A stretch of 64,000 nucleotides of DNA, taken from positions 3,103-67,102 of the IMG/VR virus record IMGVR_UViG_3300020419_000013, one strand, 5' to 3'. The position numbers and the translations under genes were made by a program. This document shows positions 1 through 64,000 of this stretch, piece by piece (position 1 is the stretch's first letter; every line of letters starts with the position of its first letter). Source of the DNA: a virus. The notes beneath the pieces were generated by a model. That model was not told where the DNA came from, made no database searches, and worked only from the letters and a program-made list of their open reading frames with translations.

Positions 1-1
1 C

Positions 2-2452
2 CAGAATTTAAACAGTAGAAACTCACCACTATCAGATAGAATATACAATGGTGGTAAGTCTATCTGTCTATTGGATGACCTTCATGATGATTGTAATGGC
101 ACCATAAGAATATCTAATATCTCTAAGGCGAACTCAGGAATAACAGAAGATCATGATCACTACTACACTATCCGTAAGCAAACTGTATTAGAGCCACCTA
201 CTAAAGCTTCTAATAGGAATTACTATCTCATTCCTAATGATGTTAGCAATGTCATAGTAATGAATATTGATGTAGAGAAGGGTGGAGCAGGATATAGAAA
301 TACTTTGTTTGCATACATTGAGACAGATGGTGTGCCGAGGTGGGCTCAGCTCTTGGTCGTAGATGCAACCAATCAAACTGGTATGTCACAACATATCATA
401 CCTATCACTATCCTACAACAATACAAGGGAGGAAACTTAGGGTTTGCCCTTGTGTCTAATGGTGCTCAACTAAACTCATACAATGTAGGTGATACATTCA
501 CATCATTCTCTCAACTATCTGATGGATGGAGGATTACTGGTGTCTCATCAGCAGAATCTAACTACACACTCTTCTCTAATGATGCATTGAATCCTAGGGG
601 ATCTGTAAGTGATAGTAGAGACTACACAGTATGGAAGGGTGACCACTGGCAATGGTGGGAAGATCTGATTGGTGGTGACAGTGACTTTGATGACTGTAAA
701 TTCTGGCATGAAGTCATATGGGCAGGTGGATCAACAACATATGAAGGTATTCAATGTTATGTGTGGGAGAATGACTCACCTACACCTGTAACCAAACCTA
801 TGCTCACTAAGAATGACTGTGATCCTAGATTGTTTAAGACTTCATTCAAAGATGTCATGCTGATGAGAGCTGACTGTGGAGCTCTAGTTGTAGATGTGAC
901 AGGTAATAGTAGTGACGCAGGATGTGGTAAATGTCTTGGTGAATATCTATTCCAAGTTAATAGGACACAGAAATCTACGATACTACATACTGGAAAGTTT
1001 TCTCTTCGTAGTATGGGTGGTATCACTCAAGGTCTATCGGGTGACTGTATTGTATTTGTATTACAACTATCAGTTAATGGATCTGCTGTTTGGGAAGGCA
1101 AGTTTAAAGCAGGTGACTGGCCAGAGATAGGAAAGAAACTACACACAGAAGAATTCTTTAGTGTTGTCAAGGATGATGTAGTTAAATTTAAAGTTACTGA
1201 GATCAAGCGTGGTCCTACTGTTGGTAATGTTACACCACGCATAGCAATACTTGATGAGGAGTCTTATCTCTTCGAGAGCACCTTCTCTATGCGTCTACAA
1301 ACGCAAGACGGAGACGCTAGGTCTATTCCATACCCTTCGACTGTAAATCCAGAAGCTGAATCATCCAAAGGAGTTGGTGGAGCAATCACTGGGTTTGACA
1401 TGTGTTACATACACAACAACGAAGACAGACATAAGAATGCAGAGATTGAAGAAGCACAGAAGTGGTATAAAGTATGGGAGAATTCTGCTGCTGTTAATAC
1501 TGATGCCACTTACAACAACACTACAAACTATACCAAGTATCAGACATGGACTAACCGTAAAGGATCAGTCATTCGTGGATGGGATGGCACAGATAGGAAT
1601 TCATACATTGATACCTATGGTTTCCATACCGATGACAAGTCACAACACTTTAACTTATTGCTCACCAGAATGTTATTCAAAGATGGTAAGACAGGTCCTC
1701 AGTATATTGATGGAGTCAACGCACCTAACGATGTGAAGAGACACATACAAACAGAGACACACTACGCTAGACTACAGAAGTATGCCTCTGATTCTTTTGC
1801 ATGGTATGAATCTAAGATGAATGGGTTTGCAGAAGATGCTGACACACAGTGGATGGTTGACAACCTATACAATGGTATGCAACAGAATCCTGAGGTTAAT
1901 ACAAGACTTGAGCCAGGTTATTTCATACAGGACTACTGGTTGATACCAGAGGATGATGAAAACCAAGAAGACCATGGCATCGGTGCTAACACTGCTAAGA
2001 TCCGTGTTGGTATAACATTCTGGGCAAAGAATGAGGGTTATGGCACAGGTAGTAGACGAACAACTAACTTCTATGCTACAATAGAATTATTGGAAGTCCT
2101 TGATTATGGTGACGGTTACGGAGAAGGTCAGGAGTTTGTATTCTACTGGCCACCAAAGTATACTGATCGCATCACTGATTATTCTACTGCCAATTCTGTA
2201 TCACCTTACTCTCCGACGTTAGATCCACATAGATCAGTCTCTGGTAGTTACAATCCTGTAAGTAAAAACATACCTGCAGAAATTGCAATCAACTATGAGC
2301 CAGGTGGAAGAGGGTATAGAGATACTAAGAGACCTGTTTATGATGCATACTATCAAGAGTCACATAATAGGGAATCGATGTATTGGTTTATAGATAAGAA
2401 AGAATACAAGGATAGAGTGAAATTTAAAGTACGTATCAACGGAGTACAGTAA
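2..2452 (+). CDS. Large virion/tail-associated protein, DUF4114-like (5' truncated by the window edge)
   Basis: The frame is open from position 2. It has a WEDLIGGDSDFDD motif typical of DUF4114 and a DHDHYYT motif resembling HFYT repeats. Confidence 0.6.
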   Translation, partial: QNLNSRNSPLSDRIYNGGKSICLLDDLHDDCNGTIRISNISKANSGITEDHDHYYTIRKQTVLEPPTKASNRNYYLIPNDVSNVIVMNIDVEKGGAGYRNTLFAYIETDGVPRWAQLLVVDATNQTGMSQHIIPITILQQYKGGNLGFALVSNGAQLNSYNVGDTFTSFSQLSDGWRITGVSSAESNYTLFSNDALNPRGSVSDSRDYTVWKGDHWQWWEDLIGGDSDFDDCKFWHEVIWAGGSTTYEGIQCYVWENDSPTPVTKPMLTKNDCDPRLFKTSFKDVMLMRADCGALVVDVTGNSSDAGCGKCLGEYLFQVNRTQKSTILHTGKFSLRSMGGITQGLSGDCIVFVLQLSVNGSAVWEGKFKAGDWPEIGKKLHTEEFFSVVKDDVVKFKVTEIKRGPTVGNVTPRIAILDEESYLFESTFSMRLQTQDGDARSIPYPSTVNPEAESSKGVGGAITGFDMCYIHNNEDRHKNAEIEEAQKWYKVWENSAAVNTDATYNNTTNYTKYQTWTNRKGSVIRGWDGTDRNSYIDTYGFHTDDKSQHFNLLLTRMLFKDGKTGPQYIDGVNAPNDVKRHIQTETHYARLQKYASDSFAWYESKMNGFAEDADTQWMVDNLYNGMQQNPEVNTRLEPGYFIQDYWLIPEDDENQEDHGIGANTAKIRVGITFWAKNEGYGTGSRRTTNFYATIELLEVLDYGDGYGEGQEFVFYWPPKYTDRITDYSTANSVSPYSPTLDPHRSVSGSYNPVSKNIPAEIAINYEPGGRGYRDTKRPVYDAYYQESHNRESMYWFIDKKEYKDRVKFKVRINGVQ

Positions 2453-2817
2453 TGAGTGGTTTTGGTGAGCAGCCAGGTCGTAAGAGACATAAGGACTGGG
2501 CAGATAAATCTCTACAAAAAACAACAAGAGAATTAAAAGTCCTTCGTGATGTCATTGAAAAGTATAAGGATGATCCAAAGGGTCGTGCTAAGATGCTTAA
2601 GAAGATGAAAAGGTATTGGAATAGTCCTATTCAGACTATCAGAGATCTAGATATGAAACCTAGTGGAAAGAATATAGTTGACGAATTGAGAGAAATACCT
2701 TATGATAAGATGGTGGAAGACTATCGAGAAGAAGTCGGTATAGATTCTCCCCATGACCCTGTTGATACTACAACAGACGAGGCAGAAAACATTAGAAATT
2801 ATCTAGAAGGTAAATGA
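2452..2817 (+). CDS. Hypothetical protein
   Basis: 121-aa ORF translationally coupled on both sides (TAATG, ATGA). Confidence 0.75.
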   Translation: MSGFGEQPGRKRHKDWADKSLQKTTRELKVLRDVIEKYKDDPKGRAKMLKKMKRYWNSPIQTIRDLDMKPSGKNIVDELREIPYDKMVEDYREEVGIDSPHDPVDTTTDEAENIRNYLEGK

Positions 2818-3959
2818 AGGTAGCTGTGATCGGTAGAGGTAGTGGTGGATTGATTTCCATCATGAATCTATTGACGTACGACATCCAAGTCGATTGTTAT
2901 TATGATCCCGAAACTTCCCAACTCCCTGTCGGTGAGTCAACCACACCTCAATTTGCATCGCTGATTGAATGCACGTTAGGTTTAACCATTGATGATCTTA
3001 TATCTCTTGGTCTTGCTTCACGCAAGAAAGGGATTGAGTTTGTTGGATGGGGTAAGTCTAAGCATTTCTATCATAGATTTATCTATCAAGATGCAATACA
3101 TTTCTATACCAAAACTCTTAACCCATTTCTTCAAGAGAATCTTGAGAAATATAAAGGGGTAAAGTTTATTGGCAAACGTGTTACTGCATTGAATGCACTG
3201 CAGAATGAATACGATTTTGTTATTAACTGCTCGGGTGCTCTAAGCAATTATAGAAAAGAGATTGACATACCATGTGTTAATAGTGTATTATATTTTGACG
3301 ACCATAAAATACATGGTCATCCAGAGTATACATATCATCTGGCACATGAGTATGGGTGGAAGTTTAGTCTTCCTTTTCCTGAGAAGGGACTTTCTAGAAC
3401 GGGTTACCTCTACAACAGGAAGTATCAAACTCATCTCGACGCAGAGATCCTCTATTCACAAGGGGATCTTTATGAATGGGTGCCTTCATACGCACCCGAT
3501 ATGATTGTCAATAACAAGTTGGCACTGAATGGTAACGCTTTACTATTCTTCGAGCCTCTTCAAGCACTTTCACTTCTTCATTACGATATGGTCGCAAAAA
3601 GAATCTGCGACTATATTGTTAATGGCCAAACATTAGAGGAGAAATTGCTAGGTAATCTCTGGTATCGTAGAATGATCGAGGCATACATTGATGCTCTCGC
3701 TTTTCATTATCAGTATGGTAGTGAGCACAATTCTGGATACTGGGAAGAGGTCAGTAAAAAAAGTGTCACAAGGGTTGGACACAAATGGTGGAATGATGGT
3801 ATGCTTATACATCAGGTGCGATCTTCTTGGGAATCGGGTAGGAATACTCACCTAACAAGTCACCCTGATTACTACTACGCACCCGATCACACAGGCATCT
3901 TCGGCATCACTTGCATGTATCAATTACATCAGGGACTGTCAGGAGGTGCACACCGTTGA
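2814..3959 (+). CDS. Short, divergent tryptophan-halogenase-family flavoprotein
   Basis: GRGSGG FAD motif, VGESTTP, Lys in SRKKGIEF, GWKFSLP (variant of WxWxIP), FFEPLQA. Confidence 0.75.
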   Translation: MKVAVIGRGSGGLISIMNLLTYDIQVDCYYDPETSQLPVGESTTPQFASLIECTLGLTIDDLISLGLASRKKGIEFVGWGKSKHFYHRFIYQDAIHFYTKTLNPFLQENLEKYKGVKFIGKRVTALNALQNEYDFVINCSGALSNYRKEIDIPCVNSVLYFDDHKIHGHPEYTYHLAHEYGWKFSLPFPEKGLSRTGYLYNRKYQTHLDAEILYSQGDLYEWVPSYAPDMIVNNKLALNGNALLFFEPLQALSLLHYDMVAKRICDYIVNGQTLEEKLLGNLWYRRMIEAYIDALAFHYQYGSEHNSGYWEEVSKKSVTRVGHKWWNDGMLIHQVRSSWESGRNTHLTSHPDYYYAPDHTGIFGITCMYQLHQGLSGGAHR

Positions 3960-3989
3960 CATTAAGACGGTATTAAGGTATACTAAATA
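3956..3989 (+). promoter_or_regulatory. Sigma70-type promoter overlapping a late promoter
   Basis: TTGACA(3956)-N17-TATACT(3979), overlapped by TAAATA(3984). Confidence 0.8.
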
Positions 3990-3994
3990 CCATT

Positions 3995-4098
3995 ACAAAG
4001 GACTCGAAAGATCGTAACCCTGCGTAGATTAAAAAGACTTCCATGTCGGGAGGTCTAACATCCGCAGGATTTTTTTCTGCGAGAAACTAAAAACAAAA
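3995..4098 (+). ncRNA. Structured 5' leader, candidate cis-regulatory RNA
   Basis: Nested stems CCTGCG(4019)/CGCAGG(4063) and AGACTTCC(4035)/GGAGGTCT; an alternative stem CGCAGG/TCTGCG(4076) is possible. Confidence 0.55.
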
Positions 4099-4458
4099 AT
4101 GATTAAATCACTCTTAGCAGTAGCAGCAGTCTCTGCATTCTCAGCACCTGTATTAGCAGGTCCTTACGTCGGTATCGACACAAAATCAAAGTGGACAGGT
4201 TCTGACTACTCTTCAACCGAATTCACAGGAAAGATCGGTTACGAAGGTAAAGTTGGTACTTCTAAGTACTTTGTAGAAGGTGGTCCTATTACAACAGCAC
4301 CTGATGGTGGAGAAGCAGATACAGAGATCTTTATTGCAACTGGTGTAGGTTTCCCTATCTCAGATTCAGTTGGTGCAAAAGCATCCATCAAGTATGAATC
4401 AAATGAAGGTGGAGACAACAAGTACGAATTCAAAACTGGATTAAAGTACAAGTTCTAA
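4099..4458 (+). CDS. Small outer-membrane beta-barrel (porin-like) protein
   Basis: Signal peptide, amphipathic beta strands, C-terminal GLKYKF with terminal Phe. Confidence 0.7.
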   Translation: MIKSLLAVAAVSAFSAPVLAGPYVGIDTKSKWTGSDYSSTEFTGKIGYEGKVGTSKYFVEGGPITTAPDGGEADTEIFIATGVGFPISDSVGAKASIKYESNEGGDNKYEFKTGLKYKF

Positions 4459-4480
4459 GTCAAATCCTATATAATAAACT

Positions 4481-4510
4481 AGGGGTCATATGACCCCTTT
4501 CTTTTTCTTT
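4481..4510 (+). terminator. Intrinsic terminator
   Basis: AGGGGTCATATGACCCCT hairpin followed by TTCTTTTTCTTT. Confidence 0.75.
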
Positions 4511-4518
4511 ATAATATT

Positions 4519-4770
4519 ATGGCAAAGATTCCTGCTACTACAACAATCTATACAAGAAACGGTTGTCCCTATTGCACAAAAATAAAAGAGGTGTATAATA
4601 TGAATCGATGGAGTTACAACGAGATGAAACTTGATGTTAACTTCGGACGCGATGCATTCTATCAAGAGTTTGGTCGTGGTGCTACCTTCCCACAGGTAAT
4701 CATTGGTGGGCAAAAAGTTGGTGGATGCACCGACGCTGTAAAACATCTACGAGAAGGCAAATTCCTGTAA
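4519..4770 (+). CDS. nrdC: Glutaredoxin (NrdC-like)
   Basis: CPYC active site, TFPQV and VGGCTD motifs. Confidence 0.9.
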   Translation: MAKIPATTTIYTRNGCPYCTKIKEVYNMNRWSYNEMKLDVNFGRDAFYQEFGRGATFPQVIIGGQKVGGCTDAVKHLREGKFL

Positions 4771-5117
4771 TGAAAATCAGAGACGCTAACGAATTGTATG
4801 AGTTGATCGAGAGATCAATCGATGAGGCATTCGAGAAGAAGCGTTTCCTCTTTAACATGTATGGGTATCTCAAGGGAGCACAGTATACTCGTAAAGAAAC
4901 TACTAACTTCATTGAATCCCCTACTGCAAACTCACTCAACGAAACCGTCCTAGATCTGGACGCATACATCAAGGGAGGAGACAAAGTATTGCGTGAAGCA
5001 TACGGACACATCCCTAAACCAGAAGCAAGAAAGATCAGGAAGTATCTCTACACAATTCTAGAAGATGCATGGAAGTATGAGAGAGACCGACGACCTGGTC
5101 GTAAGCAGGCTAAATAA
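4770..5117 (+). CDS. Conserved cyanophage hypothetical protein
   Basis: Coupled start (TAATG at 4768); LREAYGHIPKPEARKI motif. Confidence 0.75.
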   Translation: MKIRDANELYELIERSIDEAFEKKRFLFNMYGYLKGAQYTRKETTNFIESPTANSLNETVLDLDAYIKGGDKVLREAYGHIPKPEARKIRKYLYTILEDAWKYERDRRPGRKQAK

Positions 5118-5141
5118 AAACAGCAGTATTAGGAGTAACCT

Positions 5142-5381
5142 ATGGAAGATCTATCTTTTCTTTATATCTCCTTCTTTCTCACGGTTGGTAGCTTCATTGT
5201 CGGATTTTTGGTATCATGGAATATCAAAGCAGCATTCGATGAGTGGCAAGAAAAAGCAGACTATGCTAAGATAGTTATGCACCCAGAAATGTATGACGAG
5301 GATGGTAATTTCCACCAAGGAGATCTATTCTACTTGCGTTTAACCGAGGAAGATGATACAATTACTGACACTGATGATTAA
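5142..5381 (+). CDS. Small membrane protein (DUF2973-like)
   Basis: N-terminal TM helix, HPEMYDEDG motif, AGGAG RBS, upstream CTAAATA at 5110. Confidence 0.65.
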   Translation: MEDLSFLYISFFLTVGSFIVGFLVSWNIKAAFDEWQEKADYAKIVMHPEMYDEDGNFHQGDLFYLRLTEEDDTITDTDD

Positions 5382-5383
5382 TC

Positions 5384-5824
5384 ATGCAAAAACTATTGAT
5401 ATGTGAGGTCTTACAAAAGGCTCACTCTGCTAAGACAAAGGCAGAGAAGATTAAAATTCTTCGTGATAATAACAGTCAAGCACTACGCACAATGTTTATC
5501 ATTAACTTTGATGAGACCGTTGTGCCAAGAGTGCCACTCGGAGAGGATGTACCTTACCGACCCAACGAAGCACCGATGGGGACTGAGCATACTAACTTGC
5601 TTAATGAAGCAAAGAAAGTATACTACTACTTTAAAGGTGGAGCAGACAATCTTTCTAACATGAAGGTTGAGAATATGTTTATTCAACTACTGGAAGGTTT
5701 GTATAAAGATGACGCTGTTGCATTCATTAAAGCAGTCAACAAAGTATTACATAAGAAGTATCGTATTACCAAGGCGGTAGTATCAGAAGCATTTCCAGAA
5801 ATTAAATGGGGTAACAGATCTTGA
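5384..5824 (+). CDS. Conserved T4-like phage hypothetical protein
   Basis: 146 aa; FIQLLEGL and ITKAVVSEAFP motifs seen in marine T4-like phages. Confidence 0.75.
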   Translation: MQKLLICEVLQKAHSAKTKAEKIKILRDNNSQALRTMFIINFDETVVPRVPLGEDVPYRPNEAPMGTEHTNLLNEAKKVYYYFKGGADNLSNMKVENMFIQLLEGLYKDDAVAFIKAVNKVLHKKYRITKAVVSEAFPEIKWGNRS

Positions 5825-6099
5825 GCGTCTATATTGATCCAAGAAAAACTAAAGAAGTTAAACAAGAAGAAGTCGAAGCACCTCGGACTGAGGAATGGAT
5901 GGCGAAGATTGAGAAGATGGACAACGAAGAGTTGGGTCGCAAGATTGCAGCAGGACTTGGTTACCTCTTGATATCTCCGCTTGTTTTTATGCTCCTTTGG
6001 AATTGGATCATGCCAAGTCTCTTCGGTCTAGCAACCCTAGGTTATTTGAAGTCACTTGGACTCCTTTTACTTGCACGACTAATTTTTAAGCATGACTAA
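5821..6099 (+). CDS. Hypothetical membrane protein
   Basis: Two hydrophobic helices, LWNWIMPSLFGL motif. Confidence 0.7.
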   Translation: MSVYIDPRKTKEVKQEEVEAPRTEEWMAKIEKMDNEELGRKIAAGLGYLLISPLVFMLLWNWIMPSLFGLATLGYLKSLGLLLLARLIFKHD

Positions 6100-6781
6100 T
6101 AAAGTTTGTCTGATTAGTGTCACCCCTGACGCAGAGAAAACTATGGGATACGTTGCTCGTGTGAGTAACCCTAACAATCAAGACAATCCAAACGTAGCAG
6201 GACTTCTGTCCTACTGTATCAAGCATCAGCATTGGTCTGTGTTTGAGCAGGCACACCTGACACTAGAGATCAATACCTCTCGTGCTATTGCAGCACAGAT
6301 ATTGAGACACAGGTCATTTACATTCCAAGAATTCTCACAACGCTATGCAGCAGTTGAGAAAGAGATTCCTGTCCCTGATCTACGTCGTCAAGACGATAAG
6401 AATAGACAGAATAGTATCGATGATGTGCCACAAGAAGAAAAGTATTTCCTACAAGGTAGGATTGCACAGTATTTTAATGAAGGAGTAGATTTATATAACG
6501 AGTTATTGAGACACGGAATTGCTAAAGAGTGTGCTAGAATGGTATTACCTTTATCAACCCCCACTAAGATATACATGACAGGATCAGTCCGCTCATGGAT
6601 TCACTACATAGATTTACGGTCTGCTCATGGCACACAAAAAGAACACATGGACATTGCAAATGCTTGTAAGAAAGTATTCATGTGTCAATTCCCTATCGTC
6701 GCTAAAGCACTTGAATGGTGCGAAGACTGTGGGTGTCCCGATGAGTGGGACGATTTACAACCGTGTTTAAGGATAGACTAA
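6092..6781 (+). CDS. thyX: FAD-dependent thymidylate synthase
   Basis: ThyX signature RHRSFTFQEFSQRY; HWSVFE; KECARMVLP. Confidence 0.97.
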   Translation: MTNKVCLISVTPDAEKTMGYVARVSNPNNQDNPNVAGLLSYCIKHQHWSVFEQAHLTLEINTSRAIAAQILRHRSFTFQEFSQRYAAVEKEIPVPDLRRQDDKNRQNSIDDVPQEEKYFLQGRIAQYFNEGVDLYNELLRHGIAKECARMVLPLSTPTKIYMTGSVRSWIHYIDLRSAHGTQKEHMDIANACKKVFMCQFPIVAKALEWCEDCGCPDEWDDLQPCLRID

Positions 6782-7011
6782 TGCCAATCTACAATGTGAA
6801 AAACAAAGAGACAGGAGAGAAACAGGAGTTTCAGATGTCTATCTCTGCATACGAAAAGTGGAGAGAAGACAATCCAGACTGGGATAAAGACTGGCAAGCA
6901 GGTATCGCAGGGACAACCTACGGTTTACCTAGACAGACTGACGGATTCAAAGAAGTCATGTCCAAAGTCCAAGCAGCACATCCCAAAGCAAACCTTAGCC
7001 GTTACACCTAA
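6781..7011 (+). CDS. Conserved small protein upstream of phoH
   Basis: MPIYNVKNKETGE start, coupled to the thyX stop; usual cyanophage thyX-x-phoH order. Confidence 0.75.
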   Translation: MPIYNVKNKETGEKQEFQMSISAYEKWREDNPDWDKDWQAGIAGTTYGLPRQTDGFKEVMSKVQAAHPKANLSRYT

Positions 7012-7754
7012 TGCCAGGAAGGAAACAAAAGACACTAGCAAACATTCCAACTAAGGTCATGCGGAGAAAGAAACCTATCAATCTCGAGCACCTTAAAACC
7101 ATTGAGCCTCTTACTGAAAACCAAGAGAAGATCTGGAAAGCATATGGTGAGGAGCAGAATCTTGTGCTCCATGGAGCAGCAGGGACTGGTAAGACATTCA
7201 TCTCTTTGTATCTTGCATTGAAGCAATGTCTTGACCCATCATCTAAGTATGAGAAATTATACATGGTGAGATCTCTTGTGCCTACACGAGAGATTGGTTT
7301 CCTACCAGGTGACCATGAAGATAAGTCAAACCTTTATCAGATTCCTTATAAGAATATGGTAAAGTATATGTTTGAGATGCCAGACGATAATAGTTTCGAG
7401 GCATTGTATTCTAATCTTCGTGCTCAAGAAACAATAAGTTTCTGGTCTACCTCTTTTATCAGGGGTACAACATTTGATAACTCAATCATACTAGTGGATG
7501 AGTTTAGTAACTTGAATTTTCACGAGTTAGATAGTATAATTACTCGTGTCGGCACAGACTGTAAGATTATTTTCTGTGGCGATTACTTTCAATCAGATTT
7601 AGTAAGGTCTAATGAGAGAGAAGGTATCTTAGACTTCCTTAGAATTCTAAAACAGATGCCATCCTTCACCTGTGTGGAGTTTGGTATCGATGACATCGTG
7701 AGGTCAGGTCTTGTTAAAGAATACCTCGTATCTAAAATACAACTTGGTTATTAA
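7011..7754 (+). CDS. phoH: PhoH-family ATPase
   Basis: GAAGTGKT P-loop, IGFLPG, RGTTF, DEFSN, GDYFQSDL, DIVRSGLV. Confidence 0.96.
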   Translation: MPGRKQKTLANIPTKVMRRKKPINLEHLKTIEPLTENQEKIWKAYGEEQNLVLHGAAGTGKTFISLYLALKQCLDPSSKYEKLYMVRSLVPTREIGFLPGDHEDKSNLYQIPYKNMVKYMFEMPDDNSFEALYSNLRAQETISFWSTSFIRGTTFDNSIILVDEFSNLNFHELDSIITRVGTDCKIIFCGDYFQSDLVRSNEREGILDFLRILKQMPSFTCVEFGIDDIVRSGLVKEYLVSKIQLGY

Positions 7755-7759
7755 TTATT

Positions 7760-8434
7760 ATGTTTAATTATGTGGGACCTCCTTGCGAGATCCCTGAGTT
7801 AGAATCACGCACCCTAGAGCAGGGTAGATTCTACAAACTTGACACCGTTTGGGTGCCATCTGTGACTACTGTCATAGGTCATCAATCCAAGGCAGGTATC
7901 ATGGAATGGCAGAAGCGTGTCGGTTTCCATGAAGCAGAAAAGATTCGTATGAAGTCTTCATGGAGGGGGACAAAGTATCACAACCACGTTGAAAGGTATT
8001 TAAGAAATGAAAATGTTGAGGCACATCAGAAAGGCGAAGGTCTTACCAACTACCTTTTTAGGGCTGCTCGTAAGGATCTTGATCGTATCTCTGATATCCA
8101 TCTTATTGAAGCCCCTCTTTATTCTAACAATCTATTCCTTGCTGGCCGTGTTGATTGCCTTGCTCACTTTGATAACGAGCTTGCTGTAATTGACTTCAAG
8201 ACTACAAGAGAGTTAAAGAAACCTCAGTGGTTGGAGAATTATTTTGTGCAGTGTAGTGCATATGCTTACATGTATTATGAGCACACTGGTATTGAAGTAG
8301 ACAAACTTGTAACGATCTCTGTGTCTGAAGCAGGAGAGATGCAAGTAGAGCAGAGATATGATAAGGAGAAGTATATTAATAAACTTCTCGATTATATCAA
8401 AGAGTATAGGGATTTCATTGAGTCACGTCTATGA
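7760..8434 (+). CDS. PD-(D/E)xK exonuclease
   Basis: PSVTTV, RGTKYH, AGRVDC, IDFKT and QCSAY motifs. Confidence 0.9.
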   Translation: MFNYVGPPCEIPELESRTLEQGRFYKLDTVWVPSVTTVIGHQSKAGIMEWQKRVGFHEAEKIRMKSSWRGTKYHNHVERYLRNENVEAHQKGEGLTNYLFRAARKDLDRISDIHLIEAPLYSNNLFLAGRVDCLAHFDNELAVIDFKTTRELKKPQWLENYFVQCSAYAYMYYEHTGIEVDKLVTISVSEAGEMQVEQRYDKEKYINKLLDYIKEYRDFIESRL

Positions 8435-9054
8435 AAGACTCCTTCTTAGGGATACCATTCTATCGTTTCTATTACACTGGTGACACTGATAAAGTTGCAG
8501 CAGACTTAGCAGAATTGGATTGGAGTCGTAACGATTCTAATTGGATCTGGGCAAAGGTTGATGGTCGTGCACAAGGACCTAACCTACATGATGAGCCACA
8601 GTTTGCTGATCTATTTGCATGGATGAATGAGTGTCTTGAAGAAGTAAGACAAGACATAGCACCCAATGCTACAGAGTTAAAGTTTTGCTCATCATGGGCA
8701 AACAAGAATGATCCTGGTGATCATTTCTTTGATCACACTCATCCAAATTGTTTCCTGAGCAGTAATTATTACGCATCTGGACACAAACAAGACAAAACAG
8801 TTTGGCTTTTACCAAATCCATGGTATACTAATACTAACATCTCCCCCTTTGGAGATTACACTGATACTAAGTATCACATTTTGCATGAGGAGCCTACTGA
8901 GGTTGGGAAATTTGTTTGTTTCCCTCCCACTATCAGACACTATGCACAACCGAATACAACAGAAAGACCTCGCATGACAATCGCAGCAAACGCATTTCCC
9001 TCGGGACTCATTGAGTCTGGTGGAGTCTCTCGCTTAAGACTGGAGGTCTCATGA
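8431..9054 (+). CDS. 2OG-Fe(II) oxygenase-like protein (TIGR02466 type)
   Basis: SWAN..., HTHPN, FPPTIRH, RMTIAAN. Confidence 0.8.
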   Translation: MKDSFLGIPFYRFYYTGDTDKVAADLAELDWSRNDSNWIWAKVDGRAQGPNLHDEPQFADLFAWMNECLEEVRQDIAPNATELKFCSSWANKNDPGDHFFDHTHPNCFLSSNYYASGHKQDKTVWLLPNPWYTNTNISPFGDYTDTKYHILHEEPTEVGKFVCFPPTIRHYAQPNTTERPRMTIAANAFPSGLIESGGVSRLRLEVS

Positions 9055-9296
9055 ACGACATTGAAAAAGAATTTATGACCCAAGGAAAATTTACCTCTCT
9101 GGTAGAAAACCTTGTCAAAGAAAGTGAAGGTCTACTAAATTATATTGAAGCAGTAACAACTGTCTGTGAAGAATACGGCATAGAGATAGAAGTTGTTAAC
9201 AAATTAATCTCACGTCCTTTAAAGGATAAAATTAAGTGGGATGCTCAGCAACTAAATTATGTTAAACGTACAAGTAGAGGAGTCCTACCCCTATGA
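9051..9296 (+). CDS. gp33: Late transcription coactivator gp33
   Basis: NYIEAV...LISRPLKDKIKWDAQQLNY; position upstream of gp32. Confidence 0.9.
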   Translation: MNDIEKEFMTQGKFTSLVENLVKESEGLLNYIEAVTTVCEEYGIEIEVVNKLISRPLKDKIKWDAQQLNYVKRTSRGVLPL

Positions 9297-9655
9297 CTGA
9301 AGACAAAGATGATTTCTTTCAGAGTGATGTAGTAAGAAACTCTCTTGAAGATATTCAAGTTACTTATACAGAGTTACTCAAGATGTCTGCAGGATTTGCA
9401 GAGTATGATATAAAGAAAAGAGTAGAGCACATTGACAAGACACTAGAGTTGATTGCTAAACAGAAAGTATTTTATGCACGACTAGCACTCGCATCACATG
9501 AGGATGAATCAGATGAGGCAGTCGATTATATTAAAGATAGAGTAGACACATTGTCATTCAAAACCACAGGTGGTATGGATCTTATGTCTGTGCTACAGGT
9601 TATGGAAGACAAACTTCTCGGATGGAAGAAGGAGTTAAATGATGCCGAACAATGA
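9293..9655 (+). CDS. DUF1825-like protein
   Basis: FFQSDVVR and KQKVFYARLAL motifs. Confidence 0.7.
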   Translation: MTEDKDDFFQSDVVRNSLEDIQVTYTELLKMSAGFAEYDIKKRVEHIDKTLELIAKQKVFYARLALASHEDESDEAVDYIKDRVDTLSFKTTGGMDLMSVLQVMEDKLLGWKKELNDAEQ

Positions 9656-9794
9656 GCAACTATGGGAAGATATGAAGCGTCTCAACGATGTCATGGAAGA
9701 GTTACTTTGGGATCCAGATGATGAGATTATATTCTCTCATAATGGTACGGATATCATCATAAAAAATAAAACACAGGGTCTTGACAAAACCTAA
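9642..9794 (+). CDS. Hypothetical 50-aa protein (not in the ORF track)
   Basis: MPNNEQLWEDMKRLNDVMEELLWDPDDEIIFS...; AAGGAG RBS. Confidence 0.6.
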   Translation: MPNNEQLWEDMKRLNDVMEELLWDPDDEIIFSHNGTDIIIKNKTQGLDKT

Positions 9795-9809
9795 ATAGTA
9801 TGCCATCAT
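9781..9809 (+). promoter_or_regulatory. Sigma70-like and late promoter for gp32
   Basis: TTGACA(9781)-N17-CATCAT with TG extension; CTAAATA(9791). Confidence 0.55.
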
Positions 9810-9854
9810 ATATCGGTGGCACAAATGCCAAATACAAACACGGAGAATACAAAG

Positions 9855-10748
9855 ATGTCATTCGCATCACTCAAGAAAGCCTCAGGGTCATCCTTTGCAA
9901 AACTTACAAAGGAGATTGAAAAACTACAGAAACCTGCAGGCAGTGCTCAAGTAGATGAGCGTCTATGGAAACCGTCTCTAGATAAGAGCGGTAATGGGTA
10001 TGCTGTTATTAGATTCCTACCAGAGCCAGAAGGGGAAGAGCTTCCTTGGGCACAAGTATGGAGTCATGCCTTCCAAGGTCCTGGTGGATGGTATATTGAA
10101 AATAGTCTAACGACTTTAGGACAAAAGGATCCAGTGTCTGACCTCAACAGAGAGTTGTGGAATAGCGGACAGGATACTGACAAGGAAATTGCAAGGAAGC
10201 AGAAGAGAAAACTCTCTTACTACAGCAACATCTATGTTGTCAAGGATGAAATGAATCCAGAGAATGAAGGAAAAGTTTTCCTTTATAAGTATGGTAAGAA
10301 GATTCATGACAAGATTGTCGCTGCTGCACAACCTGAGTTTGAAGATGAGCAGGCAATCAATCCATTCGATCTATGGAATGGTGCAGACTTTAGACTAAAG
10401 ATCTGTAAGGTTGCAGGTTTTTGGAATTATGATAAGAGTGGGTTTGCAAATCCTTCTACACTAGCAGGTAAAACTGACGAAGAGTTGGAAGCAACTTGGA
10501 AAGAATGTTATAGTCTTAAAGACTTTACTTCACAGTCACAGTTTAAAACCTATGAAGAGTTGGAAGCACGTCTTAATTCTGTCTTGAAGGTTACACCTAA
10601 GAGACCTGACCCAGAAACATTAGAAGAGGAGACCACTTCACAAAGTGTCCCTAATCTACGCACAGGGTTTGGAGATAAGGTAGAATCATTAAAGAGTGAA
10701 GAAGATGTAGATCTTTCTTACTTCGCAAAACTCGCTGAAGAAGACTAA
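9855..10748 (+). CDS. gp32: Single-stranded DNA-binding protein gp32
   Basis: MSFASLKK start after GGAG; GNGYAVIRFLP, YIENSLTTLG, INPFDLWNGADF; acidic tail. Confidence 0.96.
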   Translation: MSFASLKKASGSSFAKLTKEIEKLQKPAGSAQVDERLWKPSLDKSGNGYAVIRFLPEPEGEELPWAQVWSHAFQGPGGWYIENSLTTLGQKDPVSDLNRELWNSGQDTDKEIARKQKRKLSYYSNIYVVKDEMNPENEGKVFLYKYGKKIHDKIVAAAQPEFEDEQAINPFDLWNGADFRLKICKVAGFWNYDKSGFANPSTLAGKTDEELEATWKECYSLKDFTSQSQFKTYEELEARLNSVLKVTPKRPDPETLEEETTSQSVPNLRTGFGDKVESLKSEEDVDLSYFAKLAEED

Positions 10749-11194
10749 TGAAGTCAATCGTAACCGCAGTGGCACTGTTTGCTGCCACCCCTGCTTTCGC
10801 ACACCACAATGGATACATCAATCCTACTACTGGTCAGCGTGAGTATACAGATGATCGCTATGAATATAGAGGATGGTCTGGTGGGTGGAGATCTTCTCGT
10901 AAATGTTATGAGAAGAAGTATAAAGAGGTCTACAGACCTGGCACAGCAGATAGTCCTGGTTACGTTGATGTTTATCGCACTACAGTTGAAGTGCCTTGTG
11001 GATGGAGCAGGTATTCTGCTCCTCCTACATATAGAGAAGACAATGCACCCGATGAGTGTAATGAAGACGGTGCTTTCCTAGGTGGTATCCTAGGTGGAGG
11101 AGTAGCAGCAGGAATATCCGATCCTGATGCGATGGCATGGTCAATACCACTTGGTATTGTTACTGGTGCAATTACAGGATGTCAAATTGATTGA
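10748..11194 (+). CDS. Secreted protein with C-terminal glycine zipper
   Basis: Signal peptide; GAFLGGILGGGVAAG. Confidence 0.7.
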   Translation: MKSIVTAVALFAATPAFAHHNGYINPTTGQREYTDDRYEYRGWSGGWRSSRKCYEKKYKEVYRPGTADSPGYVDVYRTTVEVPCGWSRYSAPPTYREDNAPDECNEDGAFLGGILGGGVAAGISDPDAMAWSIPLGIVTGAITGCQID

Positions 11195-11201
11195 GGTTAT
11201 T

Positions 11202-11414
11202 ATGTTTGCTATTTTAGGTGATGCTGCCAACGCATACAATGCTATCCCATGGGAAGACGCAATCCCTTTTACTCTAATTCTTATTGGACTCTATTGGGTC
11301 AAGGTAAAGATAGATACAAGAGCAGGTCTTGGTAAAAAGAAATCAAGAGAATTAAAAAAGATTATTGTTGATGCAATAGTCGAAGGTCATAGACAAGCAC
11401 ACAAAAAAGATTAA
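11202..11414 (+). CDS. Small membrane protein
   Basis: GAGG RBS before ATG 11202; one TM helix. Confidence 0.65.
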   Translation: MFAILGDAANAYNAIPWEDAIPFTLILIGLYWVKVKIDTRAGLGKKKSRELKKIIVDAIVEGHRQAHKKD

Positions 11415-11626
11415 TGGCATTATCAAAACAAGTAGAAGAGTGTCTTGCAGACGCTGATAAAAATCTAAGAGAGGCACTTGCTTTCGCAGCAAGATCAGAA
11501 AGACCTTTCATAGTTAGAGAGTTGGGAGCATTGATCTCACATCTAGACACCGTGATGTCTACCGATACTATGTTTGATAAGTTGGACGCAGCAATCATCC
11601 AAAGAGAAACGGAGGAAGAGTCTTAA
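11414..11626 (+). CDS. Conserved cyanophage hypothetical protein
   Basis: MALSKQVEECL...LREALAFAARSERP. Confidence 0.75.
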   Translation: MALSKQVEECLADADKNLREALAFAARSERPFIVRELGALISHLDTVMSTDTMFDKLDAAIIQRETEEES

Positions 11627-11913
11627 TGTTAGCATTCTTATTTTCAATGGCAGGTTTACTAAACCTGTTATTTTATGTCTTTGCTATTGGGTTTGTAATC
11701 TCATTAGTTTTAGAGCAAATCCTCAAGTTTAGACCAATAGAGGTTGACAAATCAATGAACGAGAGAAACATGTATATCGTACAGACCAACAGGAAATACT
11801 GTTGGAGACAGGCATGGATTGTAAACATCTATTGGTTTCTATGTAACGTAGGTCTCTATGTTATCTCACGGAATATGCAGACACCAACAGATACATTCTG
11901 GAATGGAATGTGA
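11626..11913 (+). CDS. Hypothetical membrane protein
   Basis: Coupled ORF with two TM segments. Confidence 0.7.
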   Translation: MLAFLFSMAGLLNLLFYVFAIGFVISLVLEQILKFRPIEVDKSMNERNMYIVQTNRKYCWRQAWIVNIYWFLCNVGLYVISRNMQTPTDTFWNGM

Positions 11914-12173
11914 TTATATTTTCTTTCATACTTTCATTGTTTGCTAATCACTTACCAGTGATGTATGTGCAAGTGCCACAGTGGGCAGATGATTGGGCAG
12001 TGTGTGCTGTAGATATACCTGACGCTAGATGTCATTGGTATGTCATGTCACCTGACAATACATTCGGTGAAGGTTTTGATTGGGAAGAAGCACCATGGTT
12101 TGATGCGAATGGATTGAATGACATTGCACCCATGGGTAAAGAAACAGTGGTAGAAAAACTACAGAAACAATGA
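11910..12173 (+). CDS. Hypothetical protein
   Basis: Coupled ORF; VPQWADDWAVC motif. Confidence 0.7.
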   Translation: MIIFSFILSLFANHLPVMYVQVPQWADDWAVCAVDIPDARCHWYVMSPDNTFGEGFDWEEAPWFDANGLNDIAPMGKETVVEKLQKQ

Positions 12174-12643
12174 GTGACATCCACTTTAATAAGCATCGTG
12201 TGTTTAGAGAGACAGACGATGTTATTTTTTATGACATAACAGTAGAAGCATCCAATGCTTCTGACCTTGTAGTCCATACTGGTGCTGCAATATCACCTCC
12301 ACCCGATGTGGTTGGTGCTAAACAGTTTTATATACATCAATACCAAGATGATTATAATAGGGTGGTGCAAGGAGAGAGGACTTTTGAATTGGTCAATGAG
12401 ACATGGAAGTATCCTTATCACATAGTGAATCTTAATCGTGCTAGTGGTGCTTTAGTTATACCTCGTGGCACATTTCATAGGTCACAATCAGGAGAGTCAG
12501 GTAGCATCGTGATCAACCAGTCACATAGGTATGAAGGGTTTGATGTGAGCACTGAGTTTATACCAGTGTCGTGTGCAGATGATGCCAGACTATATAATAT
12601 ATTGAAGACAGAAAAACCTGTCATACATACTTTAGGTGAATGA
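12170..12643 (+). CDS. Cupin-fold protein
   Basis: FYIHQYQDD and LVIPRGTFHRS cupin-like His motifs. Confidence 0.65.
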   Translation: MSDIHFNKHRVFRETDDVIFYDITVEASNASDLVVHTGAAISPPPDVVGAKQFYIHQYQDDYNRVVQGERTFELVNETWKYPYHIVNLNRASGALVIPRGTFHRSQSGESGSIVINQSHRYEGFDVSTEFIPVSCADDARLYNILKTEKPVIHTLGE

Positions 12644-12873
12644 AAACTACTGAATCATATGAGCAACTCATCGCTCGTTTTACTAAGCGTACTATGCAAC
12701 TGTCTGCTAGACAAGATGAATTAAAAGGATGGTATGAAGAGTATGTTAAGAATGAGACTGATCTCAAGAGACTAGAGGGATCAATGCAAGCAATTCAATA
12801 CGTTGCGTATGGTAAGATGCCAGGCGACGGCAATCACGACAAATTCAAGGATCACAAACCTCATGGTAGTTAA
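12640..12873 (+). CDS. Hypothetical coiled-coil protein
   Basis: Coupled 77-aa ORF. Confidence 0.7.
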   Translation: MKTTESYEQLIARFTKRTMQLSARQDELKGWYEEYVKNETDLKRLEGSMQAIQYVAYGKMPGDGNHDKFKDHKPHGS

Positions 12874-13186
12874 AGTAGACAAGAGTCAAGAGTTTGTAAA
12901 CAGTGGACAGAAACTTATCTCAGAGTATCCTCCACTAAAAGAAAAACCTGTCACCATCTATTCAGATAGAGGACAGGAGTCTGAGAGAGCATGCCAACTA
13001 GTAGCAGCACTTGGTGGTAAGCATATAGAATATAAATTAGACGATGACTTTACTAAGCAACAATTCCAAATGGAATTCGGTGGTGATGCATCCTATCCAC
13101 AGATAACATTGGAAGGTGTGCACCTTGGATCATTAAAGGAAGCACTGCACTTTCTACAAGAGCATGGTTACCTAAACCGAAATTGA
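12863..13186 (+). CDS. Glutaredoxin-fold protein lacking CxxC
   Basis: TIYS...YPQI...HLGSLKE glutaredoxin pattern, but GQES in place of CxxC. Confidence 0.7.
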   Translation: MVVKVDKSQEFVNSGQKLISEYPPLKEKPVTIYSDRGQESERACQLVAALGGKHIEYKLDDDFTKQQFQMEFGGDASYPQITLEGVHLGSLKEALHFLQEHGYLNRN

Positions 13187-13202
13187 CTTCCCGTTCACCG
13201 AG

Positions 13203-13232
13203 ACCCCGAAAAAAAATTCGGGGTATTTTTTT
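13203..13232 (+). terminator. Terminator between convergent transcription units
   Basis: ACCCCGAA-AAAAAA-TTCGGGGT followed by ATTTTTTT. Confidence 0.8.
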
Positions 13233-13261
13233 GTCTGTAGGGTCGCGATAAGTAAAAATAC

Positions 13262-14245
13262 CTAGTAACCCCCTCCATAACCAGATCCGCTACTTCCACT
13301 ACTACTGCTACCAGAGCTACTACTGCTGCTACTGCTAGATGAAGAAGAAGAGCTACTGCTGTCACTAGTGCTACTATCCGTGCTTGTGTCTGTGCTTGTG
13401 TCTGTGAATGCTCCACTTGAATCATAAGGTGATAATGTTGCTGCAACGTTTGTGCCATTCTCTGTAGACCCAGTTGCAGGTGTATACACTCTTGAGGTAA
13501 GTTGCTGTTGTGCCAAGAATGTGAGAGATGGTGTTTTTCCGATTTCGGTCGAATATTCCTTTTTGGTCGGTTTGAAGATTTCTTCGACTGTGCGATAAGT
13601 TTTCTTCGTTGACCTTCCTAACCCATCTATGTCTAATTCGTCATTTGGTAGATATGAGACTAAACTGAAGAATTCCTCTACAAAGTCATCTAGGTATTCT
13701 TGACGTAAAATGTAAATAAGACGTTTTCGCTCATTTTCCTTTAATTCGTGTTGGTAGTAAGAAACAGGATTTACGAGATCTGCCTTGGGGACTACTACAC
13801 CGTCTGGAAACGAATATTCAAAGTTTTCGGGGACTTCTAGATCTGCAGGTAAGTGCACTCTACCGTTTCTTTTTACTTCTTGTGTTATCCAATGTCTAGT
13901 TTGACCAATATCACTAGGATTACTAAAATTGTATTTTCTCATTATATACTGAGTCAATTCATGCTCATTCATTGGCCAATCGTTGTATAGATTGGTTATT
14001 TCGTTGCATAGTAAAATAACCCAGTCATATTTGGTATCGTTATAAAACTTCTGAGCGAGTTGATCTGGTCTTTCAGCATTCTGAATATAATACTTCTCAA
14101 AACCCAAAATGATGTCTTCTAGCTCATCACGGATCTTAACTCTTCTGAATATATTCTTTGCATTAACATAAGGAGACCCGCTATCTTGACGATAACCAGT
14201 TTGTCTTATATTAATATTAGGCAGATATGAGAAATAATTTGACAT
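13262..14245 (-). CDS. gp53: Baseplate wedge protein gp53
   Basis: MSNYFSYLP, ERPDQLAQKFY (LysM-like), DWVILLCN; Ser/Gly-rich tail. Confidence 0.9.
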   Translation of the reverse strand: MSNYFSYLPNINIRQTGYRQDSGSPYVNAKNIFRRVKIRDELEDIILGFEKYYIQNAERPDQLAQKFYNDTKYDWVILLCNEITNLYNDWPMNEHELTQYIMRKYNFSNPSDIGQTRHWITQEVKRNGRVHLPADLEVPENFEYSFPDGVVVPKADLVNPVSYYQHELKENERKRLIYILRQEYLDDFVEEFFSLVSYLPNDELDIDGLGRSTKKTYRTVEEIFKPTKKEYSTEIGKTPSLTFLAQQQLTSRVYTPATGSTENGTNVAATLSPYDSSGAFTDTSTDTSTDSSTSDSSSSSSSSSSSSSSSSGSSSSGSSGSGYGGGY

Positions 14246-15261
14246 TAGCTTGTTGTAGTTTCGCTTTCATCACCATTCCAATCATCCCAATTCCATTCAC
14301 CATCTTCACTATACTGATATTCGGGATCGTAGAAGTTTTTAACCATAAGTGCTGTTTCACTGAAGGAAAGTGATAGATTGTAACTTACAGGACCATAATC
14401 ATAGTCACTATAGTTATCCGTTTTACCAAAGAATGATTTAAGGGAGGCATAGTTGCCATCAGGTGCATAATCAATATTCATGTCTGTTAAGACAAGTTTA
14501 GTTGGGAATCTATATAAATCTTGCAATACACCGCCTTTTGAGCCAGGTGCAGTAATCTTTTCAGTTGTGCCATCGTCACTATATCTAATTACACTGATTT
14601 TGAAGTAATCAGGTATAGTTAACCACATCTTTTTACTTGAGCCAGGTAACATAGAGACACGAAGTGTCTTAATGATAGTAGATATCATTTCTACGTCTTT
14701 TGCACTCTTAGGCACTAATTTGAAGTTAAAATTATGTTTCCTGTAATTCATACCCTCAAAAGTAGTCTCTTCGTAGGGGTTAAAGACTCTTTTTTGAGTT
14801 AGAGCAGAAAGACTGTTAGCAGAAAGACTTGATTGTCCTCCTGTTGCACCAACCACTGCATTTATTGCTTGGGATCCCATTTTGAATCCTAATTGTGCTT
14901 TAGCACCTGTTGCAGCAGCTTTTACTTTGTCACTAAATCCTTCACCCATACCTCCAGGTTGAGCAATGCCTAATGCAGCATTACCTGTCTGACCCATTTT
15001 GTGATTTGTGTAGTTAGCACTAAATTGCTCAGATATCTTGGGTGGGAGGTATAAATAAATTGAGGATCCTACAGTTGCAGTTGACTCTCCTCCTACATTA
15101 TTGTAGGGGTTACCACTCTGACTATCGAATATATCTAATTTAAGGTAATCAACCACCTGAGTTGGATATGCGTCAAAATGCGATACATCGCCCCTAGTCT
15201 CAGAGCGACTTGCACCGTATGGTTTTGATCTTGGAAATACTAGTAGTCTATTATTTGACAT
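14245..15261 (-). CDS. gp48: Baseplate tail-tube cap gp48
   Basis: IYLYLP, FNPYEETTFEGMNYRKHNFNFKLVPKS, LSLSFSET. Confidence 0.88.
   Translation of the reverse strand: MSNNRLLVFPRSKPYGASRSETRGDVSHFDAYPTQVVDYLKLDIFDSQSGNPYNNVGGESTATVGSSIYLYLPPKISEQFSANYTNHKMGQTGNAALGIAQPGGMGEGFSDKVKAAATGAKAQLGFKMGSQAINAVVGATGGQSSLSANSLSALTQKRVFNPYEETTFEGMNYRKHNFNFKLVPKSAKDVEMISTIIKTLRVSMLPGSSKKMWLTIPDYFKISVIRYSDDGTTEKITAPGSKGGVLQDLYRFPTKLVLTDMNIDYAPDGNYASLKSFFGKTDNYSDYDYGPVSYNLSLSFSETALMVKNFYDPEYQYSEDGEWNWDDWNGDESETTTS
15050..15057 (+). promoter_or_regulatory. Late promoter for the gp4 operon (inside gp48)
   Basis: Perfect T4 late consensus TATAAATA. Confidence 0.55.
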
Positions 15262-15694
15262 GAGTTACTCGGGTAGGTACAGACCATCACATCCGAAAAA
15301 ATATAAAGGAGATCCTACAAATATTATTTATAGGAGTTTGTGGGAAAGAAAGTTTATGGTCTGGTGCGATAAGAATGAAAATGTGCTCCAATGGGGTAGT
15401 GAAGAGATAGTTATACCCTATATTTCACCTGTAGATCGTCGTGTGCACCGATATTTCCCTGATTTTTATGTAAAAGCGAGGACTAAAGACGAGCGTATTA
15501 AGAAATATATCGTCGAAGTCAAACCAGAAAAACAATGTAAAGTGCCCAAGAGACCTAAAAGGCAAACAAAGAATTACATCACTGAAGTGAAAACTTTCGG
15601 TATCAACCAAGCAAAATGGAAAGCAGCAGTTGAATACTGTAAAGACAGGAATATGGAATTTATGATATTAACTGAAAAACACCTAAAAGTATGA
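15260..15694 (+). CDS. gp4: Head completion protein gp4 (TnsA-like nuclease)
   Basis: YRSLWE, WGSEE, RYFPDF, VEVKP, NQAKWKAA. Confidence 0.93.
   Translation: MSYSGRYRPSHPKKYKGDPTNIIYRSLWERKFMVWCDKNENVLQWGSEEIVIPYISPVDRRVHRYFPDFYVKARTKDERIKKYIVEVKPEKQCKVPKRPKRQTKNYITEVKTFGINQAKWKAAVEYCKDRNMEFMILTEKHLKV
15325..15332 (-). promoter_or_regulatory. Late promoter for gp48-gp53 (inside gp4)
   Basis: TATAAATA on the minus strand, 64 nt upstream of the gp48 ATG. Confidence 0.6.
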
Positions 15695-16158
15695 GTTTCA
15701 AGGATATTAGAGATCTAGCAAAAGGGGCGAGTAAATCAAAGGATTGGTATCGCTCACAGGTTAGGTATGAACTAGAGCCTATAGGGCGTCCTTTACAAGC
15801 AGGTGATATCATATTCTATGACTATGTAGCACAGTCACCCAATTTAGACTGGTATGACATGCATCCCCTGACCTATGTGAGAGAGATTGATAGTTTTCTA
15901 CAGCAGTTTAACGGTGGTAATATCCATTATCTACGCCCATCTATACGACAGGCAGTAGGAAAATCATTTGCATCGGGAGGTACGACGTATCCTGCTAAGT
16001 GCCATCATAAATACTTTATGTCGGCAGCATCGAATATATACTTAGTGCCACCCGAATATTTTACAGATTATGTGCCACTACCCTTAGAGCAGTTTCTGTT
16101 TACAAGAGCAGGAGTGAAAGTGGAAGTCCCTAGTAGCTTTATCTGGAGCAAAGTATGA
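15691..16158 (+). CDS. gp2: DNA end protector gp2-like
   Basis: WYDMHPL, GGNIHYL, HKYF, LPLEQF motifs; synteny. Confidence 0.75.
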   Translation: MSFKDIRDLAKGASKSKDWYRSQVRYELEPIGRPLQAGDIIFYDYVAQSPNLDWYDMHPLTYVREIDSFLQQFNGGNIHYLRPSIRQAVGKSFASGGTTYPAKCHHKYFMSAASNIYLVPPEYFTDYVPLPLEQFLFTRAGVKVEVPSSFIWSKV

Positions 16159-16973
16159 GTTATAGAGAGCCCAACTCGTTTAATAGATTTAGAGATCAGA
16201 TCAACTCAGGTAATAAGACACCTGCGAGATCCAATCTCTTTCAAGTTGTAGTGAACCCTCCTCCAGTGATGTCATCTATTGGTGGTCTATTCCATCAAAA
16301 GACATCTACAGGCACGCAATTCTTAGATGAAGCACTTGGTCTAGTAGATAATCAAGCAGGTGTCATGAGTAGATATCGTGAGCACGCTGATATGATGAAT
16401 TACTTTGCTGATACAGTGTCTATACCTGGCAGACGAATTACTGTTGGCACAGTAAGAGACGTAGGTGCAATGAGAAGATTTGCCACAGATACATCATTTA
16501 GTGAGATGCAAGTGTCATTCTTACTACCTAAAGACATGTATCATAGAGAATACTTTGAAAGATGGATGAATTTCACAGCATCTGACTCAGAGAATAGAGT
16601 TGGTATGTATGATCAATATACGACTACAATGCGGTTGATTAAGTGGGAATTAGCATCTAATTACATGGGAAAACAAGGAATTACACCTGAGAAAGAAGTT
16701 ACAAGACGTTTTAATGGTGTATCATCATGTTGGACAATGTATGGGGCATTCCCATTTGACATGTCTGCAATCACGCTAAATAATGGACCTACTGATCTAA
16801 TTAAGTTAGATGTTTCTTTCTATTACGAAAGATACCGTATGGACACCCCTAACAATGCTAAGATGTTTAAGGGGTCACTTAAAGATATCACTATCCCAAT
16901 GGATAACAATGAAGTGCTATCTTCTCTTAGCATAGACTCCAGCCTCGAGAATTTTATCGGGATTGGTCTCTAA
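16155..16973 (+). CDS. Tail tube-like protein (gp19/gp54 family)
   Basis: ARSNLFQV, VSIPGR, FERWMN, AFPFDM, VSFYYERY. Confidence 0.75.
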   Translation: MSYREPNSFNRFRDQINSGNKTPARSNLFQVVVNPPPVMSSIGGLFHQKTSTGTQFLDEALGLVDNQAGVMSRYREHADMMNYFADTVSIPGRRITVGTVRDVGAMRRFATDTSFSEMQVSFLLPKDMYHREYFERWMNFTASDSENRVGMYDQYTTTMRLIKWELASNYMGKQGITPEKEVTRRFNGVSSCWTMYGAFPFDMSAITLNNGPTDLIKLDVSFYYERYRMDTPNNAKMFKGSLKDITIPMDNNEVLSSLSIDSSLENFIGIGL

Positions 16974-16976
16974 ATA
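16970..16976 (+). promoter_or_regulatory. Late promoter
   Basis: CTAAATA upstream of gp26. Similar boxes occur at 24819, 25770, 26377, 29778, 29795, 33370, 36965, 41435, 49575 and 60522. Confidence 0.65.
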
Positions 16977-16997
16977 TAGTTACAATTTGAGTATATT

Positions 16998-17708
16998 ATG
17001 CCTTTACCCAAACTTGCATTACCTGAGCATGACCTTACGATCCCTCTTACAGGTAAGAAATTATCTTACCGCCCATTCCTTGTTAAGGAAGAGAAACTCC
17101 TCTACCTCGCAATGGAATCGAAGAATGAGAAGGAGATGGTTAAAGCAGTCAAGACAATTATCAAAAACTGTACATCACTTTCAGAGAAGGACGTTGAAAA
17201 ACTTGCGACTTTTGAAATTGAGTATGTTTTCCTCAAGATCCGCTCAAAGGCGGTCGGCGAGGTCAGTGAATTCAAGGTAACCTGCCCAGACGATGAAAAA
17301 ACACAAGTAGATGTAAAAGTCCCACTTGATCAAGTCGAGCTTGAAGTACCTGAAGAGCATGATCCTAAGATTATGTTTACTGATGATGTAGGTGTCCTTA
17401 TGAAGTATCCTTCACTTGACATCTTTGTTCAGCAAAACATGACTGAAGGAGATCAGACTATTGATGATGTTTTTCAATTAGCAGCGGGTTGTATTGCCCA
17501 AGCTTTTGATGGTGATGAAGTTTATGATAGTTTCACTAAGAAGGAAGCAGTTGATTTTCTCGAGAGTCTAAATTCAGATCAATTCGCTAAAATCCAGACA
17601 TTCTTCGAGACTATTCCAAAACTTACATACACTATGACTGTGCGAAACCCTAAAACCAAAAAAGATAATGATATAACATTTGAGGGATTAGCAGCTTTTT
17701 TCGCATAG
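16998..17708 (+). CDS. gp26: Baseplate hub assembly protein gp26
   Basis: MPLPKL, YRPFLVKEEK, IRSKAVGE, MKYPS, EGLAAFF. Confidence 0.88.
   Translation: MPLPKLALPEHDLTIPLTGKKLSYRPFLVKEEKLLYLAMESKNEKEMVKAVKTIIKNCTSLSEKDVEKLATFEIEYVFLKIRSKAVGEVSEFKVTCPDDEKTQVDVKVPLDQVELEVPEEHDPKIMFTDDVGVLMKYPSLDIFVQQNMTEGDQTIDDVFQLAAGCIAQAFDGDEVYDSFTKKEAVDFLESLNSDQFAKIQTFFETIPKLTYTMTVRNPKTKKDNDITFEGLAAFFA
17696..17702 (+). other. Putative -1 programmed frameshift site T-TTT-TTC
   Basis: X XXY YYZ heptamer in the gp26 frame; the -1 frame is open into gp51. Confidence 0.6.
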
Positions 17709-17713
17709 CCCTG

Positions 17714-17905
17714 TTGCACGATTCTCTAGAGAATCTTTATAAGACGAATTTTGCGTTAATGCAACATCATAAGTATTCTTTGACCGAGTTAGAGAATATG
17801 ATCCCATGGGAAAGAGATGTTTACGTTAATTTGTTACTAGGTTATCTTCAAGAGGAAGAAAGACGACGTGCAGCAGAGAATAACAGAAATCGAGTAAATC
17901 TTTAA
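17714..17905 (+). CDS. gp51: Baseplate hub assembly catalyst gp51
   Basis: NFALMQHHKYSLTELENMIPWERDVY; only a TTG start, no obvious RBS. Confidence 0.85.
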   Translation: MHDSLENLYKTNFALMQHHKYSLTELENMIPWERDVYVNLLLGYLQEEERRRAAENNRNRVNL

Positions 17906-20685
17906 TGAGTGCAATTAGGTCATTCGTAAAAGTTAAAGCGTTTAAGTCCACGACCTCTGTAGGTCGCAACATGAATGGGCTTAGAATGAGTGTGAACAGA
18001 CTCGGACGGACGACCACTAGTATTGGTAAATCATTTGAGTCAACCTTTCAATTAATTGACTTTCAAAAGAGTTTTATAATTGAAACGAAAGAAAGAGATA
18101 AGGCATACGAAATAGCGAAAGATAAAGAAAAGAAGTTTCTCGCAGCTCGATACTTAGTGCAAGAAAGAAGAGCAAAGTTTAAACAGAAACGTGAAGACTC
18201 TGCAAAACTAGCAAAGAAACTTGCTGAGGAAAAGAAAAAGATACAAGAGAAAAGAGGTAAAGAAATATTAGCTCCTTTCCAGAAGATGCTTGCAAGGATT
18301 GCAGGTTTCTTTGGTAGTCTATTTGGGGCATTTGCCATATTTGGTGGTTACTCATGGATGGCGAAGAATGGAGAGGCAATCAAAACTGTATTCAGAGTAG
18401 TTGCATCACTAGTAAAGTTTACATATAAGATTGCTAGTTTTGGTATAGGTAAGGTCTTTAATGGCATGGTTAACATGTTTGGGACTGGCGTGCCTGGTGA
18501 AAATAAGATACAGAGAGTATTCAGATTCTTTACAGGTGGTTTGCAATTCCTAGTTGGTCTTGCAGCTCTTAAAAGTGCTCAATACATTCTTATGCCATGG
18601 AAGTTGTTTGGTGATGTACGTGCGTTAACAAGTATTTTCCAAGATGCTAAGACAGCTGAAGATGGTGCTAATCAAGCATCACAGAGAGTAAAAAGTGGAT
18701 ATTATGATAAACAGACTGGTCGTTTCTATACAAAACAAGAGTATAATACGATGCGTAAGTCTGCTAGGAAACAACCTGGCGGTATAAAATCATTTGAGAA
18801 TAGAGTTAGACCAACCACAAAGATTGGTGGTATGAGAATGGGTGCTACCAGACGTATGGGTAACGCATTCAAAGGAATTAAAGGAAGGATACCTGGCGGT
18901 GGTGCTACGATGTTAGCAGGTGCTACATCTGCAATAGGTGGAATATCAAGAGCATTAGCAGGAGATCAAGAAGGAGAAGCAGCAGGCACAGCAGTAGGAG
19001 CAGGTGTAGGAAAGGCAGTTGGTGGTATAGCAGGAGCAGCAGCAGGTGGAGCATTGTTACCATTCTTAGGTCCTTTTGGTCCTATGATAGGTGCTGCTAT
19101 TGGTGATTTCTTAGGTGGATTCATTGGTAGTAAGATAGGACCTATTGTCCAACCTATCTTTGAGCCTATGGCACGAGCATTTGGCATGATGAAGGAGATA
19201 TTCTTAGCACCACTTATGCCAGTGATTGAGCCAATGAAAGAGTTACTTGGCACATTCTTCAGTGCATTGGGTAATATTATTAGCACTGTCTTGAAGGCAT
19301 TTACTCCTATCATGAAGTTTGTGGGTCTCGTATTGGGCACAGGTATTAAATTAATATTTAAGACACTATCATTTACATTCAATCTAATTAAGAATATTGT
19401 TGCATTCACTATAAATCCTATAGGATTTGCATGGGATGTCATAAGACGTAGGGATCCTGGCGAAGGCATAGATCTAGATCAGGTAGCAAATGCAAAAGGA
19501 TCAGAGAAAAAACCAGATTTTGAGCAGTTTGCTAAGGGTGGAAAATATGTTGGAAAGTTTTTCAATGCTGAGGTTATTACAGGAAATGCAGATGAAAACT
19601 TAGTAGCACCTAAGGTCGTAATACAGAAACCAAATGTAGCAAAACCAGAAGAATTTGCTGTAGGTGGAATATTTAGATTTGCTATTAGAAAGTCATTAGC
19701 TTTCTTTGCAACAGGTATGATAGCTGTCCTTAAAAAAGCAGTAGCAAAACTAGAATCAGGAGATAAACCAGAAGAGAAAGCTGAAGGTGGTAATGTAAAA
19801 GTCCCATATGACTTTGTAAAAGCAAAGTTAGGTATAGATCCAGGCGTATGGGATACCTATAGAAATACAATAGGTGCCATTGAGTCTGGTAATAATTACA
19901 CTGCAAAAGGTGGCAGTAATGATCATTATGATGGTAGATATCAAATGGGTGCCATGGCAAAGTCTGATGGTGCAAGGTTGTTTGGTATTGAAGATCCTGG
20001 TCATAATCTTGCAACGAGACTGTTTTTCAGAAGGAGTCCACAACTACAGGAGAATCTATTTGCAGGATATACTGCTGCGAATATGTCATACTTAACTCCT
20101 TATAAAGCGTTTATTAATCAACCTAAGTTAGATCAGATGGCAATCTTGGGTTACGCACACAACACAGGGTGGAATGCTGCATTGAAATGGTTAGAGACAG
20201 GTAAGGTATCTTCAGATGGATTTGGCACAAAGAGCACCAAATTCTATGACGCATTGAAAAAAGCATTTGGAGATCCAAGTGGTTTCCAACCTACTATTAT
20301 GCCAAAACCTATCCTTGAGCCTACAGTAAAACCGTCTAAAGAGGACTCAGATTCAGAGTTAGAAATGAAAGATGATACGCAACCGACAGCAGAAAAAGGA
20401 AATTTACTTGACAATCTAGAAAACTTACTTAAGAAAGTGGGTGATATGTTTAAGGGTGTTAAAATGCAAAGTCCTCTTACACCTCCTTCAACAGTAAGTA
20501 ATGTCACAGATTATAGCAATAAAATAAAAACAAGTGCACAACAACAAAAAGATTTAGAAAATGGTGCAATGATGGCAGGTAACATTGTCCCAGTCTCTGT
20601 CCCAGTGCCAATAAATAATAGTGCTACCCCCACTTCAAACCCTGTCCAAATCTTTACTCCCTTACATCCAGCTATTCATAAGTAA
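17905..20685 (+). CDS. Tape-measure-like hub protein with lysozyme-like domain
   Basis: Coiled coil, hydrophobic helices, glycine zipper; IGAIESGNNY...GRYQMG lytic transglycosylase-like motif. Confidence 0.65.
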   Translation: MSAIRSFVKVKAFKSTTSVGRNMNGLRMSVNRLGRTTTSIGKSFESTFQLIDFQKSFIIETKERDKAYEIAKDKEKKFLAARYLVQERRAKFKQKREDSAKLAKKLAEEKKKIQEKRGKEILAPFQKMLARIAGFFGSLFGAFAIFGGYSWMAKNGEAIKTVFRVVASLVKFTYKIASFGIGKVFNGMVNMFGTGVPGENKIQRVFRFFTGGLQFLVGLAALKSAQYILMPWKLFGDVRALTSIFQDAKTAEDGANQASQRVKSGYYDKQTGRFYTKQEYNTMRKSARKQPGGIKSFENRVRPTTKIGGMRMGATRRMGNAFKGIKGRIPGGGATMLAGATSAIGGISRALAGDQEGEAAGTAVGAGVGKAVGGIAGAAAGGALLPFLGPFGPMIGAAIGDFLGGFIGSKIGPIVQPIFEPMARAFGMMKEIFLAPLMPVIEPMKELLGTFFSALGNIISTVLKAFTPIMKFVGLVLGTGIKLIFKTLSFTFNLIKNIVAFTINPIGFAWDVIRRRDPGEGIDLDQVANAKGSEKKPDFEQFAKGGKYVGKFFNAEVITGNADENLVAPKVVIQKPNVAKPEEFAVGGIFRFAIRKSLAFFATGMIAVLKKAVAKLESGDKPEEKAEGGNVKVPYDFVKAKLGIDPGVWDTYRNTIGAIESGNNYTAKGGSNDHYDGRYQMGAMAKSDGARLFGIEDPGHNLATRLFFRRSPQLQENLFAGYTAANMSYLTPYKAFINQPKLDQMAILGYAHNTGWNAALKWLETGKVSSDGFGTKSTKFYDALKKAFGDPSGFQPTIMPKPILEPTVKPSKEDSDSELEMKDDTQPTAEKGNLLDNLENLLKKVGDMFKGVKMQSPLTPPSTVSNVTDYSNKIKTSAQQQKDLENGAMMAGNIVPVSVPVPINNSATPTSNPVQIFTPLHPAIHK

Positions 20686-23414
20686 TGGATAAACCTAAGA
20701 CCACTATTAAAAAACCTACTCTTTATAAGATGGTATCTTTTAAGGGAGTGGATAATAGTGCGAGTAAAGAAACCAAGGATGTACAATCGGGTTTGAAGGC
20801 AAATATAAGTGCTGTCAATAGTCTTGGTGGCACACTAAACTCTCTTTCATTAGTTGCTAATAAGATGGCAGGCACTATGAAAGAGATTGTAGACTTTCAG
20901 ATATCAGAGAGAGGTATACAGGAGAGATATAGGAAGAGACGTGATGAGGATGAGAAACGTGACAGAAATAGAGAAACAATAAGGAAGAAGAAAGAAACTC
21001 AAAGAGAGAATAGAGACGAAGCTGCAACTGTAGAGAAAACATCTAATAAATTTGTTGAAAGACTTGGATCAGTAACTAAGGCAATGTTTGGAGGTTTCTT
21101 TGAGACATTCTCGAAGATTGCTTCTTGGTTATTCACAGGTATAGTTAAGTTTGCAATATTTGATTTCTTGCTGAAGAATCCAGAAAAAGTCAGACGATTA
21201 GCACAGGGTTTGTATTCGATAGGTAAGTGGGCATTTGGTGTAATTAGTTTCCTTGGGACATCTGCAGCAAATGGTCTTATAAAGTTTCTAGAGAATCCAT
21301 TAAGTTTGAAAGGTTTCTTTGGGGTAATGCAGTTTGCGTTATCATTAGCACCTTTGTTTGCAGGGTTTGCTTTACTTTCCAATCCAATAGCAGCACTTAA
21401 AGGTATTAAGGCAGTAGTAGGCATGCTATTTGGCATGGTGAAAAACCTAATGAAGGCAGGTAAACTGGGAAGCAAACTTAAGAAATTTGGAGGAGCAGTT
21501 TTAGGTAGTCGTCTAGGTCGTGGTGTAGCATTTGGTGGTGCAGCATATGCAGCTGCACGCATGAGTGGCATGGATCAGGCAGAAGCAATAGGGACTGGTG
21601 TTGGAGCAGGAGCAGGATCACAGGTAGGTGGTGCTATTGGTAGTGCCATTGGTGGACCTGCAGGTGCAATGTTAGGTCAAGCAGCAGGTGCATTTGTTGG
21701 TGGAGCAGCAGGTGGAGGTATTGCTAAAGCAATGGAGCCTATTATTGCACCATTCAAAAGATTCTTTGGACAAGTTGCTGAAGTATTCGCAGCAGTCTTC
21801 ACACCCATACAGGAGGCAGCAGGAGACTTCTTTAAGGCACTTGGTAATGCATTCACTCAGGTCTTAGATTTCATTGAGCCAGCAATGCCCACTATCAAGA
21901 AAGTTGCCACATTCTTTGGCTCAGCAGCATTTGCACCCTTGATTGGATTGATGAAAGCATTGACTTTTGTATTAGGTTTCTTTGCAGGTGGATCGGATAA
22001 AGAGAAGAAAGCTCCGAAAAAAGAGAAACCAAAAACAAAAACTACAAAGACTACCACTAAGAAAACTATATCGAGTCGATTTGATATGGATTCTGGTAAG
22101 GGATATATTAACGATAAAGAAGTTTCTACAGATGAATATGTTGCTTACTTCAACATGAGTCGAGCTGAAAAGCTTGCTAATTATGGTGTACCTGCGAAAG
22201 CAGAAGGTGGTGTTGTAGTTGTCCCAGAAATGGCAGAAGGTGGAGAAAGTGCAGATTTAGGATTATCATCTGAAGATAATGAAGTGAATGGTGCACTAGG
22301 TAATGTCTTAGGATATATGAAAAAGGTGGTCGGACTCCTAAAGGGAGGAAACGGCGAAGGTGGATGGATGAATCCTAGTAATTGGTTTGCAGGTGGTGGT
22401 AAATTAGGTGGATGGATCAATGGTCCTCAGTCTGGTTATCCTGTAAGTTTAAATGGTGGTAAATCTACATCATTTATTGGTCACGGTTTGGAGTGGGTTG
22501 GTTATCCTAAGAAAGCAAGTGGTGGATCAGCATTTATCGTCCCATTCAATACACCTAAGACAAAATCAAATGCAGGTCTAACTGGTCAGAGAATGAAAGA
22601 AGCAAAGAGTAAAGGTTATGCTTTACCTTTCGCTGCAGGTGGTGAATATAATTCATATCAAGAGTTGATTGCAGCAGGTGGAAGTGTAGAGGATACTGCT
22701 GCGGGTGATTTTAGAGCTGTTGAAATTTATGGACCTTGGGAATACTATAGGACAGGTTTCTTAGGATTAAAGAAAGGAAAGAGGAGAGCTGTAAATAAAT
22801 TCTATGTAGATGGTGACTATAAGCAGGCACAAATGCCTATCGCTGATTATGTTAATATGAAGATGGGTTGGAATGAGACCAACGCAACAGCAACTTTAAA
22901 GTCAAAAGCTGAGATTGAAGAGAAGAATAAGAAAAGGAAAAATCTAAGAGGACAGGGTGCTAAAGATAGAGGTAGAGAGGGTGGTAACTTTAGTGGTGAC
23001 CAACAGATGAATGAGAGAGGTGAATATGCATTTAAAAATAGAGAAAATGAGAAAAAGATATCACCTTATAAAAAGTCAGGTGATCTAGACAAACTAAAGA
23101 TGTATCTTTCTGATGAGAAAGAAGTCAAGAAGTCTGGTGAAACAATAAATGAATTTAGAATACAAGAGAATGCTGAGTTACAAAAGATGGTAACTGAAAG
23201 TAACGATGCCATGGCATCTGCCGTTGAGCAACAGAATCAGATGGTAGCAAGTATGGCATCACAGTCTAGTGGAGGTGGTGGTCAACCAGAGGATGTCCCT
23301 ATTATTACACCTAACTTCTCACAATGGAATGAAGCAGATCCATTCTTTGTTTCTAAATTTAATACCTTTAGCAGCAATACACCTGATATGCACTGCACTA
23401 ACAAACTTAAGTAA
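20685..23414 (+). CDS. Second tape-measure-like protein (paralog of the previous gene)
   Basis: Same architecture (VNSLGGTLNSL versus VNRLGRTTTSI, glycine zipper, AxGG motifs). Confidence 0.6.
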   Translation: MDKPKTTIKKPTLYKMVSFKGVDNSASKETKDVQSGLKANISAVNSLGGTLNSLSLVANKMAGTMKEIVDFQISERGIQERYRKRRDEDEKRDRNRETIRKKKETQRENRDEAATVEKTSNKFVERLGSVTKAMFGGFFETFSKIASWLFTGIVKFAIFDFLLKNPEKVRRLAQGLYSIGKWAFGVISFLGTSAANGLIKFLENPLSLKGFFGVMQFALSLAPLFAGFALLSNPIAALKGIKAVVGMLFGMVKNLMKAGKLGSKLKKFGGAVLGSRLGRGVAFGGAAYAAARMSGMDQAEAIGTGVGAGAGSQVGGAIGSAIGGPAGAMLGQAAGAFVGGAAGGGIAKAMEPIIAPFKRFFGQVAEVFAAVFTPIQEAAGDFFKALGNAFTQVLDFIEPAMPTIKKVATFFGSAAFAPLIGLMKALTFVLGFFAGGSDKEKKAPKKEKPKTKTTKTTTKKTISSRFDMDSGKGYINDKEVSTDEYVAYFNMSRAEKLANYGVPAKAEGGVVVVPEMAEGGESADLGLSSEDNEVNGALGNVLGYMKKVVGLLKGGNGEGGWMNPSNWFAGGGKLGGWINGPQSGYPVSLNGGKSTSFIGHGLEWVGYPKKASGGSAFIVPFNTPKTKSNAGLTGQRMKEAKSKGYALPFAAGGEYNSYQELIAAGGSVEDTAAGDFRAVEIYGPWEYYRTGFLGLKKGKRRAVNKFYVDGDYKQAQMPIADYVNMKMGWNETNATATLKSKAEIEEKNKKRKNLRGQGAKDRGREGGNFSGDQQMNERGEYAFKNRENEKKISPYKKSGDLDKLKMYLSDEKEVKKSGETINEFRIQENAELQKMVTESNDAMASAVEQQNQMVASMASQSSGGGGQPEDVPIITPNFSQWNEADPFFVSKFNTFSSNTPDMHCTNKLK

Positions 23415-24826
23415 TGGCAAATAGAAGATCAAAAGTTGTAGAGCTGAATGAAGCGTCCATTGCCTTTGGCGAAACAGGTAAGATGCAGTGGAATGAAGCA
23501 TTGTCACCTAAAGCAAGACTTAAGGGTGATGATGTATATGACATTCGTGATCTTGTTGCGTCTATAGATTACTATGAGTCTATTGACAGTCCGTTTCTAA
23601 GAGCAGACGTAGCGATAGTTGATTCTATTGACCTATACAAATCAATTCGTGGTAAAGAAGTTGTAAAGATTAAATTCACATCAGAGAGCTCAGATAATGA
23701 TCCTCTAGAGGTTGTTTTTCGTGTGTTTAAACTTGGTAGTTTTATTAAGAATGAAAGAGCAGCGATGTATATTTTACATCTAACATCTCATGAAGCATTT
23801 TTGAATGAAGCAAATAGAATTTTTGGTGCATTTGGTCCTTGTGCAAAGCATAAAGATAAAGAGAATTTTCCTCAATATGTTGCAAAGGATATATTAAAGG
23901 GTGGAGAGAAAGTAAAAGCAGCGAATTTTGAAAAGCATAGTAAAGTATGTTTCAGCTCTCCTAACTGGAGACCATATGATGCTATTACATATGTTGCAGA
24001 TAAAGTAATAAGACTTGCAGGTAAGGGTAAAGTATCTCAAGCTCAATCAGGATTTTTATTCTTTGAGAATAAGCATGGATTCCATTTTAAATCTATTGAT
24101 AAGTTGTGCGAAGCGGATAATCTCTCAAAACAAGACACATATGTTTACATGCAGGCAGGTGTAGAGACAGATGATAAGAAAGAATATTTTAAGATTGAAA
24201 CTATCACATTCCCAGATAAAGTTAATCATCTAGAGAAACTAAGATCAGGTTTGTATAAGACATCAGTGTTAGGTATATCAATTAGTAGTGTTGGTATGAG
24301 TCATCTACCCACAGGACCTTCAAGTAAAGGCGATGAAGATTCTACTCAAGTAAAGAGAGGTAACTATAAAGTTACTTACGAAAAGATATTTGATCAGGCA
24401 ACTACGATTGACTCAGGTAGACCATTTCAGCAGACAGGTTTTGATACAGAAACCCAACCTGCTACTAGGTTTAAGATGAGAATCATGCCAAGTTGGACAC
24501 ATCAAGATAAGATAGGATCTGATCCAAATGGTGGTACGAAAACAGAAGTTGACACATTAAGAGTTTCAAGTTATGCTACTGCTAGATACGCTTTACTTAA
24601 TGCAATACAGTTAACTATTGTAGTGCCAGGTAATACTGCTCTAGTAGTTGGAGAGCAAATAAAAGTTAGCATTCCCGCATCTAGGACTGAAAATTCTAAG
24701 GATGTAAAGCAAGATCGGGTATATAGTGGTAAGTATCTGATTGCAAGTTTAAGACATGTTTATCGTAAAGAAGGCATGACTACCACTCTTTATCTTACTA
24801 AGGACTCGATCCGAGAAGATAAATAA
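23414..24826 (+). CDS. Baseplate hub protein (gp27-like)
   Basis: YYESIDSPFL, FLFFENKHGFHFKSID, VPGN...GE, SGKYLIASLRH. Confidence 0.75.
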   Translation: MANRRSKVVELNEASIAFGETGKMQWNEALSPKARLKGDDVYDIRDLVASIDYYESIDSPFLRADVAIVDSIDLYKSIRGKEVVKIKFTSESSDNDPLEVVFRVFKLGSFIKNERAAMYILHLTSHEAFLNEANRIFGAFGPCAKHKDKENFPQYVAKDILKGGEKVKAANFEKHSKVCFSSPNWRPYDAITYVADKVIRLAGKGKVSQAQSGFLFFENKHGFHFKSIDKLCEADNLSKQDTYVYMQAGVETDDKKEYFKIETITFPDKVNHLEKLRSGLYKTSVLGISISSVGMSHLPTGPSSKGDEDSTQVKRGNYKVTYEKIFDQATTIDSGRPFQQTGFDTETQPATRFKMRIMPSWTHQDKIGSDPNGGTKTEVDTLRVSSYATARYALLNAIQLTIVVPGNTALVVGEQIKVSIPASRTENSKDVKQDRVYSGKYLIASLRHVYRKEGMTTTLYLTKDSIREDK

Positions 24827-24848
24827 TAGTAATCATAGGTATAATAAA

Positions 24849-25076
24849 ATGAAATCAATCGAGCAACACATTGAAAAGGATAAAAACATCCTTGACAATC
24901 CATCTACTAATCCACAAATGCGTCGCCATATTGAAGGTGAATTGCATGAATTAGAAGATTATGTCGATCACCATAAGAAGGAGATCGAAGCAGGAGATCA
25001 CCACGATCCCAATGCACTTGAGTTATTTTGTGACCAACATCCAGAAGAGCCAGAGTGTTTAGTATATGATGACTAA
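24849..25076 (+). CDS. cp12: CP12 Calvin-cycle inhibitor
   Basis: C-terminal LELFCDQHPEEPECLVYDD. Confidence 0.95.
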   Translation: MKSIEQHIEKDKNILDNPSTNPQMRRHIEGELHELEDYVDHHKKEIEAGDHHDPNALELFCDQHPEEPECLVYDD

Positions 25077-25081
25077 TTATT

Positions 25082-25165
25082 ATGAACAACATTGGACTTG
25101 AAATTGTTTTTTGGACTTCACTATCAGTATATTTGCTTGCAAAGGCAGGTGTATTTAAAAAGTAA
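25082..25165 (+). CDS. 27-aa membrane microprotein
   Basis: MNNIGLEIVFWTSLSVYLLAKAGVFKK; stop overlaps the next start (TAATG). Confidence 0.55.
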   Translation: MNNIGLEIVFWTSLSVYLLAKAGVFKK

Positions 25166-25323
25166 TGGCACTAGCAGACAAAACCCAAACCCTCTTGGAC
25201 AAATTCGCTGCATGGGATAAGAGACTTCTTAAGAAGTTTCAAAATAAATTTAACCTCAGCGACTACCAAATAGTATGGATCGCTTTTATAAAAGGATTCA
25301 TAATTGGAGCGATAATTCTCTAA
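25165..25323 (+). CDS. 52-aa membrane protein
   Basis: MALADK...LSDYQIVWIAFIKGFIIGAIIL; TAATG coupling on both sides. Confidence 0.65.
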   Translation: MALADKTQTLLDKFAAWDKRLLKKFQNKFNLSDYQIVWIAFIKGFIIGAIIL

Positions 25324-25454
25324 TGGCACACCGTAAAAAAACAAACAAATTAAAAAATCCTCCATCAAAATGGAAAGATGAATTACTTGAAAAAGGACCT
25401 AAGTCTTTTATGCAAGCAATTCTATACGAACAACTTAAAAAAAAGCAACCCTAG
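25323..25454 (+). CDS. 43-aa basic protein
   Basis: MAHRKKTNKLKNPPSKWKDELLEKGPKSFMQAILYEQLKKKQP; coupled start. Confidence 0.55.
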   Translation: MAHRKKTNKLKNPPSKWKDELLEKGPKSFMQAILYEQLKKKQP

Positions 25455-25460
25455 AAACTT

Positions 25461-25763
25461 ATGTTATCAACCCAGTATCGTCTCCGACTGGAAGCAATAT
25501 GTAAAGACATCGCCTCCAATTCAGAAGTAAAGTTAGAAGATATGATTTGGGCAGAAAAATTAGCAAAAAGAAATACCTCCGCTAGAGGTATGTTATCGTC
25601 GGCAAGGAGACTATCAGTGGATCCAGACTCGACTTTTCTTAAGTACTTGGATATTGGAGACTCCGATCCAAGGAAACATAAAAGGGGTTTCAACGGTGCT
25701 GATGATATAGCAGACTGGTTTAGGAATGATAACAGATCAGATGATTGGAGACAGAGGGATTAG
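25461..25763 (+). CDS. Conserved cyanophage hypothetical protein
   Basis: MLSTQYRLRLEAIC...SDDWRQRD. Confidence 0.8.
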   Translation: MLSTQYRLRLEAICKDIASNSEVKLEDMIWAEKLAKRNTSARGMLSSARRLSVDPDSTFLKYLDIGDSDPRKHKRGFNGADDIADWFRNDNRSDDWRQRD

Positions 25764-25807
25764 TTTGAGTATAAATACTGTTAGTAAACACTAACAATAT
25801 TGTAACA

Positions 25808-25924
25808 ATGAGTACTACATCCACTAAAAAGGCAATAAAACGTTTAATCAAAAATAAAGAGGACTGGTCACCTGCAGAGGTGGCATATGCTAAGATGGTT
25901 AAGAAATCACTTAAAGATGATTAG
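25808..25924 (+). CDS. 38-aa basic protein
   Basis: MSTTSTKKAIKRLIKNKEDWSPAEVAYAKMVKKSLKDD; downstream of TATAAATA(25770). Confidence 0.55.
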   Translation: MSTTSTKKAIKRLIKNKEDWSPAEVAYAKMVKKSLKDD

Positions 25925-26384
25925 TTTTGAAGAAGCATTATGCGGACATTATACTAATAAAGCTCAAGCAACGTCAGATCCACAGAAGTGGCCATGGGTC
26001 AACATAGAGTGGACTGAAGTTAAAGAAGGTCAAGTTTTAGAATGTAAATCTTGGTATGAGTATGAAGGTCCTAATAAACCTTATAAACATTTCAGAGCAA
26101 AGATAAAAAGAATTCATGAAGATATCATTGAATGCGACACAATAGATCTTAAGAAAAATAAGAAAGGTTGTGGATTTGTTTTTGTAAAGATGGATGACGG
26201 CACATGGTGGGGTGAAACCAATGGTCCTTGTGTTGTCAATGATATAAACATAACTGCACTTGCAAGATTCAATGGCACCGATTACTGGTCATTCGACAAT
26301 GGTCGAAGACTTACATCAGGTGCTTTTGTTTGGGGAAAAGAGGAGAAAGATGGTGAATTTCATTTCACTAAACTCCCTAAATAA
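25917..26384 (+). CDS. cpeT: CpeT/CpcT-type phycobilin lyase
   Basis: GHYTNKAQA...P.KWP, KSWY...PY, SFDNG...VWG pattern; usual position just before gp5. Confidence 0.85.
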   Translation: MISFEEALCGHYTNKAQATSDPQKWPWVNIEWTEVKEGQVLECKSWYEYEGPNKPYKHFRAKIKRIHEDIIECDTIDLKKNKKGCGFVFVKMDDGTWWGETNGPCVVNDINITALARFNGTDYWSFDNGRRLTSGAFVWGKEEKDGEFHFTKLPK

Positions 26385-26404
26385 CTTATATCCATACTAA
26401 TATT

Positions 26405-29002
26405 ATGTTAACAGACTATACTGGATCGGACGGATTCACTTGGTGGGTCGGGGAAGTCGAGTCTAACAAAGACCCGATGGTGCTCGGTCGTGTCAAGGTG
26501 CGAATTTATGGATGGCACACAGGTGGTAATGATCAAGAAGATTATTTAAAGAAGTTACCAACTGAAGCACTACCGTGGGCTACACCACTCGTCCCTAACG
26601 ATAAACCACAAGTAAAACAAGTAGGTACTACCGCATCACTACAAGAAGGTGCTATGGTGGTAGGTTTCTTCATGGATGGAGAGGAAGGACAGATCCCAAT
26701 GGTTTTGGGTGCTTTCCATACAGTGAAGGAGACAGGGACAATAGGCGATACCTTCGCTGCTGACCCAGAAGAAGCAAACAAAGATAAAGATAGTCCACCA
26801 CAGGCAGAATCGTTAACAGGTGAAAAGGTAAACTCAGGTAATACTGCACCTAAAGTAATTACAGTGCCAGCTAATCCTGGCGGAGAAGAAGATGAAGCAA
26901 GAGGTGCACTAGGAAAGGCAGCAGTTGTTAACTCAGGTCATGGAGACCCAACAACTAACCCTATGATCGTGCCATCTCAGATGGAGGGTGTTGCTGACGG
27001 TGTAAATGGATCAGCAGGATCAGGATTTAAAACAGACGTATCTCGTATGCTCACTGAGTTGGGTAATATGGGCAATCAGTTGGCAAGAGGAAAGGACGGA
27101 CAATATATTTCTATCATCACTGGTAAGATTATACCTGGCGACCCTATCAAAGAAAGACTTGATAAGATTGTTAACTTCGTAAGTGGTGGTTTATCTGGTA
27201 TGCTTGCACCTCTAAAGCAAGCCATGGCAGAAGCAGTAGCTAAAGCAGTTAATATTCTTGTGAAACTATTGGCAAAGTTTGTGCCACTTGCAGTGCTCAA
27301 GATTCTAATGGCAGCATTGGATCAGATCTTAGAGATCTTTTGTGTCCCAGTGCCTGCATGGTTGGGTCTAGTTAACAGTGCATTGGGTGATATTAGTAGT
27401 TTTACCAATGGACTAGTTAATAGTATTGTTGATAAGGTTACTAATCAGATTGATAACATCACTAATAAGGTTGATAGTATTATCGATCGTATGTTAACTG
27501 GTGCACAGAATGCAATGGCAGACACTGCAAACACCATAGGCACCATGATGACTGGTATCTTGGGCGTGGTAGCAGGTGGTAAAAAGATTGCAGCACTGAC
27601 TGGTGCAGTTAAGACTATCCTCACTACAGACTTTTCTAAGTTAGATTGGGGATCACTACTAGGTGTTATCTTAGGTATTCTAAAAGCATTATTCGCAAAA
27701 GATTGCGGACGAACGACGAAAGTTAATAAGACGAAAGGGTGGTTTCCTTTACTGGGGACTACTAAATGTGATTCATTTGGTGAGGCACTTATAGCAAGTG
27801 GGGCATCCCCTACTGCAGCCAATTATGCTGATGACAAGACTGGAAGAGGATTCTTTAATGATTTCTATAGTCAACTGGATCCGTATCGACAGACAACTCA
27901 GACATTCTTAAACGGCACAAGTATTGTTGAAGATGCTACGCCTGGTAAAGAAAAACGTATTGTATCAGGACCTGGTGGTGTGTCTATCATTGAGGATAGA
28001 ATTGGTAACGTCCACACAAACGTCCCACATAACAACACAAGAATCATAGCCAAGGATGATTGTGAGACAGTCAAAGGAAATAAAACATTAACTGTAGAGG
28101 GTGATTACTTCCTCAAGGTTATGGGTAACTATAATATAGAAGTTATAGGTGCTATGAATGTGAGTCAGAGTAATGGAGATCCTACTGAGACAACAGGATC
28201 ATCTAAACCTGGTAATGGCGTGCAGACTGAGAGTGCTATAGGATCATCTACTACAGATAATGCTAATTTCTATAAACCACCTATGCCTGTATATGGATCA
28301 CAGGTGTATCCTTCATATCCAAAAGAGCCAGGCTCAGATAAGTGGGGACGTAGACCAGGTGGATCACAGTTAGCAGTCCCTACTAAGTCTGGTAGTGATA
28401 AAGAGCAATCATCTGTAGAAGTGAAACATGGTGACCACACCATTGCATATAGTGGTATTGTAACCATGCAAGGAGCTGACATAAAACTACAAGCAGCCGA
28501 CAAAGTTAATATCGCAGCACAGGTAACTAAGATTGAAGGTAACGCTATTGATCTAGTTGCTGATGGTGAGATTACTATGGAAGCAAACTGGATCAGTAAA
28601 TTCTTGGGCTCAGGTGAGCTGGCATTTGTAAATATGTTTAGTCTTGATATCATGCCTAAGATCTCTGGTATATTCCAGATGGTTAAAGGATCTATTGTTG
28701 ATGCATGTGTAGATCAACCAGGTATCCCACCTGCTACACCACCTTTACATATTCGTATTGCTAATGCTACCACTCTGGTTGGTGGTATGGCAGACGTAGT
28801 AAGTGGCACAACAGGAGCACATTTTACCTTTGTTAACACTGCCTCAGGTGGTATTGCAGAGATTGTAAATGCTGCGGGTGGTGCTATCATTAACCAAGTA
28901 AACAACGGTATCGCATCATATGGTGTGAATACTGGATTCTTCGCTGCAGGATGCTCTGCAGGTCCTACACAAATATATGGCTTGCCAGTTTTGTTAAACT
29001 GA
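26405..29002 (+). CDS. gp5: Baseplate hub/needle protein gp5
   Basis: WWVGEVE..DP..LGRVKVR OB-fold, LPWA, VGFFMDG, VKGNKTLTVEGD beta-helix repeats. Confidence 0.9.
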   Translation: MLTDYTGSDGFTWWVGEVESNKDPMVLGRVKVRIYGWHTGGNDQEDYLKKLPTEALPWATPLVPNDKPQVKQVGTTASLQEGAMVVGFFMDGEEGQIPMVLGAFHTVKETGTIGDTFAADPEEANKDKDSPPQAESLTGEKVNSGNTAPKVITVPANPGGEEDEARGALGKAAVVNSGHGDPTTNPMIVPSQMEGVADGVNGSAGSGFKTDVSRMLTELGNMGNQLARGKDGQYISIITGKIIPGDPIKERLDKIVNFVSGGLSGMLAPLKQAMAEAVAKAVNILVKLLAKFVPLAVLKILMAALDQILEIFCVPVPAWLGLVNSALGDISSFTNGLVNSIVDKVTNQIDNITNKVDSIIDRMLTGAQNAMADTANTIGTMMTGILGVVAGGKKIAALTGAVKTILTTDFSKLDWGSLLGVILGILKALFAKDCGRTTKVNKTKGWFPLLGTTKCDSFGEALIASGASPTAANYADDKTGRGFFNDFYSQLDPYRQTTQTFLNGTSIVEDATPGKEKRIVSGPGGVSIIEDRIGNVHTNVPHNNTRIIAKDDCETVKGNKTLTVEGDYFLKVMGNYNIEVIGAMNVSQSNGDPTETTGSSKPGNGVQTESAIGSSTTDNANFYKPPMPVYGSQVYPSYPKEPGSDKWGRRPGGSQLAVPTKSGSDKEQSSVEVKHGDHTIAYSGIVTMQGADIKLQAADKVNIAAQVTKIEGNAIDLVADGEITMEANWISKFLGSGELAFVNMFSLDIMPKISGIFQMVKGSIVDACVDQPGIPPATPPLHIRIANATTLVGGMADVVSGTTGAHFTFVNTASGGIAEIVNAAGGAIINQVNNGIASYGVNTGFFAAGCSAGPTQIYGLPVLLN

Positions 29003-29031
29003 TGTATGATATAGGGACTAACTCCCTATAT
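28982..29031 (+). promoter_or_regulatory. Sigma70 promoter overlapping a hairpin
   Basis: TTGCCA-N17-TATGAT; ATATAGGGA/TCCCTATAT stem ending 2 nt before ATG 29033. Confidence 0.55.
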
Positions 29032-29032
29032 T

Positions 29033-29221
29033 ATGGATTCTGATGCTGTTGCTCACATCTTCGTAAAGATGAGTCAACGTAAAATTACTATATTAGACGA
29101 AGCAGGCTACGAAGAAATTGTTAAATACAAATGGGATGACGAGGGTAGTGAAGGTTTCCAAGAAACCATTGCACAATTTCAAGCGGTAGTCCCAAAAGAC
29201 ATTATTACATACACACCATGA
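29033..29221 (+). CDS. Hypothetical protein
   Basis: 62-aa ORF coupled to the next gene. Confidence 0.7.
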   Translation: MDSDAVAHIFVKMSQRKITILDEAGYEEIVKYKWDDEGSEGFQETIAQFQAVVPKDIITYTP

Positions 29222-29472
29222 GTAACATTATCACTCTTACTCAAGAAGAGATTGAAGGTAACTTTGATTTTGCTTTGAAACTTTGTGAAAAGGGTCATAC
29301 GATCAAGGTTATTACAAAAGATGAAAAAGCAGTTTTGCTTACTCCAGTAATGGGATACACTCAACTACCAGATGATGTGAATATTCCAGACGCTGAAGAA
29401 TTTGTCCCCGATCCTGCTGCTGTGGGCACATATGTAGCGGAATCTATGAGAGAAATGACTCAAGATTTCTAA
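29218..29472 (+). CDS. Hypothetical protein (possible Phd/YefM-like fold)
   Basis: EEIEGNFDFALKLCEKGHTIKVI pattern. Confidence 0.6.
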   Translation: MSNIITLTQEEIEGNFDFALKLCEKGHTIKVITKDEKAVLLTPVMGYTQLPDDVNIPDAEEFVPDPAAVGTYVAESMREMTQDF

Positions 29473-29768
29473 TGAATGGAAATGTCAAGTTAACAGAAAA
29501 CTACTGTTACCTCGAGTTACCCGAAAACTCAGGGGGTAGACAAATAGTCAAGTGTTATAAGATTGGTGGAATACCATATACATTTGACGAAATACCAGAG
29601 TTCATGCAGTCAGATCCAGAGATACAATTAGATGCAGATACATCTAATGAGTATGATATGGATGAAATGTATAGATACTCTTGTTATCTGTGCGAAGAGG
29701 AAATGCACCCACTTATGTGGGATTTGACTGGGTTTGTCGAAAATTTCGAGGAAGTCCCAGACGCATAG
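29472..29768 (+). CDS. Conserved cyanophage hypothetical protein
   Basis: IPYTFDEIP...YLCEEEMHPL. Confidence 0.75.
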   Translation: MNGNVKLTENYCYLELPENSGGRQIVKCYKIGGIPYTFDEIPEFMQSDPEIQLDADTSNEYDMDEMYRYSCYLCEEEMHPLMWDLTGFVENFEEVPDA

Positions 29769-29816
29769 TGTTTATTGTATAAATAAAGTTGTAACTAAAT
29801 AGCGAGCGGTTTTGCT

Positions 29817-31157
29817 GTGGCAACAAAGCGAATATCACAATTAAGTGCAATAACGGATGCAGAGGTTACTGGCGAGTCGATTCTCCCTGTAGTTATCTCT
29901 GACCCATTGCAACCAAACCGCAAAGCCAAAGTAAACCAGTTGCATAGAGGTGTGAGTGCAGGAACTGCAGCCACGCCAGGTCTATGTTTCGATTTGGACA
30001 GGGACACAGGACTCTACCAAGCACAAGCAAATGAGATTGGTATAACTTTTGGGTCTGCGACAATCTATAACACTAGAGTAGCAAACACTGATGGATCTTC
30101 AACGGTCAACATCACTGCTATAGATACTGCTAGTGCAAACAGTAACGTACAAATCACTCCTCAAGGTAGTGGTTATTTTACTGTACAAGGTCTTACTCAG
30201 TTTAAAGACGTTGAGTTTTACTTAACAGGTGACCAAAACCCTGCGAAGAGAGCATTCTTCAATGCTGATACAATCTCTACGCAATCAGGTACAAAGAGAT
30301 TTGACTTACCTGATGTAGGTGCAAACACATCTACAACGATGGTTGCTAATGACACCTTCCAGACATTGACAAACAAGTCGGTTATCATTAAAGATAGCGA
30401 ATTGTCTATTACTGGATCAACATCAACTGATAAAATTGCAAAGTTTGAGTGTGACTCATGGCAGTCAGTAGGTACTCACTTCTATAAGTTACCTGATTTT
30501 GGTGCTACAGAGACACAATCTACTCTGATTGATGACATCACAGAGCAGAATATATTCAACAAGAACATGATTAACCCCACGTTCTCGAATACACCCTCTG
30601 GAGATCCTCAAAATCCTACAGCAAAGGTCATTTTTGATTCTTCTGGTCTAACCGCAGACCGTACTATTACATTTGATAACCTTAATGCTACACTTGTAGG
30701 TACAGACTCTACCCAAACACTAAGTAATAAAGTATATCAAGGTGCAATCTTTGCAGATACAACTGCAAGCGTCGGTATTAATAGGAAAGTAACGTTTGAT
30801 TTATCTAATATTGAGGATAATCAAAACTATTCCTATAGTTTCCCTAATAACGACCCTTCTGCTCCCCTAAATACAAGTGACTCTTCAGTTTTAGTAACAG
30901 AATTGAAGACTCAAACGTTGGTTAATAAGACATTTGAATCCGCTAAGATTAACAACCCTAACGATTTAAACGGTCTTGTTACTATTGACGTCTCTAATAT
31001 CACTGAAGCAGTATCGATTCAATTCCCTAATGCGGATGCGACTTTACTTTCAACGAATAACATCGCTGAGGTGGGTATTAGTTTTGGTGGTCCGATTTCG
31101 GCACCTGTCTTGGGAGGACAACTAAGACTACAATCACATTTCCAGTCAGGATGGTAA
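29817..31157 (+). CDS. Virion structural protein (tail-fibre module)
   Basis: Late promoters upstream; MATKRISQL; repeated QTLTNK/QTLSNK/QTLVNK. Confidence 0.8.
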   Translation: MATKRISQLSAITDAEVTGESILPVVISDPLQPNRKAKVNQLHRGVSAGTAATPGLCFDLDRDTGLYQAQANEIGITFGSATIYNTRVANTDGSSTVNITAIDTASANSNVQITPQGSGYFTVQGLTQFKDVEFYLTGDQNPAKRAFFNADTISTQSGTKRFDLPDVGANTSTTMVANDTFQTLTNKSVIIKDSELSITGSTSTDKIAKFECDSWQSVGTHFYKLPDFGATETQSTLIDDITEQNIFNKNMINPTFSNTPSGDPQNPTAKVIFDSSGLTADRTITFDNLNATLVGTDSTQTLSNKVYQGAIFADTTASVGINRKVTFDLSNIEDNQNYSYSFPNNDPSAPLNTSDSSVLVTELKTQTLVNKTFESAKINNPNDLNGLVTIDVSNITEAVSIQFPNADATLLSTNNIAEVGISFGGPISAPVLGGQLRLQSHFQSGW

Positions 31158-31164
31158 TTAAGAA

Positions 31165-33369
31165 ATGACAGCAGGAAGACTAGCTGCAGTATCACCTGCA
31201 GCAACAACAGACACGTCGCTCTATAAAGCGAATATTACGGACACAGCATCGACGGTAGTTAATGTATGCAACCAGAATGGATCTGGTAGCACATATAGAT
31301 TGGCGTTGAGAGATTACGATCAAGTATTACATCTTGATGGATTGAATTCTAGTGCATATAAATTTGCTATAGGTAATCCAGTATCAAGTTATTATCTAGA
31401 TCTTAATCCAGGTTTTACAGACACCCAAGCGGTGCCTGGCACAAACTTTACGACAACTAATGGTGCCACTGGTACTATACTTGATGTATTCAAACCTACG
31501 ACTGCTGTTACATATTACACTAAGGTCTCTGAGATCATTCAACTTAGTTTCGCTGCTGATTCTCTAACTGGTACACCTGTAGATGGTGAGACAATTACAG
31601 GGTCAACCTCTGGGGTCACTGCATCTAACCGTGGTTTGATTGGTGCAGGTACTTCTGGTTACATTGAGGTTGCTGATATCACCACAGGTGCTACTTCAGT
31701 AAACGTAGATAGAAATACTGGTCTTGCCGACGGTATGTATATTACTGTTGGAGATCCATCTGCAACACCAAGTGATAGCACTGGTGAGATTATCTCTATT
31801 GATTCATCTGGTATTAATACTACGACTAATGTCTTGACCATTACTCGTGGTGCACTAGGCACAACTCCTGCAGCAATTCCTGCAGGACGTCTATCTGTTG
31901 CGTGGTCAGCATCTGCTACTGTTACAACGATTGACGAGGGTGGCACATATGCAGCGAGTGATGTAACTCTAACTGTAACTGACTCTACTGGTTTTGTTAC
32001 TGGTGGTTTTATCTTGATTGATAACGAGATTCTAGAAGTTACAGGTGTTGCAGGTAATGACTTAACTGTTACTCGTGGGTCTTATGGTACATCTGACGTT
32101 AACCACAACAACGGTGCTAACGTTACATTGTTAACTAACAACGGACAATATCTGCTCAACTGGTTTACAACTGATGAGCCTATTACCTTTGCAGGAGGAG
32201 CAGCAGCAACTGTATCATTCAGTGCAACTGCATCTCAGACAATTAGCACAAAGTTTGTTTTATCAACAACAGGTGCAAGTGCTACCGATCATATCTTTAA
32301 CCAAGCACTACAATTAGACCTTAACAGGACTTACATCTTTGATCAAAGTAACTCAACTAACGCAGGTAATGCATTTAGATTTTCAGCAGATGATACTGAA
32401 GGTCCTAATGGATCAGGTACTGAATACACCACAGGTGTTACAAAGGTAGGTACTGCAGGATCTGCAGGTTGCACAGTGACTATTGGTGTCACATCATCTA
32501 CCTCTAACCTCTTGAATGTATATTCAGAAGATGGAGTAGATCCCTCACTGACTACAGGTCGTGGTTTCACTGTTAACGTGTCACTAACACCAACATACAC
32601 AAGAATTTACATTTACAATGTAGCAGGTGAAGCACTTGCAGCAGCAGATACATTTACTGTTGGATCCACTACACAAACAATAAATGCAAGTGGTGTCAGT
32701 GTAGGATCTTATGGATACGTCCATGGATATGACCCTGCAACCAACCATCTAAAGGTTTCTATTGATAGAAATTCAGCAGCATTCTCTGTTGGTGATACTT
32801 TCTATGATTCCCCAACACTAATTAATGGCACAAGATCTATGTGCGAAGTTGTTGATGGTAAGATCTTAACTGTGGATACAATCGGTGCTGCTGATGCAAG
32901 TAGGACTGCCAACACATATACAGTAACTGGATCAACTAACGGTAGTGGCACAGGACAATCATTCCAAGTTGTAGTAGCAGCATCTACAGGTGCAGCAACC
33001 GTAACTGTATTGAATGGTGGTAAGAATCACACTGCAGGAAACACTGTTACCATCCTTGATAGCGATCTAGGTGGTGGTGGAGCAGCAAACTTAACATTTA
33101 ATGTCGCTACAATATCCTCAGGTATACAAACTTCTGCTACAGGAGTTTATAATGTAAGTGATTATGTCTTCTATGATAAGGCAATCGCTGCAAATGTAAC
33201 TGACAAAAACTCATCCATAGTCGTCGGACCTGGTCAAAACCTAGTCTGTCGTGCAGCAAATACAGGAGTATCATTTGTTGTAAATGGATTTGAATCTAAC
33301 TCCTCTGATTATGAAGTTGTGAATATGACCAAGACTACCACTGATGGTGGTGGTGGAGCAGCACCCTAA
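31165..33369 (+). CDS. Virion structural protein, Thr/Gly-rich beta-repeat fibre
   Basis: MTAGRLAA; repeated LTITRGALGT/LTVTRGSYGT modules. Confidence 0.8.
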   Translation: MTAGRLAAVSPAATTDTSLYKANITDTASTVVNVCNQNGSGSTYRLALRDYDQVLHLDGLNSSAYKFAIGNPVSSYYLDLNPGFTDTQAVPGTNFTTTNGATGTILDVFKPTTAVTYYTKVSEIIQLSFAADSLTGTPVDGETITGSTSGVTASNRGLIGAGTSGYIEVADITTGATSVNVDRNTGLADGMYITVGDPSATPSDSTGEIISIDSSGINTTTNVLTITRGALGTTPAAIPAGRLSVAWSASATVTTIDEGGTYAASDVTLTVTDSTGFVTGGFILIDNEILEVTGVAGNDLTVTRGSYGTSDVNHNNGANVTLLTNNGQYLLNWFTTDEPITFAGGAAATVSFSATASQTISTKFVLSTTGASATDHIFNQALQLDLNRTYIFDQSNSTNAGNAFRFSADDTEGPNGSGTEYTTGVTKVGTAGSAGCTVTIGVTSSTSNLLNVYSEDGVDPSLTTGRGFTVNVSLTPTYTRIYIYNVAGEALAAADTFTVGSTTQTINASGVSVGSYGYVHGYDPATNHLKVSIDRNSAAFSVGDTFYDSPTLINGTRSMCEVVDGKILTVDTIGAADASRTANTYTVTGSTNGSGTGQSFQVVVAASTGAATVTVLNGGKNHTAGNTVTILDSDLGGGGAANLTFNVATISSGIQTSATGVYNVSDYVFYDKAIAANVTDKNSSIVVGPGQNLVCRAANTGVSFVVNGFESNSSDYEVVNMTKTTTDGGGGAAP

Positions 33370-33395
33370 CTAAATATTCAGTAGGCATTCTTTAA

Positions 33396-36300
33396 ATGGC
33401 ACTAACTCGTCTTAAAAATATCATCACATCGAGGACTGGACGTATTATATACGTCAACCCCGATGATTTTGATGCGTCAGATAGTTTTGACAATAGAGGT
33501 AACTCAGCGTTACGTCCATTCAAGACGTTGCAACGTGCGTTTTTAGAAGTATCGAGATTTTCATATAGAGTTGGTTTAAGTAATGACGAATTTGACGCAT
33601 TCAGTATATACCTATATCCCTCAGAGTATGTTTTAGATAATAGACCAGGTTTAACAGATTTTAACCAGATCCAACCATTCAATGAGAATAGTAACTTTGA
33701 TTTAACGTCTGCATCCAATGAGCTTTACAAATTCAATTCAACTCGTGGTGGCATTATTGTACCCAGAGGTTGTTCCGTCGTGGGATCCGACCTCAGAAGA
33801 ACTAAGATTGTACCTAAATATGTGCCGTATCCCACAGTACAAGGATCCCTTGGTATAACTGCTGCTAACGAGCCTACTGCTACTGCAATCTTTAGATTAA
33901 CTGGTGCGACATATTTCTGGCAGATGTCCTTCTTTGATGGGGACAACAACGGTGTATTCTATAGAGACGATCTCTCACAGATAGCACCAAACTTCTCACA
34001 TCATAAACTAACATGTTTCGAGTATGCTAATACTGCTGATCTAAACTTATACTATCAAAAGATCTCAAAAGCATACGCAACGATTCCTGATTCCTCTGGT
34101 ATCATAGCTCAAGACCAATTACAGGCAAGAGTCGAGGAAAACAGAATTGTAGGTCCGATCTCTGATGAATTTGCTGTATCACAGATCATAAGAAATGGAC
34201 AAACAGCAACCGCATTTACCGTGGATGAGTTGGGTAACCCCAAGAACCACGGTTTCTCTGTTGGAGTAGCAGTTAATATATCTGGTGTAACAGGTCCTAC
34301 TGAGCAAGATCAGTTACTATACAATGGATCATTCTTTGTAACGTCAGCACAGGGTAACCAGTTTACCTATCAAATGTCTGCTGAGCCATCTGGTAACGCT
34401 ATTGGATCTAATATTCTTGTTAAGGTTGAGATTGACACAGTTGACTCAGCATCACCATATGTATTCAACTGCTCTCTAAGATCAGTATGGGGTATCAATG
34501 GTATGCATGCTGATGGAGCAGAAGCAACTGGTTTCAAATCCATGGTTGTTGCCCAGTTTACAGGTATATCACTACAGAAAGACGACAGAGCATTCGTATT
34601 ATATAACGCAACTACAGGTCAATATGAAGCACAAGCCGCAGGGTCTGGTGCACACATTAATGGTCTGGCAAAATATCGTAAGGGATGGCGTAACTGCCAT
34701 ATTAAAGCATCCAATGATGCATTTATACAGGTCGTTTCTGTGTTTGCTGTTGGATTTGGTGACCATTTCTTCTCTAGGAGTGGTGGTGACCTATCTATCA
34801 CTAATAGTAACAGTAACTTCGGAAATACCTCTCTCAGATCTACTGGATTTAAGTCAGCAAGTTTCACCAAAGATAAGGCGGGACAGATTACGCACGTTAT
34901 ACCACCTAAATCCTTAGATGATGTAGAGGAAATCTCAGTTAACTGGGTGACTATCGATATTAACAAGACCAGAGCAGCAGCAGATCCAACAAAACTATTT
35001 TTATATGGTTACTCAGTAGAAACTGGCAAACCACCAAGTAAAGTCCAAGGCTATACTGTTGGTGCCAGAAGAGATGATGTCAACACACCTGACAGAGTTT
35101 ATGTCTTGTTGGTAGCATCTGGTGCAAATGAGCCAACAACTCATTACGCAGAGATTGCACCTTCAGGTCCTACTGTAACAGGCACATCACCTGGTGATGA
35201 CGACTCTCCACTCAAGTGGGATGTTACACAAAGCAACTGGTATATTCAAGTAAATGGTAGTGCAAACACAATTTACACTACACTACAGTCTAATACAACA
35301 TATCAAAACTTAGGATTCACACCTACTACATTTGTAAGAAGAATCCCTGATGCTAGAAACCTTGTTGACAGAATCTATCGTTATCGTTACGTCCTTGATA
35401 AAGACGCATTCCCAGTGCCTAGGACACCGATTACTGGTTTCGTTATCGAGCCTAGATCATCAGAAACTAACTCTCCTGCATACTCGAGGACATATTACAT
35501 TTATGCAGTCGAGACTTATCAAGAATTTGTTAGAGGTGTCACCGATGGTATATACTATCTGACATTCCTTAATGCTTCAGTTAGCCCAACTACAACTAAC
35601 TTCAACGACTTCGAGTTCTCACAACAGACAGTCGATCTCTACCCTGCATTTGACAGAGATAACCCAGTTGCAGACCCCTCTGCATCTATCTCTATCGCAG
35701 ATAATGAAGTATTGGGATTAGTGAAGACCACTGATGGTGCATCACCTACACCTAATGAGAATAAACAGTTGTCTATTACAAAAGAAACAACTCAATATTA
35801 TCTACAGGAGTCGCAAAATAACTTAGGATACACTACAGCATCTAACGTGTTGAATGGTATCTCAGTTACTGCACGAGCAGGTGAGGCAGAGGATAGGAAG
35901 ATTCCTCTAAAACTAAATGCTGACAGTAGCGTCCAACCTGTATTAGTAGAGCTGAGACGATATTCAATCCTTAGAGCATCTGGACACACGTTTGAATACC
36001 TTGGTTTCGGACCAGGTAACTATTCAACTGCATTCCCATCTACACAGGTGGAAGTATTGTCACCTGCTCAGGTTAGACTATCACAGTCACTAAAAGAAGC
36101 AGCAGGTGTTGCATACTACTCAGGTGTTAACAGTGATGGTGAATTATTCGTTGGTAACCAGGTTATTAACCCAGTTACAGGTCAGATCACTAACGAAGAT
36201 ATTGCACAACTTAACGTGTTAGGTGAGGAAGGCACAACTATTGAGACATTCTCTGAGTTGGTCTTAACTGATAAACTAACTGTTATTGGTGGTGCATCTA

Positions 36301-36968
36301 ACCAGTTAGAATCAGTATTCTCAGGTCCTGTTACCTTCCAGAAGAAAGTAACATCACAGGATGAGATCCAGTCATTAGAGTTTACATTCTCTAATAATGA
36401 CGGCACGGTGCTGAGAAAAACATTCTTAGCTGAGGATGATGGATCTGGGCTACCTGTTACACAGGCAGGATCAGCATTCAATACAGGAGACATGTGTTAC
36501 AACATTGATTGGGCACCAGGTCAAGCACTTGGTTGGATCTATGATAATAACACATGGTATAAGTTTGGTTTGAGTGATACCGCACCTATCACATCAAATC
36601 GTTATAGTGGCGTCACACACTATGGTGTTGGTATAGCACCCGATGCTACAAATAGAATGAAGATTGGTGGTAACTTCTACATCGATGGTAACCTTGATGT
36701 ATCAGGTAATTATGGATCAGCAGACAAATACACACTTGCAACTGGTATAGCAAACGCAAACAACGGCACAACATATAGTGGCGATGGAGCAACTGCAACC
36801 TTTGCTATCTCTGCAGGTCACACTTCATACTCACTCTTGGTATTCCTTAATGGAGTATGTCAAGTGCCAGGTGTTGACTATCAAGTGAGTGGAAACTCAG
36901 TTGATTTCTCTATAGGTACAGTGCCACAGTCAGGTGACACTATACATGTAAGAGAGTTGGTTATCTAA
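33396..36968 (+). CDS. Large tail fibre/tailspike-like protein with beta-helix region
   Basis: RPFKTLQRA, VGSDLRRTKI, SPYVFNCS, VSVFAVG, SITNSNSNFG motifs of cyanophage fibres. Confidence 0.82.
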   Translation: MALTRLKNIITSRTGRIIYVNPDDFDASDSFDNRGNSALRPFKTLQRAFLEVSRFSYRVGLSNDEFDAFSIYLYPSEYVLDNRPGLTDFNQIQPFNENSNFDLTSASNELYKFNSTRGGIIVPRGCSVVGSDLRRTKIVPKYVPYPTVQGSLGITAANEPTATAIFRLTGATYFWQMSFFDGDNNGVFYRDDLSQIAPNFSHHKLTCFEYANTADLNLYYQKISKAYATIPDSSGIIAQDQLQARVEENRIVGPISDEFAVSQIIRNGQTATAFTVDELGNPKNHGFSVGVAVNISGVTGPTEQDQLLYNGSFFVTSAQGNQFTYQMSAEPSGNAIGSNILVKVEIDTVDSASPYVFNCSLRSVWGINGMHADGAEATGFKSMVVAQFTGISLQKDDRAFVLYNATTGQYEAQAAGSGAHINGLAKYRKGWRNCHIKASNDAFIQVVSVFAVGFGDHFFSRSGGDLSITNSNSNFGNTSLRSTGFKSASFTKDKAGQITHVIPPKSLDDVEEISVNWVTIDINKTRAAADPTKLFLYGYSVETGKPPSKVQGYTVGARRDDVNTPDRVYVLLVASGANEPTTHYAEIAPSGPTVTGTSPGDDDSPLKWDVTQSNWYIQVNGSANTIYTTLQSNTTYQNLGFTPTTFVRRIPDARNLVDRIYRYRYVLDKDAFPVPRTPITGFVIEPRSSETNSPAYSRTYYIYAVETYQEFVRGVTDGIYYLTFLNASVSPTTTNFNDFEFSQQTVDLYPAFDRDNPVADPSASISIADNEVLGLVKTTDGASPTPNENKQLSITKETTQYYLQESQNNLGYTTASNVLNGISVTARAGEAEDRKIPLKLNADSSVQPVLVELRRYSILRASGHTFEYLGFGPGNYSTAFPSTQVEVLSPAQVRLSQSLKEAAGVAYYSGVNSDGELFVGNQVINPVTGQITNEDIAQLNVLGEEGTTIETFSELVLTDKLTVIGGASNQLESVFSGPVTFQKKVTSQDEIQSLEFTFSNNDGTVLRKTFLAEDDGSGLPVTQAGSAFNTGDMCYNIDWAPGQALGWIYDNNTWYKFGLSDTAPITSNRYSGVTHYGVGIAPDATNRMKIGGNFYIDGNLDVSGNYGSADKYTLATGIANANNGTTYSGDGATATFAISAGHTSYSLLVFLNGVCQVPGVDYQVSGNSVDFSIGTVPQSGDTIHVRELVI

Positions 36969-36990
36969 ATAAAATATCGAGAGGAAGTAG

Positions 36991-37893
36991 ATGTCTACTA
37001 AGATTAATGGTAATCAGATTGACGCTGCCACAAGAGCAATTATTACTGCTCTAACTGTGACAGAGCAGATCAACCTGCCTGCCCTTACTCAAACAGCAAT
37101 TAATGGTCTTGGTACACCTGCCTATGGTACTTTGGTTTATAACACAACCGAAGACATGGCACAGATTTATCTTCAAGATGCTGCTGCAGGAGTGCCAGGT
37201 TGGGATGATGTAGGTGGTGGAGGACCTTCTGTTGGAGAAGATTCCATCGTCCGTACAAATGGACCTACAATCGGTGAGAATCTTACTGTAGGACCTATTG
37301 CAAATGGAGGAGTAGAGTTTACCAATGGTTTCACTGCAGGACCTATTCAGATTGCGAGTGGAAATACAGTTACTATTGAAAACAATGCCACATGGTTTAT
37401 CCTTGGTGGAGAAGAGAATGACCTAAAAGAGGGAGAGGTTGTGCAGGCAAAGTTTGCATCAACACCCCCAGATCGCTATCTAATTAGAAACAATAATTTA
37501 GTGCAGATACCTAACCTCGAAGTATCGATTGCACCTACACATACAAACTCTAAAATTGTATTGATCGCAATGATTACAGGTAATGCTAGACACGTTACGT
37601 CATTTGGTTTCTTCCGTGATGGTAACCTAATTACTAGTGGACTCAACGGAAACTCCAACGTTGGTAGTGGATCTGTAGCGACTACATACACTGGTGACGA
37701 CACTAGTGATCATATGTATTCGTGGCCAGTTAACTATCATGATACACCTGGCACCACAAACGCAGTTACATATACTGTTGGTGCATCTGCATCATGGGGT
37801 GGGTCGATAAGAGATCTCTATATAAATGATAGATCTAGCAATGACATGAGAAGTGTCAGCACACTTTTAGCACTAGAGGTGAGAGGTAACTAA
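36991..37893 (+). CDS. Tail fibre subunit
   Basis: GTLVYNTT, AGPIQIASG, IAPTHTNSKI, DTPGTTNAVTY. Confidence 0.75.
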   Translation: MSTKINGNQIDAATRAIITALTVTEQINLPALTQTAINGLGTPAYGTLVYNTTEDMAQIYLQDAAAGVPGWDDVGGGGPSVGEDSIVRTNGPTIGENLTVGPIANGGVEFTNGFTAGPIQIASGNTVTIENNATWFILGGEENDLKEGEVVQAKFASTPPDRYLIRNNNLVQIPNLEVSIAPTHTNSKIVLIAMITGNARHVTSFGFFRDGNLITSGLNGNSNVGSGSVATTYTGDDTSDHMYSWPVNYHDTPGTTNAVTYTVGASASWGGSIRDLYINDRSSNDMRSVSTLLALEVRGN

Positions 37894-38228
37894 TGATTGA
37901 AGCAGATTGGAAAAAGTTTTGTGAAAGAGTAAGGGATAAGCAAACCATTGCTCAAGATGAGGTTGTAATTAAGGAAGCAATCGAAGCATTGCATCCTGGT
38001 GCAGCATATACAATGACAAACATTGATCCTTATAGAATAGTATTTGGAGATAGTAGAGAATATGATCCAGTTGCAATTCTAACTAAAGTTAAAGATATGA
38101 CTTATACCGTCACTAACTTTAGACCTACAACAAATGAATTGCTTGACAAACTATGGAAAGACTTAGACGCAGGTACGCTAAATACTTCTGGGTCTTTCTA
38201 TGAAGCACTGAAACCCTTTATAAGTTAA
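37893..38228 (+). CDS. Tail-fibre-associated small protein
   Basis: AIEALHPGA; ELLDKLWKD motif shared with 41466 (EQLDMLYKD). Confidence 0.6.
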   Translation: MIEADWKKFCERVRDKQTIAQDEVVIKEAIEALHPGAAYTMTNIDPYRIVFGDSREYDPVAILTKVKDMTYTVTNFRPTTNELLDKLWKDLDAGTLNTSGSFYEALKPFIS

Positions 38229-38229
38229 C

Positions 38230-39039
38230 ATGGCACTATTAAGAGTAAATACAATTCAAGATACGTCAGGTGTTAATGGTTTTAGTATCACTAACACTAC
38301 CATCTCGATCAATGGTACATTGACTGTTAGTGATCTAGTAGTAAACGGAGTTATCTCTGGATCATCATCTTATATCGTACCTTCACAGTCAGGTCAAGGT
38401 GGAAAGTTTATGACTACTGATGGATCTAATCCGTCATGGTCAGCATTGACAACAAGATCTGGAATCAGATCCATGTCAGTGTTTACTGGTAATGGCACAT
38501 GGTCTAGACCAGATGAATGTAAAAACATCATGGTAACATGTGTTGGTGCAGGTGGTGGAGGATCAGGTTATACTGAATCAGGTGGTGCAGGCGGTATGTC
38601 ACAACGTCAAGTTGATGTGCAGAATGTCAGCTCAGTATCAGTAACAGTAGGAAATCCTGGTGGTGGCACAAACTACTCAGGGTGTGGTGGTAATGGAAAC
38701 ACATCATCATTCGGTGGATATTGTAGTGCATCTGGTGGGGTAGGAGCTAATTGCTCTCAGCAACATGCAGGTGGATATGGTGGAAACGGTAGTGGTGGTC
38801 AACTGAATGTGCATGGTGGCGGGGGTAATGGTCATGGATCACACCATAGTTATGGTAACTATTGCTCTGGTGTAAGTTATTATGGAGGTGGACAACCTGG
38901 TGGACACAACCAAGTAAACTGGTCACATAGACATGAATTACACGCAGCGTGGGGATCTGGTGGAAATGGATCTCGACATAGTAACAGAGGTGCCCGAGGT
39001 CGTGAGGGTATTGTTGTTGTGCATGAGTATTGGGGTTAA
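38230..39039 (+). CDS. Gly/His-rich fibre-tip protein, paralog 1
   Basis: PSQSGQGGKFMTTDG linker; VGAGGGGS...GIVVVHEY glycine-rich domain. Confidence 0.75.
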   Translation: MALLRVNTIQDTSGVNGFSITNTTISINGTLTVSDLVVNGVISGSSSYIVPSQSGQGGKFMTTDGSNPSWSALTTRSGIRSMSVFTGNGTWSRPDECKNIMVTCVGAGGGGSGYTESGGAGGMSQRQVDVQNVSSVSVTVGNPGGGTNYSGCGGNGNTSSFGGYCSASGGVGANCSQQHAGGYGGNGSGGQLNVHGGGGNGHGSHHSYGNYCSGVSYYGGGQPGGHNQVNWSHRHELHAAWGSGGNGSRHSNRGARGREGIVVVHEYWG

Positions 39040-39042
39040 CTA

Positions 39043-40632
39043 ATGAGTTTATTAAAAGTATCATCTATTAATGATCTAACCGACACAGGTGGATTTTCTC
39101 TATCTAATGGTGGGGTAACTGCTACACTTCCTTTAGTAGTAGGTAATATTATAATCAACGGAGCGATATCAGGTAATTCTGGACATATCATTCCAAGACA
39201 GGCAGGAAATGCCGAGAAATTATTGCAGACTGATGGATCTAACCTTTCATGGGTAGAAGCAGCAGGACTTGCAGGTATTAGAAGTATGCAGGTGTGGACT
39301 GGTAACGGTACTTGGAATAGACCGTCAGACTGCACTAGTATCATGGTCACAGCCGTCGGAGCAGGTGGTGGTGGATCAGGATATTGTGAGGCAGGTGGAG
39401 CAGGAGGAATGTCTCAACGTGTCATCGATGTAAACAACGTAACATCTGTATCAGTAACAGTAGGAAATCCTGGCGGAGGTACAAACTACGCAGGATGTGG
39501 TGGAAACGGTAACTCTTCAAGTTTCGGCTCCTATGTGACTGGTGGAGGTGGAGGAGGATCAAATTGTATTCAGCAGCACGAAGGTGGTTTAGGGGGAGAA
39601 GGTATTGGTGGTACACTAAACGTATTTGGTGGAGGAGGAAACGCCCACGGATCCCATCATTCCTACGGAAACCACGCAGGAGGAGCAAGTTACTACGGAG
39701 GTAGTCAGCCGTCTTCTCATAACCAAGGTAACTATAGTCACAGACATGAAGCTCACTCAGCATGGGGTGCAGGTGGTAACGGATCACAGCACGGTAATAG
39801 AGGTGCTAGTGGTAGACAGGGAGTTGTCGTAGTCCACGAATACTACGGTAAACCATCATCACCAGATACCAGTTATGGTCAATCATCTGGCAACCCTGCC
39901 CAGTCTGCAGAGGAAATCAAGATTAGAAATCCTGGTGCAGGTGATGGAGTTTATTGGATTAACCTACCTGGCGTAGGAGCAACACAAATCTATTGTCTAA
40001 TGGATAATAGATGGTTAGGTGGTGGATGGATGATGGGTATGAAAGCAACTAGGGGCACCACATTTAACTGGGATTCTAGTTACTGGACATCTAACAACAC
40101 TCTCAACACAGGATCAACAAATACCAACGATGGTGATGCTAAGTTTGAGGTTATGAATAGATTCCTTGCCAAGGACATCATGGGAATCTGGCCAGATATT
40201 GGTAATGGTGGATGTATTCCCGACACCAATAGAGGATGGACATGGTTTGAGACAGACTTCAACACAGGATATGGTAGAGGTGGTAGGATTGAGCCTATTA
40301 ACTTCTGGAATCAGGTAGATAGATTCTATAAATCTAATGCCAACGAATTTTGTGGTATTGGACAATTCTCTGGACAGTCACACGTTAGATTCTACGGATT
40401 TAACTACAGAAACAATCCAGGTTGGGCACGCACACGTTGGGGATTCGGATGGAATGAAAACGGTGGTGGGTCTGGTGGATATCCAGAAGCGGATATGAAC
40501 TCTGATGACGTATCAGGTGGTATTGGTATGAGTGGTAACTTTGGTAGTTACTCAGCAGGAGATCGTATCAACTGTTGCCAGAACCGTAACGGAATAAATA
40601 GATCAGCAAGGATTGAATTGTACTTCAGATGA
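39043..40632 (+). CDS. Gly/His-rich fibre-tip protein, paralog 2, with C-terminal fibrinogen/intelectin-like domain
   Basis: Same Gly-rich domain followed by DGVYWI...IYCLMD...GGGWM. Confidence 0.75.
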   Translation: MSLLKVSSINDLTDTGGFSLSNGGVTATLPLVVGNIIINGAISGNSGHIIPRQAGNAEKLLQTDGSNLSWVEAAGLAGIRSMQVWTGNGTWNRPSDCTSIMVTAVGAGGGGSGYCEAGGAGGMSQRVIDVNNVTSVSVTVGNPGGGTNYAGCGGNGNSSSFGSYVTGGGGGGSNCIQQHEGGLGGEGIGGTLNVFGGGGNAHGSHHSYGNHAGGASYYGGSQPSSHNQGNYSHRHEAHSAWGAGGNGSQHGNRGASGRQGVVVVHEYYGKPSSPDTSYGQSSGNPAQSAEEIKIRNPGAGDGVYWINLPGVGATQIYCLMDNRWLGGGWMMGMKATRGTTFNWDSSYWTSNNTLNTGSTNTNDGDAKFEVMNRFLAKDIMGIWPDIGNGGCIPDTNRGWTWFETDFNTGYGRGGRIEPINFWNQVDRFYKSNANEFCGIGQFSGQSHVRFYGFNYRNNPGWARTRWGFGWNENGGGSGGYPEADMNSDDVSGGIGMSGNFGSYSAGDRINCCQNRNGINRSARIELYFR

Positions 40633-41438
40633 GCACACTTAGAGTTAACAATGTAAAAGACCTTGCAGGTATCTCAGGGTTTGAATTAAGCACTGGTGGT
40701 ATTATTGCCAATGCTACATTGATCGTGGGAGATATTACCATCAACGGTAGTGTTACTGGATCATCAAAATATATTATCCCTAACATGTCAGGTCAGTCAG
40801 GAAAATTCCTGCAGACTGATGGCACAAACCTTTCATGGGTAGAAGCATCATCCGTCTCTGGATTTAGATCAATGCAGGTCTGGACATCTAATGGCACATG
40901 GAGCAAACCTGCTGACTGTAAAACTATCATGGTTACAGTATTAGGTGCAGGTGGCGGAGGATCAGGATATTGCGAAGCAGGTGGTGCAGGTGGTATGTCA
41001 CAGAGAGTTATCGATGTGCAAAATGTCAGCTCAGTATCTGTTACAGTAGGAAATCCTGGTGGCGGTACTAACTACTCTGGATGTGGTGGCAACGGCAACT
41101 CATCTAGTTTTGGTGGTTATTGCTCAGCAGGTGGTGGTGTTGGTGCAAATTGCTCACAACAACACGCAGGTGGATATGGTGGTAACGGCTCAGGTGGTGA
41201 CCTAAACGTCCACGGAGGTGGTGGTAATGGTCATGGATCCCATCACTCATATGGTAACCACGCAGGTGGTAGATCATACTACGGTGGATCGCAACCCTCA
41301 TCACACAACCAAGGCAACTATTCTCATAGACACGAAGGTCATAGTGCATGGGGAGCAGGTGGTAACGGATCACAGCACGGTAATAGAGGTGCCTCTGGAC
41401 GTGTTGGCGTGGTAGTAGTCCACGAATATTATGGCTAA
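40629..41438 (+). CDS. Gly/His-rich fibre-tip protein, paralog 3
   Basis: Highly similar to paralogs 1 and 2 (NPGGGTNYSGCGGNG, HGSHHSYGN, SHRHE). Confidence 0.75.
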   Translation: MSTLRVNNVKDLAGISGFELSTGGIIANATLIVGDITINGSVTGSSKYIIPNMSGQSGKFLQTDGTNLSWVEASSVSGFRSMQVWTSNGTWSKPADCKTIMVTVLGAGGGGSGYCEAGGAGGMSQRVIDVQNVSSVSVTVGNPGGGTNYSGCGGNGNSSSFGGYCSAGGGVGANCSQQHAGGYGGNGSGGDLNVHGGGGNGHGSHHSYGNHAGGRSYYGGSQPSSHNQGNYSHRHEGHSAWGAGGNGSQHGNRGASGRVGVVVVHEYYG

Positions 41439-41465
41439 ATAACTAAGATTAATTTCAGTAATCAA

Positions 41466-41873
41466 ATGAAAAAAGCAATTATCCACGGAGAGTCTGGAAT
41501 TATCACAGACATCTGTGAAGAAGGAGACGAATTTCAGATCTACGATGGTGCTGACGCAACTATGAAGTGGATGGAAGTCCCTGACGACACAACTAACGAG
41601 CATCGTATGGTCAACGGTGTCATCTACCCAAGAGTAGAATTAGAAAATCAAGCAGAAGCATATCTTGTTGCACGCACGATTGCCTATGGTTCTGTGGGTG
41701 AGCAATTAGACATGCTCTATAAAGACCAAGTTAATGGCACAACAACATTTAAAGACCACGTTGCAGCAGTAAAAGCAAACGTACCTAGTCCAAGTAGTGC
41801 ACCTGCATTTACAGAGGATGTTAAGAAAGTGCAAGTAACAGGCAGAATGGCTTGGGATCCATACCCAAGTTAA
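41466..41873 (+). CDS. Tail fibre assembly-like protein
   Basis: Late promoter at 41435; RTIAYGSVGEQLDMLY...HVAAVK. Confidence 0.6.
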   Translation: MKKAIIHGESGIITDICEEGDEFQIYDGADATMKWMEVPDDTTNEHRMVNGVIYPRVELENQAEAYLVARTIAYGSVGEQLDMLYKDQVNGTTTFKDHVAAVKANVPSPSSAPAFTEDVKKVQVTGRMAWDPYPS

Positions 41874-41881
41874 GAAAAGTA

Positions 41882-41898
41882 TGCTATAATCTATAGTA
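41882..41898 (+). promoter_or_regulatory. Extended -10 promoter, probably giving a leaderless mRNA
   Basis: TGcTATAAT ending 7 nt before the halogenase ATG; no RBS. Confidence 0.55.
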
Positions 41899-43373
41899 TG
41901 AAGATTTACATTATTGGTGGTGGGTCATCTGGATGGATGACAGCAACCACAATGCTGACAAAATTTCCCGAAGCAAACATCACAGTCGTAGAGTCGCCTG
42001 ATACACCCCCTGTTGGTGTAGGTGAGTCTACGACTCAGTATTTTAGGATATGGGCAGAATATGTAGGACTCAAAGATGAAGAGTGGATGCCTGCATGTGA
42101 TGCCACATATAAGATTAGTGTAAGATTTAGTAACTTTAATAAGGTAGATGACACACCATGGCAATATCCATTTGGTTATCATATCCAAGATCTACCTCAA
42201 CCTGATGTTTATTTTTGGAATGCATATAAGAATAACTGGAGTAATGATAAATTTGCCCGAGAATATTTTGTATCAGCAGAAGCAGCAGAAAATAATTTAC
42301 TACCCATCAAGCATCCAAACTTTAATCTTAAAAAGAATACTGGATTTCATTTTGATGCAGTAAAGTTTGCACACTGGTTAAAAGACAACAAATGCCAGAA
42401 GGTAAATCATATTATTGGTAAGGTAGATGATTTTGAGAAGGATGGAGACGAAATAAAATATCTATGGATAGATGAGAAACAACATGAAGCAGATTTATAT
42501 TTTGATTGCACTGGATTTGCATCAGTACTTAATAAGTCTGAGTGGTTAGATTATAGTGAGTGGTTACCAAATGATACAGCATGGGTAACACGTCTAGACT
42601 ATAGGGAAGGACATAAGAAAGAGGATCTCAAATCATATACACAGTGCACAGCATTGAGTAGTGGATGGGTGTGGACAGTGCCCACATTTGCCAGAATTGG
42701 GACAGGATATGTATTCTCTAGTAAGCATCAAGATCATCAGAGTGCATTAACAGAGTTTTCAAAATTTCTTAAGTATGATACTGATGGATTTAGGAAAATA
42801 CATTTCAAGACAGGCAGAAAGAAAGAAGGATGGGTTGGTAATGTAGTGTCTATTGGTTTATCATATGGATTCCTAGAGCCATTGGAATCTAATGGTCTGT
42901 TATCAACACATGATAACTTGTTAAGATTCTGTAGGACGTGGAAACCGAACACCACTCAAATGATGAGAGATACATATAACAAGGCGATAGCATTTGGTTT
43001 CGATGGGTTTGCAAGTTTCGTTGCTCTTCATTATGCTCTTACTCAACGTAGGGATTCTTCTTATTGGAGATATGTCTCAAGTATTAGATATCCTGATAAG
43101 GGGATAAATGAAGCAGCAAGAGTCACAATGATGGAAGAGTCACATAATTTTTCCAGTAAACTAAACTTCAATCACAGCAGTGGTGCTTCACTGTTTTGTG
43201 TCATGGCAGGTCATGGATGGAATCCATTTAATGATGTCATTGAAAGTGAGATTAATTTTCATGGTGGAATACCTGATGACTCACATCTAAACAGTTGGAC
43301 ACATGAGTGGAATCGTGATAGACTGGGAGTTAATCCTTTAGATTATTATAATAGGACATTGTATGCAGTATAG
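41898..43373 (+). CDS. Tryptophan-halogenase-family flavin-dependent halogenase
   Basis: GGGSSG, GVGEST, DATYK (catalytic Lys position), WVWTVP, FLEPLESNG. Confidence 0.92.
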   Translation: MKIYIIGGGSSGWMTATTMLTKFPEANITVVESPDTPPVGVGESTTQYFRIWAEYVGLKDEEWMPACDATYKISVRFSNFNKVDDTPWQYPFGYHIQDLPQPDVYFWNAYKNNWSNDKFAREYFVSAEAAENNLLPIKHPNFNLKKNTGFHFDAVKFAHWLKDNKCQKVNHIIGKVDDFEKDGDEIKYLWIDEKQHEADLYFDCTGFASVLNKSEWLDYSEWLPNDTAWVTRLDYREGHKKEDLKSYTQCTALSSGWVWTVPTFARIGTGYVFSSKHQDHQSALTEFSKFLKYDTDGFRKIHFKTGRKKEGWVGNVVSIGLSYGFLEPLESNGLLSTHDNLLRFCRTWKPNTTQMMRDTYNKAIAFGFDGFASFVALHYALTQRRDSSYWRYVSSIRYPDKGINEAARVTMMEESHNFSSKLNFNHSSGASLFCVMAGHGWNPFNDVIESEINFHGGIPDDSHLNSWTHEWNRDRLGVNPLDYYNRTLYAV

Positions 43374-44967
43374 ATCATTTTGTATTGTAGGTGGTGGGTC
43401 ATCTGGTTGGATGGCAGCAGCAACAATGAAGAAGGCATTCCCAGAGTGTGAGGTCAGTCTCATACAACCTGAGGGTAGAAATATTATTGGTGTAGGAGAG
43501 TCTACTTTAGGACATATCAATAGGTTTTTTAGATTTCTTGGATTACATGACAAGGAGTGGATGCCATATTGTAATGCCACATATAAATCATCTATTGCAT
43601 TTAAGAATTTTAGGACAGGAGAGGGAGAGAGATTTCAATATCCATTCGGACGTATAGATCGCAACGATTATCGTAGTGATTATATGACATTCTTTGAGTT
43701 GCAAGTAAAGTATCCACACTTGTATCCACCCGAAGAGTTTGCACGTTTCTTTAATCCAAATACTATTCTGGCAGAAGAGAATAAACTAACGTCTGATTAT
43801 ATTTCCGAAGAAATGCGTAATTGGAATTTTGGTCAAGACACTGCATACCACATGGATAGTCACAAGTTTGGTGAGTATCTACAAAAGAAATTTCCTGAGG
43901 TAAAAGTATACACAGGTAATGTAATCAATGCCACTCGAGGTGAGACTGGTGACGTTATCACTATGAATACAGATAGTGGTGATAGAATCATGGCAGATCT
44001 TTATATTGATTGCACAGGTTTTAAATCCCTGATCCTAGAAAATATGATGGGATCGAAGTTTGTATCATTTAATGATGTATTGTTTAATGACACAGCGTGG
44101 TCAGCAAAGGTAGAGTATTCAGATCGTATCATACAGATGGATAACTATACAGATTGTGTAGCAATGTCTAATGGATGGATCTGGAATATACCACTATGGG
44201 ATAGAGTGGGGATGGGTTATGTATTCAGTCAGAAATATCTTGACCCTGACATAGCACAGGCAGAGTTTATGGGTTATATAGCACAACGCTATTCGCCCAA
44301 AATTGCCGACAATGCTGATTATCGCCTGATTAATATCAGACATGGTAAGAGAGAGAAAGCATGGGTCAATAATGTTGTAGGTATTGGACTAGCATATGGT
44401 TTCCTCGAGCCACTAGAGTCTACTGGACTCATGACTACACATGAGAATCTATTATATCTCGTGGATAGTCTCAAACGTCGTCCTATTACAACTAAGATTG
44501 ATATCGATAGTTATAACTACACTGTAGATCATGCGATTGAGTCTATGAAATACTTTATCGCTATGCATTATTTGTTATCTCAACGTCAAGATACAAAGTA
44601 TTGGGTAGATGCTACTCAAAACACATCTATGTTTAGTAATCATGACTTAACACAATACATGAATGATTGCCTAGGATGGCATTCTATGCTAGAATCACGA
44701 AGGGAATACTTCCAACTCTATGAAGGGTTAAGAAAGAATTTCTGGGCAGATAATAAATTTGATGGACTAATTTATATCGCAGCAGGTCAAGCATACAGAC
44801 CAATTAATGAGCATAGTGTGGATGAAGCACACTTTATTTTCCCACGTCGCAAAGGTGAGGTGGAAAGAGTGCATCAAGATTGGCAGCGTGACCGTAAAGC
44901 GATATATAATCAGGTGAGTCAACTACCAACACACTATGAGTATCTAAGGGATAACATCTATGGTTAA
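43363..44967 (+). CDS. Tryptophan-halogenase-family flavin-dependent halogenase
   Basis: GGGSSG, GVGEST, NATYK, WIWNIP, FLEPLESTG. Confidence 0.92.
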   Translation: MQYRSFCIVGGGSSGWMAAATMKKAFPECEVSLIQPEGRNIIGVGESTLGHINRFFRFLGLHDKEWMPYCNATYKSSIAFKNFRTGEGERFQYPFGRIDRNDYRSDYMTFFELQVKYPHLYPPEEFARFFNPNTILAEENKLTSDYISEEMRNWNFGQDTAYHMDSHKFGEYLQKKFPEVKVYTGNVINATRGETGDVITMNTDSGDRIMADLYIDCTGFKSLILENMMGSKFVSFNDVLFNDTAWSAKVEYSDRIIQMDNYTDCVAMSNGWIWNIPLWDRVGMGYVFSQKYLDPDIAQAEFMGYIAQRYSPKIADNADYRLINIRHGKREKAWVNNVVGIGLAYGFLEPLESTGLMTTHENLLYLVDSLKRRPITTKIDIDSYNYTVDHAIESMKYFIAMHYLLSQRQDTKYWVDATQNTSMFSNHDLTQYMNDCLGWHSMLESRREYFQLYEGLRKNFWADNKFDGLIYIAAGQAYRPINEHSVDEAHFIFPRRKGEVERVHQDWQRDRKAIYNQVSQLPTHYEYLRDNIYG

Positions 44968-45826
44968 AAAACTATGGAAGAAAATTAAAGGTAAGTTTCA
45001 GAAACCGTGGATCCGTTTTTATTCAATGGATGCAGGGGTTGCTGAATTTTATCCTTTATATCCATCTCAGAAATTGAAACGTCAATGGCGAATCAATACA
45101 CTGAAGGAGCAACATAAGAATAAATCTGATTGCCCTGTTGTAGCACTCAAAGAAACCTTTGATAAGCTAAAGATGGAGGACAAAGGTATCAAGGAGCATG
45201 CAGCAACTTGCCCTGCACTCACTCAGATCATGGACAGTGGTTGGATTTTGCCTGCACCTGCCGACTTCGCTATCCGTCCCAATAAAGAGAAAGGCACATT
45301 CCAATGGGTGACACGTCAGTTATTTGTTGGTGGTAAATATGTCACGTCTCATATTGAGAGACAGACAGATGGAATGCGTGATCTTGTAAGTAAAGGACAG
45401 GATACGTTAGGACAGGTGGTGAAACTAGAGACACCGTGGAGGGTTATGGCACACCCCGATGTTTGCATCCTACAGATACCAGTATCTTATAGCGATGACA
45501 TGCGTTTCTCAGCACCTACAGGGATCGTTGATCCATCATTCTCATATGAGATCAACTTGCAACTGTTTTGGCATGCTATGGAGGGAGACCACATAGTTGA
45601 AGCGGGCACACCATTGTGTCAATGGATTCCAATTCCACGCAAATGGTTGGACACAAAAGAGTTTGATGTCATTATTGAGACCGCCAATAATGAGGACTTT
45701 AAAGCAGAAAGGATGATGGATTATCTCAAGACTAAATCGTTTATTGAGAATACCAAACTAAATGACCGCATTAAAGATCACAAGAAAATTAACTCACTAA
45801 ATAAAAATCTAAAGAGGTTTGATTAA
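44960..45826 (+). CDS. DUF6065-like protein
   Basis: TCPALTQIMDSGWILPAPAD, KLETPW, GIVD, AGTPLCQWIP. Confidence 0.55.
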   Translation: MVKKLWKKIKGKFQKPWIRFYSMDAGVAEFYPLYPSQKLKRQWRINTLKEQHKNKSDCPVVALKETFDKLKMEDKGIKEHAATCPALTQIMDSGWILPAPADFAIRPNKEKGTFQWVTRQLFVGGKYVTSHIERQTDGMRDLVSKGQDTLGQVVKLETPWRVMAHPDVCILQIPVSYSDDMRFSAPTGIVDPSFSYEINLQLFWHAMEGDHIVEAGTPLCQWIPIPRKWLDTKEFDVIIETANNEDFKAERMMDYLKTKSFIENTKLNDRIKDHKKINSLNKNLKRFD

Positions 45827-46194
45827 TGGAAGCAGAAAATCTTAGTAGTCCAACTACGGATGAAGTAAAACTCAATGAGTTAGCAGGTGTATCACCTGAG
45901 GAAAAACAAGGTATCTATTGTGATGAGGATGGTAACCCCGTCAAACTCACATACGATCAGTTAGTCCAAGACTTTTGCGATCAGCATAAAGATTGCATGG
46001 CAGACTATAAGAAGATGGGAGAGGCACTAGACAATATGTCTTACTCATCTACTGTTACTCGTGTATCTCTTGAAGGATTACAGGAGAAAAAGGATAAACT
46101 AAACAAACTACAAGGTGCAGTTGAAGCACTATATCTTTATAAGATGCATGTTGACCCAACTGTAACTGACAAAGATTTTACATTTGAAGAATAA
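45826..46194 (+). CDS. Hypothetical coiled-coil protein
   Basis: Coupled 122-aa ORF. Confidence 0.7.
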   Translation: MEAENLSSPTTDEVKLNELAGVSPEEKQGIYCDEDGNPVKLTYDQLVQDFCDQHKDCMADYKKMGEALDNMSYSSTVTRVSLEGLQEKKDKLNKLQGAVEALYLYKMHVDPTVTDKDFTFEE

Positions 46195-46875
46195 ATGATT
46201 AAATGTGATTATTGGTTTCCTCGTGGCATTTGGCACAAGGAAGACTGTGGACTTGATACAGATCATTTTAATGAATTTGCCACTATACATCGTGGATCGA
46301 TGTCAGGTAGGAAAGCATCGAATGAGGGTGGATTCCAGTCATTTGACTGGGGTAGTGAAAGAATGCACACAATTAAACCACTATCTAACTTAACAGAAGC
46401 AGTTTATGATGTCGTAGATGTTGCATGTCAAGATCTAGGTTTCAAAGACTACGCTATGTTGTTAACAAATGGGTGGTTAAACATAAATGGACCTGGTGAT
46501 CTTAATCATGTACATACACATCCTGGTGCAATGTTTGCAGGAGTTTATTACTCAAAAATGCCCGAGAAATGTGGTGGTATCACGTTTATGAGACCTCTTG
46601 ATGAGTTGCATATGTTTAAATCATGGGGCACAGGACATAACTACGACCATGGCACTAACCCATTAAACTTTGAAGTAGCAGCATATGACCCTAAACCAGA
46701 TCAGTTGTTTATATTTCCTGCAAACTTGATGCACAAGGTCGAAACAAACAGGGGTAGTGAAGAAAGAATCTCTTACTCATTCAACATTACATTATACTCT
46801 AAGCATATTAATTATGGTAGTATCCAGAAGTCTATCGAATCTTTTAACAACAACGTATCTGAATCGTCTGACTGA
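46195..46875 (+). CDS. 2OG-Fe(II) oxygenase-like protein (TIGR02466 type)
   Basis: SNEGGFQS, WLNIN, HTHPG, FPANLMHKV, RISYSFN. Confidence 0.88.
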   Translation: MIKCDYWFPRGIWHKEDCGLDTDHFNEFATIHRGSMSGRKASNEGGFQSFDWGSERMHTIKPLSNLTEAVYDVVDVACQDLGFKDYAMLLTNGWLNINGPGDLNHVHTHPGAMFAGVYYSKMPEKCGGITFMRPLDELHMFKSWGTGHNYDHGTNPLNFEVAAYDPKPDQLFIFPANLMHKVETNRGSEERISYSFNITLYSKHINYGSIQKSIESFNNNVSESSD

Positions 46876-47488
46876 TACAATGACTAGTCGAGGGTTTCCG
46901 TGGTATTTTCTACCACATGATGTGACCTTTGGCAGTGGTTATAACTATGCATTTGGCGATGTTAATCTGAATACAGATGACACGGATCTGAAATCCCCAC
47001 CTAAACAAACTAGTGTGGGATGGACTCATGTGTTATATCATGATGGCAACCCAGTCTCACAGTATTATGATCTCTTTATTCCTATTGTAGATCACATTCA
47101 AGATAGATTAGGTGTTGGTATCTTTGAGTTGTTTAGACTCAGGTTGGCAATGCTACATCATAATCATTTCGTAGAAGATTATAATACACCACATACAGAT
47201 CATGATAGTAAACACATGACTGGCATATATTATTTCCACGATAGCGATGGGGATACTATTCTATTCGATCAACTCGATGACCCCAACGGTGATGTTAACC
47301 AACGGATCACCGATATATTTGCACAGGAGTATACAATAGCAGAGAGACATAAACCAGAGAAGAATAAGTTTATATTGTTTGATGGAAATAGATTCCACGC
47401 ATCATCTAATCCTAGAATTAATCAGTATAGGATGGTGTTAAACTTTAACTTCAGACAGATGCCCGATGACATTCTTACTTCCGCTTAA
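46814..47488 (+). CDS. 2OG-Fe(II) oxygenase
   Basis: FPWY, PHTD, YYFHDSDGDT, FDGNRFHASS, RMVLNFN. Confidence 0.85.
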   Translation: MVVSRSLSNLLTTTYLNRLTDTMTSRGFPWYFLPHDVTFGSGYNYAFGDVNLNTDDTDLKSPPKQTSVGWTHVLYHDGNPVSQYYDLFIPIVDHIQDRLGVGIFELFRLRLAMLHHNHFVEDYNTPHTDHDSKHMTGIYYFHDSDGDTILFDQLDDPNGDVNQRITDIFAQEYTIAERHKPEKNKFILFDGNRFHASSNPRINQYRMVLNFNFRQMPDDILTSA

Positions 47489-48188
47489 ATTATTTGATAG
47501 AAATTGGGATCATGATTTGCCATTTTATTATGAGCAGGTCATGGATAAGAAAGAGTGTGATGATATATGCACATGGAAAGATGTTGAATATTGCCTTAAC
47601 TTGCCCAATTTTTTTGACATCGATGTAGTAAGTAAACACCAGATACAAAAGATAAATCCACAGAAACATCCAAGATCGTGGGCAGCACAAGGATGGGAAG
47701 AGAAGAGCGAGTTGTTTCAACTATTCAAGGAAGGTCACACATTCATTATTAATAACTATTCTTATAGAAATGAGAAGGTGATGGATATGTTAGATCAATG
47801 GTCAAGTATATTCTCAGGTGATAGTCAGTTTCAAATATATTGTGGGATGGGACAGTCAAATAGTTTCTATATACATGAGGACTTGCCAAGTAATTTTATT
47901 GTGCAGTTGCGAGGTAAAACTAAATGGAAAGTATTTAACGAAAGGAGAGCAACATTTGTTTCTCAAGCACCACCAGGTGATGGACAGGTAGACTATGATA
48001 GTTTTACACCTGCTATCGATGTGGAGTTAAATGCAGGTGACGCACTATACATACCACCACGTTGTTATCATCAAGCACAACCAAGCGAAGAGAGAATATC
48101 TCTAAGCATACCAGTCCACCACTATTCTTTATATCATGCTCACAGCATTACCAGACCAGTCGATTGGAAATGGTATAACCTCTATTAA
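47466..48188 (+). CDS. JmjC/cupin-4 hydroxylase (ROX/YcfD-like)
   Basis: HED...NFIVQLRGKTKWKV, LNAGDALYIPPRCYHQA, RISLS. Confidence 0.85.
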   Translation: MTFLLPLKLFDRNWDHDLPFYYEQVMDKKECDDICTWKDVEYCLNLPNFFDIDVVSKHQIQKINPQKHPRSWAAQGWEEKSELFQLFKEGHTFIINNYSYRNEKVMDMLDQWSSIFSGDSQFQIYCGMGQSNSFYIHEDLPSNFIVQLRGKTKWKVFNERRATFVSQAPPGDGQVDYDSFTPAIDVELNAGDALYIPPRCYHQAQPSEERISLSIPVHHYSLYHAHSITRPVDWKWYNLY

Positions 48189-48849
48189 TCCATATCCATT
48201 CATACTTAAATCACAATATAATCTCTCAGATATATGGAAAGATATCAAGGGAGAGACAGATATCTTTTTGGATTTTATTGAGAGTCCAGACTCTACATAT
48301 AAAAACTCAGCACTAGAGAAGGGGGGCACATCATCCGTGGGTAGATGTAGAGTTGACCCACCACACGGATGGAAAATTTTTAGTGACCTTACTAACAATC
48401 ATATCCCTAGTGTAGTAGATCAAATTTGGGACATGTGGTCACTTAAAGGTGTCTATCGTAATATGACTGAGAGTTGGATTAATAGACACCCACCCAAGGC
48501 AACAACCTTAGAGCATCATCATCACAATGTAACCGTTGCAATCGTTGCATACTTAGATGTGCCAGAAGACAGTGGTAACCTGCAAATTCTTAACCCTTTG
48601 CATACATTTAAGTATGCAGAACCAGTAGATGATGGATATGAAATGCCTAGACAAGATCACTGGATTGAGATACCAGTTAAGACAAATGATATAGTATATT
48701 TTCCTGGTTGGTTAAAGCATAGGACAGGAGCAAACAACAGTGATACCAATCGATATGTATTAACTATGAATGTCACAGCATATGAAATGACTAACATAGA
48801 TAGAGGTGGATATGATGAGTTTAATAATACTATTGGTTTTATAGAATGA
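48136..48849 (+). CDS. 2OG-Fe(II) oxygenase-like protein (TIGR02466 type); start uncertain
   Basis: SWIN, EHHHH, YLDVPEDSG, FPGWLKHRT, RYVLTMN. Confidence 0.85.
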   Translation: MLTALPDQSIGNGITSINPYPFILKSQYNLSDIWKDIKGETDIFLDFIESPDSTYKNSALEKGGTSSVGRCRVDPPHGWKIFSDLTNNHIPSVVDQIWDMWSLKGVYRNMTESWINRHPPKATTLEHHHHNVTVAIVAYLDVPEDSGNLQILNPLHTFKYAEPVDDGYEMPRQDHWIEIPVKTNDIVYFPGWLKHRTGANNSDTNRYVLTMNVTAYEMTNIDRGGYDEFNNTIGFIE

Positions 48850-49559
48850 AGCATCCATTAATTAAAATATATGATACTGACATACTGGACGATGATATTT
48901 GTCGTCAAGCGATTGAGTTACCTTATTATCATGGACGCCAAGATTTGCCTGCACCTAATCTGGAAGAGGTAGATCTTAGAGGGACATACTACACACATGA
49001 TTTCTATAGTGTAGATCATCATGGAAGTAAACCTTTCGATCAATGCTCAGGTCATCATCTATATCAATGGGTGTTAGATAGACTCGAAGTTTGCTCACAT
49101 GTGCCCGTACCTGCTCGTGATACGTTATACAGTGCATATATGAATGTATTGAAACATGGTGATGCACCTCGTATACATTGCGATGCACCGTCATGGGTTG
49201 ATAATCAATGCACTATGATAGTATATTTTAATCAGAAGTGGAATCCTAACTTTGGAGGTGAAACTATATTCTATGATGACCAGTTAGATATTGTGCACGC
49301 AGTCGTCCCAAAACCAGGTAGAGTGGTCATTTTCGATGGTAGGATACCACACTCAGGACGCACACCAACACCCTATTTCTTATGGAATAGATATATGATG
49401 GCATTCAAGTTTATGGGTAAAGAGGTGAGGAATGAGTTACTTGACTGGGGAAGTAAGAATCACCCATATAAAGATGATGACATGGGTATAGCAGGATTTA
49501 GTCCTAGTAAAGTCAAGGAGTTAATGTATGAGCAAACCCTGTTATTCTGGACAAAATAA
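48846..49559 (+). CDS. 2OG-Fe(II) oxygenase, prolyl-4-hydroxylase-like
   Basis: IHCD, WNPNFGGET, PKPGRVVIFDGRIPHSG. Confidence 0.88.
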   Translation: MKHPLIKIYDTDILDDDICRQAIELPYYHGRQDLPAPNLEEVDLRGTYYTHDFYSVDHHGSKPFDQCSGHHLYQWVLDRLEVCSHVPVPARDTLYSAYMNVLKHGDAPRIHCDAPSWVDNQCTMIVYFNQKWNPNFGGETIFYDDQLDIVHAVVPKPGRVVIFDGRIPHSGRTPTPYFLWNRYMMAFKFMGKEVRNELLDWGSKNHPYKDDDMGIAGFSPSKVKELMYEQTLLFWTK

Positions 49560-49599
49560 GTATCAGATTATATAATAAATACTGTTACTAGTGGGGACT

Positions 49600-49782
49600 A
49601 TGATGTTTGCTAAAGATGCTATTCTAACAGACAGCGAGAAGAATCTCGTAAGGAAGTGCTTGTTTTTATATCAAGCAAAACTTTGGAAGGACGTGGGTAA
49701 TATTACAGCGAAGGATAAAGATCTTTTAAAAAATATTATTGATAAACTACATTTAACACATGACCATCCCACTTATTATTAG
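49600..49782 (+). CDS. Hypothetical protein
   Basis: Short ORF after ATAAATA(49575). Confidence 0.6.
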   Translation: MMFAKDAILTDSEKNLVRKCLFLYQAKLWKDVGNITAKDKDLLKNIIDKLHLTHDHPTYY

Positions 49783-50086
49783 CAATGCAGATAGAATCGA
49801 ATTACGAAACATTATGAAGCACTTGCAAGTGGGACATAAAGCAAAGTTTGGTGACATGGAAGGCACCATCGAATTTGTTTGTGATGACTACATCACCATA
49901 TGTGTAGGTAAGAAATTAAATCCAGAGGGAGCAAGAAGAAAATATAATAAATGTTGTTTATGTGTCTATAGACAAGACTGGGAAAATGTAGAAGTTGAAG
50001 CAATAAAACAATATGGTAAATCATACACTGGTAAAATTGATGACCATCCTGGAAATGATATGTTACCAGAGGTTGACAAGAGATAA
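49760..50086 (+). CDS. Hypothetical protein
   Basis: GTIEFVCDDYITICV motif. Confidence 0.7.
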   Translation: MTIPLIISNADRIELRNIMKHLQVGHKAKFGDMEGTIEFVCDDYITICVGKKLNPEGARRKYNKCCLCVYRQDWENVEVEAIKQYGKSYTGKIDDHPGNDMLPEVDKR

Positions 50087-50141
50087 TAGTATGTTATAAT
50101 AATTATGGCGAAACAACATTTTTATTATGTTTGTTTCGTCC
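50073..50141 (+). promoter_or_regulatory. Sigma70 promoter followed by a hairpin
   Basis: TTGACA-N16-TATAAT; GGCGAAACAACAT/ATGTTTGTTTCGTCC stem. Confidence 0.55.
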
Positions 50142-50150
50142 CACCTATAT

Positions 50151-50206
50151 GTGCCAATTAAATAACTGACCTAGGGGTGCACAGCACCCCATTTTTATGC
50201 TATAAT
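50151..50206 (+). promoter_or_regulatory. Early promoter cassette, copy 1 (degenerate)
   Basis: GTGCCAAT...ACTGAC, CACAGC-N15-TATAAT. Confidence 0.65.
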
Positions 50207-50227
50207 GAGTCTAACGACACAAATACA

Positions 50228-51487
50228 TTGATTACACTTCGCCCACATCAGCAGAGATCACTCGATGCTATGGACAAAGCAAATAAAGGTCAGATCATCG
50301 TCCCTACTGGTGGTGGTAAGACATTCATAATGATACAGCACGCTAAGAAACTATTGAATACTACAGACATGTATCTCAATAGACCTAAGCATATTGTTGT
50401 AGTTGCACCTCGTATATTACTTGCTCAGCAGTTATGTGACGATTTCATGGAGCAGATCAATGGACGTGTATGTCATGCTCACTCAGGTGAGACACATTAC
50501 TACAGCACTACAAAGAGTGACCAGATCGCCAACTTCATCGAAGGATGTCGTTGTTTACATGAGAATGCTATTATATTCACTACATATCACTCATTACACA
50601 AAGTATTGGATGCTGATTTCGATATTGATGCTATCTATTTCGATGAAGCACACAACAGTGTAACAAGAGGATTCTTTCCTAAAGCGATGGATGCATCACA
50701 AACAGCAAAGAAGTGTTACTTTTTTACAGCAACACCTCGTAGTGCTCGTAAGCAAGAAGGAATATTTACTCGTGGTATGAATAATAAGCACGTTTATGGC
50801 GAAGTGTTAGAGTCGGTGCCTGCACCTGAGTTAATCAGCAACGGTAGTATTGTATCACCCACTATTGTGCCATTTAACAGTGACCGCTCTTTAACTAAAG
50901 AGAATATGCACGAGACACACACCGATACAGTTACCGAGATACTTGACACACTTGACGAAGATCACGCTAGTAAGGTATTGATCGCAGTGCCTAGCAGTAG
51001 ACAGTTAGGTAATATGATAGGTCATACTACATTACTATCTCAGTTGAGACTCAGAGGTTATGACTATTTGCATGTTACATCAAAGTATGGTGCATATGTC
51101 AATGACCAGAAAGTAAACAGAGAAGTATTCATGGACACCCTTGCGAAGTGGGGACGTGATGATAGCAAGAAGTTTGTTGTTATGCACTACAGTATTCTAT
51201 CTGAAGGTATTAACGTCCACGGTTTAACCCATTGCATTCTATTGAGAAATCTTAATATTGTTGCTATGGCACAAACAATAGGTAGAGTAATCAGGATGCA
51301 TAAGGACGATGCTAGAGGAATTGCCGAGGGACGTATTCCTGCAGGTGCATGTCAGTTTTACAAAAAACCAACTGGTTATGTAACAGTCCCTATTCATAAC
51401 AACTATGGTCAAGCAGTAGTCAAGAGATTACAAAGAGTTGTAGATGAAATCTTTATTCAAGGAGTAGCACCCACCGCACTAATTTAA
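50228..51487 (+). CDS. SF2 DEAH helicase (ResIII-like)
   Basis: PTGGGKT, DEAH, TATP, SEGINV, QTIGRVIR. TTG start at 50228 chosen because 50177 lies upstream of the -10 box. Confidence 0.9.
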   Translation: MITLRPHQQRSLDAMDKANKGQIIVPTGGGKTFIMIQHAKKLLNTTDMYLNRPKHIVVVAPRILLAQQLCDDFMEQINGRVCHAHSGETHYYSTTKSDQIANFIEGCRCLHENAIIFTTYHSLHKVLDADFDIDAIYFDEAHNSVTRGFFPKAMDASQTAKKCYFFTATPRSARKQEGIFTRGMNNKHVYGEVLESVPAPELISNGSIVSPTIVPFNSDRSLTKENMHETHTDTVTEILDTLDEDHASKVLIAVPSSRQLGNMIGHTTLLSQLRLRGYDYLHVTSKYGAYVNDQKVNREVFMDTLAKWGRDDSKKFVVMHYSILSEGINVHGLTHCILLRNLNIVAMAQTIGRVIRMHKDDARGIAEGRIPAGACQFYKKPTGYVTVPIHNNYGQAVVKRLQRVVDEIFIQGVAPTALI

Positions 51488-51489
51488 TT

Positions 51490-51651
51490 ATGAAAAGGTA
51501 TCAAATCAAATCCAAGTGGTATTACATATTCTGGGGAATAGCAACTGTATCAGTCGTTACTGGTCAGGTGTTAGTCGCACAAGGTTATCACCGTATGAGT
51601 GTGTCAGTTGAGAAACTGACCACTATCTTACACTACCGCATGGTAAACTAG
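51490..51651 (+). CDS. 53-aa membrane protein
   Basis: MKRYQIKSKWYYIFWGIATVSVVTGQV... Confidence 0.6.
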   Translation: MKRYQIKSKWYYIFWGIATVSVVTGQVLVAQGYHRMSVSVEKLTTILHYRMVN

Positions 51652-51657
51652 TATAAT
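51601..51657 (+). promoter_or_regulatory. Early promoter cassette, copy 2
   Basis: GTGTCAGT-N6-ACTGACCA...CACTAC-N15-TATAAT. Confidence 0.8.
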
Positions 51658-51681
51658 AAGAATATACGAAACACAAACACA

Positions 51682-52290
51682 ATGCAAACATCTAATCAAG
51701 ACCTATCATCAGCACTATCTAAGATCATTCCAGTTGCTATTAAACTCACTGAGCAACGTGTAGCAAAGATGCTAGAGATCGGTAGTGGTGGTAAAAAACC
51801 AGACCTAGATTCATTCTTTGGTGCTGACAATACAGTTGACAAGACTAAGTTTCTAGCAAACATCTTTAACCCTGCACTAGAGGACTCAGCAAAACAGTTA
51901 GGTGTTGACTACATCACCGAGGAAACAGTTGGTTACGATGCTATTCTATTAGATGAAGAGATCGAAAACAAAATGTCACTAGGTAGTAGCACATCATCAT
52001 TCGCTACTGGTAACAATCATAGTAAGACTAAGGTTGACAAGATATTTTGCATCAAGTTTACACAGAATGAGAATTCTTTCCCAAGTGTATTTGCATGTAT
52101 TGTTGACTTATCTCTTAAACAGAATGAAGCAACTGGATGGACAGATTCAGTTACAAAGACTGGTAAAAACAACAATGGATTCTCTACTCTTAGAATTCAT
52201 AACGAAGACAGAATGTGTGTAACACCTATCTTTGGTAACGTAAGACGCACTCAAAAGTTTATCCACACAGTATATGAAGATATCAAGTAA
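51682..52290 (+). CDS. Putative PD-(D/E)xK (restriction-like) endonuclease
   Basis: GYDAILLDEEIENKMS = D-x8-E-x-K; overlaps the downstream MTase by 17 nt. Confidence 0.45.
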   Translation: MQTSNQDLSSALSKIIPVAIKLTEQRVAKMLEIGSGGKKPDLDSFFGADNTVDKTKFLANIFNPALEDSAKQLGVDYITEETVGYDAILLDEEIENKMSLGSSTSSFATGNNHSKTKVDKIFCIKFTQNENSFPSVFACIVDLSLKQNEATGWTDSVTKTGKNNNGFSTLRIHNEDRMCVTPIFGNVRRTQKFIHTVYEDIK

Positions 52291-53134
52291 TAACACATAC
52301 CTAATGAGTTGTATAGATGGTATGCAACTCATGGATGAGCAGTCAGTTGACCTAGTAGTCACTTCACCACCATACGATGATCTCAGGACATACAACGATA
52401 GCAGTAAGTGGGACTTTAATGTCTTTAAAGAAGTTGCTAAGGGATTGACCAGAGTATTAAAAGATGGTGGTGTTATCATGTGGAATGTTAATGACGCTAC
52501 AATTAAGGGATCGGAGACTGGATCGAGTTTTAGACAGTGTTTGCATTTCGTAGATGAATGTGGTTTAAGATTACATGACACAATGATATATGAGAAAACA
52601 GGCACCGCTTTCGCTAGTGGTGTTAAGTCAGTAAGATATACTCAGGTGTTTGAGTATTGTTTCATACTATCCAAGGGTAGACCCAAGAGTATTAACCTTA
52701 TTCAAGATAAGAAAAACAAGTGGGCAGGGATAACATCATGGGGCAATGCTACATCACGCAATAAGGATGGGACAACGAATGACCCTAATCGAAAAAGCAA
52801 TGCAATCAAGGAGTGGGGAGTAAGGACAAACATATGGAGGATTAAAAACAGTGGTGGTTTTGGACAATCGTCTAAAGCATCATATAAACATCCTGCTACA
52901 ATGCCAGAAGAGTTAGCACGAGGTCACATTAAAACGTGGTCAAGTGTTAACGATGTAGTGCTAGACCCATTCATGGGTGCAGGCACTACCGCTCAGGTTG
53001 CAATGGAAGAGAATAGACAATACATAGGTTTTGAGATTGATAAAACATATCACAAAATGTGTGTTGACAGAATGCTACCATTCAAAGATAACGTATTAAC
53101 TAGACTATTACTTGAGGATTTAGACCATTGTTAA
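52274..53134 (+). CDS. Beta-class N4-cytosine/N6-adenine DNA methyltransferase
   Basis: TSPPY motif IV, HPATMP, DPFMGAGTT motif I. Confidence 0.93.
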   Translation: MKISSNNTYLMSCIDGMQLMDEQSVDLVVTSPPYDDLRTYNDSSKWDFNVFKEVAKGLTRVLKDGGVIMWNVNDATIKGSETGSSFRQCLHFVDECGLRLHDTMIYEKTGTAFASGVKSVRYTQVFEYCFILSKGRPKSINLIQDKKNKWAGITSWGNATSRNKDGTTNDPNRKSNAIKEWGVRTNIWRIKNSGGFGQSSKASYKHPATMPEELARGHIKTWSSVNDVVLDPFMGAGTTAQVAMEENRQYIGFEIDKTYHKMCVDRMLPFKDNVLTRLLLEDLDHC

Positions 53135-53346
53135 GAAACAGAGCACTAGTGGTGCCCAAATCTAATAAGGCACAACAGATATTCAACAAATATCTTAATA
53201 ATAAGAATGAGGTAATTGTTGAAGAGATCAGGGGAAACAGAGTATTTTGCTCAGCACCCGACTATCCCGACTTTTGGTTTTGGGTTGACAGACTAGAAGG
53301 TGGGGATGATAACTGGCAGATTCAACTATTAAACAATCGATTATGA
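53128..53346 (+). CDS. Hypothetical protein
   Basis: VVPKSNKAQ...FWFWV. Confidence 0.65.
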   Translation: MLRNRALVVPKSNKAQQIFNKYLNNKNEVIVEEIRGNRVFCSAPDYPDFWFWVDRLEGGDDNWQIQLLNNRL

Positions 53347-53558
53347 CTAATTTAATTGATAAGAATGACCCATTATGGTTTGCACAAACAAGTAATAAAC
53401 CATATGATAGGCACCATTATAAAGTAATATCCAAATCAGGTGAGACAAATGTGTTGACTTCCTATGATGAGGTGATCGAGACATGGTGGAATAAACGTCA
53501 TTTTATAGATAGAATTGAAGTAATTGACAAACCAAAAAAGAGGGGTAAAGGTTTTTGA
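53343..53558 (+). CDS. Conserved cyanophage hypothetical protein
   Basis: PYDRHHYK; C-terminal GKGF. Confidence 0.75.
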   Translation: MTNLIDKNDPLWFAQTSNKPYDRHHYKVISKSGETNVLTSYDEVIETWWNKRHFIDRIEVIDKPKKRGKGF

Positions 53559-54091
53559 TTGAAGTTGTTAGTGGGTTATTTCCTGACTGGTTAGTAGATC
53601 AGACAGCACAAAAACTCAGTGAGTATCCTATACGATGGACAAATAGTCCATACGCATGTTATGATAAGGCACGATTCTTTGGCACAATGGTAGTCAGAAA
53701 TGGTGAATTTATTGGTGCCGAGGATTCATGGTTTATAAAATACTTTAATGCTATGATGGAGCACCGACTACAGGCACATACATTAAGGACACTATTAAAT
53801 GTGCAATTTAATAATATGGACAGTCAGATACACAACGATGGTGACGTCAACAGTCTAGTGTCAGTTGTGTATCATGTAGCAGGCACCGATGGTGATACAG
53901 TATTTTACAATAGTGCAAACGAGGAAATTAAAAGAGTCCCTTTTAATATGGGTCAAGCGATTATTTTCCCATCGCACATTTATCACATGGGACTACCACC
54001 CAAGAGTGGCATACGAGTGACCCTAGGGTCAATCTATGATGTGGCAGATCAACAAGTGGCACAAGACACCACTCTACGACTAGTAGCATAG
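53555..54091 (+). CDS. 2OG-Fe(II) oxygenase
   Basis: IHND, DGDTVF, FPSHIYHMGLPP, RVT. Confidence 0.82.
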   Translation: MIEVVSGLFPDWLVDQTAQKLSEYPIRWTNSPYACYDKARFFGTMVVRNGEFIGAEDSWFIKYFNAMMEHRLQAHTLRTLLNVQFNNMDSQIHNDGDVNSLVSVVYHVAGTDGDTVFYNSANEEIKRVPFNMGQAIIFPSHIYHMGLPPKSGIRVTLGSIYDVADQQVAQDTTLRLVA

Positions 54092-54099
54092 TCTATAAT
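54041..54099 (+). promoter_or_regulatory. Early promoter cassette, copy 3 (degenerate)
   Basis: GTGGCAGA-N6-AGTGGCAC-N9-CTCTAC-N16-TATAAT. Confidence 0.7.
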
Positions 54100-54171
54100 A
54101 TTAGTAAGCAAGAATGCTAACATTCAAAAGTGCTTAGGGATACCTTTCTTGCTTTCTCTATTTTTTATATT

Positions 54172-54318
54172 ATGCAAAACGTCCCATTTTATGACTTTCC
54201 ACAGTCACCAATTTTGATTATTGGATTCTTTGGTATTTTAACAGCACTCATAGTATTATATGTTGCTAATAACAAATACTTTAATTCACCTTTTAACGAG
54301 GACAACAATGCCAAGTAA
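54172..54318 (+). CDS. Small membrane protein
   Basis: MQNVPFYDFPQSPILIIGFFG...YFNSPFN. Confidence 0.65.
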   Translation: MQNVPFYDFPQSPILIIGFFGILTALIVLYVANNKYFNSPFNEDNNAK

Positions 54319-54523
54319 TCAAATTGAATTCGCAATCTCATCTATGAGATATATTTACATGAAAAACATCGAAAGACATGTAGATGACAATAATATAGGT
54401 AACAGTGATGCTATCTTTCAAGAGTATATCATAGATAATAAAGACCCCGAGGAATTAGATTATGAATGGATGTATTTACCCGATCTCAATGACCAACAAG
54501 AAGACATATCACATATACTTTGA
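54308..54523 (+). CDS. Hypothetical protein
   Basis: GAGGA RBS before ATG 54308. Confidence 0.6.
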   Translation: MPSNQIEFAISSMRYIYMKNIERHVDDNNIGNSDAIFQEYIIDNKDPEELDYEWMYLPDLNDQQEDISHIL

Positions 54524-54668
54524 AGATAAATGTATCTTTAAAGATTTAGACCAAGATGAATTCGATCTGATTTGGGGACGAATTTATAGGTCATATCATA
54601 CTCACTCACTATCATATAGTATGGTGAGCGATTTGCCCGATAGTGCTCTCGTAGAATCATCGTTTTAA
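54489..54668 (+). CDS. Conserved cyanophage hypothetical protein
   Basis: YHIYFEDKCIFKDL...EF..IW. Confidence 0.7.
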   Translation: MTNKKTYHIYFEDKCIFKDLDQDEFDLIWGRIYRSYHTHSLSYSMVSDLPDSALVESSF

Positions 54669-54672
54669 AACT

Positions 54673-54909
54673 ATGGACAACAAACTAAACTACACTGAAA
54701 TACGCAAATACTTCTCAACGAATGAGTGGCGATATATTTCAGAAGTAATTGATCGAGAGACTCATGACTTCGGACACACTGATATAAGTAGATCAGTGAC
54801 TAGTAAGATCGATAAATTAAATCTAGATCAATGGGACAACCTTAGAGAAGAGAATACAATAATTGAATCATACTACAGACAACTCAATGACAAAGATCAA
54901 GGTAATTGA
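54673..54909 (+). CDS. Hypothetical protein
   Basis: 78-aa ORF in the operon. Confidence 0.6.
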   Translation: MDNKLNYTEIRKYFSTNEWRYISEVIDRETHDFGHTDISRSVTSKIDKLNLDQWDNLREENTIIESYYRQLNDKDQGN

Positions 54910-54911
54910 CT

Positions 54912-55055
54912 ATGAAAGCATATGCATTATACATTCTAATCGGTATTGTTTTTTTAACTCTCATCCGTGGCACTCTACAGATTGATAGGAGTGAAAGAAA
55001 CAATCGATTATATGAGGAATTATGTAAGGTTGACAAGGATTATTGTGCCAGTTAG
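54912..55055 (+). CDS. 47-aa membrane protein
   Basis: MKAYALYILIGIVFLTLIRG...LCKVDKDYCAS. Confidence 0.55.
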   Translation: MKAYALYILIGIVFLTLIRGTLQIDRSERNNRLYEELCKVDKDYCAS

Positions 55056-55102
55056 ATTACTGTCACACATGAGCACACTACGGTGTGCTTTTTTGTTATT
55101 AT
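55045..55102 (+). promoter_or_regulatory. Early promoter cassette, copy 4
   Basis: GTGCCAGT-N6-ACTGTCAC-N9-CACTAC-N15-TATTAT. Confidence 0.82.
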
Positions 55103-55123
55103 ATTAATAGTTAAGAAACACAC

Positions 55124-55387
55124 ATGCACAACTTCAAAGAATTTCTAGACTATTGCGAATCATTCTATAGTCCAGAGCACCCTGACTGTCTGTATCCTAT
55201 CGATGGACTAACAAGACAAGAGTTAGCACTTGCAACTCTCAACGTTTTAGATTTATGTGAAGAAGGCACTCATGTCACATGGGGTGGTGGTGATTCACTA
55301 GACCGTGAGCGTGTAAGAGATCAGGTAATCGAGACTAGAGCAGTTGATTACAACAGAATTCAGAAAATTTTCAAGGAGTATGCATAA
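55124..55387 (+). CDS. Early hypothetical protein
   Basis: FLDYCESFY...GDSLDRERVRD. Confidence 0.75.
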   Translation: MHNFKEFLDYCESFYSPEHPDCLYPIDGLTRQELALATLNVLDLCEEGTHVTWGGGDSLDRERVRDQVIETRAVDYNRIQKIFKEYA

Positions 55388-55563
55388 TGACTATTACAAG
55401 ATCAGACTGTCGTTATTACATCAACGAAATCAAAGACATGGCAAAAAACTTTGATGATAAGACAGAGGAAAAGATTAACCAAAAAGCAAGAAGCATTACA
55501 TCTACAAATTTAAAGAAATTGTATAATGAATTGCTCGAAGAAATTTACGGAGTGAATTACTAA
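55387..55563 (+). CDS. Early hypothetical protein, 58 aa
   Basis: TAATG coupling on both sides. Confidence 0.6.
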   Translation: MTITRSDCRYYINEIKDMAKNFDDKTEEKINQKARSITSTNLKKLYNELLEEIYGVNY

Positions 55564-55757
55564 TGAAAACTCAAGACCCGATCAACTTCCTCGTAGATAT
55601 CTACGAAAATTGGTGTGATGACCAACGTCTACCGCTCATGGATGCCAGTGATTTGCTCGTAGCAGACACTAATGGCGAAGTATACCTACAAGATCATCAT
55701 AAAGAGTGGATACACAATTTTATTGATCTTTGGGATGTAGTGGAGCAAAACTCATGA
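55563..55757 (+). CDS. Early hypothetical protein
   Basis: Coupled acidic ORF. Confidence 0.65.
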   Translation: MKTQDPINFLVDIYENWCDDQRLPLMDASDLLVADTNGEVYLQDHHKEWIHNFIDLWDVVEQNS

Positions 55758-55972
55758 AAACAATTAACTATCAAGTAACAGAAATTGATCTCTACTTATC
55801 TGAAGTTGGAGACGGAGACCCCGATTTGCAATTTACACCCCAAGAGGAATATGTCATGCACCAAAGATGTCTAGGCAGATGGACAGCATACAATGAAGAT
55901 GACCTAAGAAATCGAATATTTGATTTTATTGGTTATCATGCAGAAACACTTAAATACGAGGTAAGATCATGA
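55754..55972 (+). CDS. Early hypothetical protein
   Basis: ATGA-coupled; GRWTAYNEDDL. Confidence 0.65.
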   Translation: MKTINYQVTEIDLYLSEVGDGDPDLQFTPQEEYVMHQRCLGRWTAYNEDDLRNRIFDFIGYHAETLKYEVRS

Positions 55973-56238
55973 ATGCACAAGAATTACACAACGAAGTAGT
56001 TGAAACTTATGTTGACATTACTGTTGACAGAATGACTACAGAAGAGTTAGTGAAGTATGTTAGTGACGATTTACACAGACAATTCACTAAAATGACAGAT
56101 AACGATTTCAAAGAGTATGTATTCAACAATGATGATGAGCACCTCTATGAAGAGTTAAGCGATTATGTCACCGAGGACGATGATACCACAGCACTGTTAA
56201 TGATGCAAGAAATTAAATATGACCGTGAAGTTGATTAA
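55969..56238 (+). CDS. Early acidic hypothetical protein
   Basis: GAGG RBS, coupled. Confidence 0.65.
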   Translation: MNAQELHNEVVETYVDITVDRMTTEELVKYVSDDLHRQFTKMTDNDFKEYVFNNDDEHLYEELSDYVTEDDDTTALLMMQEIKYDREVD

Positions 56239-56287
56239 ATGCCACAATATGCTATAATATAATATAATCACATTAATCCAAATTATT

Positions 56288-56554
56288 ATGAGAAACATTA
56301 CAATCACTTTGAAAATTGAATGCGAAAAGGATGCTGAGATTAATCCATTGCATGTTGCTGAAGAAGTCCAAGCATATTTGGATGCACATTCAACTTATTT
56401 TGACACAGTGACCGAAGACTACCGCACCCCACTTATAAAAGGTTATCTCATGGAGTGGGATAAGTTTACACCTGTTTGTTTTAAAGATAATGATGAAGAC
56501 AGCGAAGACACTGAAGAATATAATGAAGTAGAGGATGCAGCAAGTTACACATGA
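56288..56554 (+). CDS. Acidic hypothetical protein
   Basis: Preceded by TTGATT-N17 and TGcTATAAT at about 56231-56258. Confidence 0.65.
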   Translation: MRNITITLKIECEKDAEINPLHVAEEVQAYLDAHSTYFDTVTEDYRTPLIKGYLMEWDKFTPVCFKDNDEDSEDTEEYNEVEDAASYT

Positions 56555-57468
56555 TAAAAAGAAATAGCATAGTATATGGTGATGTTAGACAAACATTGCC
56601 CGATTTATGGATGCATAAGGCACAAATGTGTGTAACTAGTCCACCCTATTATGGACTAAGGGATTATGGTGGGGAAGAGAATCAAGTAGGACAAGAAGAA
56701 ACACCAGAGGATTATATTAATAATATGGTCAAGATCTTTCGCTTAGTTAGAGATAATTTACAGGATGATGGCACATTATGGTTGAATATTGGGGATAGTT
56801 ATTATAACTATAGACCAGGAAAAGGTCAGTCATATCCTAAGCAATCAGTATCTAAAACTAAACAAGATTTGCCTGATAAATGTAATAAACGAGGTAATAA
56901 GTTAGAAGGATTAAAAGAAAAGGATTTAATCGGTATTCCGTGGATGTTGGCGTTTGCATTACGTCAGGATGGATGGTATCTAAGGCAAGATATTATTTGG
57001 CATAAACCTAACCCGATGCCCGAATCCGTAAGAGATAGATGCACTAAGGCACATGAGTATATTTTTCTATTCTCTAAGAATAAGAAATATTATTATGATA
57101 ATGAAGCAATTAAAGAGGACGCTAAGGACTGGGGGACGAGAGACCGCACAAAAGGAAAGTATCATAATAAGGGGACAGGATTACAACCGCATACTGGACT
57201 ATCAAAAAGTTATCCTAAAAAGAATAAAAGATCTGTATGGTCAGTAACCAATAAACCATATAAGGGAAGTCATTTTGCAGTATTTCCACCTGACTTAATA
57301 CAACCGTGCATACTGGCAGGGAGTAAAAAAGGGGATTTAGTGCTAGACCCATTTATGGGTAGTGGCACCACGGCGATGGTAAGTAAGCAATTAGGACGTG
57401 ATTATATTGGATGTGAGTTGCATGAAGATTATAATGAATTAATAGAGAAAAGGATAAATGGGGTGTGA
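56551..57468 (+). CDS. Beta-class N4-C/N6-A DNA methyltransferase (orphan)
   Basis: TSPPYYGLRDY, IIWHKPNPMPESV, HFAVFP, DPFMGSGTT. Confidence 0.94.
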   Translation: MIKRNSIVYGDVRQTLPDLWMHKAQMCVTSPPYYGLRDYGGEENQVGQEETPEDYINNMVKIFRLVRDNLQDDGTLWLNIGDSYYNYRPGKGQSYPKQSVSKTKQDLPDKCNKRGNKLEGLKEKDLIGIPWMLAFALRQDGWYLRQDIIWHKPNPMPESVRDRCTKAHEYIFLFSKNKKYYYDNEAIKEDAKDWGTRDRTKGKYHNKGTGLQPHTGLSKSYPKKNKRSVWSVTNKPYKGSHFAVFPPDLIQPCILAGSKKGDLVLDPFMGSGTTAMVSKQLGRDYIGCELHEDYNELIEKRINGV

Positions 57469-57522
57469 CAGTTGGATTAGTGGCACACAGGAGCACACTA
57501 CGGTGTTTCAGAGCACTATAAT
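57465..57522 (+). promoter_or_regulatory. Early promoter cassette, copy 5
   Basis: GTGACAGT-N6-AGTGGCAC-N9-CACTAC-N15-TATAAT. Confidence 0.85.
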
Positions 57523-57545
57523 ATTAATATACAAACGAGGTTAAC

Positions 57546-57932
57546 ATGGACGGATTTCAAAAAAGAGTTATCAAGGCAATCGATAAAAGAGAATCTACTT
57601 CACTCAGAAATGGATTAACTGTTTTAAATTCATATCAAACAGGCAATGCATTCACAAGTGTTGTTAAAATCGATGGTCAAGAGATCGCTACAGTATTCTA
57701 CACACATGACCAAGACGATCGTGCATTTAATACACATGGTGGTAAGTATAACCCAGATCAGTCAATCCAAGACATGATTAAAAATGATAAATGGCAGATC
57801 GATGAGATAGATTTCAATCAGAGAGCGATCGATAGAGTCCTAGGCACTAATGCAGTAAGATATAAGAATCTCTTAACTAGGCATTATGTAGCACAGGGAG
57901 TAAGAATTAATACCCAGTTTGTGACAGTTTAA
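57546..57932 (+). CDS. Early hypothetical protein
   Basis: GAGG RBS; single gene lying between two cassettes. Confidence 0.75.
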   Translation: MDGFQKRVIKAIDKRESTSLRNGLTVLNSYQTGNAFTSVVKIDGQEIATVFYTHDQDDRAFNTHGGKYNPDQSIQDMIKNDKWQIDEIDFNQRAIDRVLGTNAVRYKNLLTRHYVAQGVRINTQFVTV

Positions 57933-57978
57933 TTACTGTCACACTATCGTGCACTACCGCACTAAAAACCATTATAAT
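57921..57978 (+). promoter_or_regulatory. Early promoter cassette, copy 6
   Basis: GTGACAGT-N6-ACTGTCAC (perfect)-N9-CACTAC-N15-TATAAT. Confidence 0.87.
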
Positions 57979-57998
57979 AAGAGTAATCAAACAAACAA

Positions 57999-58241
57999 AT
58001 GAATTCAACAGCAATTTACACAGAATCAGTTAACAGAATCAAGCAAGCGATTCTATTCGATAATACTCTAGAAGGTATTAGTTGCATATGTGCAAATTGG
58101 AAGGAATTTGTAATTGAGACTTCAGAGTGGGGAATTCAGACAGTAGGAGGAGTTGATTTTGTTTCTCTTACTAACGAAGATATCACTAAATTAGATCAGT
58201 TTATGGTCTCACAAAACGGATACATCACAGAGGAATTTTAA
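57999..58241 (+). CDS. Early hypothetical protein
   Basis: First ORF after cassette 6. Confidence 0.7.
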   Translation: MNSTAIYTESVNRIKQAILFDNTLEGISCICANWKEFVIETSEWGIQTVGGVDFVSLTNEDITKLDQFMVSQNGYITEEF

Positions 58242-58242
58242 A

Positions 58243-58443
58243 ATGAATGAATTCAAATACACAATCGAAACACCTCGATTATTCAAGTCAGAAGTCTATA
58301 CTGATGACCTAGAGAAAGCGAAAGATTTATCTTTTGAATTTGGATGTGATTATGAATATTCTTGTGTTAGAGATAATGAGACAGGTGAGATTATCGATGA
58401 GACTGGTAACATTATGGGTTTAGTAGCAGAGGGGATAGTTTAG
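58243..58443 (+). CDS. Early hypothetical protein
   Basis: GAGGA RBS; VRDNETGEII. Confidence 0.65.
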   Translation: MNEFKYTIETPRLFKSEVYTDDLEKAKDLSFEFGCDYEYSCVRDNETGEIIDETGNIMGLVAEGIV

Positions 58444-58444
58444 T

Positions 58445-58502
58445 GTGCCAGTTTAATTAGTGGCACATGGTTGCACACTACCGCACAATAAACCATTATA
58501 AT
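58445..58502 (+). promoter_or_regulatory. Early promoter cassette, copy 7
   Basis: GTGCCAGT-N6-AGTGGCAC-N9-CACTAC-N15-TATAAT. Confidence 0.87.
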
Positions 58503-58529
58503 ATTAGTATAAGCAACAAACAAAGACAC

Positions 58530-58967
58530 ATGACTGTTTCAAATCCAACAATCGAAAAACTCATTCCTAATTGGGTAGACCTACATGTTGAAGCACTAGA
58601 GGACAATTACAGAAAGCACCACATCGAAATGCATTCTCGTCCAAGCATCGGATTCTCTCAGGAATATGCAAATAAGGTGTTAGAGGAAGTGAGAAATGGG
58701 ACAGCAAAATTAATGAAGTTTAGAGCAATCACTGGTAAGAAGTATTACAAAGTTGTTTCTCAAGCATGGGATGAGAATAGAAAAGAATACAGAGATCAAT
58801 CAGTTACTTGTTTCATCGATAAGAAAACTGGCGAAATCTACAAACCTGCAAGTTGGAAGTCACCCGCTAAGCATGTAAGATACGATATGAGAATCATATC
58901 TCAAAGAGAAAGAATGCACAACAGTAAGTTTACTGACTGGGCAGGCGGTTACCTATACTTGAGGTAA
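58530..58967 (+). CDS. Conserved phage early protein
   Basis: GKKYYKV, FIDKKTGEIYKPASWKSPAKHVRY, WAGGYLY. Confidence 0.8.
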   Translation: MTVSNPTIEKLIPNWVDLHVEALEDNYRKHHIEMHSRPSIGFSQEYANKVLEEVRNGTAKLMKFRAITGKKYYKVVSQAWDENRKEYRDQSVTCFIDKKTGEIYKPASWKSPAKHVRYDMRIISQRERMHNSKFTDWAGGYLYLR

Positions 58968-59009
58968 CCACAGTGTGTAAGCAATTTCCAGGAAAAGTCA
59001 ACCAAGTGT

Positions 59010-59067
59010 GTGCCAGTAATAAAACTGTCACACATGAAGACACTACATCATTATTATCCACTATAAT
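59010..59067 (+). promoter_or_regulatory. Early promoter cassette, copy 8
   Basis: GTGCCAGT-N6-ACTGTCAC-N9-CACTAC-N15-TATAAT. Confidence 0.87.
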
Positions 59068-59094
59068 AAGAGTATACAAAGCAAGGAGACAAAA

Positions 59095-59292
59095 ATGACT
59101 CTACCAAACACTAACAACGAGATCTTTGAAGATCTAATGACACAGTTTCAAGAAAGAGGTTTTTCAAACAGAGATTTTGATTTAGAAGGCATTGCAAACT
59201 TCAGAGCAAATCAGATCTGTAACCGCATGTATCTCGCAGACAGAGGTCACGGAGCATTTAAAGCAGAATACGGTGGGAGGGCATGGGCATGA
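59095..59292 (+). CDS. Early hypothetical protein
   Basis: AAGGAG RBS. Confidence 0.7.
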   Translation: MTLPNTNNEIFEDLMTQFQERGFSNRDFDLEGIANFRANQICNRMYLADRGHGAFKAEYGGRAWA

Positions 59293-59471
59293 GTCACGCA
59301 ACTAACGATACCATACTTGAAAACCTATATGACGAAGTATGGGAGGAGTATAGGGTTAAAAACAACTTAACCCTAGACCAAATGTATCATCTAGAGCAAG
59401 ATGAAAATTCTGGTATTATGTCAATGCTAGGAGACCAAGCAACCACATTATTCGAGGAGTTAGCACAATGA
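59289..59471 (+). CDS. Early hypothetical protein
   Basis: GGAGG RBS; ILENLYDEV. Confidence 0.7.
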   Translation: MSHATNDTILENLYDEVWEEYRVKNNLTLDQMYHLEQDENSGIMSMLGDQATTLFEELAQ

Positions 59472-59653
59472 CCAGAAAAGAGTATGAATTAGTCTATTCC
59501 GCACTACGGAATTACCGCACTTATATGTTACCAGAGGAGGAAGTGCTTGCGGAGAAAATTCTAGATGATATTTTCTATCCATCTTTTGATGCACTCAAGG
59601 GAGTAGAAGAAGAGGAAGCAGAAAACGAAATTAAGAGTTTAAACTTCTCATGA
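59468..59653 (+). CDS. Early hypothetical protein
   Basis: GAGGAG RBS, coupled. Confidence 0.65.
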   Translation: MTRKEYELVYSALRNYRTYMLPEEEVLAEKILDDIFYPSFDALKGVEEEEAENEIKSLNFS

Positions 59654-59880
59654 ATAACGGATATATAGCGAGCGAAGCATTCGGTCGAGTCTTTTGGATA
59701 GATGAGAAGAATGACTTCAGAAGTGCACCTCTATTGGTCAAGGGAGGTGCAGATCTCACTCAATGCGATTATGTCGAGGAGTGGACAGACCTAGAAGGAT
59801 TAAAACTAGGTGAATTACTTGACATTCAAAAACAATTACTCAATTCAAACATTCGCATTAATCACACTTTAAAACTATGA
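59650..59880 (+). CDS. Early hypothetical protein
   Basis: Coupled ORF. Confidence 0.65.
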   Translation: MNNGYIASEAFGRVFWIDEKNDFRSAPLLVKGGADLTQCDYVEEWTDLEGLKLGELLDIQKQLLNSNIRINHTLKL

Positions 59881-60023
59881 ATCAATTCGATATCACATTT
59901 GATGAGCAATATCAGATGATTAAATTGTATGACCTATTGAGAGATATGGACATTGAATTACATGATTTACAAAGATCAGTATTTGACAAAATCATGGAAG
60001 CAAAGTATAGTGGAGTATCATGA
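59877..60023 (+). CDS. Early hypothetical protein, 48 aa
   Basis: ATGA-coupled; MNQFDITFDEQYQMIKLYDLLRDM... Confidence 0.55.
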   Translation: MNQFDITFDEQYQMIKLYDLLRDMDIELHDLQRSVFDKIMEAKYSGVS

Positions 60024-60040
60024 AACACGCAACTCTTCTT

Positions 60041-60098
60041 GTGACAGTTGTATTAGTGGCACATACGCTCACACTACCACACTTTTAACCACTATAAT
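60041..60098 (+). promoter_or_regulatory. Early promoter cassette, copy 9
   Basis: GTGACAGT-N6-AGTGGCAC-N9-CACTAC-N15-TATAAT. Confidence 0.87.
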
Positions 60099-60125
60099 AT
60101 TAGTATAAGCAACACGGAGCACCAC

Positions 60126-60446
60126 ATGAGAAAAATTGAAAGACAAATGAATCAAGCAGTTAGAAACAGATCTAACTTCTCATCATCCAATACAACAGTT
60201 GTTGCAGGTTGGGATGGCGAAGCAGACGTTTATTTACATGGTAATCACATTGCTACGGTCAAGTCTAACTCAATTATCATCAAAGATGGCGGTTGGCAGT
60301 CAAATACCACTAAAAGCAGACTAAACGCTCTACTTGATGAATTCTCATATGGTATGAGAGTATTTCAGAAAAACTACGAGTGGTTCGTAGGTTACAAGAA
60401 TGTTAAAGAGGATTTCGTGAGCGGTATGGAGTTAGCAATCGACTAA
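60126..60446 (+). CDS. Conserved phage early protein
   Basis: MRKIERQM, VYLHGNHIA, DGGWQSNTTKSRLNA. Confidence 0.8.
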   Translation: MRKIERQMNQAVRNRSNFSSSNTTVVAGWDGEADVYLHGNHIATVKSNSIIIKDGGWQSNTTKSRLNALLDEFSYGMRVFQKNYEWFVGYKNVKEDFVSGMELAID

Positions 60447-60534
60447 CCGCTCTCGGGGCATCTCGAAATTTTTAACATTGCAGTGCATCTAGTTTTAAAT
60501 TCTTTATAAGTCCCCAAACAACTAAATAACACAC

Positions 60535-60560
60535 TAGGGGCACCACACCCCTATTTTTTC
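60535..60560 (+). terminator. Putative intrinsic terminator
   Basis: TAGGGG-CACCACA-CCCCTA followed by TTTTTT. Confidence 0.55.
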
Positions 60561-60570
60561 ATTTTATAAG

Positions 60571-61203
60571 ATGACTTCATCACCATTAAGCGATTCACTA
60601 CCGAAGCAACCAGTCAACGAGGTTTACGCACTTTTCGCTTTACCAGTCGGTCGGTATAGTATGCCAAACTTTCCCACTGTTAAAAAAGAAATATTCAAGT
60701 GGATAGAAACCCAAGAAATCAGACAGGAGCATGAGCGATTAGCAATAACTCATAATGTTTCACAGATTGGAGCAAGAAATAGAATACTGGAAGATTCTCG
60801 CAGTGTCGCCGATTTTTTACTGGATGCATGTAAACAGTATAACACGGAAGCATACAACTATGATCTAAATTTTAGTATATCTGACTGTTATTTGGAATTA
60901 GCAACTAAAGGTGCCCTATATGCACCACATGAGCATTCTAATTGTATCTACTCAGCAACATTACTCATTAACTATCAGGATGGGCATTCGCCGTTAAAGT
61001 TTAGAAGGAATGTAGCAGGGTCTTATTATCCTGTTATGCAATTCCCAAACAAAGACTATACAGCATTTAATATGACTGAAGCAACCGTGCCTATGGAGGA
61101 GGGAGATCTAATCATCTATCCGTCAAGCATGACACACGGATACGAGGGTAACCCATACGATGACCGTGTAACAATGACAGTTAACTTTATACCAGACAAA
61201 TAA
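60571..61203 (+). CDS. 2OG-Fe(II) oxygenase-like protein (TIGR02466 type)
   Basis: LFALPV, PHEHSN, EGDLIIYPSSMTHG, RVTMTVN. Confidence 0.85.
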   Translation: MTSSPLSDSLPKQPVNEVYALFALPVGRYSMPNFPTVKKEIFKWIETQEIRQEHERLAITHNVSQIGARNRILEDSRSVADFLLDACKQYNTEAYNYDLNFSISDCYLELATKGALYAPHEHSNCIYSATLLINYQDGHSPLKFRRNVAGSYYPVMQFPNKDYTAFNMTEATVPMEEGDLIIYPSSMTHGYEGNPYDDRVTMTVNFIPDK

Positions 61204-61311
61204 ATGTAAGATAGTTTTCCACAGGTTTTTGCCCACTCTCGCCCATACTGGGGAATCATTTTAAATGGGTAAATAAATATACCTACGAGTGATATATTGC
61301 AGTTGTCTAAG

Positions 61312-61340
61312 AGCGTAACACACGAAGTTTTTTTTGTCAA
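61312..61340 (-). promoter_or_regulatory. Counter-oriented sigma70 promoter in a non-coding region
   Basis: Minus strand TTGACA-N17-TACGCT with TG extension. Confidence 0.55.
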
Positions 61341-61377
61341 CAATTATCCGAGGACACACACAGACCTCTCAGGGGGG

Positions 61378-61406
61378 TTGACTTTTGCCCTCTAATGCCT
61401 TATTAT
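61378..61406 (+). promoter_or_regulatory. Sigma70 promoter
   Basis: TTGACT-N17-TATTAT. Confidence 0.65.
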
Positions 61407-61436
61407 GACTAGGTAGTAAGGTATTCGCCCCTATTC

Positions 61437-61598
61437 ATGGGTAGGACATACAAACAGAATGATCCACACCGAAACAACGCAAACAAGTCACTAAGGGAGA
61501 AAAGACACCATCACAGAGGGAAGGACAGTGTTAAGAAGTTTTCCACAGGTAAACACACACGTCCGCATAAACACACTAATCACACAGAGGGCACTTGA
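61437..61598 (+). CDS. 53-aa basic His-rich protein
   Basis: MGRTYKQNDPHRNNANKSLREKRHHHRG...; stop overlaps the next start. Confidence 0.55.
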   Translation: MGRTYKQNDPHRNNANKSLREKRHHHRGKDSVKKFSTGKHTRPHKHTNHTEGT

Positions 61599-61786
61599 GC
61601 ACACTTCCAAAACAGTTAGAGGTCTATCTAGATCTATATGATAGTGGCAACCTACCACCCGATGAAATCGGAGAAATGTGTCAGTTTCTCCTGGACACTG
61701 GACTGAATGAAGACCTAACCCAGTATACTCAGTTATGTGAGTATATGGTATTAGAGGGAGTATGCTATGAGGTCAGCATGCAGTAA
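61595..61786 (+). CDS. Hypothetical protein
   Basis: QFLLDTGL...EGVCYEV. Confidence 0.65.
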   Translation: MSTLPKQLEVYLDLYDSGNLPPDEIGEMCQFLLDTGLNEDLTQYTQLCEYMVLEGVCYEVSMQ

Positions 61787-61941
61787 TACAGTTATACTAG
61801 TCTGTATGGACAGTTAAATTGGGTGATATTGTTGTATATTAAAATCGGGTAAGTCCCTAACCTACAAAAGTATCCCAAAGCGAGAGTTTTATTCTATTCA
61901 TATTTAAAAAATTTCTCAATTATTTTTTCACCCCACAACCC

Positions 61942-62112
61942 ATGAGTAAAGTATTTCAGTTACCTACAGTGCCCCCAGTAGACATTAAGATATGGGAGAA
62001 GTCTAGGAAATACTTCTGGCAATTTGATTATCCTGACTGTAGGAAGTATGGTCCTTTTAGATCTCAGGCAGCAGCACTAGATGATGCAAACAAACACAGT
62101 AGACAACACTAA
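61942..62112 (+). CDS. 56-aa hypothetical protein
   Basis: MSKVFQLP...YGPFRSQAAALDDA. Confidence 0.6.
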   Translation: MSKVFQLPTVPPVDIKIWEKSRKYFWQFDYPDCRKYGPFRSQAAALDDANKHSRQH

Positions 62113-62217
62113 ATGAAAACAGAAACACTATTACGAGTATACTTACAGGTAAGGCAGAAGGCATTACCAAAGATTAAACCAGTTAGGAAACACTACAACA
62201 TTCACACATATGGGTAG
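62113..62217 (+). CDS. 34-aa basic protein
   Basis: MKTETLLRVYLQVRQK...RKHYNIHTYG. Confidence 0.55.
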   Translation: MKTETLLRVYLQVRQKALPKIKPVRKHYNIHTYG

Positions 62218-62689
62218 GAGAAGCAAACTCCAAGAGATAGAGAAGGAATACTCACACTTACTCGGTGAGGAGTGGAGAAGTATTCATTCGTGGAGTTGCT
62301 ACCATTGTGTAAGAAAATACTATCGGTTATATTGTAATAGAGAGTTGAGAGACTTTACCAAGTTAGATCAGATATATGCTTTTACTGACAATGCTATTGA
62401 TACTGAAGAAGGGGAATATGTAATGAAGTCTGAGATGTGGGAGAAGGCATCTCTTGACAGTCTGGATAAAGATGATATAATACTCTTTAGACTGTGGTAT
62501 ACGCCTCTAGAAGGGGGTTATACTAAGAGACATGGGCAAGCACCTAACCATGGAGGTGTTTATCTGGGTGATGGGTTTATGCTACATCATCCTTATCGGG
62601 GGCAGAGTCAAATCACTGACCTTCTTGCACCTGGTAATAGCTTCTATATGGAGACATGCGTAGGTGCAATTCGTGGTAAGTCTACATAA
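62210..62689 (+). CDS. NlpC/P60-family cysteine peptidase
   Basis: SCYHCVRKYY (Cys) and NHGGVYLGDGFMLHH (His) motifs. Confidence 0.8.
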   Translation: MGRRSKLQEIEKEYSHLLGEEWRSIHSWSCYHCVRKYYRLYCNRELRDFTKLDQIYAFTDNAIDTEEGEYVMKSEMWEKASLDSLDKDDIILFRLWYTPLEGGYTKRHGQAPNHGGVYLGDGFMLHHPYRGQSQITDLLAPGNSFYMETCVGAIRGKST

Positions 62690-62711
62690 GGTGTAACACT
62701 GATAACAATTA

Positions 62712-62876
62712 ATGAGTAAAAGATTTACTCTCACTATAGAAGAAGACGAATATTGCGATCTTTTCATTACTCTACCACTTGAGTTATTGGAGGAAATGGG
62801 ATGGAAAGCAGGCACCACTCTTGAATATACTGAGGAGACTGATGGGTCTCTTAAACTAGTAGCCATTGACGACTAA
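62712..62876 (+). CDS. AbrB/MazE-like small protein (54 aa, not in the ORF track)
   Basis: LFITLPLELLEEMGWKAGTTLEY. Confidence 0.7.
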   Translation: MSKRFTLTIEEDEYCDLFITLPLELLEEMGWKAGTTLEYTEETDGSLKLVAIDD

Positions 62877-62893
62877 AAAAATCGCGACTGATC

Positions 62894-63196
62894 ATGCCAA
62901 TTAAATCAACTAGTCCTATAAGTTATGGGGATCCTGCCCAACCGACAACTCCTTTACCTACTCAGGGTATGGATGATATTGAAAAAATCGCTTTCTGCCT
63001 AGAAAAGGTGGGTCAAGGATTAGAGAATCTTGCCAAACGGACTGCTATATGTGAGGACGCTATAAGGAAACAACCCCCGCCTGGTGCTGATATGATTCAA
63101 TATAAACCAGAAGGGTATGAGAAGCATTTGAATATCAAAGAGATTCTAGACGATCTGTATTCTCGACTAAATAAATTGGAAGATCGTTTGAGCTAA
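62894..63196 (+). CDS. Conserved cyanophage hypothetical protein
   Basis: YKPEG...EILDDLYSRLNKLE. Confidence 0.7.
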   Translation: MPIKSTSPISYGDPAQPTTPLPTQGMDDIEKIAFCLEKVGQGLENLAKRTAICEDAIRKQPPPGADMIQYKPEGYEKHLNIKEILDDLYSRLNKLEDRLS

Positions 63197-63197
63197 A

Positions 63198-64000
63198 TTG
63201 CCTTGCTATATCCTATCAAGTAAACGATCGTTTCCTAACCCTGTAGAGGGAGAGGATTACATAAAACCTTTCTACGATGAGGAAAACTCAGAGAGTTATA
63301 CTATAGAGTATCTCGATGAGGGACCTGGGACTATGCCTTTAGGTAAGGACATAGTGCATTACATTGGTGAGGAGCAGAAAACATGTATTGCCAACTGTGA
63401 TGATGGTAGACAACCTGTTTATCGCTTCTATAGAGGTAGTAAAGACGATCACAAATACGCAAAAACCCCAGAGTTGACAAAAGAGCATGCTATTGGGGAC
63501 GATGAGCACTGGCAAAAAGTATTAAGAGGATATAATCCAGAGCCTAGACAGGGGCAGATACCTGTTTTCTACCTGATGAATACTCAGGTTACTAATTCGG
63601 TGCCTGTTTATATTCATTATAGAGGGCAGAGAGACGATGATACACAGTTAACCCTCTCACAGACACCACCAGCTAGCAATAATGGTAAACCATACTACCT
63701 TGTAGGGATACTAGGATATATTTTTACGAGTGAAAGTGATGCAAATGCCTATGCAGGGACAGGAGAGACCGCTGTGCCACTGTATGAATACTTCTATGAC
63801 CCAGAAGATCACTTCTATACTATCAATCCTGCACAAGAAGTTAACCTAAGTGGTGGTCCTATTGCTCCTGCAGACCCAAGAGCAGGTCAATATGTCTATC
63901 AGGGCATCTTTGGATATGTTTTTCAAACAGAAAACCCAGATGCATCAGATAATAAGTATGAAGATATCGGTAAGATAGGTCCTACTGGTCAGTGTGTAGA
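63198..64000 (+). CDS. Large virion protein with HFYT (DUF5648-like) repeats, 3' truncated
   Basis: TTG start, frame open to the window end; PVYRFY, PLYEYF..DHFYT, YQGIFGYVF. Confidence 0.65.
   Translation, partial: MPCYILSSKRSFPNPVEGEDYIKPFYDEENSESYTIEYLDEGPGTMPLGKDIVHYIGEEQKTCIANCDDGRQPVYRFYRGSKDDHKYAKTPELTKEHAIGDDEHWQKVLRGYNPEPRQGQIPVFYLMNTQVTNSVPVYIHYRGQRDDDTQLTLSQTPPASNNGKPYYLVGILGYIFTSESDANAYAGTGETAVPLYEYFYDPEDHFYTINPAQEVNLSGGPIAPADPRAGQYVYQGIFGYVFQTENPDASDNKYEDIGKIGPTGQCV

Follow-up and report, generated by a model that had tools for sequence, protein, structure and literature searches.

Why would a phage genome be almost free of one four-letter word? In the 64,000-nt window analysed here (the whole stretch of DNA, part of a T4-like cyanomyovirus near P-TIM40), GAAC and its complement GTTC have nearly vanished. 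GAAC/GTTC is one of several Dnd consensus words, that of E. coli B7A and Salmonella Cerro 87. A sequence-only reading of the window had accordingly proposed that the phage escapes either a phosphorothioation-linked defence or a GAAC-specific nuclease. The second half of this proposal survives, a GAAC-reading nuclease being the most likely agent, and the Dnd half does not. The data are best fitted by a nuclease that the phage itself encodes: we think it probable that the phage carries a Type II restriction-modification system and that the sites of this system, GAAC/GTTC and GTAC, have been purged from the phage genome (features in Table 1).

The deficit itself is real. The window holds 31 GAAC/GTTC sites (21 GAAC and 10 GTTC) versus ∼455 expected (454 under a mononucleotide model, 455 under a first-order Markov model, and 406 under a maximal-order Markov model), and all 100 dinucleotide-preserving shuffles contained at least 31 (mean 453.6, sd 21.6). 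The local counts of the sequence-only reading were reproduced (two GAAC, at 130 and 2058, and no GTTC in positions 1–2460; neither word in 31141–33360), its GC estimate of 38% is replaced by a measured 39.4%, and of three residual sites that it placed at 13194, 16254 and 34244, the third is right and the first two lie at 13193 and 16253. Permuting synonymous codons inside each of 91 ORFs from a simple in-house caller leaves the signal intact, with 26 sites seen versus a mean of 342.9 over 300 shuffles (sd 14.7, minimum 302; O/E 0.08, z −21.6) and near-equal depletion of GAAC (17 versus 173) and GTTC (9 versus 170) on the sense strand. The same selection is visible in context-dependent codon choice, bearing out an earlier suggestion. 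Asparagine AAC is used at 10 of 178 positions after NNG versus 435 of 935 elsewhere, phenylalanine TTC at 5 of 147 after NNG versus 337 of 722, glutamate GAA at 3 of 85 before Cnn versus 600 of 1036, and valine GTT at 1 of 136 before Cnn versus 366 of 1068. Depletion is equal across all codon phases and both strands, and successive 8-kb bins along the window contain 6, 5, 3, 7, 4, 4, 1 and 1 sites. These observations support a depletion that acts on double-stranded DNA and is upheld by selection at synonymous sites.

GAAC/GTTC is the sole non-palindromic word among the severely depleted tetramers of the window; the other low tetramers are CCGG and GCGC (0 each), CGCG, GGCC, AGCT, AGCC/GGCT and GTAC. 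We scanned all 136 tetramer classes in 12 phage sequences that carry the gene pair described below and 59 that do not, each at least 8 kb long. GAAC/GTTC ranked first (Mann-Whitney p 5.8e-8), with a highest carrier O/E of 0.18 and a lowest non-carrier O/E of 0.76, and GTAC ranked second (p 3.7e-7). Every flank is depleted, which makes the 4-bp core the unit. Together the two words fit GWWC. A symmetric GW|WC enzyme would be expected to read GATC too, but most carriers are enriched in GATC (1.14–1.37); only contig L151 and the L143 record are depleted in it. From these k-mer footprints we predict recognition of GAAC/GTTC and GTAC (together GTWC/GWAC), which form part of the set covered by the symmetric word GWWC.

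The depletion co-occurs tightly with two adjacent phage genes, a putative endonuclease and a DNA methyltransferase. All seven carriers among the isolates and the window, and all six among uncultured contigs, are depleted (GAAC O/E 0.06–0.18, GTAC 0.02–0.35); GAAC stands at 0.14–0.18 in Syn9, S-MbCM6, S-H35, S-RIM4 and S-MS29. No depletion is seen in six isolates and 72 contigs that lack the pair (GAAC O/E 0.76–1.45), the isolates being P-RSM6, S-WAM1, P-SSM7, P-SSM4, S-TIM4 and S-SZBM1 (1.09–1.28). The contigs come from a helicase-anchored sample of 80 IMG/VR loci, comprising six with the pair (GAAC O/E 0.06–0.10), 72 undepleted and without the pair in the fetched DNA, and two depleted fragments in which no pair was seen. 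These fragments, the L187 record (33% complete; O/E 0.08–0.25 over 59.8 kb) and the L143 record (50% complete; 0.23–0.33 over 89.7 kb), break off 1.8 kb and 0.1 kb short of the helicase on its upstream side, the place in which relatives retain the pair, and are therefore not counted as contrary to the association. The carrier state requires five or more changes on a helicase tree of 92 rows, and five of five independent pairs point in the same direction; the lowest p that a sign test can reach with five pairs is 0.0625, and a single-gene helicase tree is a weak guide to the genome history of mosaic phages.

The two genes are a fixed unit, inherited together. A tblastn search of 50,697 phage records found the nuclease ORF in 17, among them P-TIM40, Syn9, Syn10, S-MS29, S-H35, S-RIM4, S-MbCM6 and S-MbCM25, and the closest methylase homologs in the same 17; the genes are adjacent in all 17 and in six of six IMG/VR contigs. 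Of the two, the methylase shows the stronger conservation (75–89% versus 40–80% identity). In the window the co-oriented genes overlap by 17 nt, stop codon counted, and the annotated overlap is 8–20 nt in P-TIM40, Syn9, S-MbCM6 and S-MS29. The methyltransferase matches PF01555 with E 2.8e-41 (142 bits versus a cut-off of 26.7) and contains SPPY toward its N-terminus and FMGAGTT toward its C-terminus. Its nearest solved relatives by sequence are the cytosine-N4 enzymes 8s9m/8s9n (E 9e-18) and M.PvuII (5e-12), with adenine enzymes next. The complete records of P-RSM6, S-WAM1, P-SSM4 and S-TIM4 lack this methyltransferase. The window encodes a second methyltransferase with homologs in the non-depleted P-RSM6, P-SSM4 and S-TIM4, and this enzyme is probably unrelated to the GAAC signal.

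Table 1. Features of the window discussed in the text
Position	Strand	Feature	Basis or detail
1..64000	.	Window-wide depletion	GAAC/GTTC 31 sites, O/E 0.07; GTAC O/E 0.26
17994, 25428, 27711, 41689, 48619		Further residual sites kept in P-TIM40	Window-vs-P-TIM40 alignment
33772..33802	.	Residual sites kept in P-TIM40, example	GTTC at 33772, GAAC at 33799
50270..51487	+	Conserved helicase beside the module, outside it; anchor for sampling relatives	ResIII/DEAD/Helicase_C domains
51682..52290	+	Predicted PD-(D/E)XK Type II restriction endonuclease, 202-aa ORF (P0001)	Motif, predicted fold
52274..53134	+	Beta-class DNA methyltransferase, 286 aa (P0002), predicted cognate methylase	PF01555 N6_N4_Mtase
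56551..57468	+	Second N6/N4 methyltransferase	PF01555 E 9e-60; carries SPPY

The 202-aa ORF corresponds to P-TIM40 gp059 and Syn9 gp61 and matches phrog_11812, a family of unknown function (E 7e-88). It has no Pfam or NCBIfam match, and none of its 99 homologs bears a functional name. Four residues, G84, D86, E95 and K97, are invariant in 35 aligned sequences, and the last three form a D...ExK motif. A confident AlphaFold2 model (pLDDT 88.6, pTM 0.85) was compared with 48,161 chains, and Type II restriction endonucleases took all of the top ten places. NaeI came first (Z 9.5, rmsd 3.8 over 155 residues), and BglI (7.5), SfiI (7.3) and EcoRV (5.0) also matched; models without a true match typically reach a best Z of 7–8, so these fold matches are moderate. 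Sequence identity to the structural matches is only 5–10%. Foldseek likewise placed NaeI first (E 4e-3, probability 0.97), with nothing at E ≤0.001. Motif and model thus suggest an endonuclease with a catalytic motif and a restriction-endonuclease fold. A predicted homodimer scored 0.71 versus 0.00 for the best control, with at least 93% of contacts in common between runs and a partner pLDDT of at least 84. Of 30 proteins solved as same-chain pairs, 20 reached the corresponding mark, as did one of 23 solved as single chains; these counts are only a rough calibration (an in-house alignment was used), and likeness to solved dimers could play a part. The model supports pairing without showing it.

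Several other explanations of the missing word deserve consideration. A mutational bias, for example deamination at a modified base, might erase GAAC/GTTC without selection. GAAT/ATTC is mildly raised (1.22-fold), and of the 20 aligned residual sites not kept in P-TIM40, seven show this C-to-T (or G-to-A) variant there. However, 11 of the 12 one-substitution neighbours rise by similarly small amounts (0.94–1.35-fold overall; CAAC does not rise) and none dominates, so no single mutational route accounts for the loss. Selection is ongoing, as the turnover of residual sites outpaces that of control words: seven of 27 aligned window sites are also present in P-TIM40, versus 43–50% for seven compositionally identical control words. 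Together with the equal depletion in every codon phase and on both strands, and with the highly expressed major capsid gene of P-TIM40, whose normal site density (9 versus ∼10 expected) points to a balance of selective forces, this makes a purely mutational origin extremely improbable. Escape from a Dnd defence, or from being phosphorothioated, would explain why the depleted word is a Dnd consensus, and we know of no classical enzyme with a bare 4-bp GAAC/GTTC site. Against this, a search for DndC (TIGR03183) drew no match in 401 sampled host-family genomes or in five named records (four Prochlorococcus/Synechococcus genomes and P-TIM40), whereas the same search gave matches above the cut-off in 111 of 401 genomes from a sample of the cyanobacterial phylum. 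The 91 window ORFs contain no dnd-like domain. Moreover, the non-Dnd word GTAC is depleted in the same phages, and the signal follows the phage gene pair rather than the hosts. Carriers and undepleted phages share NATL2A (P-TIM40; P-RSM6 and P-SSM4) and WH8102 (P-TIM40 and S-H35; S-TIM4), which makes a host-driven cause hard to hold. Nor did the records viewed support a halogenase link of the kind once suggested: S-WAM1 and S-SZBM1 have an annotated tryptophan halogenase and are undepleted, while S-MbCM6 and S-H35 are depleted with no annotated halogenase in the 41-kb pieces viewed. The Dnd reading is very unlikely and close to refuted.

A host restriction enzyme other than Dnd could also read GAAC/GTTC (and GTAC) and drive avoidance, in which case the phage pair would have been captured, with matching specificity, and its methylase would add protection. 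Host-restriction avoidance is the usual cause of such depletion, a protective methylase and avoidance could both answer one host enzyme, and the same genomes avoid CCGG, GGCC, AGCT and other palindromes without a matching phage gene. Yet no depletion is seen in the six isolates and 72 contigs that lack the pair, several of which share isolation hosts with carriers. A profile that detects P-TIM40 at E 3e-98 found the nuclease family in 0 of 401 sampled host-family genomes, and 12 host-family DNA samples have GAAC O/E values of 0.86–1.26. Protection alone would need no nuclease, yet the catalytic residues are invariant in the 35 sequences aligned out of 99 homologs. In addition, PMC6708340 describes known active defences as uncommon in these hosts. 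From these surveys the agent of depletion appears to lie outside the host, and we rate a host enzyme as unlikely, though with a real chance. Alternatively, the methylase might act alone, methylated sites being costly (for example as targets of methylation-dependent host nucleases) and purged, and the neighbouring ORF having another role. The stronger conservation of the methylase fits this idea, as does the presence of DpnI and NhoI, both solved with methylated target DNA, among the fold matches of the nuclease ORF. However, dropping the methylase would be far cheaper than rewriting ∼1,300 sites, the two genes are always found together (17 of 17 records, six of six contigs), and to keep a methylation-dependent nuclease next to its own methylase would be suicidal. 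We regard this explanation as improbable.

We therefore return to a restriction-modification system of the phage's own. Here, a homodimeric PD-(D/E)XK endonuclease would be translationally coupled to the DNA methyltransferase, and a fast-replicating genome that bears the nuclease would be endangered at any unmethylated site. This risk would be the reason that selection stripped the sites from the phage genome, ∼93% of them being lost through synonymous and other tolerated changes. The methylase presumably covers those that remain. Such protection must be assumed, given that the whole P-TIM40 genome retains 104 GAAC/GTTC sites versus 1428 expected (O/E 0.07) and its capsid gene is at normal density. 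The module might serve to shred host DNA, where GAAC O/E is ∼1, or to exclude site-rich rival phages. To our knowledge, avoidance this extreme exceeds that of bacteria with restriction systems, which counts against the proposal. More tentatively, Syn9 gp61, P-TIM40 gp059 and the window ORF may represent a previously unrecognised endonuclease family. In a subset of T4-like cyanophages it would be a frequent-cutting weapon against host and rival-cyanophage DNA; its degenerate 4-bp specificity (GTWC/GWAC, perhaps GWWC) would be new, and the phages would be kept safe chiefly by erasure of the word, with methylation as a back-up.

Known systems offer partial parallels. Chloroviruses encode Type II restriction-modification systems, e.g. 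the GATC, CATG and GTAC enzymes of PBCV-1 and NY-2A. As predicted here, these lytic viruses of phototrophs combine a frequent-cutting endonuclease with a cognate methylase, with likely roles in host DNA breakdown and self-protection by methylation. In contrast, the present case involves a T4-like bacteriophage, an unnamed nuclease family, a predicted degenerate 4-mer covering a non-palindromic pair, and a ∼14-fold purge of sites. The window ORF resembles NaeI/EcoRV-like PD-(D/E)XK Type IIP enzymes in its predicted core fold, D...ExK motif, small size and predicted homodimer; unlike them, it belongs to no Pfam or NCBIfam family, shares little sequence identity, and is a putative enzyme known from sequence and model. 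Dnd systems share the identical 4-bp word on both strands and differ in the features weighed above: DndC was not found in the sampled host-family genomes, GTAC is co-depleted, and the signal follows a phage restriction-modification-like pair. Finally, Gelfand and Koonin 1997, Rocha et al. 2001 and Rusinov et al. reportedly described recognition-site avoidance in genomes that carry or meet restriction systems. There, too, a short word is under-represented through selection against cleavage, whereas here an asymmetric word is depleted to an extreme degree and the phage itself appears to carry the system. As a separate observation, GTWAC depletion in P-SSM4 tracks a different nuclease, a hint that loss of a nuclease's own word may be general.

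T4-like phages and the marine picocyanobacteria that they infect form some of the commonest host-virus pairs on the planet, and little is understood of their conflicts inside the cell. The present results correct an appealing connection, for which there is no support here, between phosphorothioation and halogenases. If the proposal is correct, about one in ten sampled cyanomyoviruses (17 phage records; 6 of 80 helicase-anchored contigs) would carry an unannotated restriction system, including Syn9 and P-TIM40, both used in published infection experiments. It would bear on how cyanophages degrade host DNA and compete during co-infection. It would also supply a rule for specificity, the word erased by only those phages that share a given nuclease, so that a phage's private k-mer depletion would disclose the specificity of its own nuclease.

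The record to which the window belongs (67,102 bp, of which the window takes bases 3103–67102) has a completeness estimate of 36%. The best match to a 12-kb piece of the window is P-TIM40, a phage of the Kyanoviridae (Libanvirus) isolated on Prochlorococcus NATL2A, with 86.6% identity over the full length; the next matches, P-RSM6 and S-WAM1, reach 74–77% over one third of it. A simple ORF caller places 91 ORFs (84 on the + strand) over 89.7% of the window. Their Pfam matches include T4-like structural and replication genes, many 2OG-Fe(II) oxygenases, two N6/N4 DNA methyltransferases and three members of the tryptophan halogenase family; dnd-like domains are not among them. A short ORF resembles MazE antitoxins, with no toxin partner identified.

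Features discussed in the text, with their coordinates
Sequence	Feature	Position	Remark
Window	Tryptophan-halogenase-family ORF	2814-3959	Pfam; match limited to N-terminal part of profile
Window	Tryptophan-halogenase-family ORF	41898-43373	Pfam
Window	Tryptophan-halogenase-family ORF	43363-44967	Pfam
Window	Helicase	50270-51487	Anchor for sampling relatives
Window	Predicted nuclease ORF	51682-52290	202 aa
Window	N6/N4 methyltransferase	52274-53134	Start overlaps end of nuclease ORF
Window	MazE-antitoxin-like ORF	62712-62876	54 aa; E 2.7e-6
P-TIM40	Inverted residual-site pair	90222	
P-TIM40	Inverted residual-site pair	121721	
P-TIM40	Inverted residual-site pair	127000	
P-TIM40	Inverted residual-site pair	154918	
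P-TIM40	Inverted residual-site pair	168627	
P-TIM40	Major capsid gene gp23	126639-127985	L135:16639-17985
P-SSM4	Nuclease PSSM4_046 and methylase	L005:40590-42235	Hot spot near helicase

GAAC and its complement GTTC are strongly depleted in the window. A recount confirmed the site counts of the sequence-only reading, and the whole window holds 31 sites vs ∼455 expected under mono- or dinucleotide models and 406 under a maximal-order Markov model; 100 dinucleotide shuffles gave 453.6 ± 21.6. The depletion also stands after the codon-aware correction that this reading had proposed as a check. When synonymous codons are permuted within genes, preserving every protein and the codon usage of each gene, coding DNA is predicted to contain 343 ± 15 sites, compared with the 26 observed. 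Codon choice varies with the adjoining codon precisely as avoidance of GAAC/GTTC requires. On the sense strand the word and its complement are lost to an equal extent (17 vs 173 expected and 9 vs 170 expected), so the target is double-stranded DNA and an RNA-level target is ruled out. Six of the 31 residual sites (the remaining GAAC/GTTC copies) lie outside called ORFs; thus, non-coding DNA is depleted too. A longer true site is ruled out because the residual sites share no flank and every 5′ and 3′ neighbour is depleted, and tRNA T-loops are ruled out as a source of residual GTTC because the window lacks tRNA genes. Escape by strand orientation, as from Type III enzymes, is likewise ruled out by a GAAC:GTTC split of 21:10 that is near the base-composition prediction of 268:187 (66:38 in P-TIM40). 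Relative to other cyanophages, all 12 one-substitution neighbours of GAAC/GTTC show mild shifts (0.94–1.35-fold), evidence against loss by a single mutational path. Of 27 residual sites aligned to P-TIM40, just 7 are shared with it, compared with 43–50% for seven control words matched in composition; the leftover sites are young and under ongoing removal.

Among the T4-like cyanophages compared, only a subset is depleted. Whole P-TIM40 contains 104 sites vs 1,428 expected (observed/expected, O/E, 0.07), and three uncultured close relatives of the window have GAAC O/E of 0.07–0.11. P-RSM6, S-WAM1, P-SSM7, P-SSM4, S-TIM4 and S-SZBM1 have O/E of 1.09–1.28, and the non-depleted phages include isolates from the same strain as P-TIM40. 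The window and P-TIM40 carry an extra N6/N4 methyltransferase, absent from four other whole phage records, that overlaps a 202-aa ORF predicted to be a nuclease. This ORF occurs in 17 of 50,697 phage records, and the closest methylase homologs adjoin it in the same 17. Carriers of the pair among these records include P-TIM40, Syn9, Syn10, S-MS29, S-H35, S-RIM4, S-MbCM6 and S-MbCM25. Five carriers beyond P-TIM40, a set that excludes Syn10 and S-MbCM25, were compared over 22–41 kb pieces and have O/E of 0.14–0.18 for GAAC, 0.20–0.35 for GTAC and 1.23–1.35 for GATC.

A wider sample gave the same association. We used an alignment of the neighbouring helicase from eight phages to collect 80 IMG/VR loci, each with flanks of up to 10 kb. 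The six loci with both genes, one of them the S-H35 record itself, have GAAC O/E of 0.06–0.10, and the 72 without the pair in the fetched DNA, many of them too short to prove its absence, have 0.76–1.45, with none depleted. In the remaining two, GAAC is depleted (0.25 and 0.33) and the pair was not seen. Both are fragments that stop upstream of the helicase, 1.8 kb and 0.1 kb short of it; over the 59.8 and 89.7 kb available they are depleted and contain no copy of either gene. Since the pair lies 4–6 kb upstream of the helicase in close relatives of the first, we count these fragments neither for nor against the association. All 136 tetramer classes were scanned for differences between 12 carriers and 59 non-carriers of ≥8 kb, leaving out these two loci, two duplicate records and loci below 8 kb. 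GAAC/GTTC came out on top, its values fully separating the groups, and GTAC came second; lower-ranked words overlap or compensate for these. A quick maximum-likelihood tree of 92 helicases requires at least five changes of carrier state, and all five independent contrasts agree (p = 0.0625, the floor for five pairs).

The 202-aa ORF matches no Pfam or NCBIfam family. Its 99 homologs, mostly on marine metagenome contigs, bear no functional names, and 98 of them lack a Pfam domain. Across 35 of the 99 that were aligned, no variation occurs at G84, D86, E95 and K97 or in the TGNNHSK-K and NNNGF blocks; the four residues fit a predicted PD-(D/E)XK pattern, whose two halves are separated by a variable hairpin. 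A search of the PDB with an AlphaFold2 model (pLDDT 88.6, pTM 0.85) by Foldseek gave no match at E ≤0.001, and the list is near-purely restriction endonucleases: NaeI (E 4e-3, probability 0.97), DpnI, 3ndh, EcoRV, NhoI and BglI. In a separate structural alignment against 48,161 representative chains the top ten are all restriction endonucleases, with NaeI first (Z 9.5 over 155 residues, rmsd 3.8), ahead of BglI (7.5), SfiI (7.3), 3ndh (7.1), DpnI (6.8) and SwaI (6.8). Models without a true match often reach a best Z of 7–8, so the consistency of the list outweighs the top score. A two-copy model scores 0.71 vs 0.00 for the best control, and its symmetric interface runs through the N-terminal helices; this modelling supports, rather than shows, a homodimer.

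The partner methylase is of the beta class, with motif SPPY preceding FMGAGTT. Among solved structures, its closest sequence relatives are cytosine-N4 enzymes, with adenine enzymes close behind; the strongest aligned stretch is confined to the C-terminal region, and NCBIfam matches are partial and below cut-offs. The product could be either m4C or m6A. GAAC and GTTC both end in C, so m4C is possible on either strand.

The simplest account of these observations is that the pair forms a Type II restriction-modification module carried by the phage, and that the phage genome has been purged of the module's own recognition word. Together, GAAC, GTTC and GTAC amount to GTWC/GWAC, which falls within the symmetric word GWWC, a possible target for a homodimer. 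Methylation would protect the sites that remain and the cost per site would be modest, as we infer from the 104 sites in P-TIM40 and the normal site density of its major capsid gene. The main rival is a host enzyme of the same specificity that drives GAAC/GTAC avoidance. This rival must account for the absence of depletion in phages without the pair. The nuclease family was found in none of 401 sampled host-family genomes, and the same profile recovered P-TIM40 at E 3e-98. The available text of one study (PMC6708340) describes P-TIM40 as a generalist, with Synechococcus WH8102 sensitive to both P-TIM40 and S-TIM4, and known active defences as uncommon in the hosts of these phages.

A particular host defence, Dnd phosphorothioation at GAAC/GTTC, had been proposed as a driver by the sequence-only reading, beside a GAAC-specific nuclease. 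DndC (TIGR03183) was not found in 401 sampled genomes of the picocyanobacterial family of Prochlorococcus MIT 1012, nor in P-TIM40 or four named host genomes. The search itself works, since 111 of 401 genomes drawn from the whole cyanobacterial phylum contain DndC above its curated cut-off; among those listed with full-length matches, nearly all measure 3–8.5 Mb. In 12 host-family DNA samples of 2–20 kb, GAAC O/E is 0.86–1.26. With no DndC found in the sampled host-family genomes and no GAAC depletion in these host samples, we set the phosphorothioate reading aside. Judged by titles and abstract openings, the papers that mention both Prochlorococcus and phosphorothioate include none on Dnd in Prochlorococcus.

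The residual sites of P-TIM40 are unevenly spread. Twelve gaps are ≤32 bp vs 1.8 expected by chance, and five of these are tight inverted pairs, GAAC-N0-5-GTTC. Residual-site pairs are located in gp18/19/23, the nrdB-talC spacer and the hli/psbA region; the spacer contains a repeated CGTTCATCC. We set aside a role for the pairs as functional motifs and read the close spacing as patchy heterogeneity, which is not proven. gp23 contains nine sites vs ∼10 expected, and the polymerase, terminase, portal and a 4.4-kb structural gene contain 0–1 each. gp23 shows no sign of recent import; its best non-self match, P-RSM6, is only 83% identical. Its strong AAC/TTC codon preference (AAC 24 vs AAT 5) is compatible with a conflict between site avoidance and translational selection.

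Several other words are avoided in these phages. GATC is spared in most carriers and nearly absent from the L151 record (G406; 2 vs 133 and 0 vs 111 expected). It is also low in L143 (G402; O/E 0.19–0.54), the 89.7-kb depleted fragment in which no pair was seen, and absent from one non-carrier (L167; 0 vs 34 expected), and may be a separate matter. Shielding of GATC by a Dam-like enzyme was dropped: the widespread second methylase, including the copy in the window, likewise has SPPY, and this methylase is mostly missing from the fetched pieces. GTAC is absent from non-carriers L157, L166 and L188. CCGG is absent from the window and all cyanomyophage pieces examined (L001–L007, L137–L141), in which GGCC, AGCT and AGCC/GGCT (together RGCY) are also low (O/E 0.03–0.36). 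This avoidance of CCGG, GGCC and RGCY is common to the depleted and non-depleted T4-like cyanophages compared, and no matching phage gene was seen in the window and these pieces. Prochlorococcus-phage pieces and S-TIM4 have few or no copies of GCGC and CGCG, for which O/E is near 1 in S-WAM1, S-SZBM1, Syn9 and S-H35. Two hexamers are missing from the window, CAATTG (28–54 expected) and CACGTG (7–15 expected).

P-SSM4 encodes a different annotated nuclease (PSSM4_046) and a methylase at the same hot spot. GTAAC/GTTAC (GTWAC) O/E is lowest in P-SSM4 (0.20) and contig L214 (0.33), compared with a median of 1.25 over 75 sequences ≥8 kb, and these are the only two loci of the set with this nuclease type. 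They are close relatives and thus count as one event, so this second case of self-purging is only a hint. CCAGC is also low in both.

The available part of a 2025 cyanophage paper treats phage methylases only as counter-defence. No paper found in the literature searched, which excludes subscription journals and supplements, deals with avoidance of GAAC by cyanophages, with this gene pair or with cyanophage restriction site avoidance. Virus-encoded restriction systems are a known kind, as is self-avoidance by genomes that carry them. What is new here is the setting and the depth of the purge, together with the unnamed nuclease family and its predicted word.

Follow-up and report, generated by a model that had tools for sequence, protein, structure and literature searches.

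A conserved halogenase and dioxygenase array that closes the tail-fibre gene string of a P-TIM40-like marine cyanomyovirus, with glycine-rich fibre proteins as candidate substrates

The window (i.e. the whole analysed stretch of 64,000 nucleotides) comes from a marine, P-TIM40-like T4-like cyanomyovirus, and at 41898-49559 it carries two intact flavin-dependent halogenases, a dUTPase-fold protein, a small acidic protein and five Fe(II)/2-oxoglutarate (2OG) dioxygenases. All nine genes lie on the + strand, as the sequence-only reading had it, and they are coupled throughout, either by overlaps of 1-53 nt or by gaps of at most 5 nt. The same reading let the tight run start at 41882, which does not hold: genes never more than 27 nt apart follow one another upstream across the fibre genes, at least as far as 29817. 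Rather than standing alone, the array forms the distal (3') terminus of the tail-fibre gene string. The array as such is already known from the gp41-gp54 block of Syn9 (Iyer et al. 2010, PMC2938197), and it is near certain that the present one is the P-TIM40-lineage copy of this conserved cyanomyovirus halogenase/multi-dioxygenase array. New here are the junction with the fibre string, the co-occurrence of Gly-rich genes with VirX1-type halogenases, their joint replacement, and the recurrence beside Gly_rich_2 genes in rearranged layouts.

The fibre string (all +) includes a listed ORF at 29817-31157, followed by genes placed by their PHROG matches, i.e. tail fibres of phrog_693 (31165-33369) and phrog_529 (33396-36968) and a phrog_7459 gene (36991-37893), and by p111 (37893..38228), a small ORF of 111 aa that belongs to no family and is kept in related loci. 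Homologues (734, 1192 and 287 aa) of the three PHROG-matched products were detected in S-SZBM1 virions (PMC9146016, Table 1); the virion proteome given there lists the fibre homologues _51 to _53 and not the Gly-rich _48 and _49, which can be read either way, because only standard modifications were considered and the proteins offer few tryptic sites. Three Gly_rich_2 (PF21722) fibre paralogues come next, at 38230-39039 (E 2.8e-13), 39043-40632 (E 2e-07, with an extra C-terminal domain of ~260 aa, phrog_1325) and 40629-41438 (E 3.3e-11). Their domain aligns with the C-terminal ends of tail-fibre PHROGs, and the best PDB matches of an AF2 model (pLDDT 77.6) are the cyanophage Pam3 fibre 7ypx_A (E 1.1e-7) and the Bxb1 tail tip. 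The modelled fold thus agrees with the earlier view of these proteins as a fibre type, and their assignment as virion-fibre folds counts in favour of fibre tailoring. The last gene before the array, g0 (41466..41873, +, 135 aa, phrog_1787), follows a Gly-rich gene in 74/74 loci (best 80 relatives per contig set) and keeps its pairing with Gly-rich genes even where the enzymes are absent (loci L143, L193-L195, L199 and L200); by sequence context, g0 is assigned to the Gly-rich fibre module, outside the enzyme set.

Both halogenases contain GGGSSG, the Lys of ATYK, GW(V/I)W(T/N)(V/I)P and EPLES, and with these full motif sets and strong PF04820 matches the claim that two intact halogenases are present stands. 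Hal2 (43363..44967, +, 534 aa, E 6.9e-97) is the VirX1 orthologue, aligning with VirX1 (6QGM) from end to end (residues 4-534 versus 5-528, E 1.6e-136), and its motif residues are invariant among the 20 homologues compared. Hal1 (41898..43373, +, 491 aa, E 5.9e-92) is an accessory flavin-dependent halogenase that matches VirX1 at E 1.9e-84 and is 37% identical to Hal2 over 410 aa, the C-terminal third being different; many related loci lack Hal1 and keep Hal2 alone. In VirX1 itself the active site is large and open; the enzyme accepts many free aromatics for iodination in vitro, and no biosynthetic gene cluster is known for it (PMC8407142). A search of the 67-kb record (~36% complete) for a flavin reductase (PF01613) gave none.

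The third gene, g3 (44960..45826, +, 288 aa), belongs to the Syn9 gp43 family (phrog_7084, 3.1e-69) and has no match in Pfam, even at E ≤ 10. Its former label as DUF6065-like is weakly backed: one of 24 family members matches PF19541 (E 0.01) and the domain is carried by 16-17% of the members of the two nearest Atlas clusters, 117 of the 118 homologous clusters are without a Pfam domain, and the fold is predicted to be dUTPase-like, an AF2 model (pLDDT 86.8) leading Foldseek to trimeric dUTPases (E about 2e-4). Within the family, C84-P85 is invariant. The acidic protein g4 (45826..46194, +, 122 aa) is without a family, and its homologues occupy the equivalent position in most related loci.

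The remaining genes encode the two HxH-type and two HxD-type 2OG-Fe(II) oxygenases and the JmjC protein that had been read from the sequence, all five being confirmed by their motifs. The first 2OG-FeII_Oxy_5 dioxygenase (46195..46875, +; H107-x-H109, H180, R191; PF13759 2.2e-20; phrog_81) has as nearest PDB entries 2rg4 and 3bvc, both uncharacterised proteins, and shares 25% identity with the second copy (48136..48849, +; HHHH, H, R; PF13759 1.1e-15). The first P4H-like dioxygenase (46880..47488, +; HTD...H; phrog_274 3.3e-37) matches PF13640 at 9e-05 with 23.8 bits, which is under the Pfam cut-off of 27, and has no PDB relative at E ≤ 0.1; a GTG at 46757 was considered as its start and rejected, the ATG at 46880 being likelier and its equivalent being used in the P-TIM40 annotation. 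The second copy (48846..49559, +; HCD...H; PF13640 1.4e-09) is barely alignable with the first and weakly matches the Pseudomonas P4H entry 4iw3 (E 0.028), which we take to be a P4H/EF-Tu complex. The minimal JmjC (JmjC_2) dioxygenase of the NO66/YcfD type (47466..48188, +; H137-E-D139, H202; PF08007 2.1e-16) matches NO66 and the L16 arginine hydroxylase (E about 1e-4) over residues 120-217 only. Judged by these comparisons, the five dioxygenases are mutually distant and the JmjC protein is of a stripped-down NO66/YcfD kind.

An extended -10, probably leaderless sigma70-type promoter had been proposed ahead of Hal1, together with expression before the late genes, and neither proposal is borne out. 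The candidate motif, TGCTATAAT (41882..41890, +; 7 nt before the Hal1 ATG), is no commoner in the window than chance (7 observed versus 5.8 expected) and is lineage-specific, being conserved in P-TIM40 and not in Syn9, S-RIM44 or S-CREM1. No terminator-like site or strong promoter was found between the fibre genes and the cluster, which counts in favour of fibre tailoring, and the nearest upstream late-type motif, TATAAATA, lies at 29778-29785. Near-consensus sigma70-like promoters do mark the right boundary, just 3' of the cluster (49548-49576 and 50073-50100, +; 11/12 and 12/12 matches), ahead of small ORFs and a helicase identified with Pfam. The left neighbour of the array is constant whereas the right one varies, being a helicase in P-TIM40 and gp13 in S-RIM44.

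Synteny was counted in two sets of 80 contigs, anchored on g3 and on g0, each comprising the best 80 out of 366 or 229 relatives, with some contigs present in both. In the g3-anchored set (best 80), a halogenase immediately precedes g3 in all 76 contigs with room, g0 precedes the halogenase in 75/75 and a Gly-rich gene precedes g0 in 70/70; on the other side, 74/74 have an oxygenase no more than 3.5 kb downstream. A JmjC gene occurs at a distance of up to 5 kb in 73 of 74 loci (best 80 relatives per contig set). In the g0-anchored set (best 80), g0 is followed immediately by a halogenase in 63/71 and by an oxygenase and then a halogenase in 7/71. Much of this count reflects shared ancestry rather than independent events, which weighs against fibre tailoring. 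Among 50,697 phage records searched, full-length g0 occurs in 20, which are exactly those with a halogenase at least 37% identical to Hal2 (H3-H22), and 19 of these 20 have the Gly-rich N-domain. Between S-RIM44 and Syn1 (Vellamovirus species) the flanks are 97.5% and 94.8% identical, and the fibre tip, three Gly-rich genes, g0, two halogenases, g3 and the oxygenases are swapped as a single block; Syn1 has no Gly_rich_2 match above the cut-off. Rearranged layouts include an oxygenase gene inside the fibre genes (P-RSM6 and several contigs), a P4H-2OG-Hal-2OG-2OG run flanked by two Gly_rich_2 genes (Sf-CH11), a Gly_rich_2 gene 0.6 kb from a convergent 2OG block (HTVC008M) and the order Gly, g0, Oxy5, Oxy3 (S-B64). 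The linkage between cluster and fibre type, on which the sequence-only reading had made itself depend, is therefore favoured by synteny, co-occurrence and block exchange. Counting against a functional link are P-SSM2, where the Gly-rich PSSM2_126 has no annotated oxygenase within 7 kb, the non-T4-like contigs with a Gly-rich gene (13/14 without an enzyme gene in the available flank), and S-B64/S-H35, where the halogenase is far from the Gly-rich gene.

By virtue of this linkage between array and fibre genes, the fibre proteins become testable candidates for the enzymes' natural substrate. Building on the observed gene content, catalytic motifs, folds, synteny and co-occurrence, it is tentatively proposed, as the leading reading but with somewhat less than an even chance, that the array tailors the phage's own Gly-rich fibre proteins, with substrate, protein chemistry and timing as the inferred parts. 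The array enzymes would draw on FADH2, halide, O2 and 2-oxoglutarate of the infected cell; the halogenases would halogenate aromatic side chains of the Gly-rich (polyglycine-type) fibre proteins and the dioxygenases hydroxylate other side chains, before or during fibre assembly, and the tailored fibres might then present an altered receptor-binding surface or one of altered stability. That the cluster holds tailoring enzymes only, that VirX1 combines an open active site with the lack of a known biosynthetic gene cluster, and that the JmjC protein has protein hydroxylases as its nearest characterised relatives, all count in favour of fibre tailoring. Counting against it, the natural substrates documented for flavin-dependent halogenases are, to our knowledge, peptides and small molecules, the latter free or carrier-bound, and do not include folded proteins.

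A somewhat unlikely alternative is that a host-derived amino acid or metabolite is halogenated and hydroxylated, yielding an organohalogen secondary metabolite or altered host metabolites. Synthesis of an organohalogen metabolite is what Iyer et al. 2010 (PMC2938197) proposed for the array, later reviews concurring, and metabolite clusters of bacteria combine the same enzyme families with peptide synthetases, TonB receptors and SapC (PMC2938197). The activity of VirX1 on free aromatics (PMC8407142) points the same way, as do the description of the S-SSM6a halogenase within a sugar/amino-acid metabolite cluster (PMC7824862) and the 10 of 66 Hal2-matching records (S-MbCM6/S-MbCM25, S-PM2 and P-SSM2; 27-32% identity) in which the halogenase is away from the fibre genes. 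However, in agreement with the earlier claim that scaffold synthase and precursor peptide are missing, no NRPS, PKS, ATP-grasp ligase or other scaffold-forming enzyme, carrier protein, transporter or precursor gene or peptide was seen in the window (the scan of the 160 related contigs used the window's own genes, with scaffold, carrier, transporter and precursor genes there beyond its reach). Small-molecule chemistry would also leave unexplained why the array tracks the Gly-rich genes through rearrangements and cassette exchange, and the JmjC and P4H-like members resemble protein hydroxylases.

It is unlikely that there is no joint pathway at all, i.e. that independent auxiliary genes gathered at a permissive module boundary, with possible roles in 2OG turnover tied to nitrogen status or in nucleic-acid or protein repair. 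In T4-like phages, accessory genes gather where the fibre genes give way to the following module, and the neighbourhood may thus reflect position: at this site Syn1 has a single oxygenase gene and no Gly-rich gene, and oxygenases stand at the fibre/gp13 boundary of both Syn1 and HTVC008M, where Gly-rich genes are different or missing. Oxygenase number and order differ among lineages, and the 2OG oxygenases of S-SZBM1 are scattered (PMC9146016). Sullivan et al. 2010 (PMC3037559), moreover, link cyanophage 2OG oxygenases to 2OG/NtcA physiology and DNA repair. Yet translational coupling extends along the whole run, the halogenase-then-g3 order and the nearby JmjC gene are kept almost without exception (76/76 and 73/74; best 80 relatives), and it is hard to see what a halogenase would contribute to 2OG turnover or repair. 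The oxygenase paralogues are mutually distant and not recent duplicates, from which Iyer et al. infer selection for co-function (PMC2938197). Modification of other proteins, either of the host (such as ribosomal proteins or elongation factors, the kinds of target that NO66/YcfD and bacterial P4H act on) or of the phage, by which translation would be redirected or defence evaded, seems very unlikely. Among solved structures, ribosomal-protein hydroxylases come closest to the JmjC protein, and one P4H-like protein has its weak match to 4iw3, but these matches are limited to the catalytic core, and a JmjC protein of 240 aa cannot fit the extra domains of ribosomal oxygenases of 373-467 aa. The array is, furthermore, linked to no translation genes, but strongly to fibre genes.

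Among known systems, MibH is an enzyme of the Trp-halogenase family that modifies a ribosomally made polypeptide rather than the free amino acid; such RiPP systems combine a short precursor peptide with further maturation enzymes, and the window, unlike them, holds no precursor peptide. Like Syn9 gp41-gp54, the array has two tryptophan-halogenase-type genes, a gp43-type dUTPase-fold protein with a conserved Cys, and a MINA/NO66-type JmjC protein with several unrelated classical 2OG dioxygenases, in tandem on one strand after the fibre genes; it differs in having five dioxygenases instead of ten, a g4 of 122 aa where gp44 has 73 aa, and a lineage-specific motif upstream of Hal1. For the Syn9 array, the sections of Iyer et al. 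2010 devoted to it propose metabolite synthesis and do not mention a fibre-gene link (PMC2938197). Hal2 resembles VirX1 of cyanophage Syn10 (6QGM; Gkotsi et al. 2019, via PMC8407142) over its full length, with 44% identity to the Syn10 gene (tblastn) and the GxGxxG, Lys, WxWxIP and Glu motifs; Hal1, which diverges in its C-terminal third, is the more distant paralogue. Bacterial operons in which collagen-like or tail-collar Gly-rich proteins, structural or secreted, lie beside 2OG dioxygenases of the beta-hydroxylase/PhyH type, as their predicted substrates (pairs that are themselves predictions; Iyer et al. 2010, PMC2938197), offer a further likeness, but they bring sulfotransferases and lack halogenases, whereas in the present array halogenases are present and the Gly-rich protein has a phage fibre fold. 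It is this Gly_rich_2 fold that is shared with the fibres of cyanophage Pam3 (7ypx, 7yfw) and the tail tip of mycobacteriophage Bxb1 (9d93), at E 1.1e-7 to 1e-5 and 21-25% identity.

The locus lies in a fragment of a T4-like cyanomyovirus near Prochlorococcus phage P-TIM40, with which it shares 84.6% identity over 41400-49700 and an identical gene order; the record is 67 kb in size and about 36% complete. Between 41898 and 49559 nine genes follow one another on the + strand, overlapping by 1-53 nt or separated by gaps of at most 5 nt, and the gene list of the sequence-only reading is borne out by Pfam and PHROG scans: two flavin-dependent halogenases (Hal1, 41898-43373; Hal2, 43363-44967), g3 (44960-45826, 288 aa, phrog_7084), g4 (45826-46194, 122 aa, no family) and five predicted Fe(II)/2OG dioxygenases, i.e. 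two PF13759 proteins (H-x-H), two P4H-like proteins (H-x-D) and one JmjC_2 protein (H-E-D). Upstream of this array are tail-fibre genes (phrog_693, phrog_529), a phrog_7459 gene, a small ORF, three Gly_rich_2 paralogues (38230-41438) and g0 (41466-41873, 135 aa, phrog_1787). The array stays linked to this single fibre-gene class where genomes are rearranged, and in one exchange of the cassette.

The linkage of the cluster to the fibre type was a check set beforehand, and it held in viral contigs as well as in isolates. IMG/VR searches were anchored on g3 and on g0, with the flanks annotated using the window's own proteins. Among the best 80 of 366 g3 relatives, a halogenase was found directly upstream in all 76 loci with room for it, g0 preceded the halogenase in 75 of 75, and a Gly-rich gene preceded g0 in 70 of 70; downstream, an oxygenase followed within 3.5 kb (74/74) and a JmjC gene within 5 kb (73/74). 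Among the best 80 of 229 g0 relatives, which share contigs with the g3 set, the Gly-rich gene was upstream in 74 of 74, and the next gene was a halogenase in 63 of 71 or an oxygenase and then a halogenase in seven, the single exception being L143. In 50,697 isolate records, full-length g0 occurs in 20, which are exactly the 20 with a halogenase at least 37% identical to Hal2 (Libanvirus, Ormenosvirus, Vellamovirus, Sokavirus, Shenzhenivirus and unassigned phages), and the Gly-rich N-domain is present in 19 of these.

The right-hand neighbour of the array varies, being a helicase in P-TIM40 and the gp13 neck gene in S-RIM44. Between S-RIM44 and Syn1 the flanks are 97.5% and 94.8% identical, whereas the structural and fibre genes within a mosaic region of about 25.5 kb are only 65-70% identical, and similarity is wholly lost from the fibre tip through the last oxygenase; on the right the mosaic ends where the oxygenase run does, inside the last small ORFs of that run. 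At the exchanged site Syn1 has two other small genes and one oxygenase, and no Gly_rich_2 match above the cut-off. Rearranged layouts also occur: an oxygenase gene is inserted amid the fibre genes in P-RSM6 and several contigs, Sf-CH11 has a P4H-2OG-Hal-2OG-2OG set flanked by two Gly_rich_2 genes, and S-B64 has its halogenase elsewhere, the Gly-rich gene being followed by g0, small ORFs, Oxy5 and Oxy3 in that order. The pelagiphage HTVC008M has a single Gly_rich_2 gene, at a distance of 0.6 kb from a convergent block whose annotations read four 2OG oxygenases and a 'ferrochelatase'; a search around this Gly-rich gene gave ten relatives in nine loci, all close, and no further lineages. The neighbour change, the cassette exchange and the rearranged layouts look like events independent of frozen synteny.

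Part of the evidence points away from a functional link. A PF21722 (Gly_rich_2) scan of ten Kyanoviridae records gave no match in Syn1, S-PM2, S-MbCM6 and Sf-CH8, and five of the remaining six have oxygenase genes within about 2.5 kb of Gly_rich_2. In P-SSM2 the Gly_rich_2 gene is enclosed by gp16 and gp17, and no oxygenase is annotated within 7 kb of it. Contigs akin to L143 do not look T4-like, and of the 19 examined 14 gave a Gly-rich gene; only one of these 14 (L203, a cyanomyovirus) showed enzyme genes, and in five the Gly-rich gene is followed by g0 with no enzymes detected, counts to be read with the contigs being often short and with profiles built from cyanophage enzymes, which divergent oxygenases may escape. 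From P-SSM2 and the L143-related contigs it therefore follows that g0 is part of the Gly-rich fibre module, and that Gly-rich fibres in general do not require the enzymes.

The three Gly-rich paralogues score 50.8, 31.7 and 44.1 bits against PF21722 (cut-off 24.3), and their Gly-rich domain aligns to tail-fibre PHROGs at the C-terminal ends of the latter. The best-ranked folds for one modelled paralogue (pLDDT 77.6) are those of the cyanophage Pam3 fibre and the tail tip of Bxb1, with the ALK/LTK polyglycine-type domain next; for the Gly-rich protein GlyA, a sequence comparison with the PDB gave nothing significant, and matches came from the fold search alone. Judged by the model, the Gly-rich proteins are predicted to be fibre-type structural proteins. 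Virions of S-SZBM1 contain homologues of the three genes preceding the Gly-rich set, and the virion list includes neither the Gly-rich proteins nor g0 nor the enzymes (PMC9146016; the paper's gene numbers were assigned to record genes by protein length). The middle paralogue (39043-40632) is extended by a Trp-rich C-terminal domain of some 260 aa (residues ~270-529), which matches phrog_1325 (3e-37) and, as its sole and weak Pfam match, COLFI (E 0.072); this domain may serve as a second module for binding.

Hal1 (491 aa) and Hal2 (534 aa) score 309.3 and 325.6 bits against PF04820 (cut-off 21). Of the halogenase motifs listed in PMC8407142 (GxGxxG flavin site, catalytic Lys equivalent to K79 of PrnA, WxWxIP and the Glu of EPLES), Hal1 has GGGSSG, K72, GWVWTVP (Val for Ile) and EPLES, and Hal2 has GGGSSG, K75, GWIWNIP and E349-PLES, residues that are invariant in 20 homologues. 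By profile and motifs, both are predicted flavin-dependent (tryptophan-type) halogenases. They are 37% identical over 410 aa, the remainder of both proteins being unalignable, and since many related loci retain Hal2 alone, Hal2 is the core enzyme and Hal1 accessory. Hal2 and the iodinating halogenase VirX1 are full-length orthologues (E 1.6e-136); VirX1 is reported to be a trimer with a large open active site, a halide preference of I > Br > Cl and no associated biosynthetic cluster (PMC8407142). No flavin reductase was found in the 67-kb, ~36%-complete record, and reduced flavin must therefore be supplied by the host. A complex prediction of Hal2 with g3, using a separate alignment for each, was uninformative in either direction (score 0.00, mark 0.32).

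Halogenase genes also occur outside this arrangement. A third, short halogenase-like ORF (2814-3959, + strand, 381 aa) lies 38 kb upstream of the array; it matches PF04820 in two stretches (E 6.6e-17) as well as phrog_2928 (6.6e-76), and its size resembles that of the ~1.1-kb halogenase matches of S-PM2 and P-SSM2. The viral contigs L128, L129, L133, L136 and L137 have a variant array after the Gly-rich genes and g0, in which an oxygenase is followed by four halogenase genes with oxygenases between them and a g3 homologue is absent. Other contigs (L058, L062-L072, L074, L076, L077, L079-L081 and L084) have an extra, diverged halogenase pair, which is encoded on the other strand, roughly 7-8 kb downstream from the main array.

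As for the dioxygenases, three of them have HTD...H...R, HCD...H...R and HED...H, to be compared with the superfamily's metal triad His-x-Asp/Glu...His and its basic residue for the 2OG carboxylate. In the PF13759 pair, predicted members of the superfamily, H-x-H takes the place of H-x-D, and the structural matches of the pair are limited to uncharacterised entries. The first P4H-like protein scores 23.8 bits against a Pfam cut-off of 27 and matches phrog_274 (3.3e-37); the ATG at 46880, where the P-TIM40 annotation also begins the gene, is its probable start. One P4H-like protein gave a weak match to a Pseudomonas P4H entry. The JmjC protein (240 aa) aligns at residues 120-217 to the catalytic core only of NO66 and the L16 arginine hydroxylase, from which it is predicted to work like a JmjC hydroxylase and not like a complete ribosomal oxygenase. 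The latter (YcfD/RoxA, NO66, MINA53) was ruled out, the dimerisation and winged-helix domains being unmatched and the relatives' chains measuring 373-467 aa. The label 'DNA endonuclease V' of phrog_274 falls on the products of 46880-47488 and 48846-49559, which also match PF13640, and Iyer et al. (2010, PMC2938197) count as dioxygenases genes of the Syn9 run that carry the labels 'minor coat protein' and 'ferrochelatase'. Public labels in the arrays of the window, Syn9, S-RIM44, HTVC008M and Sf-CH11 look inherited rather than functional.

The g3 family comprises 118 homologous clusters, 117 of which are without a Pfam domain, and an alignment of 24 clusters shows a Cys-Pro pair and about 17 further positions to be invariant. 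The model of g3 (pLDDT 86.8) matches trimeric dUTPases (Foldseek E 1.8e-4 and below, target TM-score 0.40-0.69, identity 10-18%), and a dUTPase fold is accordingly modelled for it; the dUTPase Pfam domain was not found in g3. The description of g3 as DUF6065-like survives at best as a distant relationship and not as a match at the gathering threshold: the PF19541 profile gave no match to g3 at E<=10, one of 24 family members matches (E 0.01), and 16-17% of the members of the Atlas neighbours carry it; a distant relationship to DUF6065 is possible. A distant g3-family gene (26% identity) is found in Sf-CH8 (7881-8675), surrounded by auxiliary genes for photosynthesis and phosphate and lacking a halogenase in its vicinity, so that not every member of the dUTPase-fold family is array-bound. 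A RiPP-type cluster was rejected: no short ORF with the look of a leader and core was found in the run, whose small proteins are g0, which pairs with Gly-rich genes in enzyme-free loci, and g4, which is acidic and Trp-free.

Early, separate expression of the cluster, as proposed in the sequence-only reading, is unsupported, because 29817-49559 is a single same-strand string with gaps of at most 27 nt, the first near-consensus sigma70-like promoters lie just past the array (49548 and 50073), and TGCTATAAT, the motif before Hal1, is real but conserved in P-TIM40 only and not above chance frequency in the window. The last late-type TATAAATA before the string is at 29778. None of the motif or site classes counted in the window is enriched, neither TGNTATAAT (7 observed versus 5.8 expected) nor TATAAATA (4 versus 5.6), generic sigma70-like sites (68 versus 60.9 +/- 8.2) or terminator-like sites (9 versus 8.9), which leaves position and conservation as the informative features. 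From its layout, the array looks like the last part of the fibre operon, perhaps with an additional start inside the operon. Contigs from marine RNA libraries (X1, X2, X3 and X6, from four libraries and four studies) cover the fibre and cluster genes, with 19 of 24 pieces of X1 at least 99% identical; such contigs cannot show transcription, strand, starts or timing, and are therefore uninformative on early versus late expression. Further downstream, the helicase is annotated to start at a GTG (50177), which may be wrong; around it, within 50073-50206, lie a 12/12 sigma70 consensus promoter with TG extension (50073-50100), a hairpin that is GC-rich and has a T run (50174-50190), and another TGCTATAAT (50198-50206).

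What the array acts on has been read in several ways. Iyer et al. suggested organohalogen secondary-metabolite synthesis for the Syn9 array, reviews term the halogenase an auxiliary gene of unknown role, and Sullivan et al. (2010, PMC3037559) tied the oxygenases to 2OG and nitrogen physiology or DNA repair; a proposal of fibre modification was not found in the available portions of the open-access literature on cyanophage halogenases, VirX1, Syn9 and P-TIM40. Tailoring of small molecules seems rather unlikely for the present array. In Syn1, which lacks Gly-rich genes, an oxygenase likewise lies where the fibre genes meet the next module, so that position alone could explain part of the pattern; that unconnected auxiliary genes have simply gathered at a hotspot is unlikely. 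Modification of other protein targets is more improbable still.

That the array tailors the neighbouring fibre proteins is a tentative reading, with somewhat less than an even chance of being right: the linkage of the enzymes to the fibre genes, which the earlier proposal of decorated fibre tips had named as its test, has held, and the tailoring itself is something we infer. Its specific form, in which the array iodinates or brominates as well as hydroxylates the phage's own receptor-binding fibre proteins, is more doubtful. If true, the Gly-rich fibre proteins would be the missing natural substrate of VirX1-type halogenases, a question that dates from the first cyanomyovirus genomes and survived the characterisation of VirX1, and for the first time a flavin-dependent halogenase would be seen to halogenate a folded protein, and a virus to tailor its own adhesin chemically. 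The tie to one fibre class narrows what was a vague "auxiliary metabolic gene" problem to a concrete question, i.e. whether Gly-rich fibre proteins are hydroxylated or halogenated. If they are, a new layer would be added to the way phages recognise the most abundant phototrophs of the sea, and halogenase biocatalysis would gain a protein substrate of a new kind; if they are not, the focus returns to small molecules.

The locus itself belongs to an already described kind of array, since that of Syn9 was reported by Iyer et al. in 2010 (PMC2938197), and the purpose of such tandem dioxygenase arrays has been a standing question ever since. As in the Syn9 type, tandem same-strand halogenase genes are combined with a gp43-type protein, a MINA/NO66-type JmjC protein and several distinct classical 2OG dioxygenases. 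The oxygenase paralogues are mutually distant (25% identity in one pair, the other being barely alignable), as is likewise the case in the Syn9 array as described. Syn9 gp43 is described there as a dUTPase-fold protein with a conserved cysteine, with which the modelled fold and the conserved Cys of g3 agree.
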